NCBI GenBank assembly: GCA_035524795.1
Contig: DATKOF010000011.1
Span: 52,768-116,767 of the forward strand
Direction: 5' to 3'
Source of the DNA: Burkholderiales bacterium
Lineage (GTDB): Bacteria > Pseudomonadota > Gammaproteobacteria > Burkholderiales > SG8-41
Length of the DNA: 64,000 nt
Numbering within the stretch: position 1 is the first letter of the stretch; each line of letters opens with the position of its first letter. Below the pieces are notes generated by a model. The model saw nothing but the letters and a program-made list of their open reading frames with translations, was not told the DNA's origin and did not search any database. Below are positions 1 to 64,000 of the stretch, one piece after another. Both the position numbers and the translations under genes were made by a program.

Positions 1-53
1 GGAATTCTCCGCCGCGGCGATGTTAAACTAGTCTGGCATTTACAGGACGCTCC

Positions 54-857
54 ATGCCCTCGGCGAACATCGTTGAAATCGTCAAACTGCGCTTCGGCTA
101 TCCGGGCCGGCCGCTGCTGAAGGGTATCGATTTCACGATCGCGCGCGGCAAGGTGGTCGGCATCATGGGCGCCAGCGGCTGCGGCAAATCGACGCTGCTG
201 CGGCTGATCGGCGGCCAGCTGGTTCCGGCCGGCGGCCATGTCAGCGTCGACGGCCAGATCGTGCATGAACTGGGGCGCGACGCCCTCTACCGGCTGCGCC
301 GCAAGATGGGGATGCAGTTCCAGATGGGCGGGCTGCTGACCGATCTGTCGGTGTTCGAGAACATCGCTTTCCAGATGCGCGAACATACCGATCTTCCCGA
401 AACCATGATCCGCGATTTGGTGCTGATGAAGCTGGCCGCGGTCGGCCTGCTCGGCGCCGATCAACTGATGCCGGCCGAGCTGTCGGGCGGCATGGCGCGC
501 CGCGTCGGACTGGCGCGCGCGATCGCGCTCGACCCGATGCTGATCATCTACGATGAACCGTTCGCCGGGCTCGATCCGATTTCATGCAGCGTGATCGGCA
601 ACCTGATCCGCAGCCTCAACGATGCGCTCGGCGTGACGTCGATCGTCGTTTCGTACGATGCGCACGAGACGCTGAAAGTCGTCGACGAGGTCTGCCTGAT
701 TTCGGATGGCGTGGTCGCCGCCGCCGGCACTTCTGCCGAGATGCGTGATTCAAAAGATCCTTTTGTGCGCCAGTTTCTCGACGGTGCGCCCGACGGGCCG
801 GTGCCTTTCCAGTACCCGCATGATCCTTATCAGGCAGATCTCGGCCTGACCGCGTAG
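54..857 (+). CDS. mlaF: MlaF/Ttg2A-family ABC transporter ATP-binding protein
   Basis: Walker A GASGCGKS, signature [19 protein letters not shown], Walker [14 protein letters not shown]-terminal [20 protein letters not shown] typical of MlaF; H-loop reads VSYD. Confidence 0.85.
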
Positions 858-976
858 CGGCGAGTCCGGCGCCGTTCGCCATCGGCGCGGCAGAGCTCCT
901 TGTTTTCATTTGCTTTCCCCGGGTTTGCATCATCCTTTGCGGTAGAATGCGCTTTTTGTTTTTGGAGACGCAGCCG

Positions 977-1612
977 ATGCTGGGCATCGCGTTGTCGAAG
1001 GGGCGCATTCTGGACGAGGCGCTGCCGTTGTTTGCGGCGGCGGGCATCCGTGCGACCGAAGACCCGGCGGTTTCGCGCCGACTGATCATCGACACCACGC
1101 GCCGCGGCGTGCGGCTGATTCTGGTGCGTGCGAGCGATGTGCCGACCTACGTGCGCTACGGCGCCGCCGATCTCGGCGTCGCCGGCGGCGACGTGCTGAT
1201 GGAGCAGGGCGGCGACGGCCTGTATCAGCCGCTCGATCTGGGAATCGCGCACTGCCGGATGATGGTCGCGGTGCGCCGCGGCTTCGATTACCGGCGCGCG
1301 GTGCGGCCGGGCGCGCGGCTGCGCGTCGCCACCAAGTACGTGGAGACCGCGCGCGAGCATTTCGCGGCGAAGGGCGTGCACGTCGACCTGATCAAACTCT
1401 ACGGTTCGATGGAGCTCGCGCCGCTGACCGGGCTCGCCGATGCGATCGTCGACCTGGTCAGCAGCGGCGCCACGCTGCGCGCCAACGATCTGGTCGCAGT
1501 CGAGGAAATCGCGCCGATCAGCGCGCGGCTGGCGGTCAACCAGGCCGCGTTCAAGTTGAAGCACGCCGAGATCCGGCCGCTGCTCGACGCGTTGCGCAGG
1601 GTGGTCAGTTGA
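977..1612 (+). CDS. hisG: ATP phosphoribosyltransferase, short form (HisZ-dependent)
   Basis: [36 protein letters not shown]; start moved to ATG 977 behind GGAG; no C-terminal regulatory domain. Confidence 0.95.
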
Positions 1613-2907
1613 TCGCGATCAAACGGCTGCGCTCGGACGCGCCGGATTTCGAGCCGCAGCTGGCGGCGCTGCTTGCGCTCGACGACGCTGCAGACCGGCA
1701 GATCGATGCCGCGGCTGCGGCGATCCTCGATGACGTCAGGCGCCGCGGCGACGCCGCGGTGCTCGAATACACGCGCCGTTTCGACCGCGTCGAGGCCGCT
1801 TCCGTCGCGCAACTTGAAATTCCCGCCGCCGAGATGCGGCGCGCCCTCGAACAACTGCCGGCGCCGCAGCGCGCGGCGCTCGAGCAGGCGGCGGCGCGCG
1901 TGCGCGGCTATCACGAAAGACAGGTCGCGCAGTCGTGGCGCTATATCGACGACGACGGCACGCGGCTCGGCCAGCAGGTGACCGCGCTCGACCGCGTCGG
2001 CCTCTACGTGCCGGGCGGCAAGGCCGCCTATCCGTCGTCGGTGCTGATGAACGCGCTGCCGGCCCGCGTCGCCGGCGTCGGCGAGATCGTGATGACGGTG
2101 CCGACGCCGGACGGTGAGAGAAATCCGCTGGTACTGGCGGCAGCGGCGCTGTGCGGCATCGATCGTGTTTTTGCGATCGGTGGTGCGCAGGCGGTCGGCG
2201 CGCTGGCCTACGGCACGGCGACGGTGCCGGCGGTCGATAAAATCGTCGGCCCCGGCAACGCCTACGTCGCGGCGGCCAAGCGCCGCGTGTTCGGCGCCGT
2301 CGGCATCGACATGATTGCAGGCCCTTCGGAAATCCTGATCGTCGGTGACGGCAGCGTGGAGCCGGACTGGATCGCGATCGACATGTTCGCCCAGGCCGAA
2401 CACGACGAGATGGCGCAGGCGATATTGATGTCGCCGGACGCGGCATACGTCGCGCGCGTGGCAGCGAGCATCGAACGGCTGCTTTCCGATATGCCGCGGC
2501 GTGACGTGATCCGCGCCGCGCTGGAGCGGCGCGGCGCGCTGATCGAAGTGGGCGATCTCGACGAGGCGTGCGCGCTCGTCAACCGGATCGCGCCCGAGCA
2601 CCTCGAACTCGCGGTCGCCGACCCCGAGCCGCTGCTGGAAAAAATCCGCCACGCCGGCGCGATCTTCCTCGGCGGCTATACTTCGGAGGCGCTCGGCGAC
2701 TACTGCGCCGGCCCCAATCACGTGCTGCCGACGGCGCGCAGCGCGCGCTTTTCGTCGCCGCTCGGCGTCTACGATTTCCAGAAACGCTCGAGCGTGATAG
2801 CGGTGTCGCGGCAGGGCGCGCAAAAGCTCGGCGCGGTCGCCGCCGAACTTGCGCGCGGCGAAGGCTTGTCCGCGCACGCGCTGGCCGCGGAATACCGGAT
2901 GAAATAG
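1609..2907 (+). CDS. hisD: histidinol dehydrogenase
   Basis: [60 protein letters not shown] start overlaps hisG stop. Confidence 0.97.
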
Positions 2908-3009
2908 CCGCTGTCGAGCCGCGCGCGAGCGCAGCGGGAGCGGGCCAGGGACGATGGTCCGCGTTCATCGCCGCCGATCCGCGATCAAAACCGCTGAATT
3001 CATCCGCCC

Positions 3010-4083
3010 ATGCCGCAGACACCCGACGATATCATCCGCGACGAAATCCGCGCGCTGACCGCGTATCACGTGGCGGACGCCGCCGGCATGGTCAAGCTCG
3101 ACGCGATGGAAAATCCCTATCCGTTGCCGCCCGCGCTGCGCGATGAAATCGCCGCCTGCGCCAGGGATGCAGCGCTGAACCGCTATCCCGATCCCGGCGC
3201 GCGCGAGCTGAAGGCGTGCCTGCGCGAAACCATGCAGGCGCCGGCCGGCATGGATCTGGTGCTGGGCAACGGCTCCGACGAGCTGATCCAGATGCTGGCG
3301 CTGGCGGTCGCTCGGCCGGGCGCCGCGATGCTGGGCTGCGAGCCGTCGTTTGCGATGTTCCGGATGATCGCGGTGTGCGCCGGATTACGCTACGTCGGCG
3401 TGTCGCTGACCGCGCGTTTCGCGCTCGATGTGCCGGCGATGCTGGCGGCGATCGAAACGCACCGTCCGGCCCTGATCTTCATCGCCTATCCCAACAATCC
3501 GACCGGCAATCTGTTCGACGCCGCGGCGCTGGAACGCGTGATCGCCGCTGCGCCGGGCCTCGTCGTGATCGACGAAGCCTATCACGCATTCGCCGGCAGG
3601 AGCTTCATGCCGCGTTTGGCCGAATTTCCCAATCTGCTGGTGATGCGCACGGTCTCCAAACTCGGGCTCGCCGGCCTGCGCCTGGGACTGCTTGCCGGCC
3701 GCGCAGAATGGCTGCGCCACGTCGACAAATTGCGCTTACCGTATAATGTCGGTGTGCTGACACAGCGGATCGCGGTGGCGGTATTACGGCATCACGCGGT
3801 GCTTGACGAGCAGGCAGCCGCGATCAGGGCCGCGCGCGCGCAACTGCTGCGTGAACTGCGGCGGATGACCGCAGTGGAGGCCTACGACAGCGATGCCAAT
3901 TTCATTTTATTCAGGGTGGCCGACGCGAACCGGACATTCGACGGGTTAAGGGCGCGTGGGGTGTTGATCAAGAACCTGCACGGCGCGCATCCGCTGCTGG
4001 CGGAATGTCTGCGCGTGACGGTCGGTACCGCGGGTGAAAACGCGCGCTTCCTCGAAGCGCTGGCGGCGACCCGGAATTCCTGA
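3010..4083 (+). CDS. hisC: histidinol-phosphate aminotransferase
   Basis: [41 protein letters not shown]-lysine motif; position in his operon. Confidence 0.95.
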
Positions 4084-4110
4084 TCCCGGACTCGTACTAC
4101 CTCTACTGCG

Positions 4111-4698
<588 letters not shown>

Positions 4699-4718
4699 GC
4701 CGCGTACGGTACTGACCG

Positions 4719-5399
4719 ATGGATATCGCTGTCGTCGATTACGGGATGGGCAACCTGCGCTCGGTGGCAAAGGCGCTCGAACACGTCGCGCCGCAGCTGA
4801 AAATCGTCGTCACCGACGATCCCGATGCGGTGCGCCGCGCCGCGCGCGTGGTGTTTCCGGGGCAGGGCGCGATGCCCGACTGCATGCGCGAAATGGACGC
4901 GCGTGGCCTGCGTCCGGCGGTGCTCGACGCCGCCCGCCGCAAGCCGTTTCTCGGCATCTGCATCGGACTGCAGATGCTGTTCGAGCGCAGCGAGGAGGGC
5001 GATACCCCGGGCCTGTCCGTGCTGCGCGGGCGGGTGCGGCGCTTTGCCGATGGGATGATCGACGCCGGCGGCGCGCGGCTGAAGGTGCCGCACATAGGAT
5101 GGAATCAGGTATGGCAGACTGCGCCCCATCCATTGTGGAGCGGAATCGAGGACGGCAGCCGGTTCTATTTCGTGCACAGCTACTACGTCGATCCCGCCGA
5201 TTCCGCGTCGATCGCCGGCGCCAGCGATTATCCGGGCCGCTTCGCCTGCGCGATCGCGCGCAACAACCTGTTCGCGGTGCAATTCCACCCCGAAAAAAGC
5301 GATCGCGCAGGGCTGCAGTTGCTGTCCAATTTTGCCGGCTGGCAACCGGCGGCGGCCAGCGGCACCCGGCAAGCCGAGGCGGTTGAGCGATCTGCGTGA
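4719..5399 (+). CDS. hisH: imidazole glycerol phosphate synthase glutaminase subunit
   Basis: DYGMGNLRSV, PGQG, GICIGLQ nucleophile, YFVHSY, QFHPEKS. Confidence 0.97.
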   Translation: MDIAVVDYGMGNLRSVAKALEHVAPQLKIVVTDDPDAVRRAARVVFPGQGAMPDCMREMDARGLRPAVLDAARRKPFLGICIGLQMLFERSEEGDTPGLSVLRGRVRRFADGMIDAGGARLKVPHIGWNQVWQTAPHPLWSGIEDGSRFYFVHSYYVDPADSASIAGASDYPGRFACAIARNNLFAVQFHPEKSDRAGLQLLSNFAGWQPAAASGTRQAEAVERSA

Positions 5400-5530
5400 C
5401 GTGTAGTATGATGATTTCGTCGGTTCAGAATCCATCATTTCCCCTTCGGCCAGCCACTTTTCTATCGCATCTCTGCGCGCGTGTCGCGCCGTGAATCCCG
5501 TTTAATCCCGTTGAACCGCCATCGCGCAGC

Positions 5531-6301
5531 ATGCTGATTATTCCTGCGATCGACCTCAAGGACGGCAAGTGTGTGCGCCTGAAGCAGGGTGCCATGGACG
5601 ATGCCACCGTCTTTTCCGAAGATCCGGGCGCGCTGGCCGCGCACTGGGTCGAGTCCGGCGCGCGGCGGTTGCACGTGGTCGATCTCAATGGCGCGGCCGC
5701 CGGCCGGCCGAAGAACGAGGCCGCGATCAGGATGATCGTGGACGCGGTCGGCGGGCGCATTCCGATCCAGCTGGGCGGCGGCATCCGCGATCTCGACACC
5801 ATCGAGCGCTATCTCGACCACGGCATCGGCTACGTGATCATCGGCACCGCAGCGGTCAAGACCCCCGGTTTCCTGCATGACGCATGCACGGCGTTTACCG
5901 GACACGTGATGGTGGCGCTCGACGCCAAGGAAGGTAAGGTCGCAGTCGACGGCTGGTCGAAGATGACCGGTCACGATGTGATCGATCTCGCCAAAAAATT
6001 CCAGGATTACGGCGTCGAGGCGATCATCTACACCGACATCGGGCGCGACGGCATGTTGACCGGCATCAATATCGAAGCGACCGTCGAGCTGGCGCGCCAC
6101 ATCACCACGCCGATCATCGCCAGCGGCGGACTGACCGATCTCGAAGATGTCAAGGCCCTGTGCAAGGTCGAATCCGAGGGCATCATCGGTGCGATCACTG
6201 GCCGCGCGGTTTATCAGGGCACCGTCGATTTTGCCGCGGCACAGAAGCTGGCCGACAAGCTGGCCAAGAAAAAGGGTTCAGGATCGGGGATCGAGGATTG
6301 A
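5531..6301 (+). CDS. hisA: ProFAR isomerase
   Basis: [40 protein letters not shown]. Confidence 0.97.
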
Positions 6302-6327
6302 GGAACTTGCTGAACCCTGAATCCTGA
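6274..6327. repeat. heptamer tandem repeat with inverted copies (GGRTYNR-like)
   Basis: GGGTTCA-GGATCGG-GGATCGA-GGATTGA followed by reverse-complement units TGAACCC-TGAATCC. Confidence 0.55.
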
Positions 6328-7094
6328 TGCTGGCCAAGCGCATCATCCCGTGCCTCGACGTGACCGCAGGGCGCGTCGTCAAGGGCGTCAATTTCGCCGG
6401 TTTGCGCGACGCCGGCGATCCGGTCGAGGTCGCGCGCCGCTACGGCGAGCAGGGCGCCGACGAGCTTGCGTTTCTCGACATCACGGCGAGCAGCGACGGG
6501 CGCGATCTGATTCTGCCGGCGATCGAGGCGGTCGCGGCACAGGTGTTCATTCCGCTGACCGTCGGCGGCGGCGTGCGTTCGGTGAACGACGTACGGCGAC
6601 TGCTCAACGCCGGCGCCGACAAGGTCAGCATCAATACTGCGGCGGTGCAGAATCCGCAGTTGGTGGTCGACGCCACCGCGCGCTTCGGCGCCCAATGCAT
6701 CGTCGTTGCGATCGATGCCAAACGCGCCGCCGGTCCCGGCCCTCTGCGCTGGGAAGTCCATACCCATGGCGGGCGCACCGCGACCGGCCTCGATGCCGTC
6801 GAATGGGGGCGCCGTATGCAGCGCGCCGGTGCCGGCGAAATCCTGCTGACCAGCATGGACCGCGATGGCACGCGCCAGGGGTTCGATCTCGAACTGACGC
6901 GCGCGTTCTGCAACGGGCTCGACATACCGGTGATCGCAAGCGGGGGGGTCGGCAACCTGCAGCATCTGGTCGATGGCATTCTGCTCGGGCACGCAGATGC
7001 GGTGCTGGCCGCCAGCATTTTCCATTATGGCGAATATACGGTGCAGCAGGCCAAGCAGTTGATGGCGCAATGCGGCATCGAAATCAGGCAATGA
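6327..7094 (+). CDS. hisF: imidazole glycerol phosphate synthase cyclase subunit
   Basis: [42 protein letters not shown]. Confidence 0.97.
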
Positions 7095-7127
7095 AGCAGC
7101 GGGCGGGACAGGCGTAGAATCGGGAAT

Positions 7128-7517
7128 ATGTCCGAAAACTGGGTGAACAAAGTGAACTGGTCGCAGGATGGCCTGGTGCCCGCGATTGCGCAGGAAGCCG
7201 GCAGCGGGAGAATTCTGACGCTGGCGTGGATGAATCGGGATGCGCTGACGCGCACCGCGCAGACTGGCGAGGCGCACTACTGGTCGCGCTCGCGCCGGAA
7301 AATCTGGCGTAAGGGTGAAGAGTCGGGCCATGTACAGCGGGTGAAAAACATCCGTCTTGACTGTGACGACGACGCGATTCTGCTCGAGGTCGAACAGATC
7401 GGCGGCATTGCCTGCCACACCGGCCGGCACAGCTGCTTTTTCCAGTTGCTGAAGAACGGCGAGTGGGTCGTGACGGATGCCGTGTTGAAGGACCCGCGGG
7501 AGATTTACCGGAAATGA
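7128..7517 (+). CDS. hisI: phosphoribosyl-AMP cyclohydrolase
   Basis: [29 protein letters not shown]. Confidence 0.96.
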
Positions 7518-7834
7518 GCGACGCGGAGATATTGCGGCGATTGTCGGAAACCATCGCCGCGCGCAGGGGCGCGGATGCAGAGAGTTCCTATGTTGCGAAA
7601 TTGTTCGACAAGGGACACGAGGCGATACTGAAGAAGGTGGCCGAAGAATCCGCGGAAACCCTGCTGGCGGCCAAGGACGGTGATAAACTGCACCTGATAC
7701 GTGAAACCGCCGATTTGTGGTTTCATTGTCTTGTGTTGCTGGCTTGGCATGGGGCGGCGGCCGATGACGTATTGAAGGAACTGCAGCGGCGCGAAGGTGT
7801 CTCCGGCCTCGCGGAAAAGGCTGCGCGCAGATAA
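7514..7834 (+). CDS. hisE: phosphoribosyl-ATP pyrophosphatase
   Basis: [27 protein letters not shown] 7514 overlaps hisI stop. Confidence 0.95.
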
Positions 7835-7862
7835 TGCGGTGCGGCGCATCAGAGGAGCGATT

Positions 7863-8084
7863 ATGGGATCTCTCAGCATCTGGCACTGGCTGATCGTGTT
7901 GCTGGTCATCGTACTGATCTTCGGCACCAGGAAGCTGCGCAATATCGGTTCCGATCTTGGCGGGGCGGTGCGCGGATTCAAGGAAGGGTTGCATGGTGAA
8001 GACAGCAAACAGGGCACGCCACCGACCACGACTGCGGGCCGCACCATCGAGGGCGAGGCCGGCAAGGAAAATTCCAAGACATGA
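7863..8084 (+). CDS. tatA: twin-arginine translocase subunit TatA
   Basis: [42 protein letters not shown] upstream of ATG 7863. Confidence 0.95.
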
Positions 8085-8163
8085 AGCGCAGGCGCAGAAC
8101 CGGCGGTGACGGAAAAAGACATCATCGTTTCGCCCGGCCGCCGGCAGCTACCTGCGATTTCTC

Positions 8164-8508
8164 ATGTTCGACATCAGCTTTTCGGAACTCGTCGTCATAG
8201 CGGTCGTGGCGTTGATTGTCGTCGGCCCGGAACGATTGCCGACAGTCGCGCGTACTTGCGGCCGCCTGTTCGCGCGCGCGCGGCGCTGCATCATAGAAAT
8301 CAAGACCGACATCGCGCGCGAAATCGAGATTGAAGAGCTGGAGCGCGCCCGCGGGGGCTTCAAGGCGGGAGTGCATTCTGTGGAGCAGGCCGCGGCACGG
8401 GAAACCGACGCCGCGCGCAGGCACCTCGAAGACATCGTTGCTGCGGCAGGGCCTTCAAGATCCGCACCGACGGATGAACCGGCGAAACCTGCCCGCAAGC
8501 AGGTTTGA
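8164..8508 (+). CDS. tatB: twin-arginine translocase subunit TatB
   Basis: MFDISFSELVVIAVVALIVVGPERLP. Confidence 0.93.
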   Translation: MFDISFSELVVIAVVALIVVGPERLPTVARTCGRLFARARRCIIEIKTDIAREIEIEELERARGGFKAGVHSVEQAAARETDAARRHLEDIVAAAGPSRSAPTDEPAKPARKQV

Positions 8509-8528
8509 TATTGCGTCGCCCGAGTGGC

Positions 8529-9278
8529 ATGCAGCAGGACACGTTTATCTCCCATCTGATCGAACTGCGTAGAAGGCTGCTGCGCTCCATTTTTGCGGTG
8601 CTGCTGGTGTTCCTCTGCCTGCTGCCGTGGGCAAAGGAATTGTACGCCCTGCTCGCGCATCCCCTGCTGGCGGCCCTGCCGCAGGGCGGTCGCATGATAG
8701 CGACCGACGTGGTGGGGGTGTTTCTGGTGCCGCTCAAGGTGGCGCTGCTGAGCGCGCTTTTGATCGCGCTGCCTTATGTGCTGTATCAGATATGGGCATT
8801 CGTGGCGCCGGGGCTGTATGCGCACGAAAAGCGCTTGGTGTTTCCATTGGTGGCCGCGAGTATGCTGCTGTTTCTGGTCGGGATGGCCTTCGCCTATTTT
8901 CTGGTGTTTCCGCTGGTGTTTCGCTTCATGGCGTCAATCGCGCCCGAAGGTGTCGCCTGGATGACGGATATCGACAAATATCTGAGTTTTACGCTGGCGA
9001 TGTTCATCGCATTCGGCGTGACGTTCGAAGTGCCGGTCGTAATTGTGGTGTTGGTGTACATGGGCGTTGTCAGCGTTGAAAAACTGCGTGACAGCCGGCC
9101 GTACATCGTGGTCGGCGCATTTGTGGTCGGCGCGGTTTTTACCCCACCCGACGTGGTTTCGCAATTGATGCTCGCGGTCCCGTTGTGGCTGCTTTACGAA
9201 ATCGGCATCATCGTCGCAAGCTTTATCAGCGTGCGCCGGAGCGCCGCATCCACAACCCGCCCCGCTGACATCGACTAA
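8529..9278 (+). CDS. tatC: twin-arginine translocase subunit TatC
   Basis: HLIELRRRL, WAFVAPGLY, FEVP, TPPDVVSQ; about six TM segments. Confidence 0.95.
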   Translation: MQQDTFISHLIELRRRLLRSIFAVLLVFLCLLPWAKELYALLAHPLLAALPQGGRMIATDVVGVFLVPLKVALLSALLIALPYVLYQIWAFVAPGLYAHEKRLVFPLVAASMLLFLVGMAFAYFLVFPLVFRFMASIAPEGVAWMTDIDKYLSFTLAMFIAFGVTFEVPVVIVVLVYMGVVSVEKLRDSRPYIVVGAFVVGAVFTPPDVVSQLMLAVPLWLLYEIGIIVASFISVRRSAASTTRPADID

Positions 9279-10459
9279 CCATCCTGTTCGGGGGCAAGCT
9301 GCTGCCGAGGGCGTCTGCCGACGTCGGTCTGCAGATCCAGTTCCTTGCCGCTGCGTATCACTTTTAGCGTCGTTGTGGTGCCGGGTTTCAGCGCGGCGAT
9401 CGAAGTGAGCGTAGTCGAGTAATCACTGACCGGGCGCCCGCCGACCGCGATCAGAATATCGCCGGGCTTGATATTGGCGCGGTCGGCCGGCCCGTTGTTG
9501 ACTACTTCGGTGATCAACGCGCCGCTTATCTTCGGCAATTTCAACGATGCGACAAGCTCCGGCGTCAATTCCTCCACGCCGATGCCGACCCAGCCGCGCG
9601 TCACCGCGCCGTGTGCAATGATTTCCTGCAGTACCTGTGCGGCGAGACTGGAGGGGATTGCGAAGCCGATGCCTTGGGAACCGCCGCTCCTGGTGTAAAT
9701 CGCGGAATTGATGCCCAGCAAATTACCGTTGCTGTCCACCAGTGCCCCGCCGGAATTGCCCGGGTTGATGGCGGCATCGGTCTGGATGAAGTTCTCGAAA
9801 GCATTCATCCCGACATGACGCCCGAGCGCGCTGACGATGCCGGAGGTTACGGTCTGTCCGACGCCGAATGGATTGCCGATCGCCAGCACGATGTCGCCGA
9901 CCCGCGCCTGATCGGACTGCGCGAAAGTGATGGTCGGCAAATCTTTAAGGCCGATCCTGAGTACGGCAAGATCGGTATCGGGATCAGTCCCGACAACGCG
10001 CGCCGGAGAATGCCGGCCGTCCGCAAGCGCGACTTCAATTTCATCCGCCGCTTCGACCACGTGTTGATTGGTCAGAATGTAGCCTTCGGCATTGACGATA
10101 ACGCCCGAGCCGAGGCCGGTAATGCGCTGAGGCTGCGCCCCAAGCTGATTGCCGAAGAAAAAACGGAACATCGGATCGTCCGCGAATGGATGCCATTGTT
10201 GCTTGATTTCCTTGCTGGTGAAGATGCTGACCACCGCTGGCATTGCATTCCCGACCGCCTCGTTGAATGAGGCCAGCCGGCCGTCGGTGCTGCGCGCCGC
10301 CACCGCGACCGGCAGCGCACGCTGGGCCACGACGGCTTGCCGGCCGGGGAGGAATTTTTCAGGCAGCAGATCCGGCCGCAGCGTTGTTACCACGAACAGA
10401 ACGCCGAGACAGACCGTCGCGGTCTGGGCGAAAATCAACCACAGTCTGTACAACATCAT
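9275..10459 (-). CDS. DegS/DegQ-family membrane-anchored serine protease with one PDZ domain
   Basis: GSGVIV, LTNQHVV, DLAVL, IQTDAAINPGNSGG catalytic triad motifs, N-terminal TM, C-terminal PDZ; start estimated. Confidence 0.9.
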   Translation of the reverse strand: MMLYRLWLIFAQTATVCLGVLFVVTTLRPDLLPEKFLPGRQAVVAQRALPVAVAARSTDGRLASFNEAVGNAMPAVVSIFTSKEIKQQWHPFADDPMFRFFFGNQLGAQPQRITGLGSGVIVNAEGYILTNQHVVEAADEIEVALADGRHSPARVVGTDPDTDLAVLRIGLKDLPTITFAQSDQARVGDIVLAIGNPFGVGQTVTSGIVSALGRHVGMNAFENFIQTDAAINPGNSGGALVDSNGNLLGINSAIYTRSGGSQGIGFAIPSSLAAQVLQEIIAHGAVTRGWVGIGVEELTPELVASLKLPKISGALITEVVNNGPADRANIKPGDILIAVGGRPVSDYSTTLTSIAALKPGTTTTLKVIRSGKELDLQTDVGRRPRQQLAPEQDG

Positions 10460-10866
10460 GGCTATACCAAAAACAGTGACCCCGGCAGGTCGGGACATTG
10501 GATGCGCTTGCGAAGGGTACGCGAACCGCGACCCGGACTCCGATTTTCTATGTTTTTAATTATTGCCCAAACCATTCGCCAGCGAAAGAGATGCATATTA
10601 TCCCATGCGCGAATCCCGGCAGATTTGATCCGGGCCTTCGGGCATTTTCTGATCCCGCAGAATCCTTTTTGCCGGTAACCCAGGGTAGTCGACGCAGCAG
10701 AAATTAATTTAATCGATTGAAGTATATACGATTTTTACGAAAATGCTTAAATTTTCCTGTATGGTTGGGTAAAATACGAAATTTTGTTTGGCGGTGACCG
10801 GGATGCAAAAGCCCGTCTTGGGCAAATACTCATTCCTTATCCTGCCAGCCACAGGATATTTGCATA

Positions 10867-11466
10867 ATGATGACACTTTATTCCGGCACCACGGATCCGT
10901 TCAGTCAGCGTTGCCGCAACGTGCTTTATGAAAAAGGCATGGATTTTCAGATCATCGACGTCGACCTGCACAATAAACCGGAAGACCTGGCGGTGATGAA
11001 CCCGTACAACGAAGTGCCGGTGCTGGTCGAGCGGGACTTGATCTTGTACGAGGCGAATATCATCAACGAGTATATCGATGACCGTTTTCCGCATCCGCAA
11101 CTGATGCCTGCCGATCCGGTAATGCGCGCGCGAGCGCGGCTGTTCCTGTTCCGGTTCGAGCAAGAACTTTTCAACCATGTCGAAGTTCTTGAAAAAGGCA
11201 ATCAGCGCGGCGCCGACAAGGCGCGTATCTCGATCCGCGACAATCTGGCCCAGATCGCGCCGGTATTCACCAAACAGAAACATATGCTGGGAGATGAATT
11301 CTCCATGCTCGATGTCGCGATCGCGCCATTGCTGTGGCGGCTTGATTATTACGATATCCAGTTGCCGAAACAGGCGGCGCCCTTGATGAAGTACGCCGAA
11401 CGGCTGTTCAGCCGGCCGGCGTTCATCGATTCGCTGACCGCGTCAGAGAAAGTGATGCGGAAGTGA
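10867..11466 (+). CDS. sspA: stringent starvation protein A (GST-like)
   Basis: MTLYSG, NPYNEVPVLVERDL, EYIDDRFPHPQLMP, APLLWRL; upstream of sspB. Confidence 0.95.
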   Translation: MMTLYSGTTDPFSQRCRNVLYEKGMDFQIIDVDLHNKPEDLAVMNPYNEVPVLVERDLILYEANIINEYIDDRFPHPQLMPADPVMRARARLFLFRFEQELFNHVEVLEKGNQRGADKARISIRDNLAQIAPVFTKQKHMLGDEFSMLDVAIAPLLWRLDYYDIQLPKQAAPLMKYAERLFSRPAFIDSLTASEKVMRK

Positions 11467-11471
11467 TTCCT

Positions 11472-11876
11472 ATGGCTACGCAGGGGTCGAGCAAACCTTA
11501 CTTGATCCGCGCCATCTGTGAATGGTGCGGCGACAATGGCTTCACGCCGTATCTGGCGGTGAAGGTCGATGCCCGGACCCGCGTGCCGCTGGAGTACGTG
11601 AAGAACGGTGAGATTGTGCTCAATATCAGCAGAGACGCGACCCATCGCCTGACGGTCGGCGACGATTTCGTGCAATTTGCCGCCCGCTTCAATGGGACAT
11701 CACGCGAATGCTCGATCCCGATCGCCGCTGTGGCCGGCATTTTTGCGCGCGAAAACGGCCACGGTATATTTTTCTCCGCGGATGATGCGGCTTCGCAATC
11801 CGGTGTGACCCAGGCGACGCCGGAACTTGATCAGTCCGCGCCTGCCGGCCGGGTGCGGCTGCAAGTCGTCAAATAA
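11472..11876 (+). CDS. sspB: ClpXP adaptor SspB
   Basis: KPYLIRA, DNGFTPY, IVLNIS, ARFNG, ARENG, C-terminal ClpX-binding LQVVK. Confidence 0.95.
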   Translation: MATQGSSKPYLIRAICEWCGDNGFTPYLAVKVDARTRVPLEYVKNGEIVLNISRDATHRLTVGDDFVQFAARFNGTSRECSIPIAAVAGIFARENGHGIFFSADDAASQSGVTQATPELDQSAPAGRVRLQVVK

Positions 11877-11952
11877 AACAAGCAGCGCGGCGGATATATA
11901 ATTTCCGCCGTGCGCCTCATGTTTCATGGCAGGATACAGCAACGACCAACGC

Positions 11953-12024
11953 GCCGGATTAGCTCAGTGGTAGAGCAACCGCCTTGTAAGCGGTAGGTCA
12001 TCCGTTCGAGTCGGATATCCGGCA
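11953..12024 (+). tRNA. tRNA-Thr (anticodon TGT)
   Basis: acceptor stem GCCGGAT/ATCCGGC, D-arm TAGCTCAGTGGTAGAGC, anticodon arm ACCGC-CTTGTAA-GCGGT, T-loop GTTCGAGTC; followed by CCG rather than CCA. Confidence 0.95.
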
Positions 12025-12111
12025 CCGCCCTTGCCGTGTTCCTGTAGCCGGCACGGCGGGCGCCAGCAGGCACCGGATATTGAGCATTGATAAATGCAAA
12101 GGGCGGGGGAT

Positions 12112-12300
12112 ATGAAATTCAGGGAAATGCTCAAATCTCCGGTGTTTCCGCCGGGGCATCAGTGGCGGATCGAGAAGCGCAAGGGTGGCTACGAATCCGA
12201 CGTCACCGCGCTGGTGCGCGGCATGCAACGGGACGAACGCATCCGGCAGGATCAGCGTTTTGCCTGGGAGCGCTGGCGCGCCGACAGTCAATCGAAATAA
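12112..12300 (+). CDS. small hypothetical protein, possibly DUF3460-like
   Basis: 62 aa, GGGGGA upstream of ATG; YESDVT...DQR..W segment resembles the betaproteobacterial DUF3460 pattern (from recall). Confidence 0.5.
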   Translation: MKFREMLKSPVFPPGHQWRIEKRKGGYESDVTALVRGMQRDERIRQDQRFAWERWRADSQSK

Positions 12301-12491
12301 CGGCGCCCGGCGGTAATCAGAATACCGTAATGCATTGGCTGGGTTGGTTGCAGAGCGACCGAGCCGCGGGTATTTCTTTGCCCTTCGCCAAGTAATAAAT
12401 AATCTCCAAGGCAACGGTTTTTAATGAACCACGGTGCCTGTGCGGCTTATATCGCCGTGCACCAAGATCTTCCATAGTTATATGGGCTCAT

Positions 12492-12519
12492 TTGACAAGC
12501 CAATGAAAATCCATATAAT
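12492..12519 (+). promoter_or_regulatory. sigma70 promoter (consensus)
   Basis: TTGACA-16 nt-TATAAT. Confidence 0.7.
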
Positions 12520-12578
12520 GCCGCGATTTTTGCATTGCACAATCCAGTTCGCAGGCCACCAGCAATATCAGAAATTTA

Positions 12579-12607
12579 TTGCTTAAGGCCGAGCAAACCA
12601 CTAGAAT
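12579..12607 (+). promoter_or_regulatory. second sigma70-like promoter upstream of the lytic transglycosylase
   Basis: TTGCTT-17 nt-TAGAAT. Confidence 0.5.
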
Positions 12608-12747
12608 CGCCGGGATTTTTTTAGGTGACCACAAGCTATAGTGGTCTTTTGAAATCGGTTTTCGAGGAGATATGTTGCCCTAGCAAGGTGACTATTCACA
12701 CCGGCCAGTGAAGCTGCTGGTGTTTATTACGAAAGGAGGTTTTGCGT

Positions 12748-13449
12748 ATGGCAAAATCACACCCCGAACAGTTGGCCAGCCGCCGACGAGTATGGATCAT
12801 CACGGCCAGTTTCATTTTGCTGGCTTCCCTTGCGTCTTTCAGCCTGTTTTCGATCAACCCGCGCAGCAGCAATGATTGGCTTGCCTTTGTGGAAGAGGGC
12901 ATTGACGGGTTGAATTTTGCGCCTCAGGCGGCGGCATCCCAGTCCGGAACAGGCGTTCCAGCGGGTCCCGAGCTGGCTAAATACCGGGCGATCGGCGAGT
13001 ATCTGGCCCATCGTTATCGCGTGTCGCCCGAAATGACAACGGACATCGTTGCCAGAGCTCATGCGGCAGGCAACTCATTGGGGCTGGATCCGCTGCTGAT
13101 TCTGGCGGTGATTTCGGTCGAGTCGCGCTTCAACCCGATCGCCGAAAGCGGCATGGGGGCGAAGGGGCTGATGCAGATAATTCCCCGTTTCCATAGCGAC
13201 AAGTTCGATTCGGTTGGCGGCGAAGGTGCCGCGTTTCAGCCGGCGACCAATATTCTGGTGGGAAGCCAGGTACTCAAGGAGTATCTGGTACGCACCGGCG
13301 ACATCAATGATGCGCTCCAGATGTATGTCGGCGCCTCTTCCCTGGAGACCGAGAATGGTTACGCGGACAAAGTGCTTGCCGAGCGCGAACGGCTGCGCCA
13401 GGTGCTGCGCCAGTTCCAGAATCGTCGGCAGCAACTGGCCGAGTTGTGA
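12748..13449 (+). CDS. SLT-domain lytic transglycosylase, membrane-anchored
   Basis: LILAVISVESRFNP (catalytic Glu), GAKGLMQI, NILVG; N-terminal TM; AAGGAGG RBS. Confidence 0.9.
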   Translation: MAKSHPEQLASRRRVWIITASFILLASLASFSLFSINPRSSNDWLAFVEEGIDGLNFAPQAAASQSGTGVPAGPELAKYRAIGEYLAHRYRVSPEMTTDIVARAHAAGNSLGLDPLLILAVISVESRFNPIAESGMGAKGLMQIIPRFHSDKFDSVGGEGAAFQPATNILVGSQVLKEYLVRTGDINDALQMYVGASSLETENGYADKVLAERERLRQVLRQFQNRRQQLAEL

Positions 13450-13508
13450 TGTCGCCGGATTCGCCGGCGCCGTGATAAAGTCGGGCCGTCCATATTGATG
13501 GAGCCGCC

Positions 13509-13787
13509 GTGGCCGAAGCGGGTTTTCCCAAGGATTTTTTCGAATTCATGCAGAAGGCGTGGAACCCGCTGTCGTTTCCGCTGCCCGGCATGATTACGCC
13601 GACGGTGAATATCGAGGAAATCGAGAAGAAAATCGGCGAACTCAAAACGGTCGAAGCGTGGTTGACGATGAACACCGGCTTCGTGCAAATGACCATCCAG
13701 ACCCTGGAAATGCAGAAAGCGGCGCTCGAGAGCCTGCGCAGCGGGAACGCGCCCCCGGCCACGCCGGCGGCCGACGCCAAGGGTTGA
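13509..13787 (+). CDS. PhaM-family PHA granule-associated protein (short form)
   Basis: PTVNIEEIEKKIGELKTVEAWLTMN...TIQTLEMQKAAL matches the conserved PhaM N-terminal region; GTG start after GGAG. Confidence 0.7.
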   Translation: MAEAGFPKDFFEFMQKAWNPLSFPLPGMITPTVNIEEIEKKIGELKTVEAWLTMNTGFVQMTIQTLEMQKAALESLRSGNAPPATPAADAKG

Positions 13788-13805
13788 CCGTTTTGCCGCC
13801 CGCAT

Positions 13806-14756
13806 TCAGCCCGCGATATTTTTGAATTTTTCGGCCGCCGCGACGAGTTCGGCGCGGATTCCTGGCTCCCATGCCGAATGGCCGGCGGCAGGCACAATGA
13901 TGTACTCGGCTTCCGGCCATGCGCGATGCAGATCGTCAGCGCTGACGATCGGACATACCGCGTCATAGCGACCCTGCACGATGATGGCGGGGATTCCACG
14001 CAGCCGTCCCGCATTGTCGAGCAGCGAATTCTCGGGCAGGAAAATATCGTGTATGAAGTAATGCGCTTCGAGGCGTGCGAGGCCAAGCGCAACGGCATCG
14101 CTCGCGAAATAGGAAACGGTTTCCGCGCTCGGCAGCAACGTCGAGCATGACCCTTCGTAGACGCTCCAGGCGCGCGCCGCCGGCAGATGTACCGCGGGGT
14201 CGGGATCGATCAGACGGCGATAGTAAGTGCCAAGCAGATCGCGTTGTTCCGCTGCCGGAAGCGCGCCGGCGAACGTGCGCCACGCCTCCGGGAAGAAATT
14301 TTTCAGTCCGTACAGAAACCAGTCGATTTCGCTTTTGCGGCAGAGAAAGATTCCGCGCAGGATGAAACCGAGACAACGACCCGGATGCGCTTCGCCGTAG
14401 GCGAGCGCGAGCGTGCTGCCCCACGAACCGCCGAATACGATCCAGCGTTCGATGCCGAGATGCATGCGCAGCCGTTCGATATCGGCAATCAGTTGCGGGG
14501 TCGTGTTGTCTCGCCATTCACCGAGCGGGGTCGAGCGTCCCGCGCCACGCTGGTCGTAGATGACGATGCGGTAATGGACGGGATCGAAGAAGCGGCGGTG
14601 ATTGGGCGTACTGCCTGCGCCCGGCCCGCCGTGCAGGAACAATACCGGCGCGCCGTCCGGATTGCCCGATTGCTCCCAGTACATGGTATGAATCACATCG
14701 AGCGCTTTCATGCCGCGGGCGAACGGTTCGAGCGGCGGATAAAGTTCGGTGCGCAT
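13806..14756 (-). CDS. pip: proline iminopeptidase
   Basis: LYPPLEP, FLHGGPG, DQRGAGRS, GGSWG nucleophile, QGRYD, AGHS. Confidence 0.95.
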   Translation of the reverse strand: MRTELYPPLEPFARGMKALDVIHTMYWEQSGNPDGAPVLFLHGGPGAGSTPNHRRFFDPVHYRIVIYDQRGAGRSTPLGEWRDNTTPQLIADIERLRMHLGIERWIVFGGSWGSTLALAYGEAHPGRCLGFILRGIFLCRKSEIDWFLYGLKNFFPEAWRTFAGALPAAEQRDLLGTYYRRLIDPDPAVHLPAARAWSVYEGSCSTLLPSAETVSYFASDAVALGLARLEAHYFIHDIFLPENSLLDNAGRLRGIPAIIVQGRYDAVCPIVSADDLHRAWPEAEYIIVPAAGHSAWEPGIRAELVAAAEKFKNIAG

Positions 14757-14817
14757 GATGAATTCAAACATAACACAGACGCTGTGCGACCGGGGTTTAC
14801 AATAGCGGGGGACAGCC

Positions 14818-16335
14818 ATGACAACGATCAGACAGGAGGATTTCATCCAGAGCATCGCCGATGCGTTGCAGTTCGTCTCCTACTACCATCCGGTCGATTT
14901 CATCAAAGCGATGAACGAGGCGTACCGGCGCGAGCAGTCGCCGGCCGCGAAGAACGCGATCGCACAGATCCTGATCAACTCACGAATGGCGGCGGAGGGG
15001 CATCGGCCGGTATGCCAGGACACCGGCATTGATGTCGTGTTCCTGAGAATTGGCATGGATGTGCGCTGGGACGCCCGCTTGTCGGTCACCGAGATGGTGA
15101 ATGAGGGCGTGCGCCGCGCCCATCTCGATGCCGATAATCCGTTGCGCGCCTCGATCGTGAGCGATCCCGACGGCGCGCGCGCCAACACCGGCGACAATAC
15201 GCCGGCCGTGGTACACATGCAGGTGGTGCCCGGCGATCGCGTGGAAGTGAAACTCGCGGCGAAAGGCAGCGGTTCCGACAGCAAATCGAGGTTCACCGCG
15301 CTCAATCCCAGCGACAGCGTGGTCGACTGGATCCTCGGACAGGTACCGGCGCTCGGCGGCGACTGGTGCCCGCCCGGCATTCTCGGCGTCGGCATCGGCG
15401 GCACCCCGGAAAAAGCAATGCTGCTCGCCAAGGAATCTCTGCTCGAACACATCGACATTCACGAGCTGCAGGCGCGCGGCGCCCGCACACGCGCCGAGGA
15501 ATTGCGCCTCGAGTTGTACGAAAAGGTAAACGCGCTCGGCATCGGCGCGCAGGGTCTCGGCGGCATGGCGACAGTGCTCGACGTCAAGGTGCTCGATTAT
15601 CCGACCCATGTGATCATGAAGCCGGTCGCGATCAACCCCAACTGCGCGGCGACCCGTCACGTCAAGTTCACGCTCGACGGCTCCGGCCCGGCGCAGTTCG
15701 CGCCGCCCCGCCTCGACGACTGGCCGCAGATCACGGTTGATCTGGCACGTGGCGCGCGGCGCGTCAACCTCGATGCATTGACCAAGGCCGAGACCGCGAC
15801 GTGGAAGGCGGGCGAGCGGCTGTTGCTGAGCGGCAGGCTGCTGACCGGCCGTGACGCCGCGCACAAGCGCCTAGTTGACCTGATTGCCAAAGGCGAACGG
15901 CTGCCGGTCGATTTCACCAATCGCCTGATCTATTACGTCGGCCCGGTGCGCGCGGTGCGCGACGAGGTGGTCGGACCCGCGGGGCCGACCACCTCGTGCC
16001 GCATGGACAAATTCATGGAGGCGATGCTGGCGCAGAGCGGACTGCTCGGCTCGATCGGCAAATCGGAGCGCGGCGAGCAAGGCCTGGCCGCGCTCAAGCG
16101 CCATCGGGGCGTGCATCTGATCGCAATCGGCGGCGCCGCCTACCTGGTCTCGAAAGCAATCCGCGCCGCGCGCGTGCTGGCATTTCCCGATCTCGGCATG
16201 GAGGCGATCCACGAATTCCAGGTGGTGGACATGCCGGTCACCGTCGCGGTGGACAGCAACGGCAATTCGATCCACGACAGCGGGCCGCGCGAATGGCGCA
16301 CCAGGATCGCCGGCATCCCGGTCAAGAATGCCTGA
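14818..16335 (+). CDS. class I (Fe-S) fumarate hydratase family enzyme, divergent
   Basis: CQDTG, DNTPA, CPP, CAATRH, GRDAAH, YYVGP, GPTT, GK; several motif variants (see findings). Confidence 0.85.
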   Translation: MTTIRQEDFIQSIADALQFVSYYHPVDFIKAMNEAYRREQSPAAKNAIAQILINSRMAAEGHRPVCQDTGIDVVFLRIGMDVRWDARLSVTEMVNEGVRRAHLDADNPLRASIVSDPDGARANTGDNTPAVVHMQVVPGDRVEVKLAAKGSGSDSKSRFTALNPSDSVVDWILGQVPALGGDWCPPGILGVGIGGTPEKAMLLAKESLLEHIDIHELQARGARTRAEELRLELYEKVNALGIGAQGLGGMATVLDVKVLDYPTHVIMKPVAINPNCAATRHVKFTLDGSGPAQFAPPRLDDWPQITVDLARGARRVNLDALTKAETATWKAGERLLLSGRLLTGRDAAHKRLVDLIAKGERLPVDFTNRLIYYVGPVRAVRDEVVGPAGPTTSCRMDKFMEAMLAQSGLLGSIGKSERGEQGLAALKRHRGVHLIAIGGAAYLVSKAIRAARVLAFPDLGMEAIHEFQVVDMPVTVAVDSNGNSIHDSGPREWRTRIAGIPVKNA

Positions 16336-16407
16336 AGCGGGTTGCTGCGCCGGCATCCGGCGCGCGTCTGCTATAGTTTTGTTTTCGGATTCCTTCGGAC
16401 ACGAAAG

Positions 16408-16923
16408 ATGAGCCGGGCCTTCATCAAGGAAAGCGACGAACAACTGTCCGCCGACGAGTTGCCGGAGCGCCCGCCCAGCGAACATCCGAATTACGTGACG
16501 CCGCGCGGCCTCGAGCAATTGCACGTCCGCCAGCAGCAGTTGCAGCACGAGCACGCGCAACTCGCGGAGCAGGACGATCCGCTGCTGCGGCAGAGAAAAC
16601 TGGAGACCGAACGCGACTTGCGCTATTACAACGCCCAGATTGCACGCGCGACCGTGGTTGATCCGGCCGGCCAGCCGCACAACGAGGTGCGGTTCGGCGC
16701 AGCGGTCATCATTCGCGACGAGCAGGGTGCGCGACACGAATTTCATATCGTCGGCGACGACGAAGCCGATATTATTTCCGGCTGCATCAGCTGGGCGTCA
16801 CCGCTCGGCAAAGCGCTGATCGGCGCCGCCGTCGGGGACCGCGTCACATGGCAGCGCCCCGCCGGCACCGTGGAAGTCGAGATCGTCGACATCGGTTATC
16901 CGCCGGCCGTCGCCGGCACGTAA
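16408..16923 (+). CDS. GreA/GreB-family elongation factor-like protein
   Basis: MSRAFIKE, NYVTPRG, VRFGA, IVGDDEAD, ISWASPLGKALIG. Confidence 0.85.
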   Translation: MSRAFIKESDEQLSADELPERPPSEHPNYVTPRGLEQLHVRQQQLQHEHAQLAEQDDPLLRQRKLETERDLRYYNAQIARATVVDPAGQPHNEVRFGAAVIIRDEQGARHEFHIVGDDEADIISGCISWASPLGKALIGAAVGDRVTWQRPAGTVEVEIVDIGYPPAVAGT

Positions 16924-16930
16924 CGCGGGC

Positions 16931-17842
16931 ATGATTTTTCTTTCCCTCGCACTTGCGCTGCTGATCGAGCAGCAGTGGCCGCTGCGCGGCGGCAATCCCG
17001 TTTACGCCGGTTTCGCCCGTCATGTGTCGCGACTGGCGCGCGGCTTCAGCGCCGGCGGCGGCGTGATATCGTGGCTGCTCGCGGTGGTGCCGTCGATGCT
17101 GGCCACGATGGTGGTTTCATGGTTGCTGCATCGCGCCGGCGGTGTGTTTATGCTGGTATGGAACGTCGGTGTTCTGTATCTGGCGCTCGGGTTCCGTCAT
17201 TTCAGTTATTTTTACACTGATATTGCGCAGGCATTGCAGCGCGGCGATTTGGCGCGCGCGCGGGATCTGGTCGGCGAATGGCGCGGCCGGCAGGCGGCTG
17301 AACTGGATGAGAACGAGGTTGCGCGCGTCGCGATCGAGCTCGGCCTGACGTATTCCCACCGCCATGTGTTCGGCGTGATCGCGTGGTTTCTCGTGCTGGG
17401 GCCGGCCGGCGCGATTGGTTACCGGCTGTCGGCACTGCTGGCGGCGCGCTGGGGCGATACGCACGACGACGAACGACCTGTATCCGGGCAGTTCGCGCGC
17501 CGCGCCTACCAGATCATCGACTGGATTCCGGCACGGCTGACCGCGCTCGGCTTTGCTGCGGCCGGCGATTTCATGGGCGCAGTCGAGTGCTGGCGCGACC
17601 AGGCAGCGGACTGGCCCGAGCCGAACCATGGAGTGGTACTGGCGGCCGGCGCCGGCGCGCTCGGCGTCAGGCTCGGCGGCATGTTATATCGGGAAAACGG
17701 CATCGAGGAGCAGAGGCCGTTGCTGGGCGACGGCGGCGAAGCCGGCCTCGATTATATGCAGGCGGCAATCGGGCTGATCTGGCGCGCGCTCGTGTTGTGG
17801 ATGTTCCTGATCCTGCTCGCGACCATCGCCAGCCGGTTGTGA
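16931..17842 (+). CDS. CobD/CbiB (AmpE-like) membrane protein
   Basis: multi-TM; HRHVFGVIAWF, LGPAGAIGYR, IDWIPARLTA, GALGVRLGG. Confidence 0.8.
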   Translation: MIFLSLALALLIEQQWPLRGGNPVYAGFARHVSRLARGFSAGGGVISWLLAVVPSMLATMVVSWLLHRAGGVFMLVWNVGVLYLALGFRHFSYFYTDIAQALQRGDLARARDLVGEWRGRQAAELDENEVARVAIELGLTYSHRHVFGVIAWFLVLGPAGAIGYRLSALLAARWGDTHDDERPVSGQFARRAYQIIDWIPARLTALGFAAAGDFMGAVECWRDQAADWPEPNHGVVLAAGAGALGVRLGGMLYRENGIEEQRPLLGDGGEAGLDYMQAAIGLIWRALVLWMFLILLATIASRL

Positions 17843-17850
17843 CCGCGCGC

Positions 17851-18192
17851 CTACAGCTCGAACAGCCGGTCGAGCTTGGCGGCACAGATGAAATCGTTCT
17901 CGGAAAGACCGCCGATCGCGTGCGTCGAATAGGCGACGCGGCACTGGTTGTAGCCGAGCGCGATGTCGGGATGGTGATCCTCGCGGTGCGAGATCCACGC
18001 CGTTGCATTGACGAATGCCAGCGTCTGGTAATAGTTCTTGAACGCGTAGCTCTTGGCGATCACCTTGCCGTCGCCGTCGCATTCCCAGCCCTTCAGTTGC
18101 TTGAGCAGGGTCTCGATTTCCTGCGGCTTCAGCGGCGCGACGCCGCCTTCGCAGGCTTTGCATTTCCTGTGCGCAAGATCGGGTGTGGTCAT
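17851..18192 (-). CDS. phhB: pterin-4-alpha-carbinolamine dehydratase
   Basis: CKACEGG, FKNY, EDHHPD, THAIGGLSENDFICAAK. Confidence 0.92.
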   Translation of the reverse strand: MTTPDLAHRKCKACEGGVAPLKPQEIETLLKQLKGWECDGDGKVIAKSYAFKNYYQTLAFVNATAWISHREDHHPDIALGYNQCRVAYSTHAIGGLSENDFICAAKLDRLFEL

Positions 18193-18200
18193 CAGTGGCC

Positions 18201-18506
18201 TCACGGAAAATGATAATAGGTGCGGTTCAGGAACGCCGCAACGTGGATTTCCTCGGCGGCCGTCCAGCGCGCCCCGGTTTGCGTTTCGCAGAAACGGATG
18301 CGGTTCAGCAGCGCGGCGGCGTCGGGAATGATGCTGTTGGGGCGGGTGAAGATGCCGCTGCCGTCGCCGCCGACGATTTTCACATGGCACGAATTGCAGC
18401 GCGCGGCATCGAACAACCGCTCGCCGGTGTCCGGCGCGCCCTGCGGAAACGGATCGGCCGGCGCGGATGTCGCGCACATCGTGAGCAGAAGCGGCAGCAG
18501 GCGCAT
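18201..18506 (-). CDS. small periplasmic monoheme cytochrome c
   Basis: signal peptide, GERLF..CNSCH heme motif, distal RFC...W...FLNRTYY segment. Confidence 0.8.
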   Translation of the reverse strand: MRLLPLLLTMCATSAPADPFPQGAPDTGERLFDAARCNSCHVKIVGGDGSGIFTRPNSIIPDAAALLNRIRFCETQTGARWTAAEEIHVAAFLNRTYYHFP

Positions 18507-18520
18507 GAGGTTCCGATCCG

Positions 18521-19765
18521 TCAGGCTGCGCCGGATTGCAGCCGCGCGATGCGCAGGGGTGCCGGCGGGTGCGAATCGTAGAATGCCGAATGCAGCGGAT
18601 CGGGCGTCAGCGTCGCCGCATTGTCCTTGTAGAGCTTGATCAGCGCCGACACCAGCGCCGGCGCCGACGCGTGGCGCGCGGCGTAACGGTCGGCTTCGAA
18701 TTCGTGCCGGCGCGCGTAAACGCTGGTCAGCGGATGCAGCAGGAACGCGAACTGCGGGCTGACCAGAAAAAACAGGATCAGCGCCATTGCGGTCGATGGC
18801 GTCTGCACGCCGAGCCCGGCATAGAACCACGGCGCATCGATCAGGCGCGAGAGCAGCCACAGCAAACCGAGGCTGGCGGCGAAAATCCACGCCATGCGCT
18901 TGACGACGTGCCGCAGCCTGAAGTGACCGAGTTCGTGCGCAAGCACCGCTTCGACTTCGGCGGCGTCGAGCCGTTCCAGCAGCGTATCGAAAAACACGAT
19001 GCGTTTGGATTTGCCGAAGCCGGTGAAATAGGCGTTGCCGTGGCTGCTGCGGCGTGAACCGTCCATCACCATCAACCCCTGCGCGCGAAATCCGCAGCGC
19101 GCGAGCAGTTGTTCGATCCGATGTTTGAGTTGCGGGTTGTCGAGCGGCGAGAATTTATTGAACAGCGGCGCGATCCAGATCGGATACACGATCAGCAGCA
19201 GCAGATTGAACGCGACCCACACCAGCCAGGTGTAGATCCACCATGCGTCGCCCATGCGTGCCATCAGCCACAGCACCGCGCCGACCAGCGGGATGCCGAA
19301 CGCGGTCGCGACCAGCGCGTGTTTCAGCGTATCGGCCACGAACATGCGCGGCGTCATCTTGTTGAAGCCGAAACGCTGTTCGATGCGGAAGGTGCGGTAG
19401 CAGGCGAGCGGCAGCTCGGCCAGCGTCAGCACCGCGGCGGTGAGCGCAATCAGCGCGACGCCGCGCACGATGCCGGGCCCGATGCCGGCGGCGGCCAGTT
19501 CGTGCGCCAGCTGCAAACCGCCGCCGAAAGTGAGCGCGAGCAGCACGCCGGCTTCCAGCAGCGCGCCGGCGATCTCCAGCCGCGTTTTGGCGATGCTGTA
19601 ATCAGCGGCTTTCTGGTGGGCGTCGAGCGTGACCTGTGCGCCGAATCCGGCGGGAACCGCAGTACGGTGCCGCCGGATGTGGGTGATATGGCGCGCGGCG
19701 AGCCACAGCTTGACGGCGGTCGTCGTCAGCAGCGCGGCCAGAAAGGCGATCGAGAACGCGGACAT
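18521..19765 (-). CDS. M48 family (Ste24-like) membrane zinc metalloprotease
   Basis: FGFNK, NAYFTGFG, AVLAHELGH, EFEAD, SHPP. Confidence 0.92.
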   Translation of the reverse strand: MSAFSIAFLAALLTTTAVKLWLAARHITHIRRHRTAVPAGFGAQVTLDAHQKAADYSIAKTRLEIAGALLEAGVLLALTFGGGLQLAHELAAAGIGPGIVRGVALIALTAAVLTLAELPLACYRTFRIEQRFGFNKMTPRMFVADTLKHALVATAFGIPLVGAVLWLMARMGDAWWIYTWLVWVAFNLLLLIVYPIWIAPLFNKFSPLDNPQLKHRIEQLLARCGFRAQGLMVMDGSRRSSHGNAYFTGFGKSKRIVFFDTLLERLDAAEVEAVLAHELGHFRLRHVVKRMAWIFAASLGLLWLLSRLIDAPWFYAGLGVQTPSTAMALILFFLVSPQFAFLLHPLTSVYARRHEFEADRYAARHASAPALVSALIKLYKDNAATLTPDPLHSAFYDSHPPAPLRIARLQSGAA

Positions 19766-19827
19766 GGCGCTGGTTATCTTACCACCGCAAACTGTGACAA
19801 AATACGCCCATTTTTCTCCCGCCGCCT

Positions 19828-20376
19828 ATGCCCCAGGACGCCAGCAACCTGATCTGGATCGACATGGAAATGAGCGGTCTCAATCCGGAAACGGACAAGG
19901 TTCTCGAGATCGCGATCGTCGTCACCGATTCGAATCTCAACACCGTGGCCGAGGCGCCGGTGCTGGTGGTGCACCAGGGCGACGCGGTACTCGATGCGAT
20001 GGACGCATGGAACCAGTCGACGCACGCCAAATCCGGACTGGTCGCGCGCGTCAGGGCCTCGACGCTGACCGAAGCCGAAGCCGAGGCGCGGATGATCGAA
20101 TTTTTGCAGCAGCAGGTGCCGGCGGGCGTGTCGCCGATGTGCGGCAATTCGGTGCATCAGGACCGCCGCTTCCTGTCGCGCTATCTGCCGAAACTCGAAG
20201 CGTACTTCCATTACCGCAATCTCGATGTCAGCACGCTGAAGGAACTGATGAAGCGCTGGCGGCCGGAACTGGCGGCGGGGATGACCAAGCACGGCAAACA
20301 CGAGGCACTCGCCGACATCTACGAGTCGATCGACGAACTCAAGTACTACCGCGAGCATTTCCTGAAGCTGGGCTAG
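19828..20376 (+). CDS. orn: oligoribonuclease
   Basis: [39 protein letters not shown] (DEDDh). Confidence 0.97.
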
Positions 20377-21908
20377 CGGGCGCTTTTGTAGAACTGAATC
20401 AAACCACGTGTGGAATCGTCGAGTCCGGCCGGCAGTTGCGAGTGGTCGAGCGCGGTCAGGATGCCGGCGGCGAGTTTCTTGCCGAGTTCGACGCCGGGCT
20501 GGTCGAACGGATTGACGTCCCACACCGCGTTCTGCACGAACACCTTGTGTTCATAGAGCGCGAGCAGCATGCCGAGCGCGCGCGGCGTCAGCTTCTTCAG
20601 CAGGATCGAATTGCTCGGCCGGTTGCCGGGAAACGCCGCGCCGTCTCCGTTCATCAGCGCCGCGGTCTGCGCCAGAAAGTTGGCGATCAGCATGTCGTGC
20701 TGGCGTCGCGGTTCGTAGTGCGGCTCGCACGCCGCGATGAAATCGGCCGGAATCAGCCGCGTGCCCTGGTGCAGCAGCTGGAAGAACGCGTGCTGGCCGT
20801 TGGTGCCGGTCGCGCCCCAGATTACCGCACCGGTGTCGTAATCGACGGCCGCCCCGCCGCGCGTCGTGGATTTGCCGCTCGACTCCATGTCAAGCTGCTG
20901 CAGGTAGGCGGGCAGCAGCGCGAGAGGCTCCGCGTACGGCAGCACCGCGTGGGTCGCGGCGCCGAAGAAATCGTTGTACCAGATGCCGAGCAGCGCGAGG
21001 ATTGCCGGCAGATTGCGCGCCAGCGGCGCGTTTCTGAAGTGTTCGTCCATCGCGCGCGCGCCGGCCAGCATGTCTTCGAAGCGCGGCATGCCGATCGCGA
21101 GCACCACCGGCAGTCCGACCGCCGACCACAGCGAGTAGCGTCCGCCGACCCAGTCCCACATCGGAAACACGTGCTCCGGCGCGACGCCGAAGGCGGCCGC
21201 GCGCTCCGGTCTTGCGGTGACCGCCGCGAAGCGTGCCTTGCCGGCCGCCCACGTGCGCGCGGTCTCGGCATTGGCCAGCGTCTCAAGCGTGGTGAAGGTT
21301 TTCGAGGTGACGATGAACAGTGTCGTCGCCGGATCCAGCATCGCCAGCGTGCGCGCCAGCGCCGCGGGATCGACGTTGGCCACGAAGTGCAGGCGCGGGC
21401 CGTCCGCGTACGGCGCGAGCGCTTCGACTGCAAGTGCCGGCCCGAGGTGCGAGCCGCCGATGCCGAGATTGATGACGTCGGTGATTTTTTTTCCGGCTGG
21501 AGTGGAGACTTTCCCCGATCGCACGCCGTCGCTGAACACGCGCATCCGCTCGCGCGTCGCGCGGATCTGCGGCAGAACGTCGGTGCCGTCCATCATGACC
21601 GGCGTATCGCCGCGCAGCGCGGTGTGAAGTGCAGCACGGCCTTCGTTGACATTGATCCGGTCGCCGCGGAACATGCGCTCCGCCTGGCCCGCGACATCGC
21701 GCTCCTTGGCGAGCGCGATTAGCAGCCGCATGGTTTCGGCGTCGACCAGATTTTTCGAATAGTCGAGCAGCAGGCCGTCGAGTTCGAGCGAGAAATTCTC
21801 GAAGCGCCGCGCGTCGGTCGCGAACAGCTGTGCGAGGGTCACGGCGGCCAGCGTCCTGCGGTGCGCCGCGAGCGCCTGCCAGACCGGAGAAAGGGTGAGC
21901 GGCGACAT
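20373..21908 (-). CDS. pgi: glucose-6-phosphate isomerase
   Basis: [56 protein letters not shown]. Confidence 0.95.
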
Positions 21909-21930
21909 GCGGTCGGGGGAGGTGGGCCGT

Positions 21931-23121
21931 TTATCCGAGGCGCTCGAACACTGCGGCGATGCCCTGGCCGCCGCCGATGCACATTGTGACCAGCGCATAG
22001 CGGCCGTTGATGCGCTGCAATTCGTAGAGCGCCTTGACGGTAAGGATCGCGCCGGTGGCGCCGACCGGATGGCCGAGCGCGACCGCGCCGCCGTTCGGGT
22101 TGGTTTTTCCCGGATCGAGCTTGAGATCGCAGGCGACCGCCAGCGCCTGCGCCGCGAACGCTTCGTTCGATTCGATCACATCCATGTCCCCGACTTTGAG
22201 ACCGGCTTTGTGCAGCGCGCGCGTGCTGGCCGGCACCGGCCCGATGCCCATCAATTTCGAATCGACGCCGGCGACGCCGTACGAAACCAGCCGCGCCAGC
22301 GGCCTGATGCCATGTTTTTCCGCCGCCATTTTTTCCATCAGCACGACCGCCGCCGCGCCGTCGTTGATCCCCGAGGCATTGCCGGCGGTCACCGTGCCGT
22401 CTTTCTTGAATACCGCGCGCAGTCTGGCGAGGTTTTCGAGGCTGGCGTCGGCGCGCGGGTGTTCATCGGTGTCGAACACGGTGGTGCCTTTGCGTGTCTT
22501 CAGTTCGACCGGCACGATCTGCTCCTTGAAATAACCTTTTTCGATCGCGTTGATCGCGCGGCGGTGACTCTCGACTGCGAATGCATCCTGCTCTTCGCGC
22601 GAAATCTTCCACTGCGCGGCGATGTTCTCGGCGGTGATTCCCATGTGCGTGGTGTCGAACGGGTCGGTCAGCGCGGCCACCATCATGTCGACCACGCTGG
22701 TGTCGTTCATGCGACTGCCCCAGCGCAGCGCCGGCAGCAGGTAGCCGCCGCGGCTCATCGACTCGACGCCGCCGCCGACCGCGGCATCGGCGTCGCCAAG
22801 CACGATCGCCTGTGCCGCGCTGACGATCGCCTGCAGCCCGCTGCCGCACAGCCGGTTGACGGCGAACGCGGTGGTTTCTTTCGGCAGTCCGCCGTCGATT
22901 GCGGCGACGCGCGAGATGTAGAGGTCCTTCGCCTCGGTATGGATCACGTGGCCGAATGCCAGTGCGCCGATTTCTGCCGGCTCGATGCGTGCGCGCCGCA
23001 CCGCTTCGCGCACTACCTGCGCCGCCAGCTCCGACGGCGGCACATCCTTCAACGCGCCGCCGTAGCCGCCGATCGCGGTGCGCACGCCGCTGACCACGAC
23101 CACTTCGCGTACCTCGCTCAT
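21931..23121 (-). CDS. bktB: acetyl-CoA C-acyltransferase (BktB-like beta-ketothiolase)
   Basis: NRLCGSG, NEAF, GHPVG, MCIGGGQG; IHTEAKDLYISRV and LTDPF are BktB-like. Confidence 0.85.
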   Translation of the reverse strand: MSEVREVVVVSGVRTAIGGYGGALKDVPPSELAAQVVREAVRRARIEPAEIGALAFGHVIHTEAKDLYISRVAAIDGGLPKETTAFAVNRLCGSGLQAIVSAAQAIVLGDADAAVGGGVESMSRGGYLLPALRWGSRMNDTSVVDMMVAALTDPFDTTHMGITAENIAAQWKISREEQDAFAVESHRRAINAIEKGYFKEQIVPVELKTRKGTTVFDTDEHPRADASLENLARLRAVFKKDGTVTAGNASGINDGAAAVVLMEKMAAEKHGIRPLARLVSYGVAGVDSKLMGIGPVPASTRALHKAGLKVGDMDVIESNEAFAAQALAVACDLKLDPGKTNPNGGAVALGHPVGATGAILTVKALYELQRINGRYALVTMCIGGGQGIAAVFERLG

Positions 23122-23208
23122 GTTTTTTCCTTGCCGATGGGATTGATTCAGGGGAAGTTCGAGTTTACCGCCGGCGCGCTGCCGGTGTCGAGACGCGGGC
23201 GGTGCCCG

Positions 23209-24849
23209 CTATTCGACGCGCCGGTAGAGCCGGTAGCGCTCGACGTTGTCACCGGGTCGCGCGCTCTCCCAGATTTTGCGCCAGGCGCCGGACGGCGGGC
23301 GTTCGACATGCGCGTTGCCCTGGATCAGCAGCAGCCCGCAATCACGGCGGCGCTCCGGCACCTCCTGGCGGTAGGTGATGATGCCGGCGAAATATTCGAG
23401 CATCGCGCGCTGTGGTTCGCCGAGATCGCGGCTTTCGATGCAGCGGTAGCGCGCCGGCAGCGCTTTCTGCATGCCGGCGATCATCGAGCGGTAACTCTTG
23501 CCGGCGTCGACCCAGCCGACGAACAGCGTCGCCGCCAGCCCCCACAGCACGGTGACCGCGGCTGCCCATGCGATGACCGGCCGGCGCGGACCGCGCTTGA
23601 GCTGCAGCAGCAGCACGATCCAGGCGATTGTGTAGAACATGCCGAATGCGAACGGCAGCCATTTGAAGCCGGGCATGTATCCCGGCTGCATTTCGTGCAG
23701 ATGCGCGTGCAGATCGGCTGGCACGCCGAACTCAAGCGCGGTCCAGTAGAACCACGCGACGAACACGAAGAACCAGCCGCTCATCACGCTGAACCAGTAA
23801 ATCAGATTGGCCGCGCCGCGCCGCAGCGTGTCGGTCGCCGGCGTCGCCAGCAGCGTCAGCGGCAGCAGCATCGGCAGCGCGTACAGTTCGCGTGCGTCGG
23901 CCGATGCCGACAGCACCGTAAACAGCACCAGAAAGGCGGCCAGCGGCAGCGCAATTTTCGGTTCGAGCCAGCGGCCGCGCGTACGCCACAACACCCAGGC
24001 CGCGAGCGGCAGTGCCGGCAGCGCGTACCACGGCAGAATGTTCAGATAAAAGGAGTGTTCGGCGCGCGGCCCCAGATCGTTGGTGCCGAGAAAGCGGCCA
24101 AAGTTGTTGGTCCAGAACCACTCGTCGAACAGCGCCGGCGACCGCCGGTACAGGGCCAGCGGCCAGATCATCAGCCACGGCGCACAGGCGAGGGCGGCCG
24201 CCGCTAGGGACAGCAGGTGACTGCGGGTGCGCCATGCCGGCAGCAGCGACAGCAGCAGTGCGATGACGCCGAACACCCCCGGCGCCAGCAGGCCTTTCGA
24301 CATGAAACCGATGCCGACGCCGGTGCCGAGCCAGAATCCGCCGGGCAGCGGCCGCCGCAACGCCAGCGCGAGGCCATAAAACCCGATCGCGAAGCCGGTC
24401 AGCAGCGAGATGTCGGTAATCAGTTGATGACAGCGCACGACCAGCCCGATACAGCCGAGCAGCGTCAGCACCGCGATACGTCCGTAGCCGCGGCCGTAAA
24501 GTTCGCGCGCGGCAAGCCCGGTGAACAGAAAGGTGAGCGCCATGTAGACGCCGGTCGCCAGCCGCGCCGCATCGTGCAGCGGCAGGACGGGCGACAACAG
24601 CGCGGCGACAGCGGCCGCGCTCAGATAATAGAGCGGCGGCTTTTCCATGAACGGTTCCTGGGCCAGCTCCGGCACCACCCAGTCGCCGCCGTGCAGTTCG
24701 TGGTAGACGATGCCGAACGTGTAGGCTTCGTCGGGTTTCCACGGATCGTGGCCGACCAGCCCGGGCAGGATCCACGCCGCCGCCAGCACGCACACCCCCC
24801 AGAGCGGAAGCGTTGCGCGCGCCGCCGCAGTATCGCCGTCCGCCGTCAT
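23209..24849 (-). CDS. ArnT/PMT-family (GT-C) membrane glycosyltransferase
   Basis: HDPWKPDE, FMEKPPLYY, GFMSKG, many TM segments. Confidence 0.85.
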   Translation of the reverse strand: MTADGDTAAARATLPLWGVCVLAAAWILPGLVGHDPWKPDEAYTFGIVYHELHGGDWVVPELAQEPFMEKPPLYYLSAAAVAALLSPVLPLHDAARLATGVYMALTFLFTGLAARELYGRGYGRIAVLTLLGCIGLVVRCHQLITDISLLTGFAIGFYGLALALRRPLPGGFWLGTGVGIGFMSKGLLAPGVFGVIALLLSLLPAWRTRSHLLSLAAAALACAPWLMIWPLALYRRSPALFDEWFWTNNFGRFLGTNDLGPRAEHSFYLNILPWYALPALPLAAWVLWRTRGRWLEPKIALPLAAFLVLFTVLSASADARELYALPMLLPLTLLATPATDTLRRGAANLIYWFSVMSGWFFVFVAWFYWTALEFGVPADLHAHLHEMQPGYMPGFKWLPFAFGMFYTIAWIVLLLQLKRGPRRPVIAWAAAVTVLWGLAATLFVGWVDAGKSYRSMIAGMQKALPARYRCIESRDLGEPQRAMLEYFAGIITYRQEVPERRRDCGLLLIQGNAHVERPPSGAWRKIWESARPGDNVERYRLYRRVE

Positions 24850-24871
24850 CACTGCGGGGGAAAATCCGGTT

Positions 24872-25753
24872 TCATGCCAGCGGCCGTTGCCACAACTGTT
24901 CAAGTACACGCAGCGGCGCGTAGCGTTCTTCCTGCATTGCGGCGACCGGCAGATAGAACGTCTGTTCGAGCATGAACTGGCCACGCAGCGCCGCGTGCAT
25001 CACGCGGTCGGTATAGACGATCCAGGTGGAGCCGGCCGGAAACTCGATGCCCTGTCTGGGTGAGCTTCGCTGGTACTCGAAGTCGAGTTTGGCCCGGTCG
25101 TGCAGGTTGAGCATGATATGGTCGTAGGCGCTGCGGCGGCCCCTGGTGATGCCGAACGCGGCCAGCAGCTGCGCACTGCCCGGCCACTGCGGCGGAACGC
25201 GGTCGCGGAAGCGGCGCGCCATGTCTTCGAACGGTTCGCCGACGTTCCACGCGCGCGGTTCGCCGCGCGGATTGAGGTTGCAGAACATGCGCAGGATGCG
25301 CCGACCCTGGTTCGGACGCGAGGCGAAGGCGTCGATATGCAGGCGCGAGTCGTCTTTTTTGTCCGAGCTCGGACGGCCTTCGACCGCAGCCGGCCGAAAG
25401 CTGGTCAGTCCCCATTCGAGCGCAGCCGAATAATGCGGGCACAGCGCAAGCAGCAACGTGCGTGCCTGGCGCGAGAAACGCGCCAGCAGCGCGGCGAGCG
25501 CGGCGCGATCGCCGTCGGCGGCGGAGGTGTGCCGGATCTCGGAGTTGCGCGCGTCGTAGCTGATGTTTTTGGCCTTGCCGTCCAGCCATCGCGGATCGAT
25601 GAGCCGCCGTTCCTCCGGCGCCGTTTCGAATGCGAGTTGCGGCAGGAACAGGATGCCGCCGCGTTCCAGCGCGGCGGTCGCCTGCGCCGCCAGTTGCGGA
25701 CCGACGGCCGGTGTCCAGTCCGTGAACGGCAGCGTTAAGAGGACATCATTCAT
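24872..25753 (-). CDS. kdoO: Kdo 3-hydroxylase (Kdo to Ko dioxygenase)
   Basis: KNISY, TSFRP, KDDSRLHIDAF, RILRMFCN, GEPF, YDHIM, FPAGSTW..TD.VMHA. Confidence 0.88.
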   Translation of the reverse strand: MNDVLLTLPFTDWTPAVGPQLAAQATAALERGGILFLPQLAFETAPEERRLIDPRWLDGKAKNISYDARNSEIRHTSAADGDRAALAALLARFSRQARTLLLALCPHYSAALEWGLTSFRPAAVEGRPSSDKKDDSRLHIDAFASRPNQGRRILRMFCNLNPRGEPRAWNVGEPFEDMARRFRDRVPPQWPGSAQLLAAFGITRGRRSAYDHIMLNLHDRAKLDFEYQRSSPRQGIEFPAGSTWIVYTDRVMHAALRGQFMLEQTFYLPVAAMQEERYAPLRVLEQLWQRPLA

Positions 25754-25817
25754 TGTCGGAAACCGGGTCCGTCACAAGCCAGGTGCTGCTTTTTGCAGGA
25801 CGTCCGTGACGCGGATT

Positions 25818-26060
25818 TTAGCTCAAGCCGGAGAGAATCTCCCGCAGTTCATCTTCCGGCGTCTGCCCTGCGGGCGGCGCGCGCCGCGCACGTCCGTACC
25901 AATAGCGGGCGTTGCCGTGATCGCTCTCGATCCGATGCAGCACCGCGTGGAGTCGGCAGGCAACCGGATCGTCCTCGTCCTGCTGCACGATCCGGTGCGC
26001 GCGGTCCCAGTCGCCGGCCAGCGCCAGTTCGACTGCCGTGCGCAGGTCTTCGGTATCCAT
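25818..26060 (-). CDS. conserved hypothetical helical protein
   Basis: GDWDRAH.IVQ...HAVLHRIE.D.GNARYWY pattern seen in a widespread uncharacterised family (from recall). Confidence 0.7.
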   Translation of the reverse strand: MDTEDLRTAVELALAGDWDRAHRIVQQDEDDPVACRLHAVLHRIESDHGNARYWYGRARRAPPAGQTPEDELREILSGLS

Positions 26061-26107
26061 TGTGCCGGGTAGCGTGGGCGGCACCTGCGGCGAAGTCAAG
26101 TGCGCCA

Positions 26108-26137
26108 ATAAAAAAGGCGGCCTCAGCCGCCTTTCCC
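26108..26137 (-). terminator. intrinsic terminator after rpmE
   Basis: minus strand AAAGGCGGC-TGAG-GCCGCCTTT followed by T-tract. Confidence 0.8.
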
Positions 26138-26152
26138 ATAGCAAGCCGCGTG

Positions 26153-26386
26153 TCAGACCGCGGCGCTTTTGCCCTTGGCAGTCGGTTTGCGCTGGTATTT
26201 CTGCTTGAAGCGTTCGACGCGGCCGGCGGTGTCGACGATCTTCTGCTTGCCGGTATAGAACGGGTGGCACTCCGAGCACACTTCGATGTGCAGGTCGCGG
26301 CCGAGCGTCGAGCGCGTCTTGAACTTGTTGCCGCAACTGCAGACGACGGTGATTTCCTGGTATTCGGGATGGATTTTCTCTTTCAT
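26153..26386 (-). CDS. rpmE: 50S ribosomal protein L31, Zn-binding type
   Basis: [28 protein letters not shown]. Confidence 0.97.
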
Positions 26387-26462
26387 GGCGGATCCTTGCA
26401 GCAATGCCGTTTTGCGAAAAGGCGCGATTATCCTCCAGCGGACACGAGCTGGCAAGCCACCG

Positions 26463-27722
26463 TCAGCCGCGACGCATCGAGTCGAAGAAATCCGCGTTGT
26501 TCTTGGTCGCGCGCAGCTTGTCGACCAGGAATTCGGTCGCCTCGAGCTCGTCCATCGGATACAACAGCTTGCGCAGCACCCAGATCTTCTGCAGGATTTC
26601 CGGCTTGATCAGCAGCTCCTCGCGGCGCGTGCCGGAGCGGTTGACGTTGATCGCCGGGAAGATGCGCTTTTCGTACATGCGCCGGTCGAGGTGGATCTCC
26701 ATGTTGCCGGTACCCTTGAACTCTTCGTAGATCACGTCGTCCATCCGGCTGCCGGTGTCGATCAATGCAGTCGCCAGGATCGTCAGGCTGCCGCCTTCCT
26801 CCATGTTGCGCGCCGCGCCGAAAAAGCGCTTCGGCCGCTGCAGCGCGTTGGCGTCAACGCCGCCGGTCAGCACTTTGCCGGAAGCCGGCACCACCGTGTT
26901 GTAGGCGCGCGCCAGCCGCGTGATCGAGTCGAGCAGGATCACCACGTCCTTCTTGTGCTCGACCAAGCGCTTCGCCTTCTCGATCACCATCTCGGCGACC
27001 TGCACGTGACGCTGCGCCGGCTCGTCGAACGTCGATGACACGACTTCGCCCTTGACCGAGCGCTGCATTTCGGTGACTTCCTCAGGACGCTCGTCGATCA
27101 GCAGCACGATCAGCACCACGTCCGGATAGTTGGTCGTGATCGCGTGCGCAATGTGCTGCATCAGCACCGTCTTGCCGGCCTTCGGCGGCGATACGATCAG
27201 GCCGCGCTGGCCCTTGCCGATCGGCGCGATGATGTCGATGATGCGGCCGGTCAGGTTTTCCTCGGCCTTGATGTCGCGTTCGAGCTTGAGGTGTTCGGTC
27301 GGGTGATACGGAGTCAGGTTTTCAAAGAGGATTTTGTTCTTCGCATTTTCCGGCGGCTCGTCGTTGACCTTGTCCACCTTGACCAGCGCGAAGTAACGTT
27401 CGCCGTCCTTCGGCGTGCGGATTTCGCCCTGGATCGAATCGCCGGTGTGCAGGTTGAAGCGGCGGATCTGCGACGGACTGACGTAAATGTCGTCGGTGCC
27501 GGCCAGATACGAAGTATCGGGCGAGCGCAGGAAGCCGAAGCCGTCGGGCAATACTTCGAGCGTGCCTTCGCCGAAGATCGATTCGCCTTTCTTGGCGCGG
27601 TTGCGCAGCAGCGCGAAGATCAGTTCCTGCTTGCGCAGGCGGTTGGCGCCCTCGATTTCGTTCTTGGCGGCCATTTCCACCAGTTCGGTGACGTGGAGGT
27701 TTTTGAGTTCGGATAAATGCAT
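26463..27722 (-). CDS. rho: transcription termination factor Rho
   Basis: [44 protein letters not shown]; 419 aa. Confidence 0.99.
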
Positions 27723-27886
27723 AGAATTGCGGCTCAGGGGTTAATCATGTCGCACGGGAAAACCACAAACAATCGGGAGAAACGGAAAGAAATGCCGGGG
27801 CGCCCGCGCGGCCTGCCGTTGCTGTAGTTTAAAACCGGGCCGGAAACTGCGGAAGGGAGATTAATCGGTTCGATAGAGGCTGTCAA

Positions 27887-28213
27887 TCAAATGTGGCTGT
27901 CGATGAACGCGGTCAACTGTGACTTGGAGAGCGCGCCGATCTTGGCGGCTTCGACATTGCCGTTGCGGAACAGCATCAGCGTCGGGATGCCGCGCACGCC
28001 GTACTTGGCCGGCGTGTCCTGGTTGTCGTCGATGTTGAGTTTGGCGATTTTCAGCCGACCGTGGTATTCCCTGGCGACCTGGTCGAGCACCGGCGCGATC
28101 GCCTTGCACGGGCCGCACCATTCGGCCCAGTAGTCGACCAGCACCGGGTCGCTGGACTGCAGCACCTCGGATTCGAAAGTGTCGTCGGTCACGTGATGAA
28201 TGTGCTCGCTCAT
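27887..28213 (-). CDS. trxA: thioredoxin 1
   Basis: [15 protein letters not shown]; upstream of rho. Confidence 0.97.
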
Positions 28214-28413
28214 GAAAGCTTCTCCGGTCGTTCCAGAATTTTGGGGAACAACGCCGCGAATCGGCGTCGCAGAACTTATGCGCTTATATCCTAACTCAAA
28301 ATTCCACATCTTGGGAAGCAAGCTATTCGCGGCCGTGATTCGGGACCGCGGGTTTCTGCTAAAATGCACGGCTTTCGATTTTGCCAAAAGATGAAATTGG
28401 CCAAGGGATTACC

Positions 28414-28737
28414 ATGACTTACGTCGTTACTGAAACCTGTATCAAATGCAAATACACCGACTGCGTCGATGTCTGTCCCGTCGATTGTTTCCGCGAAGGT
28501 CCGAACATGCTGGTCATTGACCCCGACGAATGCATTGATTGCACGCTGTGCGTCGCCGAATGTCCGGTCGAGGCGATCATGGCCGAAGACGACGTGCCGC
28601 AGGGACAGATCGATTTCATCAAGTTGAACGCCGAGCTGTCCAAGGTGTGGCAGCCGATCATCGAGAAGAAACCCGCGCCTCCCGACGCCGATGAGTGGGC
28701 CAAAACGAAGGAAAAAAAGCATCTGCTGGAGAAATAA
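28414..28737 (+). CDS. fdxA: 7Fe ferredoxin (FdxA type)
   Basis: [26 protein letters not shown]...[12 protein letters not shown]. Confidence 0.93.
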
Positions 28738-28774
28738 CGCGGGCGCTTTGCTCTTGGCTGCGGCGTAATTCACC

Positions 28775-31507
28775 ATGGGCGACCGGCCGGCCGGGGTTGT
28801 CCGCCATCCGTTTCCGGTGGCCGAGCTGCCGGCGCGCGCCGCGCATCACATCATTGCCGACCGCCGCGCCGAATTGCCCGATCTGACGCGCTGCGTCATC
28901 CTCGTTCCCGACCTCCATGCCGCGGCCGCGATTGCGCAGGCGCTGTACGCCGCGGCGCAAATGCCGGTCGTGCTGCTGCCGCGCATCACCACGCTCGTCG
29001 CGTGGGCCGCGCAGATCCCGATCGAAGCTCAGGCAGTCGCGCCGGCCGCGCGCGAGGCGATGCTGTACGCGGCGCTCGACCGGCGCCACTGGTTTGCGCA
29101 CGGCGACCGCTGGGCAATCGCCGCCGAACTCGCCGCGCTGTTCGACGAGCTGACGCGCTGGCGCGTTGCGCTGCCGGAAACGCTCGACGATTTCACGCGC
29201 CGCATCGAATCCGCCTACCGCGCGCGCGCCGGCCATGCGCTGTCATTTGAAGCGCGCGTCGTGCACGAGCTGTGGCGTGCGTTCGCCGGCGCCGGCGCCG
29301 CCGACCCCGAGGCCGTACATGCGCTGCGGCTCGCCGCGCTGGCGCGGCAGGCGACACTGCCGCTGTATGCGATCGGCCTGGAACGGCTGGCGCCGGGCGA
29401 GCGCGAATTTTTCGACCGCTACGCCGAGCGCGCGCCGGTTATCGCGTTCGAAGGCGACCGCGCGGCCGGCGATCCGCTCGCGCAGACGCTGCACGCGGCG
29501 TGGCCGCCGGCGGTCGAGCTGGCGCTGCCGGCGCGCGCGCACGCGCTGCGCGAGATCGTCCCCGACAGTCCGCTCGCCGGCCGGCTGCGCATCGTCGGCT
29601 GCGCGCATGCCGAGGCCGAAGCGCAGGCGATCGATACCGCGGTACGCGAATGGCTGCTCGCGGGCAGGCGATCGATTGCTGTCGTGGTGCAGGACCGCGT
29701 CGTTGCGCGCCGCGCGCGCGCGCTGCTCGAGCGCGCGCAGGTGCTGGTCAAAGACGAAGCGGGCTGGGCATTCTCGACCACCAGCGCGGCGACCGTGGTC
29801 GGCCGCCTGCTCGACGTCGTCGCCGGCGACGGCTATCACCGCGACCTGCTCGACCTGATGAAATCGCCATTCGCTTTCGATGACCTGCCGCCCACCGCGC
29901 GCCGCGCGGCGGTCGCGCGTTTCGAGCAACTGGTGCGCCGGCACGGCGCGGTCGCCGGACTCGGCGCGTTCCGCGAACTTGCGGTGCGCGCCGGCGACGC
30001 CGAAGCGCAGGCGCTGATGGAACGCGTGATCACGGCGGGCCGCGCGTTCGGCCGCGGCCGCGCAACGCTGGTGCGCTGGCTTGCCGCGCTGCGCGAGGCG
30101 CTCGCCGCGCTCGGCGCCGCCGCCGGCTTCGAGGCCGACGCCGCCGGCAGCCAGTTGCTCGAACTGCTCGACGCGCTCGAGCGCGAGCTCGCGGGCGATA
30201 CACTCACGATGCCGTTCGCCGAATGGCGGCGCTGGCTGGCGCGCCGGCTTGAGGATGCGACTTTCCGCGACCGCGCGATCGACAGCCCGGTCGTGTTCAC
30301 CCATCTCGCTGCGACGCGGCTGCGCCGTTTCGACGCGGTGCTGGTCGCCGGCGGTGACGCTGCGCACCTGCCCGGCCCCGATCCGGCCGCGCTGTTCTTC
30401 AATCAGGGCGTGCGCGCCGAACTCGGCCTGCCGACCCGCGCCGATGCGCTGCGCGAGATCGAAGAGCAGTTCGCCGCGCTGATCGCGATGAGCGGCGAAC
30501 TGACGGTCACCCGGCAGCGCACCGTTGACGGTGAGGCCAATCTGCTGTCGCCGCTGTTGCAGCGGCTCGACACGCTGCATCATCTGGCGTGGGGACGCGG
30601 GCTCGATGATTCGGCGCTGGCCGCGCGTGCGCCGCATGCGCAGGTGACGCCGCCGTCCGCTTCCGTTCCACCGCCGGCGCCGAGCGCGCAGCCCGCGCCG
30701 CGCGCACCGGCGACACTGCTGCCGGAGAAAATTTCGGCGAGCGGCTACAACGCACTGATCGCCTGCCCGTACCAGTACTACGCGCGCCATCTGCTCGGCC
30801 TCGATGAGCTCGACGAGGTGCAGGAGGAGATCGAGAAGTCCGACTACGGCCAGCGCGTGCACCGCGCGCTCGCGCGTTTTCACAGGAAATATCCGCGCGT
30901 CGCTGAACTGGCGCCGGAGGACGCGCTGCGCGCGCTGAACGAAATTTCCGAACACGAATTCCGCGACGCGGTCGCCGCCAATTATCTCGACCGCGCATGG
31001 CTGGCACGCTGGCAGGCGCTGATTCCCGATTATCTCGACTGGCAGCGCGCGCGCGAAGCCGCCGGCTGGCGCTTCATCACGGGCGAAGCCGAAAAGGAAA
31101 TCGCGATCACGACGCCGGCCGGGCACACGCTGATGCTGCGCGGCCAGCTCGACCGCGTGGATTGCAATGAGGAGGGCGCGGCCGCGGTGATCGACTACAA
31201 AACGCGGCGTGCGCCGGCGCTCAAAGAAGCGCTCGCCGCACCCGGCGAGGATGTGCAGTTGCCGGTCTACGCGTTGCTGTGGGGCGTACCGGTCGCCGCC
31301 GCGCTGTTCCTGTCGATCGAGCGCGACGGTGTGACCGAGGTGCCGCTGAAGCAGGACATCGCGCCGCTGGCGCAGGCGGCGCGCGTGCGGCTTGCGGCGA
31401 TGTTCGATGCGCTGCACGGCGGCGCGCCGCTGCCGGCCAACGGCGCGGAACAGGTCTGCACATACTGCGAGATGCGCGGCCTGTGCCGTCTCGATTACTG
31501 GAAATGA
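28775..31507 (+). CDS. addB: AddB-like DNA repair protein with PD-(D/E)XK nuclease
   Basis: ISASGY..LIACPY, LRGQLDRVD, IDYKT, QLPVY, C-terminal CTYC...CR Fe-S cysteines; upstream of addA. Confidence 0.85.
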   Translation: MGDRPAGVVRHPFPVAELPARAAHHIIADRRAELPDLTRCVILVPDLHAAAAIAQALYAAAQMPVVLLPRITTLVAWAAQIPIEAQAVAPAAREAMLYAALDRRHWFAHGDRWAIAAELAALFDELTRWRVALPETLDDFTRRIESAYRARAGHALSFEARVVHELWRAFAGAGAADPEAVHALRLAALARQATLPLYAIGLERLAPGEREFFDRYAERAPVIAFEGDRAAGDPLAQTLHAAWPPAVELALPARAHALREIVPDSPLAGRLRIVGCAHAEAEAQAIDTAVREWLLAGRRSIAVVVQDRVVARRARALLERAQVLVKDEAGWAFSTTSAATVVGRLLDVVAGDGYHRDLLDLMKSPFAFDDLPPTARRAAVARFEQLVRRHGAVAGLGAFRELAVRAGDAEAQALMERVITAGRAFGRGRATLVRWLAALREALAALGAAAGFEADAAGSQLLELLDALERELAGDTLTMPFAEWRRWLARRLEDATFRDRAIDSPVVFTHLAATRLRRFDAVLVAGGDAAHLPGPDPAALFFNQGVRAELGLPTRADALREIEEQFAALIAMSGELTVTRQRTVDGEANLLSPLLQRLDTLHHLAWGRGLDDSALAARAPHAQVTPPSASVPPPAPSAQPAPRAPATLLPEKISASGYNALIACPYQYYARHLLGLDELDEVQEEIEKSDYGQRVHRALARFHRKYPRVAELAPEDALRALNEISEHEFRDAVAANYLDRAWLARWQALIPDYLDWQRAREAAGWRFITGEAEKEIAITTPAGHTLMLRGQLDRVDCNEEGAAAVIDYKTRRAPALKEALAAPGEDVQLPVYALLWGVPVAAALFLSIERDGVTEVPLKQDIAPLAQAARVRLAAMFDALHGGAPLPANGAEQVCTYCEMRGLCRLDYWK

Positions 31508-31525
31508 GTTGGAAATGAGGCCACG

Positions 31526-34500
31526 ATGAGCGGATTCGAGCTCGAGGAATTCAACCGCGCCGCGCTCGACCCGGCGCGCTCGGTGGTGGTCGAGGCGTGC
31601 GCCGGCAGCGGCAAGACCTGGCTGCTGGTGTCGCGCATCGTGCGGCTGCTGCTGGCCGGCGTCGCGCCGTCGCAGATCCTCGCCATCACTTTCACGCGCA
31701 AGGCCGCGCAGGAAATGGCGGCGCGCCTGCGCGACTGGCTCGAGGATCTGGCCGTGAAGGACGACGGCTGGGTGCGCGATTTCCTGCACGCGCGCGCGGT
31801 GCCCGAACACGAGCTTGATGTGCTGCAGGCGCGCGCGCGCGGCCTTTACGAAACTTTCCTGACCGCGCAGCCGCCGCTCACGATCGCGACCTTCCATGCA
31901 TGGTTCCTGCAATTGCTGAAGCGCGCGCCGCTCGATGCCGGTGCGCTCGGCGATGTTGCACTCGCCGAGCGTATGTCGGCGCTGATCGACGAAGCATGGC
32001 AGCGCTTTGCGCAGCAGCTGCAGCGAGGCAGCGGCACGCCAGCGGCGCGCGGCCTCGAACTGCTGTTCCACGACTACGGGCTCGACAATACGCGCCGGCT
32101 GCTCGTCAGTTTCCTGCAACGGCGCGGTGAATGGCGCGTCTTCGTCGACGTACGCGAGGGCGACGCCGCGGTCGCGTTCGCGCTCGCCGAATTCGCGCGC
32201 GACCTGGAAACGCCGCCCGATTTCGATGTCGTCGGAGCGCTGCTCGCGGACCGCGCCTTCGTCGCCGAGGTCGAAGAATTCGCCGATGGACTGGGCAGAA
32301 ACATCGCCAGGGATCAGCAATTCGCCGCGGCGTTGCGCGCCGCACCGGATGCGGCGGCGCGCTTTGCGGCGATCCGCGACGCGCTGTTCACCGGCGGCCA
32401 GGAGCCGCGCGTGCGCAAGCCGGGTGCAGCGCAGCAGAAACGGCTTGGCACCGACGGCGAAGCGCGCTTCCTCGCGCTGCACGAGCGGCTGGCCATGCGC
32501 GTCGGGCAGGCGCTGCGCCAGCTCGCCGACCAGCGCGCTTATCGCTTCAACGAAGCGGCGCTGCATTGCGGCGCCGCGCTGCTCGCCGCCTACGACGAGG
32601 TCAAGCGCGAACGGCGGGTCATCGACTACGCCGACATCGAGTCGCGCGCGTTCGAGCTGTTGTCGGGCGGCGACCACGCCGCCTATCTTCAGTGCAAGCT
32701 CGACAGCCGCTATCGCCATATCCTGGTCGACGAATTCCAGGATACCAATCCGCTGCAATGGCTGACGCTGAAGTCGTGGTTCGACGCCGCGGCCGACGCC
32801 GACGCGCGGCCGGTGGTGTTCCTGGTCGGCGATCCCAAGCAGTCGATCTACCGTTTCCGCCGCGCCGAGCCGCGGCTGTTCAGCGAAGCGGGCGAATACC
32901 TGTGCCGCCATTTCGATGCGCAGGTGCTGTTCCAGAACGAGTCGCGGCGCTGCGCGCCCGTGATCATCGCCGCGGTCAACCGCGTGTTCGAGGCCGAAGC
33001 CGCGTTCCAGGGCTTCAGCGAACACACCGCGCATTACGGCGGTCTGCCCGGCCGCGTCGAGGTGCTGCCGCTGGCGGCGGCGGATGCTGCCCCGCTGCCG
33101 ACGGTCGACGAACTTGCGTTGCGCGATCCGCTGACGATCCCGCGCGCCGTCGAGGAAGACCTGCGCCGCGAGCGCGAAGCTGCGCAACTGGTCGCACGCC
33201 TGCGCGCCATCGTCGGCCGCTGGGAAATCCGCGATGATCCGCACGGCGCACGCGGGCGCGCCGTGCGCTGGCGCGACGTGATGGTACTGGTGCGGCGGCG
33301 CACCCATCTCGCGATCTACGAACGCGCGCTGCGCCACGCCGGCATTCCGTTTCTGACCTCGCGCCAGGGTGGACTGTTCGACACGCTCGAAGCGCGCGAC
33401 ATGGCGGCGCTGCTCGAATTCCTGGTGTCGCCGTTTGCCGACCTCAGCCTCGCGCATGCGCTGCGCTCGCCGCTGTTCGGCTGCAGCGACGACGACCTGA
33501 TCGCGCTGGCGCAGGCGGAAGGGGAAAGCTGGTGGCAGCGATTGCAGATGATCGCGCGCAACGATGCTTCGCCGGCGTTGGCGCGCGCCCACCACCTGCT
33601 CGAAGCGTGGCTGGCGCGCGCCGGCACGCTGCCGGTGCACGACCAGCTCGACCGCATCTATTTCGAAGGCGACGCGCTGCGCCGTTATGAGGCATCGGCG
33701 CCGGCGGCGCTGCGCGCGACGGTCTCCGCCAATCTGCGCGCGTTCATGCAGCACGCGCTCGACGTCGACTCCGGCCGCTATCCGAGCCTGCCGCGCTTTC
33801 TCGACGAACTGCGCGACATGCGCGACGCGCCCGACGAGGAAGCGCCCGATGAAGGCGCGGTCGGCGATGCCGCCGATGCGGTGCGCATCCATACCATTCA
33901 CGGCGCGAAGGGACTCGAAGCGCCGGTGGTGTGGCTGCTCGACTGCGCGGCGGGCGGCGACCGCACCGAGGCTTACGCCACGCTCGTCGATTGGCCGGTC
34001 GCTGCCGCCGCGCCGCGGCAGATTTCACTGCGCGCACGGCAGGACGAGCTGTCGGCGGCGCAGCGCCGGCAGCTGCAGGAAGACGCCGCGCACGCCGAGC
34101 GCGAGGACTGGAACCTGCTCTACGTTGCAATGACGCGCGCGCGGCAGGCGCTGCTGGTCAGCGGCTGCGACGGGCGCGGCGCCGGCGATTCGTGGTATGT
34201 AAGCCTGCGCGCCGCGCTGGCGCGCGCCGGCGCGGAGGAGAGCGGAAGCGCGGATGTACTCGTGCTCGGCGCAGCGCTTGAGCCCGTGCAGCCCGCTGCC
34301 GCTGCCGCCGCGGCGCACGCAGTCGATATCGGGGCCGCCGCCGAACCGCCGCCCGAATTGCTGCGCCCGCTGCCGACCGGCGTGCGCGAGGCCGTCGTGG
34401 CCGGTCGCGGCGCGCGCTACGGCGTGCTGTTCCACGCGCTGATGGAGCGGCTGGCGGCGGATCCCGCGCTCGCGCGCGCCGCCGCGCTGCGCGAACTCGG

Positions 34501-34885
34501 CGCGCAGGGCTTTGACCAGCGCGACATGACAGCCGCGTGGGAACAGGCGCACAATCTGCTCGCGCGGACTGAACTCGCGCGCTTTTTCGACGCCCAACGT
34601 CATGTGCGCGCGCTGAACGAAGCGCCGGTGATCGACGCCGAAGGGCGCGTGCAGCGCATCGACCGCCTCGTCGAGTTCACCGACGAATGGTGGGTGCTCG
34701 ACTACAAGACCGATGTGCTGCCCGCGGCGGCGGGAGCGGACGCGGTGGCCGCCGCCGCGGAGCCGTACCGCGCGCAGCTCGCCGTCTACCGCGAAGCGGT
34801 GCGCCGTTTGCAGCCGGGCAAACGCGTGCAGGCGGCGGTCCTGTTTTCCGGCGGACAGCTGTACCCGTTCGACTTCAAGGACTGA
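31526..34885 (+). CDS. addA: AddA-like UvrD helicase-nuclease
   Basis: ACAGSGKT, AITFTRKAA, LVDEFQDT, VGDPKQSIYRFR, TIHGAKGLE, LYVAMTRA, RIDRL..DYKT. Confidence 0.9.
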   Translation: MSGFELEEFNRAALDPARSVVVEACAGSGKTWLLVSRIVRLLLAGVAPSQILAITFTRKAAQEMAARLRDWLEDLAVKDDGWVRDFLHARAVPEHELDVLQARARGLYETFLTAQPPLTIATFHAWFLQLLKRAPLDAGALGDVALAERMSALIDEAWQRFAQQLQRGSGTPAARGLELLFHDYGLDNTRRLLVSFLQRRGEWRVFVDVREGDAAVAFALAEFARDLETPPDFDVVGALLADRAFVAEVEEFADGLGRNIARDQQFAAALRAAPDAAARFAAIRDALFTGGQEPRVRKPGAAQQKRLGTDGEARFLALHERLAMRVGQALRQLADQRAYRFNEAALHCGAALLAAYDEVKRERRVIDYADIESRAFELLSGGDHAAYLQCKLDSRYRHILVDEFQDTNPLQWLTLKSWFDAAADADARPVVFLVGDPKQSIYRFRRAEPRLFSEAGEYLCRHFDAQVLFQNESRRCAPVIIAAVNRVFEAEAAFQGFSEHTAHYGGLPGRVEVLPLAAADAAPLPTVDELALRDPLTIPRAVEEDLRREREAAQLVARLRAIVGRWEIRDDPHGARGRAVRWRDVMVLVRRRTHLAIYERALRHAGIPFLTSRQGGLFDTLEARDMAALLEFLVSPFADLSLAHALRSPLFGCSDDDLIALAQAEGESWWQRLQMIARNDASPALARAHHLLEAWLARAGTLPVHDQLDRIYFEGDALRRYEASAPAALRATVSANLRAFMQHALDVDSGRYPSLPRFLDELRDMRDAPDEEAPDEGAVGDAADAVRIHTIHGAKGLEAPVVWLLDCAAGGDRTEAYATLVDWPVAAAAPRQISLRARQDELSAAQRRQLQEDAAHAEREDWNLLYVAMTRARQALLVSGCDGRGAGDSWYVSLRAALARAGAEESGSADVLVLGAALEPVQPAAAAAAAHAVDIGAAAEPPPELLRPLPTGVREAVVAGRGARYGVLFHALMERLAADPALARAAALRELGAQGFDQRDMTAAWEQAHNLLARTELARFFDAQRHVRALNEAPVIDAEGRVQRIDRLVEFTDEWWVLDYKTDVLPAAAGADAVAAAAEPYRAQLAVYREAVRRLQPGKRVQAAVLFSGGQLYPFDFKD

Positions 34886-34889
34886 ACCG

Positions 34890-35498
34890 ATGCTGCCGAC
34901 CGTCACGCGCGCCCTGATCATCATCAACGTTCTGGTGTTTTTCGCCGAGTCTCAGCTCGGCGACTCCCTGATCATGAATTTCGCGCTGTGGCCGATCGGC
35001 ACGCCGCAATCGTCCGGCACGCTCGGCTTCCAGCCGTGGCAGATCGTCACCTACAGCTTCCTGCACGGCGGGTTCGAACACATCTTCTTCAACATGTTCG
35101 CGCTGTTCATGTTCGGCGGACAGGTCGAGCTGCTGATCGGCGCCAAGCGTTATTTCAACCTCTACTTCGCATCGGTGATCACCGCCGCGCTCACGCAGCT
35201 TGCGGTTGCCGCGCTCGCCGGCGGCGAGCCCTATCCGACGCTCGGCGCGTCGGGCGGCGTGTTCGGTCTGCTGCTTGCCTACGGCTATTATTTTCCGAAC
35301 CGGATGGTGATGCTGGTGATCCCGCCGATCCCGATGCGGGCGCGCACGCTGGTGATCGTCTACGGCGCGCTCGAACTTTTTCTCGGCGTCACCGGTGCGC
35401 AGGCCAGCGTCGCGCATTTCGCGCATCTCGGCGGCATGCTCGGCGCCTGGCTGGTCATCAAGCACTGGCGCGGCGGCGGGCCGCAAAGACTGACTTGA
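34890..35498 (+). CDS. rhomboid intramembrane serine protease
   Basis: PWQIVTYSFLH, HIFFNM, GASGG, AHFAHLGG. Confidence 0.92.
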   Translation: MLPTVTRALIIINVLVFFAESQLGDSLIMNFALWPIGTPQSSGTLGFQPWQIVTYSFLHGGFEHIFFNMFALFMFGGQVELLIGAKRYFNLYFASVITAALTQLAVAALAGGEPYPTLGASGGVFGLLLAYGYYFPNRMVMLVIPPIPMRARTLVIVYGALELFLGVTGAQASVAHFAHLGGMLGAWLVIKHWRGGGPQRLT

Positions 35499-35551
35499 TT
35501 GCACAGAATCAAGATCTCACCCGCGCGCAGACTGTTTCACCGAATTGCCGG

Positions 35552-35755
35552 TCAGAGCGGCCTGATATTGGTCGCTTTCGGGCCCCTTGCGCCGCTCACT
35601 ACATCGAAGGCCATCTTCTGCGCTTCCTTGAGGCTCTTGAAGCCGCTGCTCTGAATCGTCGAGAAGTGCGCAAAGAGGTCCCTGCCGCCGCCGTCGGGCA
35701 TGATGAAGCCGAAGCCCTTGGCGTTGTTGAAACATTTCGCGATACCCGTGCTCAT
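35552..35755 (-). CDS. cold-shock domain protein, degenerate
   Basis: RNP1 KGFGFI, RNP2 LFAHFS; conserved KWF reads KCF. Confidence 0.75.
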   Translation of the reverse strand: MSTGIAKCFNNAKGFGFIMPDGGGRDLFAHFSTIQSSGFKSLKEAQKMAFDVVSGARGPKATNIRPL

Positions 35756-35822
35756 GACGGTCTTTTCTGAAAGAATAAAATAAATGAACGATCTCTGCCG
35801 GATAGCGGGTCCTTCGAGTGTT

Positions 35823-36710
35823 TTACTGGCCTTGCTGCTGCTTTACCGCCTGAACTTCGATTTCCACTCGCCGGTCGGGCTGCAGGCAGGCGATCAATTT
35901 CTGGCGCGTGCCGGTGCAGGTGTTGCCGGTGACCGGATCGCTCTTGCCCCTGCCCTCGGCATGTATGCGGTCGGCAGCGATGCCTTTGCCGGCCAGATAA
36001 TCCTTGACCGCGTTGGCCCGTTTGACCGACAGCTTTTTGTTGTAGGTATCTGAGCCGAGTCGATCGGTATAGCCGACCACCGAGATCGTGTCGTAACTGG
36101 CGCCGTCCAGACTGCTGGCGAAAGCGTCAAGCTTGCTCCGGCCTTCCGGCTTGAGCGTTGCCTTGTCGAAATCAAACAGCGCGTCTGCCGACAGCGTCAG
36201 TTTTTGCGGTGGCAGGGGCGGTGGCGGCGGTGGCGGAGGAGCCTCGACGACCGGCTGGGCCGCGAAGCGGCAGATGCCGGCGTTGATCTGTCCGCGGATT
36301 TCGCCCGCGGGATAGGCGGCGCTGTGCACGTTGATGTACAGGCCCGCGGCCCGGAAGCTTGCGTACTGGCTGGGTGTCAGCCTGGCTCCGTACGGCACCG
36401 CCCAAACATTGTCCGAGACTTGAACCAGGTTGATGATTACCGGCCCATTGACGCCGACCGCTCCTTCGCTGATGTCGACCGAGGTCGCCGCGATGCCGTG
36501 GAGCGTCACGGTGCCGGTCACCCAGCCGCCTTCGCCGAAGTCGAGGTCGGCGCGTCCGGTCGCCTGAGTCCGGACTTCAGGCACCTCCATCACACCGCCT
36601 ACATCGATCTGGGCGTTTTCCTTGACGCCGGACGTGGCGCAGCCGCCCATCATCGCCGCGGCGAGCAGGCATACGGAAATAGCGAGAAATTTTTCGACGG
36701 CGATCTTCAT
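35823..36710 (-). CDS. lipoprotein with CHRD domain, Pro linker and OmpA-like peptidoglycan-binding domain
   Basis: lipobox-like MMGG-C, CHRD motifs EVPEV..ATG and GLYINVHSAAYPAGEIRGQI, PPPPPPP linker, LFDFDKA..GYTDRLGS..YN..LS..RA..DRRVEI. Confidence 0.85.
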   Translation of the reverse strand: MKIAVEKFLAISVCLLAAAMMGGCATSGVKENAQIDVGGVMEVPEVRTQATGRADLDFGEGGWVTGTVTLHGIAATSVDISEGAVGVNGPVIINLVQVSDNVWAVPYGARLTPSQYASFRAAGLYINVHSAAYPAGEIRGQINAGICRFAAQPVVEAPPPPPPPPLPPQKLTLSADALFDFDKATLKPEGRSKLDAFASSLDGASYDTISVVGYTDRLGSDTYNKKLSVKRANAVKDYLAGKGIAADRIHAEGRGKSDPVTGNTCTGTRQKLIACLQPDRRVEIEVQAVKQQQGQ

Positions 36711-36769
36711 TTTTTAGCCCTCTCAAAAAGCATTATCAGAGCAAATGGCAACCCCGGAACAAATTCAGC

Positions 36770-37024
36770 TCATTCAGCCCCCGCTTGCGGCGGCCACAGG
36801 AAAACGACATCGGTGTGTTTTCCGTTGCGGACCCAGACGGTTTTTTGCAGCGTGGTACCGCCGTATTCAGCCTTGACCCGGTATTTGCCGTTGGGCGCCG
36901 CCGCGTTCTGGTCGCTCCCGGCGTTCGGCGTCGCCGTTGCTGCGCCGGCTAACGTCGCCAAAATCAACGTTATTCCCCATCGGGCCACTGCTCTGTCGAT
37001 GCCGTTCATGTCTCTCAATTCCAT
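36770..37024 (-). CDS. short secreted hypothetical protein, possibly internally deleted
   Basis: signal peptide followed directly by GKYRVKAEYGG..KTV.V...VFLWP, resembling the C-terminal half of carboxypeptidase-regulatory-like beta-sandwich proteins. Confidence 0.45.
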   Translation of the reverse strand: MELRDMNGIDRAVARWGITLILATLAGAATATPNAGSDQNAAAPNGKYRVKAEYGGTTLQKTVWVRNGKHTDVVFLWPPQAGAE

Positions 37025-37390
37025 TTTTGGTTGTTCATTATTCCACTAACTGGCGCAAGGGGGTGAGAGGGTTTTTTCTGAAGAAATTGTAAGAAAAAGA
37101 TGACAATTGCATCGCGGCCAATAAACAATGGCTTATTGGCGAAACCGTTTCATTTTGTAAATAAAAAAGGCCGTTGTCCGGGCTCCTAAGGCCTCGAATC
37201 ACCGGCTCAAGCAGGTTGATGATGGTTGCCTCAGGCCTTTCGGGCTGGCGGCGACGTCGGGGGGGGCTGCCACGCTTCCTTAAGGCGCTTGGAGCTACTG
37301 TCCGGGATCGCCGGAGAATTCACGAAGAGGCCTTGCCGCTGTTTGCGCGCAGCGCTTGCCGCACGCACGCCGCCGCGCTACCGTTTCATC

Positions 37391-39214
37391 ATGGATGAAA
37401 CTGCTACCGACGAAGAGTGCCCTGGTATCGGTACGTTGACGTGGCGCGCCAAGTACCGGCGCTATACCGACGATGGCAAAGCCGAGCGCACTGTCGCCGA
37501 TACCTGGCGCCGCGTTGCGCACGCGCTGGCGCAGGCCGAGGTGCCGGCGCAGCGCGCCGAGTGGGAGCAGCGCTTTTACGCGACCCTCGAAAACTTCCGC
37601 TTTCTGCCGGGCGGGCGCATCCTGGCTGGCGCCGGCACTGCGCAGCGCGTGACGCTGTTCAACTGCTTCGTGATGGGCGAGCTCGACGATTCGCTCGACG
37701 GCATTTTCGACGGCCTCAAGGAGGGCGCGCTGACGATGCAGCAGGGCGGCGGCGTCGGTTACGATTTTTCGACGTTGCGGCCGGGAGGGATCCCCGCGCG
37801 CAATTCAGGCGTCGTCGCGTCGGGTCCGGTATCGTTCATGCGAATCTGGGACGCGATGTGTGCGACGATCCTGTCGACCGGCGCGCGGCGCGGTGCGATG
37901 ATGGCGACGCTGCGCTGCGACCATCCCGACATCGAGGACTTCATCGCGGCCAAGCACGCGGCCGGCGAACTGCGGCATTTCAACCTGTCGGTGCTGGTCA
38001 CCGACGATTTCATGGACGCGGTCGGGCACGACGCCGAGTGGCCGCTGGTGTTTCCGCTCGCCGAGGCCGGCGCCGAAACGGTCATGCGCGAATGGCCGGG
38101 CGCGTCCAACCCGCGCGCATGCACGGTGCTGCGCCGCGTGCGCGCCCGTGCGCTGTGGGATGCGATCATGCGCGCGAACTACGACTACGCCGAGCCGGGC
38201 GTGATTTTCATCGACCGCGTGCAGCGTCTCGACAACCTGTATTACTGCGAACGCATCAGCGCGACCAATCCGTGCGGCGAGATTCCGTTGCCACCGTACG
38301 GCGCGTGCGATCTCGGTTCGATCAATCTGACGCAGTTCGTGCGCGAACCATTCACACCACGGGCGCGGCTCGACCTCGACACAATCGCGGACACCGCGGC
38401 GGTCGCGGCGCGGCTGCTCGACAATGTCTACGAGGTCGCGAATTTTCCGCTGCCGGCGCAGCGCGACACCGCGCGCTCATCGCGCCGCATCGGGCTCGGC
38501 ATCACCGGGCTCGCCGATGCATTGCTGATGCTCGGCGTGCGCTACGACAGCGCGCAGGCGCGCGATGTCGCCGCGCAGGCGATGCGCACGATCTGCCACA
38601 GCGCCTGGCGCGCGTCAGTCGCGGCCGCGCGCGAAAAGGGCGCGTTCCCGCTGTTCGCCGCCGACCCATATCTGCGCGGCGAGTTCGTGCGCGCGCTGCC
38701 GCCGGACATCCGCGACGCGATCGCAGCGCACGGCATCCGTAACAGCCACCTGACGGCAATCGCGCCGGCCGGCACCATCAGCCTGCTCGCGGACAACGTG
38801 TCGAGCGGCATCGAGCCGATTTTTGCGGCGCGCTTTCAGCGCAACGCGCGACTGGCCAGCGGCGAGGTGCAGACGCTCGAAGTCGCCGACTATGCGTGCC
38901 GGCGCTACCGCGAACTGAAACACGACGCGGAGGCGCTGCCGCCGGCGCTGGTGACCGCGACCGGAATCGCGCCGCAGGCGCAGATCGCATTGCAGGCGGC
39001 GTTGCAGCCCTATGTGGACAATGCGATCTCGAAGACCGTCAACGTCGCCGAGGATATCGGCTTCGATGCGTTCAAATCGGTGTACGAAGACGCCTATGCA
39101 TCCGGTCTCAAGGGCTGCACCACGTTCCGTCCGAATCCGGTGACCGGTGCGATCCTGATCGCCGAGCCGGCGCCGCCGGCGCATTGCTGCTCGGTCGAGC
39201 GCGAAGCCGACTGA
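37391..39214 (+). CDS. nrdJ: adenosylcobalamin-dependent (class II) ribonucleotide reductase
   Basis: FLPGGRIL, TLFNC, GVGYDFSTLRP, RRGA.M, EPG, ATNPCGEIPL..YGACDLGS, IAPAGTIS, SSGIEP, ISKT, KGCT; C-terminal CC. Confidence 0.9.
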   Translation: MDETATDEECPGIGTLTWRAKYRRYTDDGKAERTVADTWRRVAHALAQAEVPAQRAEWEQRFYATLENFRFLPGGRILAGAGTAQRVTLFNCFVMGELDDSLDGIFDGLKEGALTMQQGGGVGYDFSTLRPGGIPARNSGVVASGPVSFMRIWDAMCATILSTGARRGAMMATLRCDHPDIEDFIAAKHAAGELRHFNLSVLVTDDFMDAVGHDAEWPLVFPLAEAGAETVMREWPGASNPRACTVLRRVRARALWDAIMRANYDYAEPGVIFIDRVQRLDNLYYCERISATNPCGEIPLPPYGACDLGSINLTQFVREPFTPRARLDLDTIADTAAVAARLLDNVYEVANFPLPAQRDTARSSRRIGLGITGLADALLMLGVRYDSAQARDVAAQAMRTICHSAWRASVAAAREKGAFPLFAADPYLRGEFVRALPPDIRDAIAAHGIRNSHLTAIAPAGTISLLADNVSSGIEPIFAARFQRNARLASGEVQTLEVADYACRRYRELKHDAEALPPALVTATGIAPQAQIALQAALQPYVDNAISKTVNVAEDIGFDAFKSVYEDAYASGLKGCTTFRPNPVTGAILIAEPAPPAHCCSVEREAD

Positions 39215-39227
39215 CGCGGACGAACGA

Positions 39228-40121
39228 TCAAAGCCAGGCGGCGCCGCGCACGCCGCCCGAATCGCCGTGCGCGTTGCGCACGAGCCGGGTGCGCACGATG
39301 TCGGTGAACGCCCAGCGCCCCCATAGCTGCGGCACGTTATCGTAAAGGCGCGCAACGTTGGACACGCCGCCGCCGAGTACGATGACATCCGGATCGAGCA
39401 CGTTGATGATCGAGGCCAGCGCCCGCGCCAGCCGATTTTCATAGCGGCGCAGCGTGGCGTCGGCGGCGGGGTCGCCGTCCGCCGCGCAGCGCGTAATCTC
39501 GTCCGCAGTGAGGCGCGCATCAGAGTATTTTTCGTGGTCGCGCGCGAGCCCGGGCCCCGACAGGAAAGTCTCGATGCAGCCGTGCTTGCCGCAGTAGCAG
39601 AGCGGGCCCGGACGCTCGCGGTCTTCCGCCCACGGCAGCGGGTTGTGCCCCCATTCGCCGGCCGCGACGTTGGGGCCGGTCAGCGCCCGGCCGTCGACGA
39701 CGATGCCGCCGCCGACGCCGGTGCCGAGGATCACGCCGAACACGACTGCGGCGCCGCGCCCGGCGCCGTCCACCGCCTCCGACAGCGCGAAGCAGTTGGC
39801 GTCGTTGGCGAGCCGCACTTCGCGGCCGAGCGCGCGCTCGATGTCGGGCTGGAACAGTTTGCCGTTCAGGCAACGCGAGTTGGAGTTGCGCATCAGACCG
39901 GTGGTCGGCGACGGCGCGCCGGGCGTGCCGATGCCGACGCTCGCCGCAGGGCCGACCGCGGTCTCCGCCTCGTGCACCAGACGCGCGATCAGCGCCAGTG
40001 TCGCTGCATAATCGTCGACCGGCGTCGCTTCGCGCCGGCGCAGCAGCGCGTTGCCGCCGGCATCGAGCGCGATGATTTCGGTCTTGGTGCCGCCGACGTC
40101 GATGCCGATGCGGACGGTCAT
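39228..40121 (-). CDS. ROK-family sugar kinase (Mak/fructokinase-like)
   Basis: GIDVGGTK, NDANCFALSE, LGTGVGGG, GEWGH, CYCGKHGCIE. Confidence 0.9.
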   Translation of the reverse strand: MTVRIGIDVGGTKTEIIALDAGGNALLRRREATPVDDYAATLALIARLVHEAETAVGPAASVGIGTPGAPSPTTGLMRNSNSRCLNGKLFQPDIERALGREVRLANDANCFALSEAVDGAGRGAAVVFGVILGTGVGGGIVVDGRALTGPNVAAGEWGHNPLPWAEDRERPGPLCYCGKHGCIETFLSGPGLARDHEKYSDARLTADEITRCAADGDPAADATLRRYENRLARALASIINVLDPDVIVLGGGVSNVARLYDNVPQLWGRWAFTDIVRTRLVRNAHGDSGGVRGAAWL

Positions 40122-40131
40122 CGTATCAACG

Positions 40132-40512
40132 TCACGGCATCTGGATTTTGCCGCCCGGCGGCAGACCGCCGCTCTGGGGGATCACGATCGAAGACGCTGC
40201 CTGCCGGCGCATCTCCTGCAGTTCCTTGACGGCGTGCTCGACGCCTTCCTTGGCGGCCGCGCCGTAGTTTTTGATCGCTTCATCGAGCGTGACCGCCTGG
40301 ATTTCGAACGTAACCGGCAGCGCGCCGACCGGGGTCAGAATCTGCGCTTCGCCGACGTAGAGCGTGGTGCGCGAGACGTCGTCCGTGCCGTCGCTTTTGA
40401 CCGGCCGCATGACGCGGATGGTGCCGACCTTACGGTCGGTATAGATGTCTTCGCGATAGACGCCGCCGGCGTCCATTTTAAAGTCCGGGTTTCTTGCCTC
40501 CTGTTGGGCCAT
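40132..40512 (-). CDS. conserved hypothetical cytoplasmic protein
   Basis: YREDIYTDRKVGTIR..PV..DG...YVGEAQ.LTP.G.LP, coding-like composition, 126 aa. Confidence 0.75.
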   Translation of the reverse strand: MAQQEARNPDFKMDAGGVYREDIYTDRKVGTIRVMRPVKSDGTDDVSRTTLYVGEAQILTPVGALPVTFEIQAVTLDEAIKNYGAAAKEGVEHAVKELQEMRRQAASSIVIPQSGGLPPGGKIQMP

Positions 40513-40672
40513 GATTTGCCTCGCCTGTTTTTGTGGTGCAAAACCGTAAGCGTAGCAGAACCAGCGATCGGAAATTATTCGGCGGGCCGCTTGACGCCGC
40601 AAACCAACTCGCGCAGGCTTGCCAGGCGGCGCTGGCGAGGGCCGCGCAACCAGGAGGAAGGAGGACGCGGAA

Positions 40673-40879
40673 ATGCAACCCAACGTCGGGAAAATAGATC
40701 GCGCCATTCGTGTAGTGGCGGGGCTCGCGCTGCTGAGCCTGCTGTTCGTGTTGCCAGGGAACGCCCGCTGGTGGGGGCTGCTCGGGGTACCGCTACTGGT
40801 CACCGCCTTCGTGCGCTGGTGCCCCGGTTATGCGCTGATCGGCGCCAGCACCGACGGCGGCGCGCCGGACGCGAAGTGA
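40673..40879 (+). CDS. DUF2892/YgaP-like small membrane protein
   Basis: NVGKIDRAIR, two TM, WCPGY..G.ST; strong GGAGG RBS. Confidence 0.85.
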   Translation: MQPNVGKIDRAIRVVAGLALLSLLFVLPGNARWWGLLGVPLLVTAFVRWCPGYALIGASTDGGAPDAK

Positions 40880-41247
40880 ACGCGCGGTCCGGATGGCTGC
40901 TCGGCGCGTGGGCCTGCGCCGGCATCGTCTGTGCGCAGGCCCCGGTCGAAGACGGCCGCCGGACGCTGGACGCAGTGCTCGATGCGCAGCAGAAAGCGGG
41001 TGCTGCCTATCACGACTGGCAGGACGCACAGGCCGAGCGTGCGCGGTCGGAAGAAGAATTCAAACAGGCGACCGCAGCCTATCAGTCCGCGCGGCAGCAA
41101 CTGAACGAAAGCGATCAGCGTGTCGCAGCCGCGAAGAAAGCGCTGGAGGCGGCGCAAACGCGGGAAGCTGCGGCGCGCAGCGCTTACGACAAGGCGACTG
41201 CCACGGTCGATCGGGCATGGGGCAAGAAAGCGCCGGCCGGAAAATGA
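40876..41247 (+). CDS. secreted coiled-coil hypothetical protein
   Basis: GTG start overlapping DUF2892 stop, signal-like N-terminus, Ala/Gln/Glu-rich heptads. Confidence 0.6.
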   Translation: MNARSGWLLGAWACAGIVCAQAPVEDGRRTLDAVLDAQQKAGAAYHDWQDAQAERARSEEEFKQATAAYQSARQQLNESDQRVAAAKKALEAAQTREAAARSAYDKATATVDRAWGKKAPAGK

Positions 41248-41334
41248 TGTGAGCGCAAGAAAACGTAATATGCCATTGAAAAATAAATGTAAGTTTATTT
41301 TTTGTAAAAATTTATTGCATAGCAGCAGAAATGC

Positions 41335-41363
41335 TTGCATGAAGTGGCCTGTTCACGCATAAT
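41335..41363 (+). promoter_or_regulatory. sigma70 promoter of the sRNA
   Basis: TTGCAT-17 nt-CATAAT with AT-rich upstream region. Confidence 0.7.
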
Positions 41364-41368
41364 GAAAC

Positions 41369-41464
41369 TGCGTTGGGTGCCTTTTCAGGTGCCGGCGCAA
41401 CTCCTCCAAATCCTCCTCCTTTGGTGGAAACTTAGCGCAACCCTTCGGGGTTGCGCTTTTTTTT
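41369..41464 (+). ncRNA. CUCCUCC-motif small RNA (Betaproteobacteria toxic sRNA-like)
   Basis: 5' hairpin, CTCCTCCAAATCCTCCTCCTTTGGTGGA core, terminator; own promoter; no credible ORF. Confidence 0.75.
41434..41464 (+). terminator. intrinsic terminator of the sRNA
   Basis: AGCGCAACCC-TTCG-GGGTTGCGCT followed by a T-tract. Confidence 0.9.
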
Positions 41465-41701
41465 CCCCGCTCTCCGAACGGGAACATTTCATTGGAGACG
41501 GTTTTTATTAGCCCATCGCGTTCTCGGCACCCAATGTGCTGCAACGCACAAAAACGGTTTTTCCGTGCATTTGTCAATGCCCGGTCGGCATTTGCCTCGC
41601 ATTTTCCCGGCGTTCGAAATCAGTACGCGACAGGGAGGTGTGAATGGAGTTGTTATACTGCCCGGCCTGCATCAACGCCGCCGTGCGTGACGGATGCAAC
41701 C

Positions 41702-42871
41702 ATGAAAATTCACGAATACCAGGCAAAGGAGATCTTGCGCAACTATGGCGTGCCCACGCCACGCGGCATGCCATGTACGACTGTCGATGAGGCGGTCGCC
41801 GCGGCACGTCGGCTGGGCGGTGCGGCATGGGCGGTCAAGGCTCAGATCCATGCCGGCGGCCGCGGCAAGGGCGGCGGCGTCAAGCTGGCGAAGTCGCTGG
41901 ACGAAGTTGCGCAGCACGCCCGGCAATTGCTGGGCGCGCGGCTGAAGACGCCGCAGACCGGCCCGCAGGGACAGCCGGTGCGGTGGTTGTTGATCGAAGA
42001 AAGCGTCGCCATCGAGCGGGAGATTTACGTCGGACTGACGGTCGACCGCAATCGCCAGCGCGTGTGTCTGATGGCGAGCAGCGAGGGCGGTGTCGAGATC
42101 GAGGAAACCGCGGCGCGTACGCCCGATCGGATCCACCGGGTACTGATCGACCCGTTTGCCGGACTGCGCGACGGCGAGGCCGATACGGCCGCGCGCGCGG
42201 CGGGTGTTCCCGACGCATCGATTGGCAAGGCGCGCGCCGCGTTGCAAGGGCTGTGGCGCGCGTTCGACGCGACCGACGCGGCACTGGTCGAGACCAATCC
42301 GCTGGTGGTGGCCGCCGGCGGCGATGTCGTCGCGCTCGATGCCAAGATCAGTTTCGATCCGAACGCGCTGTTCCGCCATCCCGATCTCGCCGCGTTGCGC
42401 GATTTCGATGAAGAAAATCCGTCCGAGGTCGAGGCGTCGCAGTACGGTCTGTCGTATATCCAGCTCGACGGCGACATCGGCTGTCTGGTCAACGGTGCCG
42501 GGCTGGCGATGGCGACGATGGACATCATCAAGGTCTATGGCGGCAGCCCGGCCAATTTTCTCGACGTCGGCGGCGGCGCCTCGGCCGAGAAAGTGACAGA
42601 AGCGTTCAAGATCATGCTGCGCAACCCGCAACTGAAGGCGATTCTGGTCAACATCTTCGGCGGCATTGTCAAATGCGACCTGATCGCGACCGCGCTGGTC
42701 GAGGCGTCGCGTGCGGTCGGTCTGCGCGTGCCATTGGTGGTGCGGCTCGAGGGCACCAATGTCGAATCCGGCAAAAAAATTCTCGCCGCGTCGGGGCTGC
42801 CGGTGATCGCCGCGGCCAACATGGCCGACGCCGCGCAGAAGGCGGTGGCCGCAACCCGGGGGGCGCCATGA
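41702..42871 (+). CDS. sucC: succinyl-CoA synthetase beta subunit
   Basis: [49 protein letters not shown]. Confidence 0.96.
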
Positions 42872-43746
42872 GCATCCTGATCGACCGCAACACGCGTGTG
42901 ATGACGCAGGGCATCACCGGCAGGACCGGCCAGTTCCATACACGGCTGTGCCGCCAGTATGCGAACGGCGAAAACTGCTTTGTCGCCGGCGTCAATCCGA
43001 ACAAGGCGGGCGACAGCTTCGAAGGCATCCCGGTGTTCGCGACGGTGCGCGAGGCGAAGCAGCAGACCGGCGCCACGGTGTCGGTGATCTACGTGCCGGC
43101 GTTGTTCGCGGCGGCGGCGATCGACGAGGCGGTCGATGCCGGACTCGACCTCGTGGTGTGCATCACCGAAGGCATTCCGGTACGCGACATGATCCGCGTC
43201 CGTTACCGGATGGAGGGCAGGCGCACTCTGCTGATCGGGCCGAACTGTCCGGGCATCATTACGCCGGATGAAATCAAGATCGGCATCATGCCCGGCTACA
43301 TCCACAAAAAAGGTCCGATTGGCGTGGTGTCGCGCTCCGGCACGCTGACTTACGAAGCGGTCTGGCAGTTGATGGAGCAGGGGCTTGGCCAGTCGGGCTG
43401 CGTCGGCATCGGCGGCGACCCGGTCAACGGGCTGAAGCACCTCGACGTGATGAAGATGTTCAACGATGATCCGCACACCGAAGCGGTCGTCATGGTCGGC
43501 GAGATCGGCGGCGCGGATGAAGAAGAATGCGCGCGCTGGGTCAAGTCGCACATGCAGAAACCGGTGGTCGGCTTCATCGCCGGGCTGACCGCGCCGCCAG
43601 GCAGGCGCATGGGGCACGCCGGCGCGATCATCTCCGGCGGTCAGGGCACTGCCGCGGAAAAACTCGCGGTAATGGAAGAATGCGGGATCAAAATCACCCG
43701 CAATCCGGCCGAAATGGGCAAGCTGACCAGGGCCGAGCTGAGATGA
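42868..43746 (+). CDS. sucD: succinyl-CoA synthetase alpha subunit
   Basis: [32 protein letters not shown] phospho-His. Confidence 0.97.
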
Positions 43747-43768
43747 TTTGCCGGCGCGGTCGTTAGCC

Positions 43769-44515
43769 ATGGAAATGCTAGCCACTTCCGAATTCTGGGG
43801 CGGTCTGTTCGCGATCATCTGGATCAACCTACTGCTCAGCGGCGACAACGCCGTGGTGATCGCGCTGGCCGCGCGCTCTTTACCGCCGAAACAGAAAAAG
43901 CAGGCGGTGATCTGGGGCAGCGCGGCTGCGATTGCGATGCGGGTGGCGCTGATGATACTCGCGGTCGAACTGCTGAAGCTGCCGTTCCTCAAGATCGTCG
44001 GCGGCCTGCTGCTGCTGTGGATCGCGATCCAGCTGCTGACGCCGGGCGCGGGGAATGGCAGCGCCGGGATCAAGGACAGCGGCAATCTGGGCGCCACGAT
44101 CCGCACCATCATGTTCGCCGACCTCGTGATGAGTCTCGACAACGTGATCGGCGTTGTCGCCGCCGCCAACGGCAATCTGGTGCTGCTGGTGCTGGGGGTT
44201 GCGATCGGCATCCCGCTGATCGTATTCAGCAGCACGCTGGTGCTCAAGGTAATGGACCGTTTTCCGCTGCTCATCACGCTGGGCGCCGGTCTGCTCGGCT
44301 ATATCGCCGGCGAAATGCTGATTACCGATCCGGCGGTTGCGGGCTGGGTCGAGGGCAATGCACACTGGCTCAGGGACATCATGCCGGGGCCGCTTGAATT
44401 TTCCGCGGCGGGCATTGCCGGCGCAGTCGCGGTGGTCATTGCAGGGAAACTGCTTGCGGCGCGCACGGAAACTGGAAAAATCGTTGATCTGATGGAACGG
44501 CGGGGCCGTGATTGA
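43769..44515 (+). CDS. TerC-family (YjbE-like) membrane protein
   Basis: LLSGDNAVVIA, ADLVMSLDNV. Confidence 0.92.
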   Translation: MEMLATSEFWGGLFAIIWINLLLSGDNAVVIALAARSLPPKQKKQAVIWGSAAAIAMRVALMILAVELLKLPFLKIVGGLLLLWIAIQLLTPGAGNGSAGIKDSGNLGATIRTIMFADLVMSLDNVIGVVAAANGNLVLLVLGVAIGIPLIVFSSTLVLKVMDRFPLLITLGAGLLGYIAGEMLITDPAVAGWVEGNAHWLRDIMPGPLEFSAAGIAGAVAVVIAGKLLAARTETGKIVDLMERRGRD

Positions 44516-44956
44516 ATGGGGGCGGCAATGTTCGCGATACTGATAGCGGTGGATGGGTCGGAGAATGCGTTGCGCGCGGTAAATTTCGCGGCAGAGCAGG
44601 CTCCGCAATACAAGGACGAACTCGAAATTCATCTGCTGAATGTGCAGTTGCCAGTGGCATCCGGCGCCGTCAGACGGTTCATCGGGCACAAGGAACTCGA
44701 CCACTACTATCAGGATGAAGGGACGGCGGCGCTGGTGTCGGCGCGCAAACGGCTCGACGACGCCGGTCTGCGCTATCACCACCATATCTGTATCGGCGCC
44801 CATGCCGAAACCATTGTCGGTTGCGCGCAGGAAAAAGGCTGCAGAATGATCGTCATGGGCGCGCGCGGGCTGGGTTCGTTGGCCGGCATCTTGCTCGGTT
44901 CGGTCGCCACCCAGGTGATCCATCTGTCTCCGCTGCCGGTGCTGATCGTCAAATAG
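44516..44956 (+). CDS. universal stress protein
   Basis: ILIAVDGS, IVMGARG...LLGSVATQV....PVLIVK. Confidence 0.92.
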   Translation: MGAAMFAILIAVDGSENALRAVNFAAEQAPQYKDELEIHLLNVQLPVASGAVRRFIGHKELDHYYQDEGTAALVSARKRLDDAGLRYHHHICIGAHAETIVGCAQEKGCRMIVMGARGLGSLAGILLGSVATQVIHLSPLPVLIVK

Positions 44957-45242
44957 CCGGCGCAGAACGGCATCCGATTGCGGATTTACGGCAGATCACG
45001 CCCGGCACGGCGAAATGGACGGCTGCCAGGCCGGGCGGTTTGCCTGCCAGCAGACCGTCCGGCACGGCAATTGCTCTTGCGGATTTTATGCGGGACACTC
45101 TTCCTCCACGAAGGGGGCTCTTGTAACGAAAGGGGTTTCTGGTTAAATTGTGAAAAAAAACATATATTTTCACAGCATATATCGTAAAATGAATAATTCA
45201 ATACTGGTAACCTGCCATAACATATAGAAAAAGCGGGAAGGG

Positions 45243-47786
45243 ATGAAAAACTCGGCGTTTTGGAAGTCCGACTGGTTTCTCGGGGCCGTCGTTACGCTGG
45301 TATTGCTGATTGCCTCCGGTGGCGATCTGATCCAAAGCCTCGAACGCAAGGCCTATGATCTGGGCGTGCGTGCGGCCTCGCGTACCCCGTCGGATCGTGT
45401 CGCGGTAATTGCGATCGACGACGAGAGCATCGCCAACATCGGGCGCTGGCCGTGGCCGCGCGACGTGCACGCCAGGATGATCGACCTGCTGGCCGGCGCC
45501 AAGGCCAAGACCATCGGCTATTCGGTGTTTTTCACCGAGCCCCAGATCGATCCCGGTTTCGCCTACATCAAGCAATTGAAGGAGGCGTTCGGCGCGTCGT
45601 CGCTGAAAAATGGCGCGCAGGGCGAGCAGTTTTATGCGCTGCTCGGCGAAGCCGAGGACGCGCTGAATACCGACCAGAAGCTGGCGGCCAGCATCAAAAA
45701 CGCGGGCAATGTCATTCTGCCGATGGTTTTCAAATTGGGCGAGCCACAGGGTAATCCCGACCATCCTTTGCCGGATTACGTGCTGGCATCCAGCCTGCAG
45801 GTCGCGGGCGCGAACAACGACAATCTGCCGCTGTCGGGAGTCGAGCCGTTGTATCCGATACCGGAATTTTCCACTGCTGCCGCCGGGCTCGGACATCTGA
45901 ATGCCAAGCCGGACGTGGACGGCGCAGTGCGCACCGAGCCTTTGGTGATACGTTATTACGATAAATTCTTCCCCTCCATGGCGTTGCTGCTGGCGACCAA
46001 GAGCTATAACCTCAACGTCGGCGATATCAAGGTGGATCTCGGCAAACAGGTTCAAATCGACAAGTTGCACATCACGACCGACGCCGATACCAGCATGCAC
46101 ACTTTTTTCTATGCTGACAAGGGCGACAAGCCCCCGTTCAGCGTAGATTCCTTTTCCGAAGTCCTGAGCGGCAAGATCCCGGCCTCCAAGTATCAGGACA
46201 AGATTGTGCTGATCGGGGCTACTGCGACGGGAGTGGGCATTTCGCAGGTGACGCCGGTATCGGCATCAACTCCGCCAGTACTGGCGCTCGCACATAGCTT
46301 ATCCTCGATTCTGCAGGAAAATTTCTTCGTCGAACCAGGTTGGGGTTTCTGGGTGAGCAAGCTCGTGTTTATCCTGGTCGCCGCCTATCTGATCGCGCTG
46401 TTGCCGCGGCTCAAGGCGGGCCGCGCCGCAATCTGCACCGCGGCGATTTTCGCGGCGCTGATGATCGCGCATTTCGTGCTGATGACGACGCAACTGATGT
46501 GGATCCAGCTGATGGCGGCGGCGACGCTGCTGCTGGTCGGACACCTGGCATTGACCACCAAGCGTTTCCTGGTCACTGAGCGCAGTAAGGAAGTCGCCGA
46601 TGCCGACCTGATCGTGACCAATCGCAGTCTCGGTCTTGCCGAGCAAGGGCGCGGCAATCTTGACGCCGCCTACGATTACCTGCGGCGGCTGCCGAAGGAA
46701 GACCGCACCGCCGAACTGCTCTACAACCTCGCGCTCGATTTCGAACGCAAGCGGCAGTTCAACAAAGCCGAGTCGGTGCTTCTGTACATCGCCGAATGGG
46801 CGCCGAAGTTCCGCGACGTGCAGGAACGCGCGCAGCGCTCGAAGGTGATGTCGGAGACGGTGATTCTCGGCGGTGCAGCGGGCCATCCCGGCGGTACCAT
46901 GATGCTGAACGCCGGCGAAAAGCCGATGCTCGGCCGCTACCAGGTCGAGAAGGAACTGGGCAAGGGCGCGATGGGTGTCGTCTATCAGGGCAAGGACCCG
47001 AAGATCGGCCGCGTCGTCGCGATCAAGACGATGGCGCTGTCGCAGGAGTTCGAGGCCGACGAACTGGAGGACGTCAAGGAGCGTTTCTTCCGCGAAGCGC
47101 AGACCGCGGGTCGCCTCGCCCACCCGCACATCGTGACGATCTACGACACCGGCGAAGAGCACGACCTCGCTTACATCGCGATGGAATTCCTGAAGGGCAA
47201 GGATCTGACGCCCTACATCAAGCCCGACAACCTGCTGCCGCTGCCGAAAGTGATGTCGATCATCGCGCGGGTTGCCGATGCCCTCACCTATGCGCATGCC
47301 AATAGCGTCGTGCATCGCGACATCAAACCGGCCAACATCATGTATGAACCGGAATCCGATTCGGTCAAGGTTACCGATTTCGGCATCGCGCGCATCACCG
47401 ATTCGTCGAAGACCAAGACCGGCATGGTGCTCGGCACCCCCAGCTATATGTCGCCCGAACAACTGGCCGGCCACAAGATCGAGGGCCGTTCCGATCTGTT
47501 TTCGCTCGGCGTCACGCTGTATCAGCTCGCCTGCGGCCATCTGCCGTTCCAGGGCGATTCGATGGCGCAGCTGATGTTCAAGATCGCCAACGACGCGCCG
47601 ACCGATATCCTGAGCTATAACCCGAACCTGCCGCCGTGCCTGGTCGCGATCATCGATCGGGCGCTGGCCAAACAGCCCGATCAGCGCTATCAGACCGGCG
47701 CCGAGATGGCGCAGGCGATCCGCGAGTGCATGGGGAGCGGCGGCGACGCTCCTCCCAAGCAGGATGTGGTCGATATCGGATTGTAG
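45243..47786 (+). CDS. CHASE2-domain transmembrane Ser/Thr kinase with TPR-like linker
   Basis: CHASE2 motifs IAIDDES, GRWPWPR, D.DG.VR, KIVLIG; three TM; helical TPR-like segment; Hanks kinase LGKGAMG, VAIK, HRDIKPAN, DFG, GTPSYMSPE. Confidence 0.92.
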   Translation: MKNSAFWKSDWFLGAVVTLVLLIASGGDLIQSLERKAYDLGVRAASRTPSDRVAVIAIDDESIANIGRWPWPRDVHARMIDLLAGAKAKTIGYSVFFTEPQIDPGFAYIKQLKEAFGASSLKNGAQGEQFYALLGEAEDALNTDQKLAASIKNAGNVILPMVFKLGEPQGNPDHPLPDYVLASSLQVAGANNDNLPLSGVEPLYPIPEFSTAAAGLGHLNAKPDVDGAVRTEPLVIRYYDKFFPSMALLLATKSYNLNVGDIKVDLGKQVQIDKLHITTDADTSMHTFFYADKGDKPPFSVDSFSEVLSGKIPASKYQDKIVLIGATATGVGISQVTPVSASTPPVLALAHSLSSILQENFFVEPGWGFWVSKLVFILVAAYLIALLPRLKAGRAAICTAAIFAALMIAHFVLMTTQLMWIQLMAAATLLLVGHLALTTKRFLVTERSKEVADADLIVTNRSLGLAEQGRGNLDAAYDYLRRLPKEDRTAELLYNLALDFERKRQFNKAESVLLYIAEWAPKFRDVQERAQRSKVMSETVILGGAAGHPGGTMMLNAGEKPMLGRYQVEKELGKGAMGVVYQGKDPKIGRVVAIKTMALSQEFEADELEDVKERFFREAQTAGRLAHPHIVTIYDTGEEHDLAYIAMEFLKGKDLTPYIKPDNLLPLPKVMSIIARVADALTYAHANSVVHRDIKPANIMYEPESDSVKVTDFGIARITDSSKTKTGMVLGTPSYMSPEQLAGHKIEGRSDLFSLGVTLYQLACGHLPFQGDSMAQLMFKIANDAPTDILSYNPNLPPCLVAIIDRALAKQPDQRYQTGAEMAQAIRECMGSGGDAPPKQDVVDIGL

Positions 47787-47794
47787 CCGCCATC

Positions 47795-48622
47795 ATGACG
47801 ACGAAACTGGGCGCCGCACTCGAAGTCGTGACCGCGACCGATCCCGGCATGGTGCGTTCGCATAACGAGGACAGCATCGCGGCGGACCGGGAACTGGGGC
47901 TCGCGGTGCTGGCCGACGGGATGGGCGGCTACAACGCGGGCGAGGTGGCGAGCGGGATCGCGGTGGCAATGCTGACCAGCGAGATGCGCGAAGCGCTGGC
48001 GGGCACCTCGGCGAACGAAGCGGACGCGTCGGGAACCCCGTTCGCGGTCACGCTGATCAGGGACAGCGCAGGCAAGGCCAATGCCGCGATTTATCAGGCC
48101 GCCCAGAGCCAGCCGCAGTACGCGGGCATGGGCACAACGCTGGTCGCCGCGTTGTTTTATGATAATCACGTGGCGATCGGCCATATCGGAGATTCGCGGC
48201 TGTATCGGCTGCGCGGCGACGGTTTCGAGCAGGTCACGCGCGACCACTCGTTGTTGCAGGAACAGATCGACAGCGGCATGATAAGCAAGGAGCAGGCACG
48301 TTATTCCCAGAACAAGAATCTGGTGACACGCGCGGTCGGCATCGATCCCGAGGTCGAAACCGAGGTTCACACGTACGAAGTCGAGCCGGGAGATATTTAT
48401 CTGCTGTGTTCGGACGGCCTGAGCGACATGGTCGAGGACGAGGATATCCACAATACGCTGTCCATGCTGAGGACGAATCTGCCGCTGGCGGCGCAACAAC
48501 TGATACAGCTTGCCAATGACAACGGCGGGCGCGACAACATTTCGGTGATTCTGGTGCGGGTGCTGGGAGATTATGCGGTGCCCAGTGGCTGGTTTGCCAG
48601 GCTCAAGGCCTGGTTTGGATAA
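47795..48622 (+). CDS. PP2C-type Ser/Thr phosphatase (Stp1/IreP-like)
   Basis: R.HNED, LADGMGG, GEVAS, GMGTT, IGDSR, TRDHS, LCSDGL, GGRDN. Confidence 0.95.
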   Translation: MTTKLGAALEVVTATDPGMVRSHNEDSIAADRELGLAVLADGMGGYNAGEVASGIAVAMLTSEMREALAGTSANEADASGTPFAVTLIRDSAGKANAAIYQAAQSQPQYAGMGTTLVAALFYDNHVAIGHIGDSRLYRLRGDGFEQVTRDHSLLQEQIDSGMISKEQARYSQNKNLVTRAVGIDPEVETEVHTYEVEPGDIYLLCSDGLSDMVEDEDIHNTLSMLRTNLPLAAQQLIQLANDNGGRDNISVILVRVLGDYAVPSGWFARLKAWFG

Positions 48623-48643
48623 TACGGTGACAGGAAGATTGCC

Positions 48644-49372
48644 ATGGCGAAGCTAATCATGAGTCTCGACAACGCGGTGATCCGCGAGGTGCCCCTCGAC
48701 AAGGAGCGCGTCACGATCGGCCGCAAAGCCCACAACGACATCCAGGTCGACAATCTGGCGGTCAGCGGCGAACACGCGGTGATCGTGACAATACTCAACG
48801 ACTCGTTTCTGGAAGACCTCGGCAGCACCAACGGCACCCTGGTCAACGGCAATCCGGTCAAGAAACACATCCTGCAGACCAATGACGTGATCGAAATCGG
48901 CAAGTACAAGTTCAAATACGTCGCCGACCAGGGGGCCGGCAAGGCGTCGGTGGCCGATTTCGAGAAAACCATGGTGCTGCGTGGTCCGGTGCCGCGCGCG
49001 GCTGCAGCACCGGGGGCGGGAGGCTTCGGCGATACCCAGATCAATACCACGACCACCGTTTCCTCCCCCAGCCATCCGCCGGCCAGCCTCGGCAAACAGC
49101 CGGAGAAGATGGCCGCGGTGCAGATTCTGACCGGGCCGAACGCCGGTAAGGAACTCGAACTGACGAAAAACCTGACCACGCTCGGCAAGCCCGGCGTGCA
49201 GGTCGCGGTGATCACGCGCCGGCCGCACGGGCACTTCATCACCCATGTCGAGGGCGCCAATTTTCCGATCGTCAACGGCAAGCCGCTCGACGCCCAGGCG
49301 CATCAGTTGAATGACCATGACGTGATCGAACTGGCGGGCGTCAAGATGGAATTTTTTCTCAAGAACAGCTAG
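48644..49372 (+). CDS. FHA-domain protein with second FHA-like C-terminal domain
   Basis: IGR, VSGEHA, DLGSTNGT phospho-Thr-binding motifs; Thr-rich linker; C-terminal VNG..L...DVIELAG repeat. Confidence 0.92.
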   Translation: MAKLIMSLDNAVIREVPLDKERVTIGRKAHNDIQVDNLAVSGEHAVIVTILNDSFLEDLGSTNGTLVNGNPVKKHILQTNDVIEIGKYKFKYVADQGAGKASVADFEKTMVLRGPVPRAAAAPGAGGFGDTQINTTTTVSSPSHPPASLGKQPEKMAAVQILTGPNAGKELELTKNLTTLGKPGVQVAVITRRPHGHFITHVEGANFPIVNGKPLDAQAHQLNDHDVIELAGVKMEFFLKNS

Positions 49373-49482
49373 CTTCCCTCAATCTTTCGGCTGCGGCCGG
49401 CGATGATTCGCACAGAGGGCGACGCCGGCGGGTGCCGACACTTTCCAAGGCGACACATGACCATGCTTGCTGAGGCGGCCGG

Positions 49483-51729
49483 ATGGAGAGCCTGAAAAAA
49501 CACGCCGTACGCATCGGTCTCGGCCTCATCCTGGTCGTCGTTTTCCTGCTGCACGCGGGCAAGTGGATCGAGTTGCCGCTGATCGGGCGGCTCGAGGCGA
49601 TCGTCTACGACACGCGGCTCGAACTGACCATGCCGCGCACCGTCGACGACCGCATCGTGATCCTCGACATCGACGAAAAGAGTCTGGCCGAGAAGGAAAA
49701 GGGCGGCGAGGGCCACTGGCCGTGGCCGCGCGACCGGCTGGGCGCGCTGCTCGACGAACTGTTCGACCACTACCAGATCACGATCGTCGGTTTCGACGCG
49801 GTGTTTGCGGAGCGCGACCAGAGTTCCGGCTGGGGCGTGCTGCAGCAACTGGCGCAGAAGGAGCTGCGCGACGTCGGCGGATTCCAGTCGAAGCTGCGCG
49901 GACTGCAGCCGCAGCTCGATTACGACGGAATTTTTGCCGCCAAAATGCGCGGACGCCCGATCGTGCTCGGCTACACATTTTCCGATAACGATACCGCTGG
50001 CACCAAGGGCGCGCTGCCGGCGCCGACGCTTGCCGCCGGCACCTTCGCCGGCAAAAACATCGATTTCCGCAGATACGCCGCCTTCACCGCCAACCTCCCG
50101 GAATTGCAGCAGGCGGCCGCCAGCGCCGGTCATTTCAATCTTGATCCCGATGACGATGGCATTCTGCGCCGCGTGCCGATGCTGGTGGAATTCAACGGCG
50201 CCTATTACGAGCCGCTGTCACTGGCGATCGTGCGCATGCTGGCGGGGTCGCCGTCGGTGACGCCGGAATTTGCGCCGGGCAAGATCTGGTCGAAGAATTA
50301 CTCGGGGCTGGAGTGGCTGAACGTCGGTTCGCGGCGCATCCCGGTCGATGAAAAAGTCACCGCGCTGATCCCGTACCGCGGCGGTCAGCGCAGCTTCAAG
50401 TACATTTCCGTCGTCGATGTGCTGCATGAACGGGTGCCGGTCGGCGATCTGAAAGGCAAGATCGTGCTGGTCGGCACCACCGCGCCGGGCCTGCTGGACC
50501 TGCGCGCGACGCCGGTCGGCTCGGTCTATCCCGGCGTCGAAGTGCACGCCAACATGATTTCCGGGATGCTCGACAACGACATCAAGCAGAAGCCGCCGTA
50601 TGTGATCGGCGCCGAGTTCATGCTGGTACTACTGGCCGGAGTCACTCTCGCGCTGCTGTTGCCGACGCTGAGTCCGCTGAAGGCGCTGATCACGACATCA
50701 ATCACGCTGCTGCTGCTGATCCTGATCAACGTCGTGGTGTTCCATTACGGCAATCTTGTGCTGCCGCTGGCATCGGCGCTGGTGATGGTGGCGCTGCTGT
50801 TCGCGCTCAACATGTCGTACGGCTTCTTCGTCGAGGACGCGCGCAAACGCCTGATCACCGGGCTGTTCGGCCAGTACGTGCCGCCGGAACTGGTCGATGA
50901 AATGGCGAAGAATCCGGAGCAGTTCAGCATGGCGCCGCGCGCGCAGGAACTGTCGGTGCTGTTTTCCGACGTGCGCGGGTTCACCACCATTTCCGAAAGC
51001 CTGTCGCCGGAAGACCTCGCGGTGTACATCAACGAGTATCTGACGACGATGAGCCTGGTGATCCGCGAACGCCACCGCGGCACGCTCGACAAGTACATCG
51101 GTGACGCGATCATGGCGTTCTGGGGCGCGCCGCTGCCGGACCCGGCGCACGCGCGCAACAGCATACTCGCGGCGCTCGACATGCAGCAGGAGGCGGTGGC
51201 GCTCAACGAAAAGTTCAAGGCGCGTGGCTGGCCGACGTTCCGGATCGGCATCGGCATCAATACCGGGGTGGTGCGCGTCGGCGACATGGGGTCGCAGATC
51301 CGCCGCGCCTATACCGTGATGGGCGACGCGGTCAATCTGGCGTCGCGGCTGGAGGGCATCACAAAGGAATACCACGCTGATATCATAGTGGGCGAGGCGA
51401 CCCGGAATGCGGTTTCCGACATCGTGTTTCGCGAGTTCGACAAGGTGCGCGTCAAGGGCAAGGACGAAGCGGTGGCGATTTACGAACCGCTGGGGCTGCA
51501 GGGGCAGATCAGCAAGGCCAGACTCGATGAAACCAAGCTGTACGGACAGTTTCTCCGACTTTACCGGGCCCAGGACTGGGACCAGGCCGAACTGCAGCTG
51601 TTCAATCTGCAGAAAATGGCGCCGGACAACGCGCTCTACAGCCAGACGCTGCCGGAGCGTATTGCCCATCTGCGCGGGAACCCGCCGGGCGCGGGTTGGG
51701 ACGGCGTATTCACCTTCAAGACCAAGTAG
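49483..51729 (+). CDS. CHASE2-domain class III adenylate cyclase
   Basis: CHASE2 (DIDEKS, WPWPR, DDDGILRR, PGVEVHA), three TM, LFSDVRGFT, DKYIGDAIMAFWGAP, YTVMGDAVNLASRLEG. Confidence 0.93.
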   Translation: MESLKKHAVRIGLGLILVVVFLLHAGKWIELPLIGRLEAIVYDTRLELTMPRTVDDRIVILDIDEKSLAEKEKGGEGHWPWPRDRLGALLDELFDHYQITIVGFDAVFAERDQSSGWGVLQQLAQKELRDVGGFQSKLRGLQPQLDYDGIFAAKMRGRPIVLGYTFSDNDTAGTKGALPAPTLAAGTFAGKNIDFRRYAAFTANLPELQQAAASAGHFNLDPDDDGILRRVPMLVEFNGAYYEPLSLAIVRMLAGSPSVTPEFAPGKIWSKNYSGLEWLNVGSRRIPVDEKVTALIPYRGGQRSFKYISVVDVLHERVPVGDLKGKIVLVGTTAPGLLDLRATPVGSVYPGVEVHANMISGMLDNDIKQKPPYVIGAEFMLVLLAGVTLALLLPTLSPLKALITTSITLLLLILINVVVFHYGNLVLPLASALVMVALLFALNMSYGFFVEDARKRLITGLFGQYVPPELVDEMAKNPEQFSMAPRAQELSVLFSDVRGFTTISESLSPEDLAVYINEYLTTMSLVIRERHRGTLDKYIGDAIMAFWGAPLPDPAHARNSILAALDMQQEAVALNEKFKARGWPTFRIGIGINTGVVRVGDMGSQIRRAYTVMGDAVNLASRLEGITKEYHADIIVGEATRNAVSDIVFREFDKVRVKGKDEAVAIYEPLGLQGQISKARLDETKLYGQFLRLYRAQDWDQAELQLFNLQKMAPDNALYSQTLPERIAHLRGNPPGAGWDGVFTFKTK

Positions 51730-52000
51730 AACCTATCTCAGAATCCCCCATGAGCCGCGTTTACACGAAAAATGCTCAGCTGCCAGGCGCGCGACGAAGG
51801 TCGTATTCGAGATACGATGCCGAGGAGCGCAACGTCGCAGACGGGCATTTTTCGTGCAAACCCTTCGGGGCGGGGCGTTGCGGGCGGTCTGCGGTGTCGC
51901 GCCGCTTGCGAAGGGGGATGGCCATTCGCTGCGCGGCGCTTCGTGCATCCCATCCCGCAACGCTGACGCCGCGGCCACGCGGGATTTTGAGATAGGTTCT
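51728..52000. mobile_element. MITE-like non-autonomous element, 273 bp
   Basis: terminal inverted repeats AGAACCTATCTCAGAATCCC and GGGATTTTGAGATAGGTTCT (19/20 match), no transposase. Confidence 0.75.
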
Positions 52001-52003
52001 TAG

Positions 52004-52768
52004 ATGAAACTCAGAATTCTCGGTTGCAGCGGCGGCATCAGCCGCGACCTGCGCACCACCTCGATGTTGATCGACGACGATGTGCTGATCGACGCCGGCA
52101 CCGGAGTCGGCGACCTGAGCATCGAGCAGCTCAAGCGCATCGACCATGTGTTCCTGACGCACTCCCATCTCGACCACGTGGCTTCGGTACCGTTCATGGT
52201 CGACACCGTCGGCTGGCTGCGCGACAAACCGATCACCGTGCACGCGATCGAGCCGACGATCAAGGTGCTGCGCGATCATCTGTTCAACTGGAAACTGTGG
52301 CCGGATTTCGCCGAGATCCCCGATGCCCATCAGCCGTTTTTGCGCTACGAGACCATCACGCTCGGCAAGACGATCGATCTGAACGGCCGCAAACTGACGC
52401 CGCTGCCGGCCAATCACGTGGTGCCGGCGATCGGCTACCAGATCGACGGCGGCCGTGCGAGCCTGGTGTTCACCGGCGACACCACGACCCACGATCCGCT
52501 GTGGCGCGAAGTCAACAAGATCGAGAATCTGCGCTATCTGATCATCGAGACCTCGTTCTGCAACCGCGAGAAGGCACTCGCGATCGAATCCAAGCACCTG
52601 TGCCCGAGCATGCTGTGCGAAGAACTTGCCAAGCTGAAGCGGCCGGCCGAAATCTACATCACGCACCTGAAACCGGGCGAGGTCGAGGTCACGATGCGTG
52701 AAATCATGGAATGCGGCGGGGCGTGGAAACCGCGCATGCTCGAGAACGATCAGGTGTTCGAACTGTGA
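52004..52768 (+). CDS. class II (metallo-beta-lactamase fold) 3',5'-cyclic nucleotide phosphodiesterase
   Basis: LGCSGG, IDAGTG, THSHLDH, FNWKLWPDF, FTGDT, SKHL.P, ITHLKP. Confidence 0.85.
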   Translation: MKLRILGCSGGISRDLRTTSMLIDDDVLIDAGTGVGDLSIEQLKRIDHVFLTHSHLDHVASVPFMVDTVGWLRDKPITVHAIEPTIKVLRDHLFNWKLWPDFAEIPDAHQPFLRYETITLGKTIDLNGRKLTPLPANHVVPAIGYQIDGGRASLVFTGDTTTHDPLWREVNKIENLRYLIIETSFCNREKALAIESKHLCPSMLCEELAKLKRPAEIYITHLKPGEVEVTMREIMECGGAWKPRMLENDQVFEL

Positions 52769-52796
52769 TCACATCATTGCAAGGAGCGGGCATATC

Positions 52797-55187
52797 ATGA
52801 GTGCAGTGCTCGAAAGCAAGGCGACGGCCCAGGACAGCCTGCTCGCCGAGAAGCTGAATTTCTCGAAGCGGCTGCAGGCCGTCACCAACAAGATCCACGC
52901 GACCAACAACATCGACGAGATCATGCTCGAACTGAGCCAGGATATCTGCGGCCTGTTCAACGCGGACCGGCTCACGCTCTATCTGATCAGCGAGGACAAG
53001 ACCTCGATCGTGTCGAAGGTCAAGACCGGCCTCCATTCGTTCAAGGATCTCAAGTTGCCGATCGCCGAACAGAGCGTCGCCGGCTTCGTCGCCGTCCACA
53101 AGAAGGCGATCAACATCAAGGATGTCTACGACGACAACGAACTCAAATCGTACAGCCCGCAGCTCAATTTCCTGAAGCAGGTCGACAGCAAGACCGGCTA
53201 CCGCACCAAACAGATGCTGGTGGCGCCGGTGGTCGACGCGCAGAACAAGGAACTGATCGGGGTGGTGCAGATCATCAATTCCAAGACCGGCCAGCCGTTC
53301 CCGCCGGTGATGGAGGAAGGCGTCGCGCATCTCTGCGAAACCCTCGCCATCGCGTTCCGGCAACGCCAGAAACCGGCGATGCAGGTGCGCGGCAAATACG
53401 ACCATCTGGTGACCAACGCCGTGCTGTCCGCCGAAGAGCTTGAACTGGCGACGCGCTCGGCGCGGCGCAAAAACCTCGATATCGAAACCGTGCTGTCCGA
53501 CGAATTCCAGGTCAAGGCGGGCGCGATCGGCGAGGCGCTCGCCGCCTATTTTCAGGTCCCGTACGAGCCGTTCAAGGCGGACCGCGTCAAACCGCTCGAC
53601 CTGCTGAAAAACATCAGCCGCGAGTTCGCCGAGAGCAACGGCTGGGTGCCGATCGACGATACCAAGGACGGCATCCTCGTGCTGACCACCGATCCGGAAA
53701 AGATCAAAGGCTCGCGCGTCGTCAACAACGTCTTCCCGAAGAGCAAGGTCGTCTACAAGGTCTGCGGCAACCGCGAGTTCGTGATGACGCTCGATCAGAC
53801 TTTCGGCGGCGGCGGCGCCGCATCCGGCATGGTCGACGACACCACCGACATCGGCGACCTGCTGTCGGGCATGGAGGGCGAAGAGGCGGGTGAAGACAAC
53901 AACGAAGATGTGGCGTCCGCCGCCGCCGACAACGAAGTGGTCAAGCTGGTGAACAAAGTCATCGTTGACGCCTACAAGCAGGGCGCCTCCGACATTCACG
54001 TCGAGCCTTATCCCGGCAAGGCCAAGACCGAAATCCGCTTCCGCAAGGACGGTTCGCTGGCGCCGTACATTTCGGTGCCGGCCGCCTACCGCAGCGCGAT
54101 CGCGGCGCGTCTGAAGATCATGTGCGACCTCGATATCTCCGAACGCCGCAAGCCGCAGGACGGCAAGATCAAGTTCAAGCGCTTCGGGCCGCTCGACATC
54201 GAGCTGCGGGTCGCGACGATACCGTCGCAGGGCGGCGTCGAGGACATCGTGATGCGGATACTCGCCGCCGGCGAGCCGATTCCGCTCGACAAACTCGGCC
54301 TTTCCAAGCGCAATCTCGAACAGTGCAAGGAGGCGATTTCCAAGCCGTACGGACTGTTCTTCGTGTGCGGGCCGACCGGTTCCGGCAAAACGACGACGCT
54401 GCATTCGGTGCTCGGCTATCTGAATACGCCGGACACCAAAATCTGGACTGCTGAAGACCCGGTCGAAATCACCCAGCGCGGCCTGCGCCAGGTGCAGATG
54501 AACCCGAAGGCCGGACTCACTTTCGCAGTCGCGATGAAAGCGTTCCTGCGCGCCGATCCCGACATCATCATGGTCGGCGAAATGCGCGACAAGGAAACGG
54601 TCGGCACCGGCATCGAAGCGTCGCTGACCGGCCACCTGGTGTTCGCGACGCTGCACACCAATTCCGCGCCGGAATCGATCATCCGGCTGCTCGACATGGG
54701 GATGGACCCGTTCAACTTCGCCGACGCGCTGCTCGGCATCCTCGCGCAACGTCTGGCCAAGCGGTTGTGCGGTAAATGCAAGAAACCCCATGTCGCGACC
54801 GAGGAGGAGCTCGACAAGCTGATGGAAGAGTATGTGACCGAGCTGCTGAACACCGAGAGCTGGAAAAAGGATCTGAAAAAAGCGCGCGCCGAACTGAAGG
54901 AAGAATGGCACCGGGAATTCGGCAACGAAAAGGGCGAGATCACGATTTACGAGCCGGTCGGCTGTGAGGTCTGCGGCGGTGGCGGCTACAAGGGTCGCGT
55001 CGGCCTGCACGAACTGCTGATCGGCACCGACGCGATCAAGAAGAACATCCAGGAACATGCGCGGGTCGCTGAAATGTTCGCGACCGCGCTCGAAACCGGC
55101 ATGCGCACGCTGAAGCAGGACGGCATCGAAAAGGTGTTGATGGGCATCACCGACATCCATCAGGTGCGCGCGGTCTGTATCAAATAG
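52797..55187 (+). CDS. GAF-domain PilB/GspE-family secretion/pilus assembly ATPase
   Basis: N-terminal GAF (DSKTGYRTKQML...GVVQIINSK), ASDIHVEP, DISERRKPQDG, Walker A GPTGSGKT, AEDPVE, Walker B VGEMRD, TGHLV..TLHTN, CGKC/CEVC Zn site. Confidence 0.92.
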   Translation: MSAVLESKATAQDSLLAEKLNFSKRLQAVTNKIHATNNIDEIMLELSQDICGLFNADRLTLYLISEDKTSIVSKVKTGLHSFKDLKLPIAEQSVAGFVAVHKKAINIKDVYDDNELKSYSPQLNFLKQVDSKTGYRTKQMLVAPVVDAQNKELIGVVQIINSKTGQPFPPVMEEGVAHLCETLAIAFRQRQKPAMQVRGKYDHLVTNAVLSAEELELATRSARRKNLDIETVLSDEFQVKAGAIGEALAAYFQVPYEPFKADRVKPLDLLKNISREFAESNGWVPIDDTKDGILVLTTDPEKIKGSRVVNNVFPKSKVVYKVCGNREFVMTLDQTFGGGGAASGMVDDTTDIGDLLSGMEGEEAGEDNNEDVASAAADNEVVKLVNKVIVDAYKQGASDIHVEPYPGKAKTEIRFRKDGSLAPYISVPAAYRSAIAARLKIMCDLDISERRKPQDGKIKFKRFGPLDIELRVATIPSQGGVEDIVMRILAAGEPIPLDKLGLSKRNLEQCKEAISKPYGLFFVCGPTGSGKTTTLHSVLGYLNTPDTKIWTAEDPVEITQRGLRQVQMNPKAGLTFAVAMKAFLRADPDIIMVGEMRDKETVGTGIEASLTGHLVFATLHTNSAPESIIRLLDMGMDPFNFADALLGILAQRLAKRLCGKCKKPHVATEEELDKLMEEYVTELLNTESWKKDLKKARAELKEEWHREFGNEKGEITIYEPVGCEVCGGGGYKGRVGLHELLIGTDAIKKNIQEHARVAEMFATALETGMRTLKQDGIEKVLMGITDIHQVRAVCIK

Positions 55188-55198
55188 GAATTCCCGCC

Positions 55199-56857
55199 GT
55201 GAACCAGATGCAGCGCCCGCCCGATCCTTCGAACCTGTTCGAGCGGCTCGAACAGCTCAACCAGATCGGCGTCGCGCTGTCGAAGGAAACCGACATCAAC
55301 CGGCTGCTCGAGGCGATCCTGCTGGCGGCCAAGAACATCACCAACGCCGACGGCGGCACGCTCTATCGCGTAACCGAAGAGCGCACGCTCAAGTTCGAAA
55401 TCATGCGCAACGACACGCTGGGCGTCGCGATGGGCGGCACCACCGGCGTCGAGATACCGTTCTACCCGATCTATCTCTACGACAAGGACGACAATCCGAT
55501 CAACTCGATGGTCGTCGCCTACGCCTATCACCATGACCGCTCGGTCAATATCGCCGACGCCTATATCGAGGAAGGCTTCGATTTTTCCGGCACCAAGAAT
55601 TTCGACAAGAAGACCGGCTACCGCTCGCAGTCGTTTCTGACGGTGCCGATGAAGAACCACGAAAACGAGATCATCGGCGTGCTGCAGCTGCTCAACGCCA
55701 AGGAGCGCGCAACCGGCCGGGTGGTGCCGTTTTCGACGGAAGACCAGCAGCTCGCTGAATCGCTGGCGTCGCAGGCCGCGATCGCGCTGACCAACCGGCT
55801 GCTGATCAACCATCTCGAAAACCTGTTCGAATCGTTCATCAATCTGATCAACGCCGCGATCGACGACAAATCGCCGTACACCGGCGGCCACTGCGAACGC
55901 GTGCCGATGCTGACGATGATGCTGGCGGAGGCGGTCAACAACGTGAAGGTCGGACCGCTCCGCGATTTCCACATGACCGACAAGGACCGCTACGAACTCA
56001 AGATCGCGGGACTGCTGCACGATTGCGGCAAGGTGACGACGCCGGTGCACGTCGTCGACAAGGCGACCAAGCTGCAGACGATCTTCGACCGCATCCATCT
56101 GCTCGACACCCGCTTCGAGGTCGTCAAGCGCGACGCCGAGGTCGCGATGCTGAAGGCGAAAGCGGCGGCGCTGGAAAAAGGCGACGCGGCGGCGGCGAAA
56201 AAAGCCGAGCGCGACTTCGAAATCCGGCTGCGCGAAATCAACGAGGACCGCGAATTCCTGCGCTTCACCAATGTCGGCGGAGAAGCGATGAAGGAGGACG
56301 AACAGCAAAGGGTGCGCGCGATCGCGTCGAAGTACCGCTGGCGCGACGTGCAGGGCAATCTGACCGATTTCCTGACCGCCGAAGAGGTCGAGAACCTGAC
56401 CATCAAAGCCGGCACGCTGACTGCCGCCGAACGGCAGATCATCAACCACCACATCGACGTGACGATCCAGATGCTGGAGGCGCTGCCGTGGCCGCGCCAC
56501 CTGAAGCACGTTCCCGAATATGCGGGCGGCCACCACGAACGGATGGACGGCAAGGGTTATCCGCGCGGGCTGACGCGCGACCAGATGTCGGTGCAGGCGC
56601 GCTGCATGGGCATCGCCGACATCTTCGAGGCGCTGACCGCGAAGGACCGCCCCTACAAGAAGGGCAAGACACTGTCGGAATCGCTGGCGATCCTCGGCAA
56701 ATTCAAGCTCGGCGGCCACATCGATCCCGACCTGTTCGACGTGTTCGTGTGGGAAAAGGTCTATCTCAAGTACGCGGAACAGTGCCTCGACCCGCAGCAG
56801 ATCGACGAGGTCGATGTGTCGAAGCTCCCCGGCTATGCGCCGCCGCCGCTGCATTGA
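55199..56857 (+). CDS. GAF + HD-GYP phosphohydrolase
   Basis: GAF (FDKKTGYRSQSFLTVPM...IGVLQLLNAK), TGGHCERV, LLHDCGK, HHERMDGKGYPRGL, IADIFEAL. Confidence 0.92.
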   Translation: MNQMQRPPDPSNLFERLEQLNQIGVALSKETDINRLLEAILLAAKNITNADGGTLYRVTEERTLKFEIMRNDTLGVAMGGTTGVEIPFYPIYLYDKDDNPINSMVVAYAYHHDRSVNIADAYIEEGFDFSGTKNFDKKTGYRSQSFLTVPMKNHENEIIGVLQLLNAKERATGRVVPFSTEDQQLAESLASQAAIALTNRLLINHLENLFESFINLINAAIDDKSPYTGGHCERVPMLTMMLAEAVNNVKVGPLRDFHMTDKDRYELKIAGLLHDCGKVTTPVHVVDKATKLQTIFDRIHLLDTRFEVVKRDAEVAMLKAKAAALEKGDAAAAKKAERDFEIRLREINEDREFLRFTNVGGEAMKEDEQQRVRAIASKYRWRDVQGNLTDFLTAEEVENLTIKAGTLTAAERQIINHHIDVTIQMLEALPWPRHLKHVPEYAGGHHERMDGKGYPRGLTRDQMSVQARCMGIADIFEALTAKDRPYKKGKTLSESLAILGKFKLGGHIDPDLFDVFVWEKVYLKYAEQCLDPQQIDEVDVSKLPGYAPPPLH

Positions 56858-56999
56858 TGTCTTTCGCCGCTGACGCTGTGCGGCACATTCTGCCGATTCA
56901 TGTGCCATCACCCGGGGCAGCCGTTGCAAAGCAGGTTGTTGGATGCTGCGGAAGGGCGGTCTGGCGTTAAAATATCACGCTGTCAGCGGATTTTGTCGT

Positions 57000-57014
57000 T
57001 GGCATGGAGTTTGC
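57000..57014 (+). promoter_or_regulatory. sigma54 (-24/-12) promoter of the pilin gene
   Basis: TGGCATGGAGTTTGC with GG-N10-GC spacing, 65 nt upstream of the pilin start. Confidence 0.8.
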
Positions 57015-57078
57015 GGTGAATACGTCCGGACGGGCATAATTTCCCGGCTCATTAACAACCTACAGGAAGGAGCTTCAC

Positions 57079-57639
57079 ATGGTTCGCCAAATGCAGAAAG
57101 GCTTTACCCTGATCGAACTGATGATCGTGGTCGCGATCATCGGCATTCTGGCCGCGGTCGCGCTGCCGGCGTATCAGGACTATACGATTCGCGCCAAGGT
57201 GTCCGAAGGCCCGACGCTGGCTGACGGCATCAAGCTTGCTGAAACCGAAACCTTCCAATCGAAGGGGCCGGGAGATATGACCTGTTCCGATGCAACGACT
57301 TGCGGCAACATCGGCGCCTCCCTCCCGTCTGGCACGAACAACATTACGTCTATTGTGAGCGGCGCTGATGGCACGATCACCATTAGCTACACTGCTGCAG
57401 TGGTGCCGAGCGGTGCGAATGTGCTGACCATTGTGCCGAGCGTGGCGCTGAACGATATCAACTCCGCGGGCAGCCAGGTCAACTGGTCGTGCGGCGGCGC
57501 CGCCACCACGGTTGATCAGAAATATCTGCCTTCGACCTGTCGCGGCAACACCGGCAACGCTGCCGGCTATGGCTCGACCAGCACCAGCAGCTCTTCGAGC
57601 AGCAGCTCCAGCTCTTCTTCGAGCAGCTCGGGCAGCTGA
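57079..57639 (+). CDS. pilA: type IVa major pilin with poly-Ser C-terminal tail
   Basis: class III signal [31 protein letters not shown]-terminal WSC...TC disulfide loop, AAGGAG RBS. Confidence 0.95.
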
Positions 57640-57661
57640 TCGTTCCTTCCCGGCCGTGCAG

Positions 57662-57691
57662 AAAGCCCCTCGCAAGAGGGGCTTTTTGTTT
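57662..57691 (+). terminator. intrinsic terminator after pilA, probably bidirectional
   Basis: AAAGCCCCTC-GCAA-GAGGGGCTTT-TTGTTT between convergent genes. Confidence 0.85.
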
Positions 57692-58746
57692 CAGCAGACG
57701 CCGGGGATGAAGCGGTAATGGATCTGCTGCTTGTAGCGGTCGTAGCCGTCGCCGAGCAGCGACAGATGCCGTTCTTCGGTCCAGGCGCGGGCGGCATAGA
57801 TCACCGTGAACAGCGCCATGCAGCCGACGGACCACAGGCCTTTTTCGAGCGAGCCCGAAAACGCCGCCGCGAACGTCGGAAGGGCGCCGATCCACCACGC
57901 GAGATTTTTGGCGGCATAAGCGGGGTGGCGCACCCAGCGGTACGGTCCGCTGGCGATGACGCCGCGGTTGGTCAGGTTGCTGGCCTTCCAGCCGAGCGCG
58001 ACCGAGGCCCAGGCATAGATCGCCATCAGACCAAGGATCAGGCAGTCGGCGCCGATTTCCAGAGCGGAATCCGTGAAGCGCGGCGCGTCGGACGACTGCC
58101 AGGGGAAGACGTAGGTCGCCATGCCGTTGAAGGGCGGATAGCAGGCGATGCAGACCGCCCATCCCAGAAACGTCGGCTCCACGCTGCGAATGACGTTATC
58201 GAGCCGCGGAATTTCGACCATGTAGCCGAACGTGAAAATGATGACGTCGACGAAAAACAGCAGATTCAGCAGCAGCAGATACAGATGCAGGTGAAAGCCG
58301 GCCGCCACGGTGGTCAGCGCGTGGTATTCCCGCGCCACGATCGCGAGGTTGTTGACCACGAAATTGATCATCAGCGGCAGGAAAAAGAATTTGAGCGCGA
58401 TGGCGAGCCACGCCTGCTTTTCCGCGAAGCCGAAGCGCGGCTGTTGCCGGCGCGCCCATCGCATCAGCCACGATAGCGCGATGCGCGCCTTGCTGACGGT
58501 GGCCGGGAACAGGCGGTAGTAGGCGATCAGCGCGACGGTGTAGACGATTCCCGCCGCGGTCAGCAATCTGTCGGCGGTCAGCGGAAACCAGATCGTGCCG
58601 CTGTCGTTGTGGATCAGAAAATAGCCGTTGAAAGTCCGGACCCGGAAATCGCCCGCGGACAGCGCGATTCCCGCCCACATCACGATCAACGTCGGCAGAT
58701 AATTGGCAAAGAAATTTTTCCAGTCACGGTTTTCCGGCATGGGCAT
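57691..58746 (-). CDS. ICMT/PEMT-family membrane methyltransferase
   Basis: multi-TM; C-terminal GPYRWVRHPAY...RAWTEERHL...Y..Y...YRFIPG. Confidence 0.8.
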   Translation of the reverse strand: MPMPENRDWKNFFANYLPTLIVMWAGIALSAGDFRVRTFNGYFLIHNDSGTIWFPLTADRLLTAAGIVYTVALIAYYRLFPATVSKARIALSWLMRWARRQQPRFGFAEKQAWLAIALKFFFLPLMINFVVNNLAIVAREYHALTTVAAGFHLHLYLLLLNLLFFVDVIIFTFGYMVEIPRLDNVIRSVEPTFLGWAVCIACYPPFNGMATYVFPWQSSDAPRFTDSALEIGADCLILGLMAIYAWASVALGWKASNLTNRGVIASGPYRWVRHPAYAAKNLAWWIGALPTFAAAFSGSLEKGLWSVGCMALFTVIYAARAWTEERHLSLLGDGYDRYKQQIHYRFIPGVC

Positions 58747-58862
58747 CGTCCATGGAAAGAGCGGAGCTTATCAGCTAGCCGCCTGTTCCGGGATACGGCG
58801 CCGCGTGTTGCAGGAAGTAACCGCGTTTGGGAACTTGCGGGCGGCTGGCTTATCATAGGGGC

Positions 58863-60311
58863 GTGAAAATCCGCAATCTGATGCTCGCGCTGGCGCTGCT
58901 CGCCGTTCCCGCCGCCTTTTCCCAGAACCTGCCCGATCTCGGCGATGAATCCCAGAGACTGCTGTCGCCGCTGCAGGAGCTGCAGCTCGGCCGCGAAATC
59001 ATGCGCGAGATACGCGCCGACCCCAGCTATTCCGACGATCCCGAGGTCGTCGACTACCTGAACGCGCTCGGCCGCCGGCTGGCGATGGCGAGTCCCGATC
59101 CCAACCAGCAGTTCGATTTCAACCTGCTGATCGATCCGCAGATCAACGCTTTTTCGCTGCCGGGCGGTTTCGTCTGCGTCAATTCGGGATTGATCATGAC
59201 CGCGCAGAACGAATCCGAGCTGGCCGGCGTGCTGGGCCACGAAATGGGCCACGTCGAGCAGCGTCACTTTGCGCGCCAGATGGCGGAGCAGCAGCGCGGG
59301 CAGATACTGTCGCTGGCGACGATGGCGGCCGCGCTGCTGGCGTCGCGCGCCAATCCCGATCTGGCGCAGGCGGGAATCATGGGATCGCAGGCCGGTTTCG
59401 TGCAGAGCCAGCTCAGCTATTCGCGCGACAAGGAACGCGAAGCCGACCGCGTCGGTTTCCAGACCATGGTCGGTGCCGGTTTCGACCCGCAGGGCATGGC
59501 GTCGTTTTTCCAGCGGCTGCAGCAGGCGACGCGCCTCGAGGATGACGCTCCGGTTTATCTGCGCACCCACCCGCTGACCTACGAGCGGATCGCCGACATG
59601 CAGAACCGCGCACAGAGCGTCCCTTATCGCCAGGTGCCGGACAGCCTGGAATTCCAGCTGGTGCGCGCCAAACTGAAGGCCGAGATCGGCGACGCCAAGG
59701 ACAACGTCGCCTTTTTCGAACAGAGCCTGAGCGAGAAAAGGTATCTGAATGAAGCGGCCAGCCGCTACGGCCTGGCGGCGTCGCTGGTGATCGCCAAGAA
59801 CTACGACCGCGCCAAACAGGAGATACAGACCCTGCGCAAGCTGCTGCCCGGAAATCCGATGGTGGCCGATCTCGCCGCCCAGATTTACGACGAATCCGGA
59901 GACACCAACACCGCGCAGCAGATCTACCACGACACGCTGCAGGCGTATCCCAACTACCGCGCGCTGACTTACGATTATGCCGACGTCCTGCTGAAACACA
60001 ATCAGCCGGCGGCGGCGCTCAAGCTGGTCGAGAAGCGCCTGCAGTTGGCGCCGTCCGACTATCATCTGTACCAGTTGCAGGCGCGCAGTTACGCGGCGCT
60101 CGACAAACACCTGCTCGAGCATCGCGCGCAGGCCGAGGCCGATTTCCGCCTTGGCGACATCAAGGCCTCGATCGAACAGTTGCGGCTCGCGCAGAGAAGC
60201 GGCGACGGCGATTTCTATCAGATGGCCGGGGTGGAGGCGCGGCTCAAGGAGCTGCAGGCGCTGCTGCCGCCGGAAGATGACGATCGCAAGGACCGCCAGG
60301 GCCGTCACTGA
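58863..60311 (+). CDS. bepA: BepA/YfgC-family M48 periplasmic metalloprotease with TPRs
   Basis: LPDLG, INAFSLPGG, LGHEMGH, SRDKEREAD, LRTHP, TPR C-terminus. Confidence 0.9.
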   Translation: MKIRNLMLALALLAVPAAFSQNLPDLGDESQRLLSPLQELQLGREIMREIRADPSYSDDPEVVDYLNALGRRLAMASPDPNQQFDFNLLIDPQINAFSLPGGFVCVNSGLIMTAQNESELAGVLGHEMGHVEQRHFARQMAEQQRGQILSLATMAAALLASRANPDLAQAGIMGSQAGFVQSQLSYSRDKEREADRVGFQTMVGAGFDPQGMASFFQRLQQATRLEDDAPVYLRTHPLTYERIADMQNRAQSVPYRQVPDSLEFQLVRAKLKAEIGDAKDNVAFFEQSLSEKRYLNEAASRYGLAASLVIAKNYDRAKQEIQTLRKLLPGNPMVADLAAQIYDESGDTNTAQQIYHDTLQAYPNYRALTYDYADVLLKHNQPAAALKLVEKRLQLAPSDYHLYQLQARSYAALDKHLLEHRAQAEADFRLGDIKASIEQLRLAQRSGDGDFYQMAGVEARLKELQALLPPEDDDRKDRQGRH

Positions 60312-60432
60312 GTAACGGTTCCCCGCCCGCTCCGTCACAGCGGTTTTTATTTGTCGTGCGGCGTCCGTCACGGAACGGACGCAAGACGATGCTTTATAAT
60401 CCCGGGCTCCCGGCAATCGCAGGACGTGCTGC

Positions 60433-61728
60433 GTGAATAAAATCGGCAAATACGAAATCATCCGCGAACTCGGCAAGGGCGCGACCAGCGCCGTCTATGA
60501 GGCGCTCGATCCGTTCGTCAACCGGCACGTTGCGGTCAAGGTCGTGTTCGCCGACGCCCTCAGCAACAAGGAGCACGGACGGCGTTACCGCAAGCTGTTC
60601 CTGACCGAGGCGTCGCTGGCCGGAAAACTGGCGCATCCGCACATCGTCAGCATCTACGACGCCGCCGCCGACGACGAAGCCAGCTATATCGTGATGGAAT
60701 ACGTCGACGGCACCACGCTCGAGCAGCACAGCCGTCCGGAGAACCTGCTGCCGGTCAACAAGGTGATTGAAATCATCTTCAAGTGCACGAAGGCGCTCGA
60801 TTACGCGGCGAAGCACGGCGTGATCCATCGCGACATCAAGCCCGCCAACATCCTGCTGTCGGGGGAGAACGACATCAAGATATCCGATTTCGGCGCGGCG
60901 CTGACCAGCGCGACCGAAACCACCCAGGTCACCGGCATCGGTTCTCCGGCCTACATGTCGCCGGAGCAGGTCAAGGAGCAGCCGCTGACGCATCAGACCG
61001 ATATTTTCTCGCTCGGCGTCGTGCTGTATCAGATGCTGACCGGCAGACTGCCGTTCCAGGCCACCAACAACTACAGCATGGTGTATCAAATCATCAATGC
61101 GGAGCCGCCGCTGCCGAGCAGCATCCGTCATGAGATTCCGCCGCAGCTCGACGCGATCGTGATGCGCGCGCTGCAGAAGGATACCGCTGTCCGCTATCAG
61201 ACCTGGGAGGATTTCGCGCACGATCTGGTCGCGGTGTTCGGCAATCTTCAGCAACCGGAGAAAAACATACCCGACAGCGAGAAGTTCGACGTGCTGCGCA
61301 AGCTCGCTTTCTTCGGGGGATTCAGCGACACCGAGTTGTGGGAGGTGCTGCGGATCACGGCATGGAACAAGCATGCGCCGGGCACGGTGCTGATCAGGGA
61401 AGGCGACGTCGGCCAGTCGTTCTTCATCGTGGTCGACGGCGAAGTCAAGGTGACGATGCAGGACAAGCTGCTCAACCTGCTGAAGAGCGGGGATTGCTTC
61501 GGCGAGATGGCGTATCTCGGGAAAAAGCAGTTTCACCGCACCGCGAGCATCTCGGCTGCGACCGACATCACCGTGATCGAGATCAAGGCGGAGTCCCTGA
61601 ACCACGCCAGCGAAACCTGCCGCCACCATTTCAACGGCGCTTTCCTCGAAATACTGGTTGACCGGCTGTCGATGGCCAACACGCGGCTGTCGCAATTGCT
61701 CGCAGACCGCAACATCAGCGTGTTCTGA
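60433..61728 (+). CDS. cytoplasmic Ser/Thr kinase with C-terminal cyclic-nucleotide-binding domain
   Basis: LGKGATSAVY, VAVK, HRDIKPAN, DFG, GSPAYMSPE; CNB motifs IREGDVG.SFFIV..GEV, GDCFGEMAYL, RTASI. Confidence 0.92.
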   Translation: MNKIGKYEIIRELGKGATSAVYEALDPFVNRHVAVKVVFADALSNKEHGRRYRKLFLTEASLAGKLAHPHIVSIYDAAADDEASYIVMEYVDGTTLEQHSRPENLLPVNKVIEIIFKCTKALDYAAKHGVIHRDIKPANILLSGENDIKISDFGAALTSATETTQVTGIGSPAYMSPEQVKEQPLTHQTDIFSLGVVLYQMLTGRLPFQATNNYSMVYQIINAEPPLPSSIRHEIPPQLDAIVMRALQKDTAVRYQTWEDFAHDLVAVFGNLQQPEKNIPDSEKFDVLRKLAFFGGFSDTELWEVLRITAWNKHAPGTVLIREGDVGQSFFIVVDGEVKVTMQDKLLNLLKSGDCFGEMAYLGKKQFHRTASISAATDITVIEIKAESLNHASETCRHHFNGAFLEILVDRLSMANTRLSQLLADRNISVF

Positions 61729-61739
61729 GCACCGCCGGC

Positions 61740-61973
61740 ATGGACATGCAGTTCGACCGGGAACTCGACGTGCGCGGCCTCAATTGTCCGCTGCCGGTAC
61801 TGCGCGCGAAGAAATCGCTGGCCGACATGGCTTCGGGGCAGGTGCTGAAGATTGTTGCGACCGACCCGGCCGCCGAACTGGATTTCAAGGTGTTTTCGAT
61901 GCAGGCCGGACACCAGTTGCTGTCGTCGCAGACGGCGGGCGTCGAATTCGTGTTTTTTCTGAAGAGGCGCTAG
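61740..61973 (+). CDS. tusA: TusA/SirA sulfur carrier
   Basis: LDVRGLNCPLP, ATDP. Confidence 0.9.
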   Translation: MDMQFDRELDVRGLNCPLPVLRAKKSLADMASGQVLKIVATDPAAELDFKVFSMQAGHQLLSSQTAGVEFVFFLKRR

Positions 61974-61975
61974 CG

Positions 61976-64000
61976 TCAGTTCAGGCGCGCGAGTTGCGCG
62001 CGCAGTTTTTCCAGCGTCGTGCCGTATTCGGCGAGTCGCTTGCGTTCCTGCTCGACGACTTGCGGCGGCGCCCGGTCAACGAACGACGGATTGGACAGCT
62101 TTGCCATCGCCCTGCCGATCTCGCCCTCGAGGCGCGCGATTTCCTTGCTGAGGCGATTCTTCTCGGCGCTTGCATCGCCCTCGACTTTGAACGCGAACCG
62201 GACATTGCCGGAGATGCCGACGGGCGTATTGAGTCTGGAGATTTCGTCGTCGTGATTCTCGAAAACACTGGTAGACACCAGGGCGCGGTTTGCCGTCATC
62301 GCGGACGGCGGCAGACTTATCGAATAATAGACGGGTGTCTTCTTGTTCGGCGGAAGCTTCATCTCGCTCTTCAGATTTCGCGCGGCGAGGATGAGCTGCT
62401 TGGCTTCGGCGATTTCCTTTTCCGCCTCTTCATCGATTTTCTCTGGCTGGCTTTTCGGGTAGGGCGCAAGCATGATGGTGTCGCCAGACTTGCCGGCGAG
62501 CGCCTTTACGTTCTGCCATAGTTCTTCGGTAATGAACGGAATGAAGGGGTGCGCGAGGCGCAACGCGGATTCCAGCACGCGCACCAGCGTTCGTCGCGTG
62601 CCGCGCTGCTGCTTCTCGTTGCCCATCGCTAATTGTTCCTTGGCGATTTCTACATACCAGTCGCAATACTCGTCCCAGACGAAGCGATAAATCGCGGCGG
62701 CTGCGTTGTCGAAGCGGTATTCCGCGAAGCCCGTTTCCACCTCGGCCTCCGTCCGCTGCAGCGCGCTGACGATCCACCGGTCCCAGGCCGAGAGCTCGAC
62801 GGGCAGTCTTTCGTCCTGGCCGCAGTCCCTGCCCTCGGTGTTCATCAGCACGAAGCGGGTCGCATTCCACAGCTTGTTGCAGAAATTGCGGTAGCCGTCG
62901 CAGCGGCCGAGATCGAAGTTCAGCGTGCGCGAAAAGGTTGCCAGCGAGGCGAACGTGAAACGCAGCGCATCGGCGCCGAACGCCGGGATGCCGTCCGGAT
63001 AGTGGGCGCGGGCGTATTTTTCGATTTTCTCCCTGTGGCCGGCGAGCAGCAGCCCCTGCGTCGATTTTTCCAGCAGCGCTGGCAGCGTGATGCCGTCGAT
63101 CAGGTCGATCGGGTCGAGCGTGTTGCCCTTCGATTTCGACATCTTCTGGCCTTCGGCATCGCGCACGATCGCGTTGATGTAGATGTCGCGGAACGGCACT
63201 TTGCCGGTGAAGTGCAGCGTCATCATGATCATCCGCGCGACCCAGAAAAAGATGATGTCGAAGCCGGTCACCAGCACCGACGACGGCAGCCATGCTTTCA
63301 GGTCGGGCGTGTCATCCGGCCAGCCGAGCGCAGTGAACGGGATCAGCGCCGACGAGAACCAGGTGTCGAGCACATCCTCATCGCGTTGCAGATGTCCTTT
63401 ATAACCTTTCGCCGCGGCTTGCCGATGCGCATCTTGTTCGCTGCGCGCAACGTGGACATTGCCTTGATCGTCGTGCCACGCCGGAATCTGATGACCCCAC
63501 CACAGTTGGCGCGAGATGCACCAGTCCTGGATGTTTTCCAGCCACTGGTTATAGGTCGTGGTCCAGTGTTCGGGGTAGAACTTCACCTCGCCTTTGGCAA
63601 CGGCGTCGAGTCCACGCTGCGCGAGGCCGTCCATCCGGATGAACCACTGGTCGGTCAGCATCGGTTCGACGACGGTGCCGGTGCGTCCCGAGCGCGGCAC
63701 GCGCAGCCTGTAGGGCTTCTCCGAAGCGAGCAAGTCCTGCCGCTCCAAATCCGCAAGAATCTTCTTGCGAGCTTCGAAGCGGTCGAGGCCGCGGTAAGCC
63801 GCGGGCGCCTGTTCGTTGATCCTGGCGTCGAGCGTCATCACACTGATCGGCGCGAGCCCGTGGCGCCGGCCGACGGCCCAGTCATTGAAATCGTGCGCGG
63901 GCGTGATCTTGACGCAGCCGGTGCCGAATGCGGGATCGACATAATCATCGGCGATCACCGGGATCGTGCGCCCGGTCAACGGCAGCTGCACCTGTCTGCC
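61976..64000 (-). CDS. valS: valyl-tRNA synthetase (5' end outside window)
   Basis: [44 protein letters not shown]-terminal coiled coil. Confidence 0.98.

Follow-up and report, generated by a model that had tools for sequence, protein, structure and literature searches.

In the PpkA/PppA/Fha1 system of type VI secretion (T6SS), a membrane Hanks-type kinase, a PP2C phosphatase and an FHA protein are encoded in a row. For type IVa pili (T4aP), the available part of one study reports that TfpB of Acinetobacter baylyi is a proven alternative motor acting on the T4aP machine, that this species uses two motors, and that TfpB has been suggested as the sole motor in P. fluorescens A506 (PMC8213720). 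A 2024 review of PilB control, in its accessible portion, presents cAMP as affecting pili via transcription and does not have "GAF" among its words (PMC11656802). Among cAMP-reading proteins, Tlr0485 is described, in the accessible part of a preprint, as requiring cAMP on its GAF domain (bioRxiv 2021.11.05.467447). For Anabaena CyaB2, the text available to us names R291, T293, I308, D356 and N359 as cAMP contacts and states that the isolated GAFb domain binds both cGMP and cAMP (PMC4411481). In the titles and abstract openings of mostly open-access literature, we found no description of the gene cluster reported below or of a GAF-fused PilB.

The cluster lies in a window of 64,000 nucleotides, the whole stretch of DNA that was analyzed, from a Burkholderiales bacterium. 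A preliminary description had proposed eight same-strand genes followed by a gene for a kinase with a cNMP-binding (CNB) domain; the ORF coordinates and Pfam matches bear this out, with nine ORFs confirmed on the plus strand of 45243..61728 and their catalytic motifs intact. The first gene (45243..47786; CHASE2 and Pkinase) encodes a CHASE2 domain, membrane helices, a TPR-like region and a Hanks-type Ser/Thr kinase (K1). It is followed by a PP2C/Stp1-family Ser/Thr phosphatase (47795..48622; PP2C_2), an FHA protein with an intact N-terminal FHA domain, a linker and a degenerate C-terminal FHA-like domain (48644..49372; FHA), and a second CHASE2 protein, in which membrane helices precede a nucleotidyl cyclase of class III whose Lys/Thr residues are of the adenylyl type (49483..51729; CHASE2 and Guanylate_cyc). 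The next gene encodes a metallo-beta-lactamase-fold protein that is a probable class II cNMP phosphodiesterase (PDE; 52004..52768; PDEase_II/Lactamase_B_2), and the sixth (52797..55187; GAF, MshEN and T2SSE) encodes an ATPase, here called GAF-PilB, that combines, by Pfam and PDB matches, a cAMP-type GAF domain, an N1D and a PilB/GspE core. The row is completed by a GAF-HD-GYP phosphodiesterase of the PmGH family (55199..56857; GAF and HD/HD_5) and a type IVa pilin with the motif G|FTLIE and a Ser-rich C-terminal tail (57079..57639; N_methyl and Pilin), which gives the strongest N_methyl match of the genome. The likely true starts of the PP2C and GAF-PilB genes are 47795 and 52797, respectively.

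Between the pilin and the kinase-CNB gene lie an opposite-strand gene for an ICMT-like membrane protein (57691..58746, minus strand; weak Pfam and NCBIfam matches), probably a bystander, and bepA (58827..60311, plus strand), a backbone gene for a BepA-like M48 peptidase with TPR recognized by Pfam and NCBIfam. The kinase-CNB protein itself (K2; 60433..61728; Pkinase and cNMP_binding) is a soluble Ser/Thr kinase with an FGE..RTA cassette and a loosely linked member of the cluster. The TPR region of K1 and the second FHA domain, as originally named, stand as weak matches that fall under the Pfam cut-offs (TPR_12, E 1.5e-4; second FHA, E 0.05, with the GR..S..H motif missing). With intergenic gaps of 8, 21, 110, 274, 28, 11 and 221 bp across the eight genes, a single transcript is possible; a promoter/terminator scan stayed near chance level (5 versus 4.2; 19 versus 16.4).

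We propose, with a confidence somewhat above even, that the PilB-type ATPase of the cluster belongs to a branch of its own, marked by a cAMP-type GAF domain. In this proposal it is likely a T4aP extension motor, probably the main or only one where pilB has been lost, and its predicted switch is cAMP from the adjoining cyclase and PDE. At the level of sequence, this proposal builds on established features, namely the domain content, the intact motifs, the conserved gene order, the loss of pilB from its slot in carriers and the natural PilB chimeras with a GAF-PilB core.

The gene order is conserved but modular. Among 59 loci with full flanks, all eight genes occur together in 14 and the seven signalling genes in 28, and since the order recurs across many families it is not a product of chance, in agreement with the co-occurrence anticipated for the members. 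The PDE gene precedes the motor gene in 51 of the 59 loci, and a CNB-rhodanese gene lies between the two in 5; a pilin follows the motor in 28, and none is found within about 7 kb of it in 31. Among named records, Pseudoduganella rivuli FT92W and Massilia sp. Bi118 have a cyclase/HD-GYP/PDE/GAF-PilB set in rearranged order. The circuit had also been called self-contained, which is overstated, because the CHASE2 kinase adjoins the motor in just 31/59 loci and the cyclase in 35/59, leaving 24/59 where the cyclase is not beside it. Among 25 genomes without a motor-adjacent cyclase, 6 have a near-full-length close match elsewhere (E < 1e-170) and 11 have no match to the window cyclase query; some class III cyclase domain was found in each of the 10 tested. 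The cluster is missing around the deltaproteobacterial and Nitrospira homologues of GAF-PilB. As a gene row, it is a conserved signalling locus of environmental Betaproteobacteria.

The ATPase core of GAF-PilB (PF00437 family) retains Walker A and B, the Asp and His boxes and the four cysteines, with a helical insert of about 40 aa between the zinc cysteines, and its best PDB match is M. xanthus PilB (3jc8, E 2.6e-110). It is nevertheless none of the named extension ATPases. Identity with canonical PilB was rejected by the TIGR02538 score (486 versus a cut-off of 675.65 bits) and by a position outside the PilB clade; TfpB (NF053534, 381 versus 850 bits) and MshE (TIGR02533, 443 versus 630 bits) were likewise rejected on score and on clade. 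In a quick FastTree phylogeny GAF-PilB forms a separate clade (support 100), placed near MshE with weak support (84).

The distribution of motors was examined in 251 genomes of the order, and genomes matching this ATPase are termed carriers; the sampled genomes are related, so that the following counts are not independent. GAF-PilB matches were found in 122 genomes, about half, of which 53 retain canonical PilB (TIGR02538) and 69 lack it, with five candidates scored per genome. At 66 pilC loci of PilB-less carriers, no ATPase is encoded upstream in 56 (an empty pilB slot), a deletion remnant of canonical pilB persists in 2, GAF-less relatives of the GAF-PilB core occupy the slot in 7, and one locus is too short; in control pilC loci, PilB is directly upstream in 24/24. 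The window genome has corC-pilC-pilD without pilB, and its GAF-PilB gene is not directly upstream of pilC-pilD; pilM, pilQ, pilT/U and pilV are present, as is TfpB. An assembly gap as the cause of the missing pilB was rejected, corC and pilC being contiguous on the same contig (C24), as they are in 48/66 loci. In two full chimeras a core of the GAF-PilB family is fused to a canonical N1D; FastTree separates them, and the AU test does not reject a single origin (p 0.29; 18 rows from 117). Given the canonical N1D in these chimeras, the N1D of GAF-PilB may not dock as that of PilB does, a point against the proposed motor role.

Many GAF-PilB lineages without the standard motor gene retain the other pilus genes tested, and for this reason the pili of these lineages are likely built by GAF-PilB. 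It looks, from the genomes compared, like a replacement for PilB and not merely a spare, a role put forward here for the first time; as the apparent stand-in for a lost pilB, it links the cluster to type IV pili more firmly than originally supposed. Alternatively, GAF-PilB could be an accessory T4aP motor that primes or tunes a main TfpB or canonical PilB, possibly in mixed hexamers. The carriers that retain canonical PilB and the two motors of A. baylyi (PMC8213720, available part) fit this account, as does TfpB itself, which the window genome encodes along with 41 of the 68 GAF-only genomes. We nevertheless regard it as unlikely, since both PilB and TfpB are absent from 27 of the 68 GAF-only genomes, and 26 of these 27 retain pilM, compared with 1 of 42 genomes that lack both PilB and GAF-PilB; in one of the 27 (G065), the pilB slot even holds a core of the GAF-PilB family. 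In each of three genomes that are closed or nearly so, only one other ATPase of PilB/GspE length is encoded, and that of G042 lies in its own gspF operon.

We consider it highly improbable that the ATPase powers another type IV filament (T2SS-like or MSHA) or is a signalling scaffold, with the nearby pilin a relic of old sucCD-terC synteny. The scores under the TIGR02538 and TIGR02533 cut-offs, the placement near MshE, the homologues without the cluster and the loci without a nearby pilin are in its favor. However, the MSHA-like and T2SS-like clusters of the window genome encode their own ATPases, the GAF-PilB-family core fills the corC-pilC-pilD slot in seven genomes, and genomes in which no other motor was found still have pilM.

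The prediction that GAF-PilB, as an extension motor, responds to cAMP derives from its sensor. The best PDB match of the motor GAF is the cAMP-binding GAF of CyaB2 (1ykd, E 5.7e-30). In a residue mapping counted by hand along the 1ykd alignment, with conservation taken over 51 sequences, R291 and T293 of CyaB2 correspond to R58 (51/51) and T60 (50/51), I308 to V75 (V/I in 50/51), D356 to D130 (51/51) and N359 to T133 (T/S in 51/51), where Thr/Ser also occurs in the PDE2 sequence. Four of the five named contacts are therefore retained, one as an Ile-to-Val change, and the fifth is changed from Asn to Thr. Of the NKFDE motif, N161 and F168 are invariant and K and D are not conserved. The motif RLGxxL, which we take to be the c-di-GMP motif of MshEN N1D domains, occurs in 0/51 N1D regions, although the MshEN fold is retained (PF05157 above cut-off); MshE of the same genome carries it. 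From this pocket we infer that the motor may be gated directly by cAMP. That the motor is real and its GAF instead responds to a different ligand, such as cGMP or a metabolite, or serves in docking, with cAMP of the cluster acting on K2, CNB-rhodanese and other CNB proteins, appears quite improbable to us: the adenine-contacting Arg and Thr are near-invariant and recur in 13/14 and 12/14 distant homologues, and the PDE adjoins the motor in most loci. Such a reading draws on the dual nucleotide binding of isolated CyaB2 GAFb (PMC4411481, available part), the incomplete NKFDE motif, the loci without a cyclase and the nine CNB-domain matches in the genome.

The enzymes next to the motor are compatible with its predicted switching by cAMP. 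The cyclase matches P. aeruginosa CyaB (3r5g, E 9e-31), and its FSDVRGFT, DKYIGD and YTVMGDAVNLASR segments align with CyaB and are conserved in 38 sequences; the class III adenylyl cyclase residues are present, presumably as two metal-binding Asp, the substrate-specifying Lys and Thr/Asp, and Asn..Arg. The class II assignment of the PDE exceeds the Pfam cut-off (PDEase_II, 53 versus 23.7 bits) and is carried by 30/30 Atlas matches, with the limits that the match spans a short stretch, other MBL-fold enzymes score alike in the PDB, and the matches to relatives of solved structure are weak (yeast Pde1, E 1e-4). In the GAF-HD-GYP protein, the HD, HHExxDGxGYP and RxxK motifs are invariant or present in 39/40 sequences. 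Both GAF domains had been proposed to read cAMP, which the cAMP-type pocket supports in the case of the motor; in the HD-GYP protein, Gly/Ala takes the place of the adenine-contacting Arg of CyaB2, so that this GAF is at most a candidate second reader. With its ATP-type cyclase, the cAMP-type GAF on the motor and the occasional CNB-rhodanese gene, the proposed cAMP layer remains coherent. Under our model, an envelope cue would activate the CHASE2 cyclase, cAMP would bind the motor GAF and alter ATPase activity or docking to PilC/PilM, the PDE would reset the signal, and the GAF-HD-GYP protein would tune c-di-GMP in parallel.

The kinase-FHA module is coherent too. The kinase motifs of K1 are conserved, its juxta-kinase Thr motif ETVIL is found in 26/30 sequences and the FHA linker motif EKTMVL in 40/46, and the phosphatase exceeds the NF033484 cut-off (253 versus 230 bits). 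The trio is a probable Thr-phosphorylation switch that would be fed by the paralogous CHASE2 sensor. A direct phospho-link to the motor was not upheld: GAF-PilB was rejected as a conserved FHA substrate, as its low-confidence linkers hold no conserved T-x-x-I/L/V/M motif.

More tentatively, and with somewhat less than even confidence, many betaproteobacterial families may have given T4aP to a third extension motor, neither PilB nor TfpB, allosterically gated by cAMP through its own GAF, with pilB repeatedly deleted or rebuilt with the new core; the two paralogous CHASE2 receptors would feed cAMP and phospho-threonine into the motor as a post-translational circuit that replaces transcriptional control by Pil-Chp/Vfr. 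If true, a cAMP sensor on the motor would be a new mode of control for a widespread machine (twitching, DNA uptake, phage attachment) and would account for whole families that retain pilC, pilD and pilM without pilB. The natural chimeras inform what fits an extension ATPase to its machine.

The cluster resembles PpkA/PppA/Fha1 in its successive genes for a membrane Hanks kinase, a PP2C and an FHA protein. In contrast, the sensor of the window kinase is CHASE2, the FHA protein scores under the TagH cut-off, and the genome (85% complete) has no match to the sheath protein VipB, which led us to reject T6SS regulation. With Pseudomonas Pil-Chp/CyaB/Vfr it shares a membrane class III cyclase and cAMP tied to type IV pili (PMC11656802, accessible portion); that route is transcriptional, whereas the same 85% complete genome has no PilJ-domain match and, as its sole CRP-family regulator, an FNR-like, Cys-rich protein. 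The reported absence of T6SS and Chp genes was thereby corroborated, and Pfam found none of these families in the 34 ORFs of window positions 1-41 kb. The GAF-HD-GYP protein has the architecture, metal ligands and c-di-GMP-type RxxK of PmGH (4mcw) and Tlr0485, and differs in an insert of about 100 aa in its HD-GYP domain. CyaB2 (1ykd) is the best structural relative of the motor GAF, with five named pocket residues aligned, whereas GAF-PilB has a single GAF instead of a tandem, an ATPase output, Thr for Asn359 and an incomplete NKFDE motif. The c-di-GMP-gated MshE, PilB and PilF are likewise extension ATPases whose N-terminal domain senses a second messenger; theirs is MshEN, whereas the sensor of GAF-PilB is a cNMP-type GAF, and RLGxxL is missing from all 51 of its N1D regions. 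Like TfpB, GAF-PilB is a PilB homologue that stands apart in the phylogeny and whose gene does not lie beside pilC; unlike TfpB, it belongs to a different clade and has a GAF domain and its own signalling cluster. Finally, PilB (M. xanthus 3jc8, Geobacter 5tsg, Thermus PilF 6f8l; TIGR02538) shares with it the N1D-N2D-CTD layout, the Walker, Asp and His boxes and the four-Cys zinc site, to which GAF-PilB adds an N-terminal GAF, the helical zinc-loop insert and a gene position not adjacent to pilC.

All nine genes named in the preliminary description were found in place on the + strand: eight in a row at 45243..57639 (CHASE2 kinase, PP2C, FHA, CHASE2-cyclase, PDE, GAF-PilB ATPase, GAF-HD-GYP and pilin) and a kinase-CNB gene downstream (60433..61728). 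The row, which is putatively co-transcribed, has intergenic gaps of 8, 21, 110, 274, 28, 11 and 221 bp, and its PP2C and ATPase genes likely start at 47795 and 52797, respectively. Pfam returned the domains that had been named, although the TPR of the kinase and the second FHA domain were seen only below its cut-offs. The PDE exceeded the PDEase_II cut-off over a short stretch; 30 of its 30 Atlas hits carry this family, and its PDB relatives are weak. The motifs of the kinase, PP2C, cyclase, PDE and HD-GYP proteins are kept among the 31 to 52 homologues compared. In line with the described absence of T6SS and Chp genes, neither VipB nor a PilJ domain had a match in the genome (85% complete), where the sole CRP-family regulator found is FNR-like. 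Homologues bear source names from Betaproteobacteria/Burkholderiales, to which the window probably belongs as well. The pilin has a long, Ser-rich C-terminal tail (57560-57639). In relatives, Wzy_C or TPR-containing genes often follow the pilin, which suggests pilin glycosylation. Elsewhere in the window are a CHRD-OmpA fusion gene (35826-36713) and, on the - strand at 29246-34951, 1593-aa and 308-aa open frames with no Pfam match, possibly just shadows of true genes on the other strand.

A query with the first 300 aa of the ATPase matched 27 of 41 relatives and, within the order, 122 of 251 genomes, a count that includes the own genome and three weak or partial matches (G095, G137, G256). A survey of gene neighbourhoods around GAF-PilB homologs, proposed as a check in the preliminary description, comprised 76 loci, from which 17 with short flanks were removed. 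In the remaining 59, the motor was accompanied by the CHASE2 kinase (31), PP2C (47), FHA (46), cyclase (35), PDE (51), GAF-HD-GYP (48) and pilin (28) genes. The complete set of seven signalling genes was present in 28 loci and all eight genes in 14. The order was constant wherever cluster genes co-occur in these loci; therefore the cluster is a real but modular block. Among named records, in a scan covering 1 of the collection's 64 parts, a rearranged set without the kinase trio close by occurred in Massilia sp. Bi118 and Pseudoduganella rivuli; homologues from deltaproteobacteria and Nitrospira stood without the cluster. G007 and G049, two genomes flagged as unpublished, are included in the counts above. 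Divergent second GAF-PilB-family copies lie outside the cluster at L297 (G104:C1:188085-189311), L079 and L080, the G104 copy on a very long branch.

The motor (52797..55187, + strand) scored below the cut-offs for canonical PilB (TIGR02538), GspE and the alternative extension motor TfpB. GAF-PilB forms a separate clade (support 100; FastTree, 117 rows). Canonical PilB, scored in five candidates per genome, exceeded its cut-off in 140 genomes of this 251-genome set; 53 genomes had both ATPases, 69 GAF-PilB only, 87 canonical PilB only and 42 neither. In this genome, which retains pilM, pilQ, pilT/U and pilV, corC runs directly into pilC-pilD without pilB. The pilC gene was found in 66 of the other 68 GAF-only genomes: corC was directly upstream in 48, no ATPase lay within 1.5 kb in eight, short remnants of canonical pilB were present in two, an ATPase core of the GAF-PilB family occupied the slot in seven, and one contig was too short. 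All 24 of 24 controls had PilB in the slot. The remnants between corC and pilC (L154:2938-3578 in G172 and L316:989-1438 in G129) point to recent deletion of pilB.

The main rival explanation is that extension in carriers is driven chiefly by TfpB, which has been proven to act as a second motor in A. baylyi (PMC8213720 and PMC11656802). TfpB is indeed present in this genome, and 41 of the other 68 genomes with GAF-PilB only have it too; however, the remaining 27 lack both PilB and TfpB, and 26 of them still keep pilM, which exceeded its cut-off in only one of the 42 genomes that lack PilB and GAF-PilB alike. These counts come from related genomes and are therefore given without a statistical test. 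One of the 27 has a slot gene. Within one family, three genomes that are closed or nearly so (G042, G216, G180) each have a single other PilB/GspE-length ATPase; these cluster together in the tree, and the G042 copy lies in its own gspF operon.

The two full-length slot genes, on the - strand at L152:3868-5691 (G194) and L153:3681-5528 (G201), are natural chimeras in which a canonical N-terminal domain (N1D) is joined to a GAF-PilB-family ATPase core. Over residues 1-160 they share 48-64% identity with the best-matching canonical PilB versus 14-28% with GAF-PilB, and the remainder is 52-100% identical to the GAF-PilB of the same genome (DNA 79.5% and 83.3%). A single origin of the chimeras was not rejected against two (p-AU 0.29). 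Such a core also occupies the slot in five further genomes of family f42, on shorter loci. GAF-PilB-clade ATPases in which BLAST queries detected no GAF occur at L192, L199, L203, L204, L206 and L218.

The motor GAF was most similar to that of Anabaena CyaB2, a tandem GAF that binds cAMP (1ykd, E 5.7e-30), followed by the PDE2, PDE5 and PDE10 GAFs. The CyaB2 cAMP contacts R291, T293, I308, D356 and N359 (PMC4411481, accessible text), placed by counting along the 1ykd alignment, correspond to R58, T60, V75, D130 and T133. Among 51 homologues from the order, R58 and D130 are kept in all 51, T60 in 50, V/I at position 75 in 50, and T/S at position 133 in 51. Two points count against a cAMP reading: isolated CyaB2 GAFb also binds cGMP (same source), and the NKFDE motif is incomplete. 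In the AlphaFold model (pLDDT 88.8, pTM 0.57) the GAF, N1D and ATPase core are each predicted to fold, and the model does not fix their mutual arrangement, because the linkers are of low confidence. The c-di-GMP motif is RLGxxL; it occurs in none of the 51 N1D regions of GAF-PilB homologues and is present in this genome's MshE.

The preliminary description took two GAF domains as cAMP readers. The motor GAF has a cAMP-type pocket, but the GAF of the HD-GYP protein, which is of the PmGH type with a c-di-GMP-type RxxK motif, lacks the adenine-contacting Arg. Tlr0485 provides a precedent for cAMP activation of a GAF-HD-GYP protein (bioRxiv 2021.11.05.467447, available portion). The HD-GYP domain is divided by a family-conserved insert of ~100 aa (window 56081-56398) with no Pfam match of note. 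In five of the 59 loci a CNB-rhodanese gene lies between PDE and motor, which independently points to cyclic nucleotides. This fusion was seen at L039, L042, L051, L075 and L170, and further at L175, L181, L183, L184, L191 and L214. The kinase-CNB gene fell inside the fetched flank in only one of 59 loci; 17 of its 21 best matches were on the motor's contig, 7-42 kb downstream (16 on the same strand), and 35 of 50 carriers had a match versus none of 10 genomes with canonical PilB only. The cyclase is locally dispensable: among 25 genomes without it beside the motor, six had a close full-length match elsewhere, eight a weaker one, and 11 no match anywhere to the window cyclase query; some class III cyclase domain was present in 10 of 10 tested of these 11.

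An ETVIL-type motif ahead of the catalytic domain of the kinase is kept in 26 of 30 homologues, and an EKTMxL-type motif of the FHA protein in 40 of 46. FHA domains prefer a hydrophobic residue at pThr+3. Since both Thr motifs fit this preference, the kinase/PP2C/FHA trio is likely a working switch. The proposed direct phospho-link to the motor was unsupported, because no Thr motif of either type is conserved in the motor's linkers. The Tad-type ATPase of this genome (L092:7383-9074) has an N-terminal FHA domain and is possibly a second candidate for Thr phosphorylation on a pilus motor.

The most likely mechanism, which we consider moderately probable, is that an envelope cue sensed by CHASE2 would raise cAMP, which would bind the motor GAF and switch pilus extension, with the PDE resetting the signal. 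Observed here are the gene and domain anatomy, its conservation and the pattern in which pilB is replaced; ligand binding, the direction of control, co-transcription and the kinase target are predictions. No description of a GAF-fused PilB or of this cluster was found in the literature searched, mostly outside subscription papers, and the searchable part of the 2024 PilB review (PMC11656802) gave 0 hits for GAF. The individual parts all have relatives, and c-di-GMP gating of PilB is already known; the new elements contributed by this window are pilB replacement and the chimeric genes.
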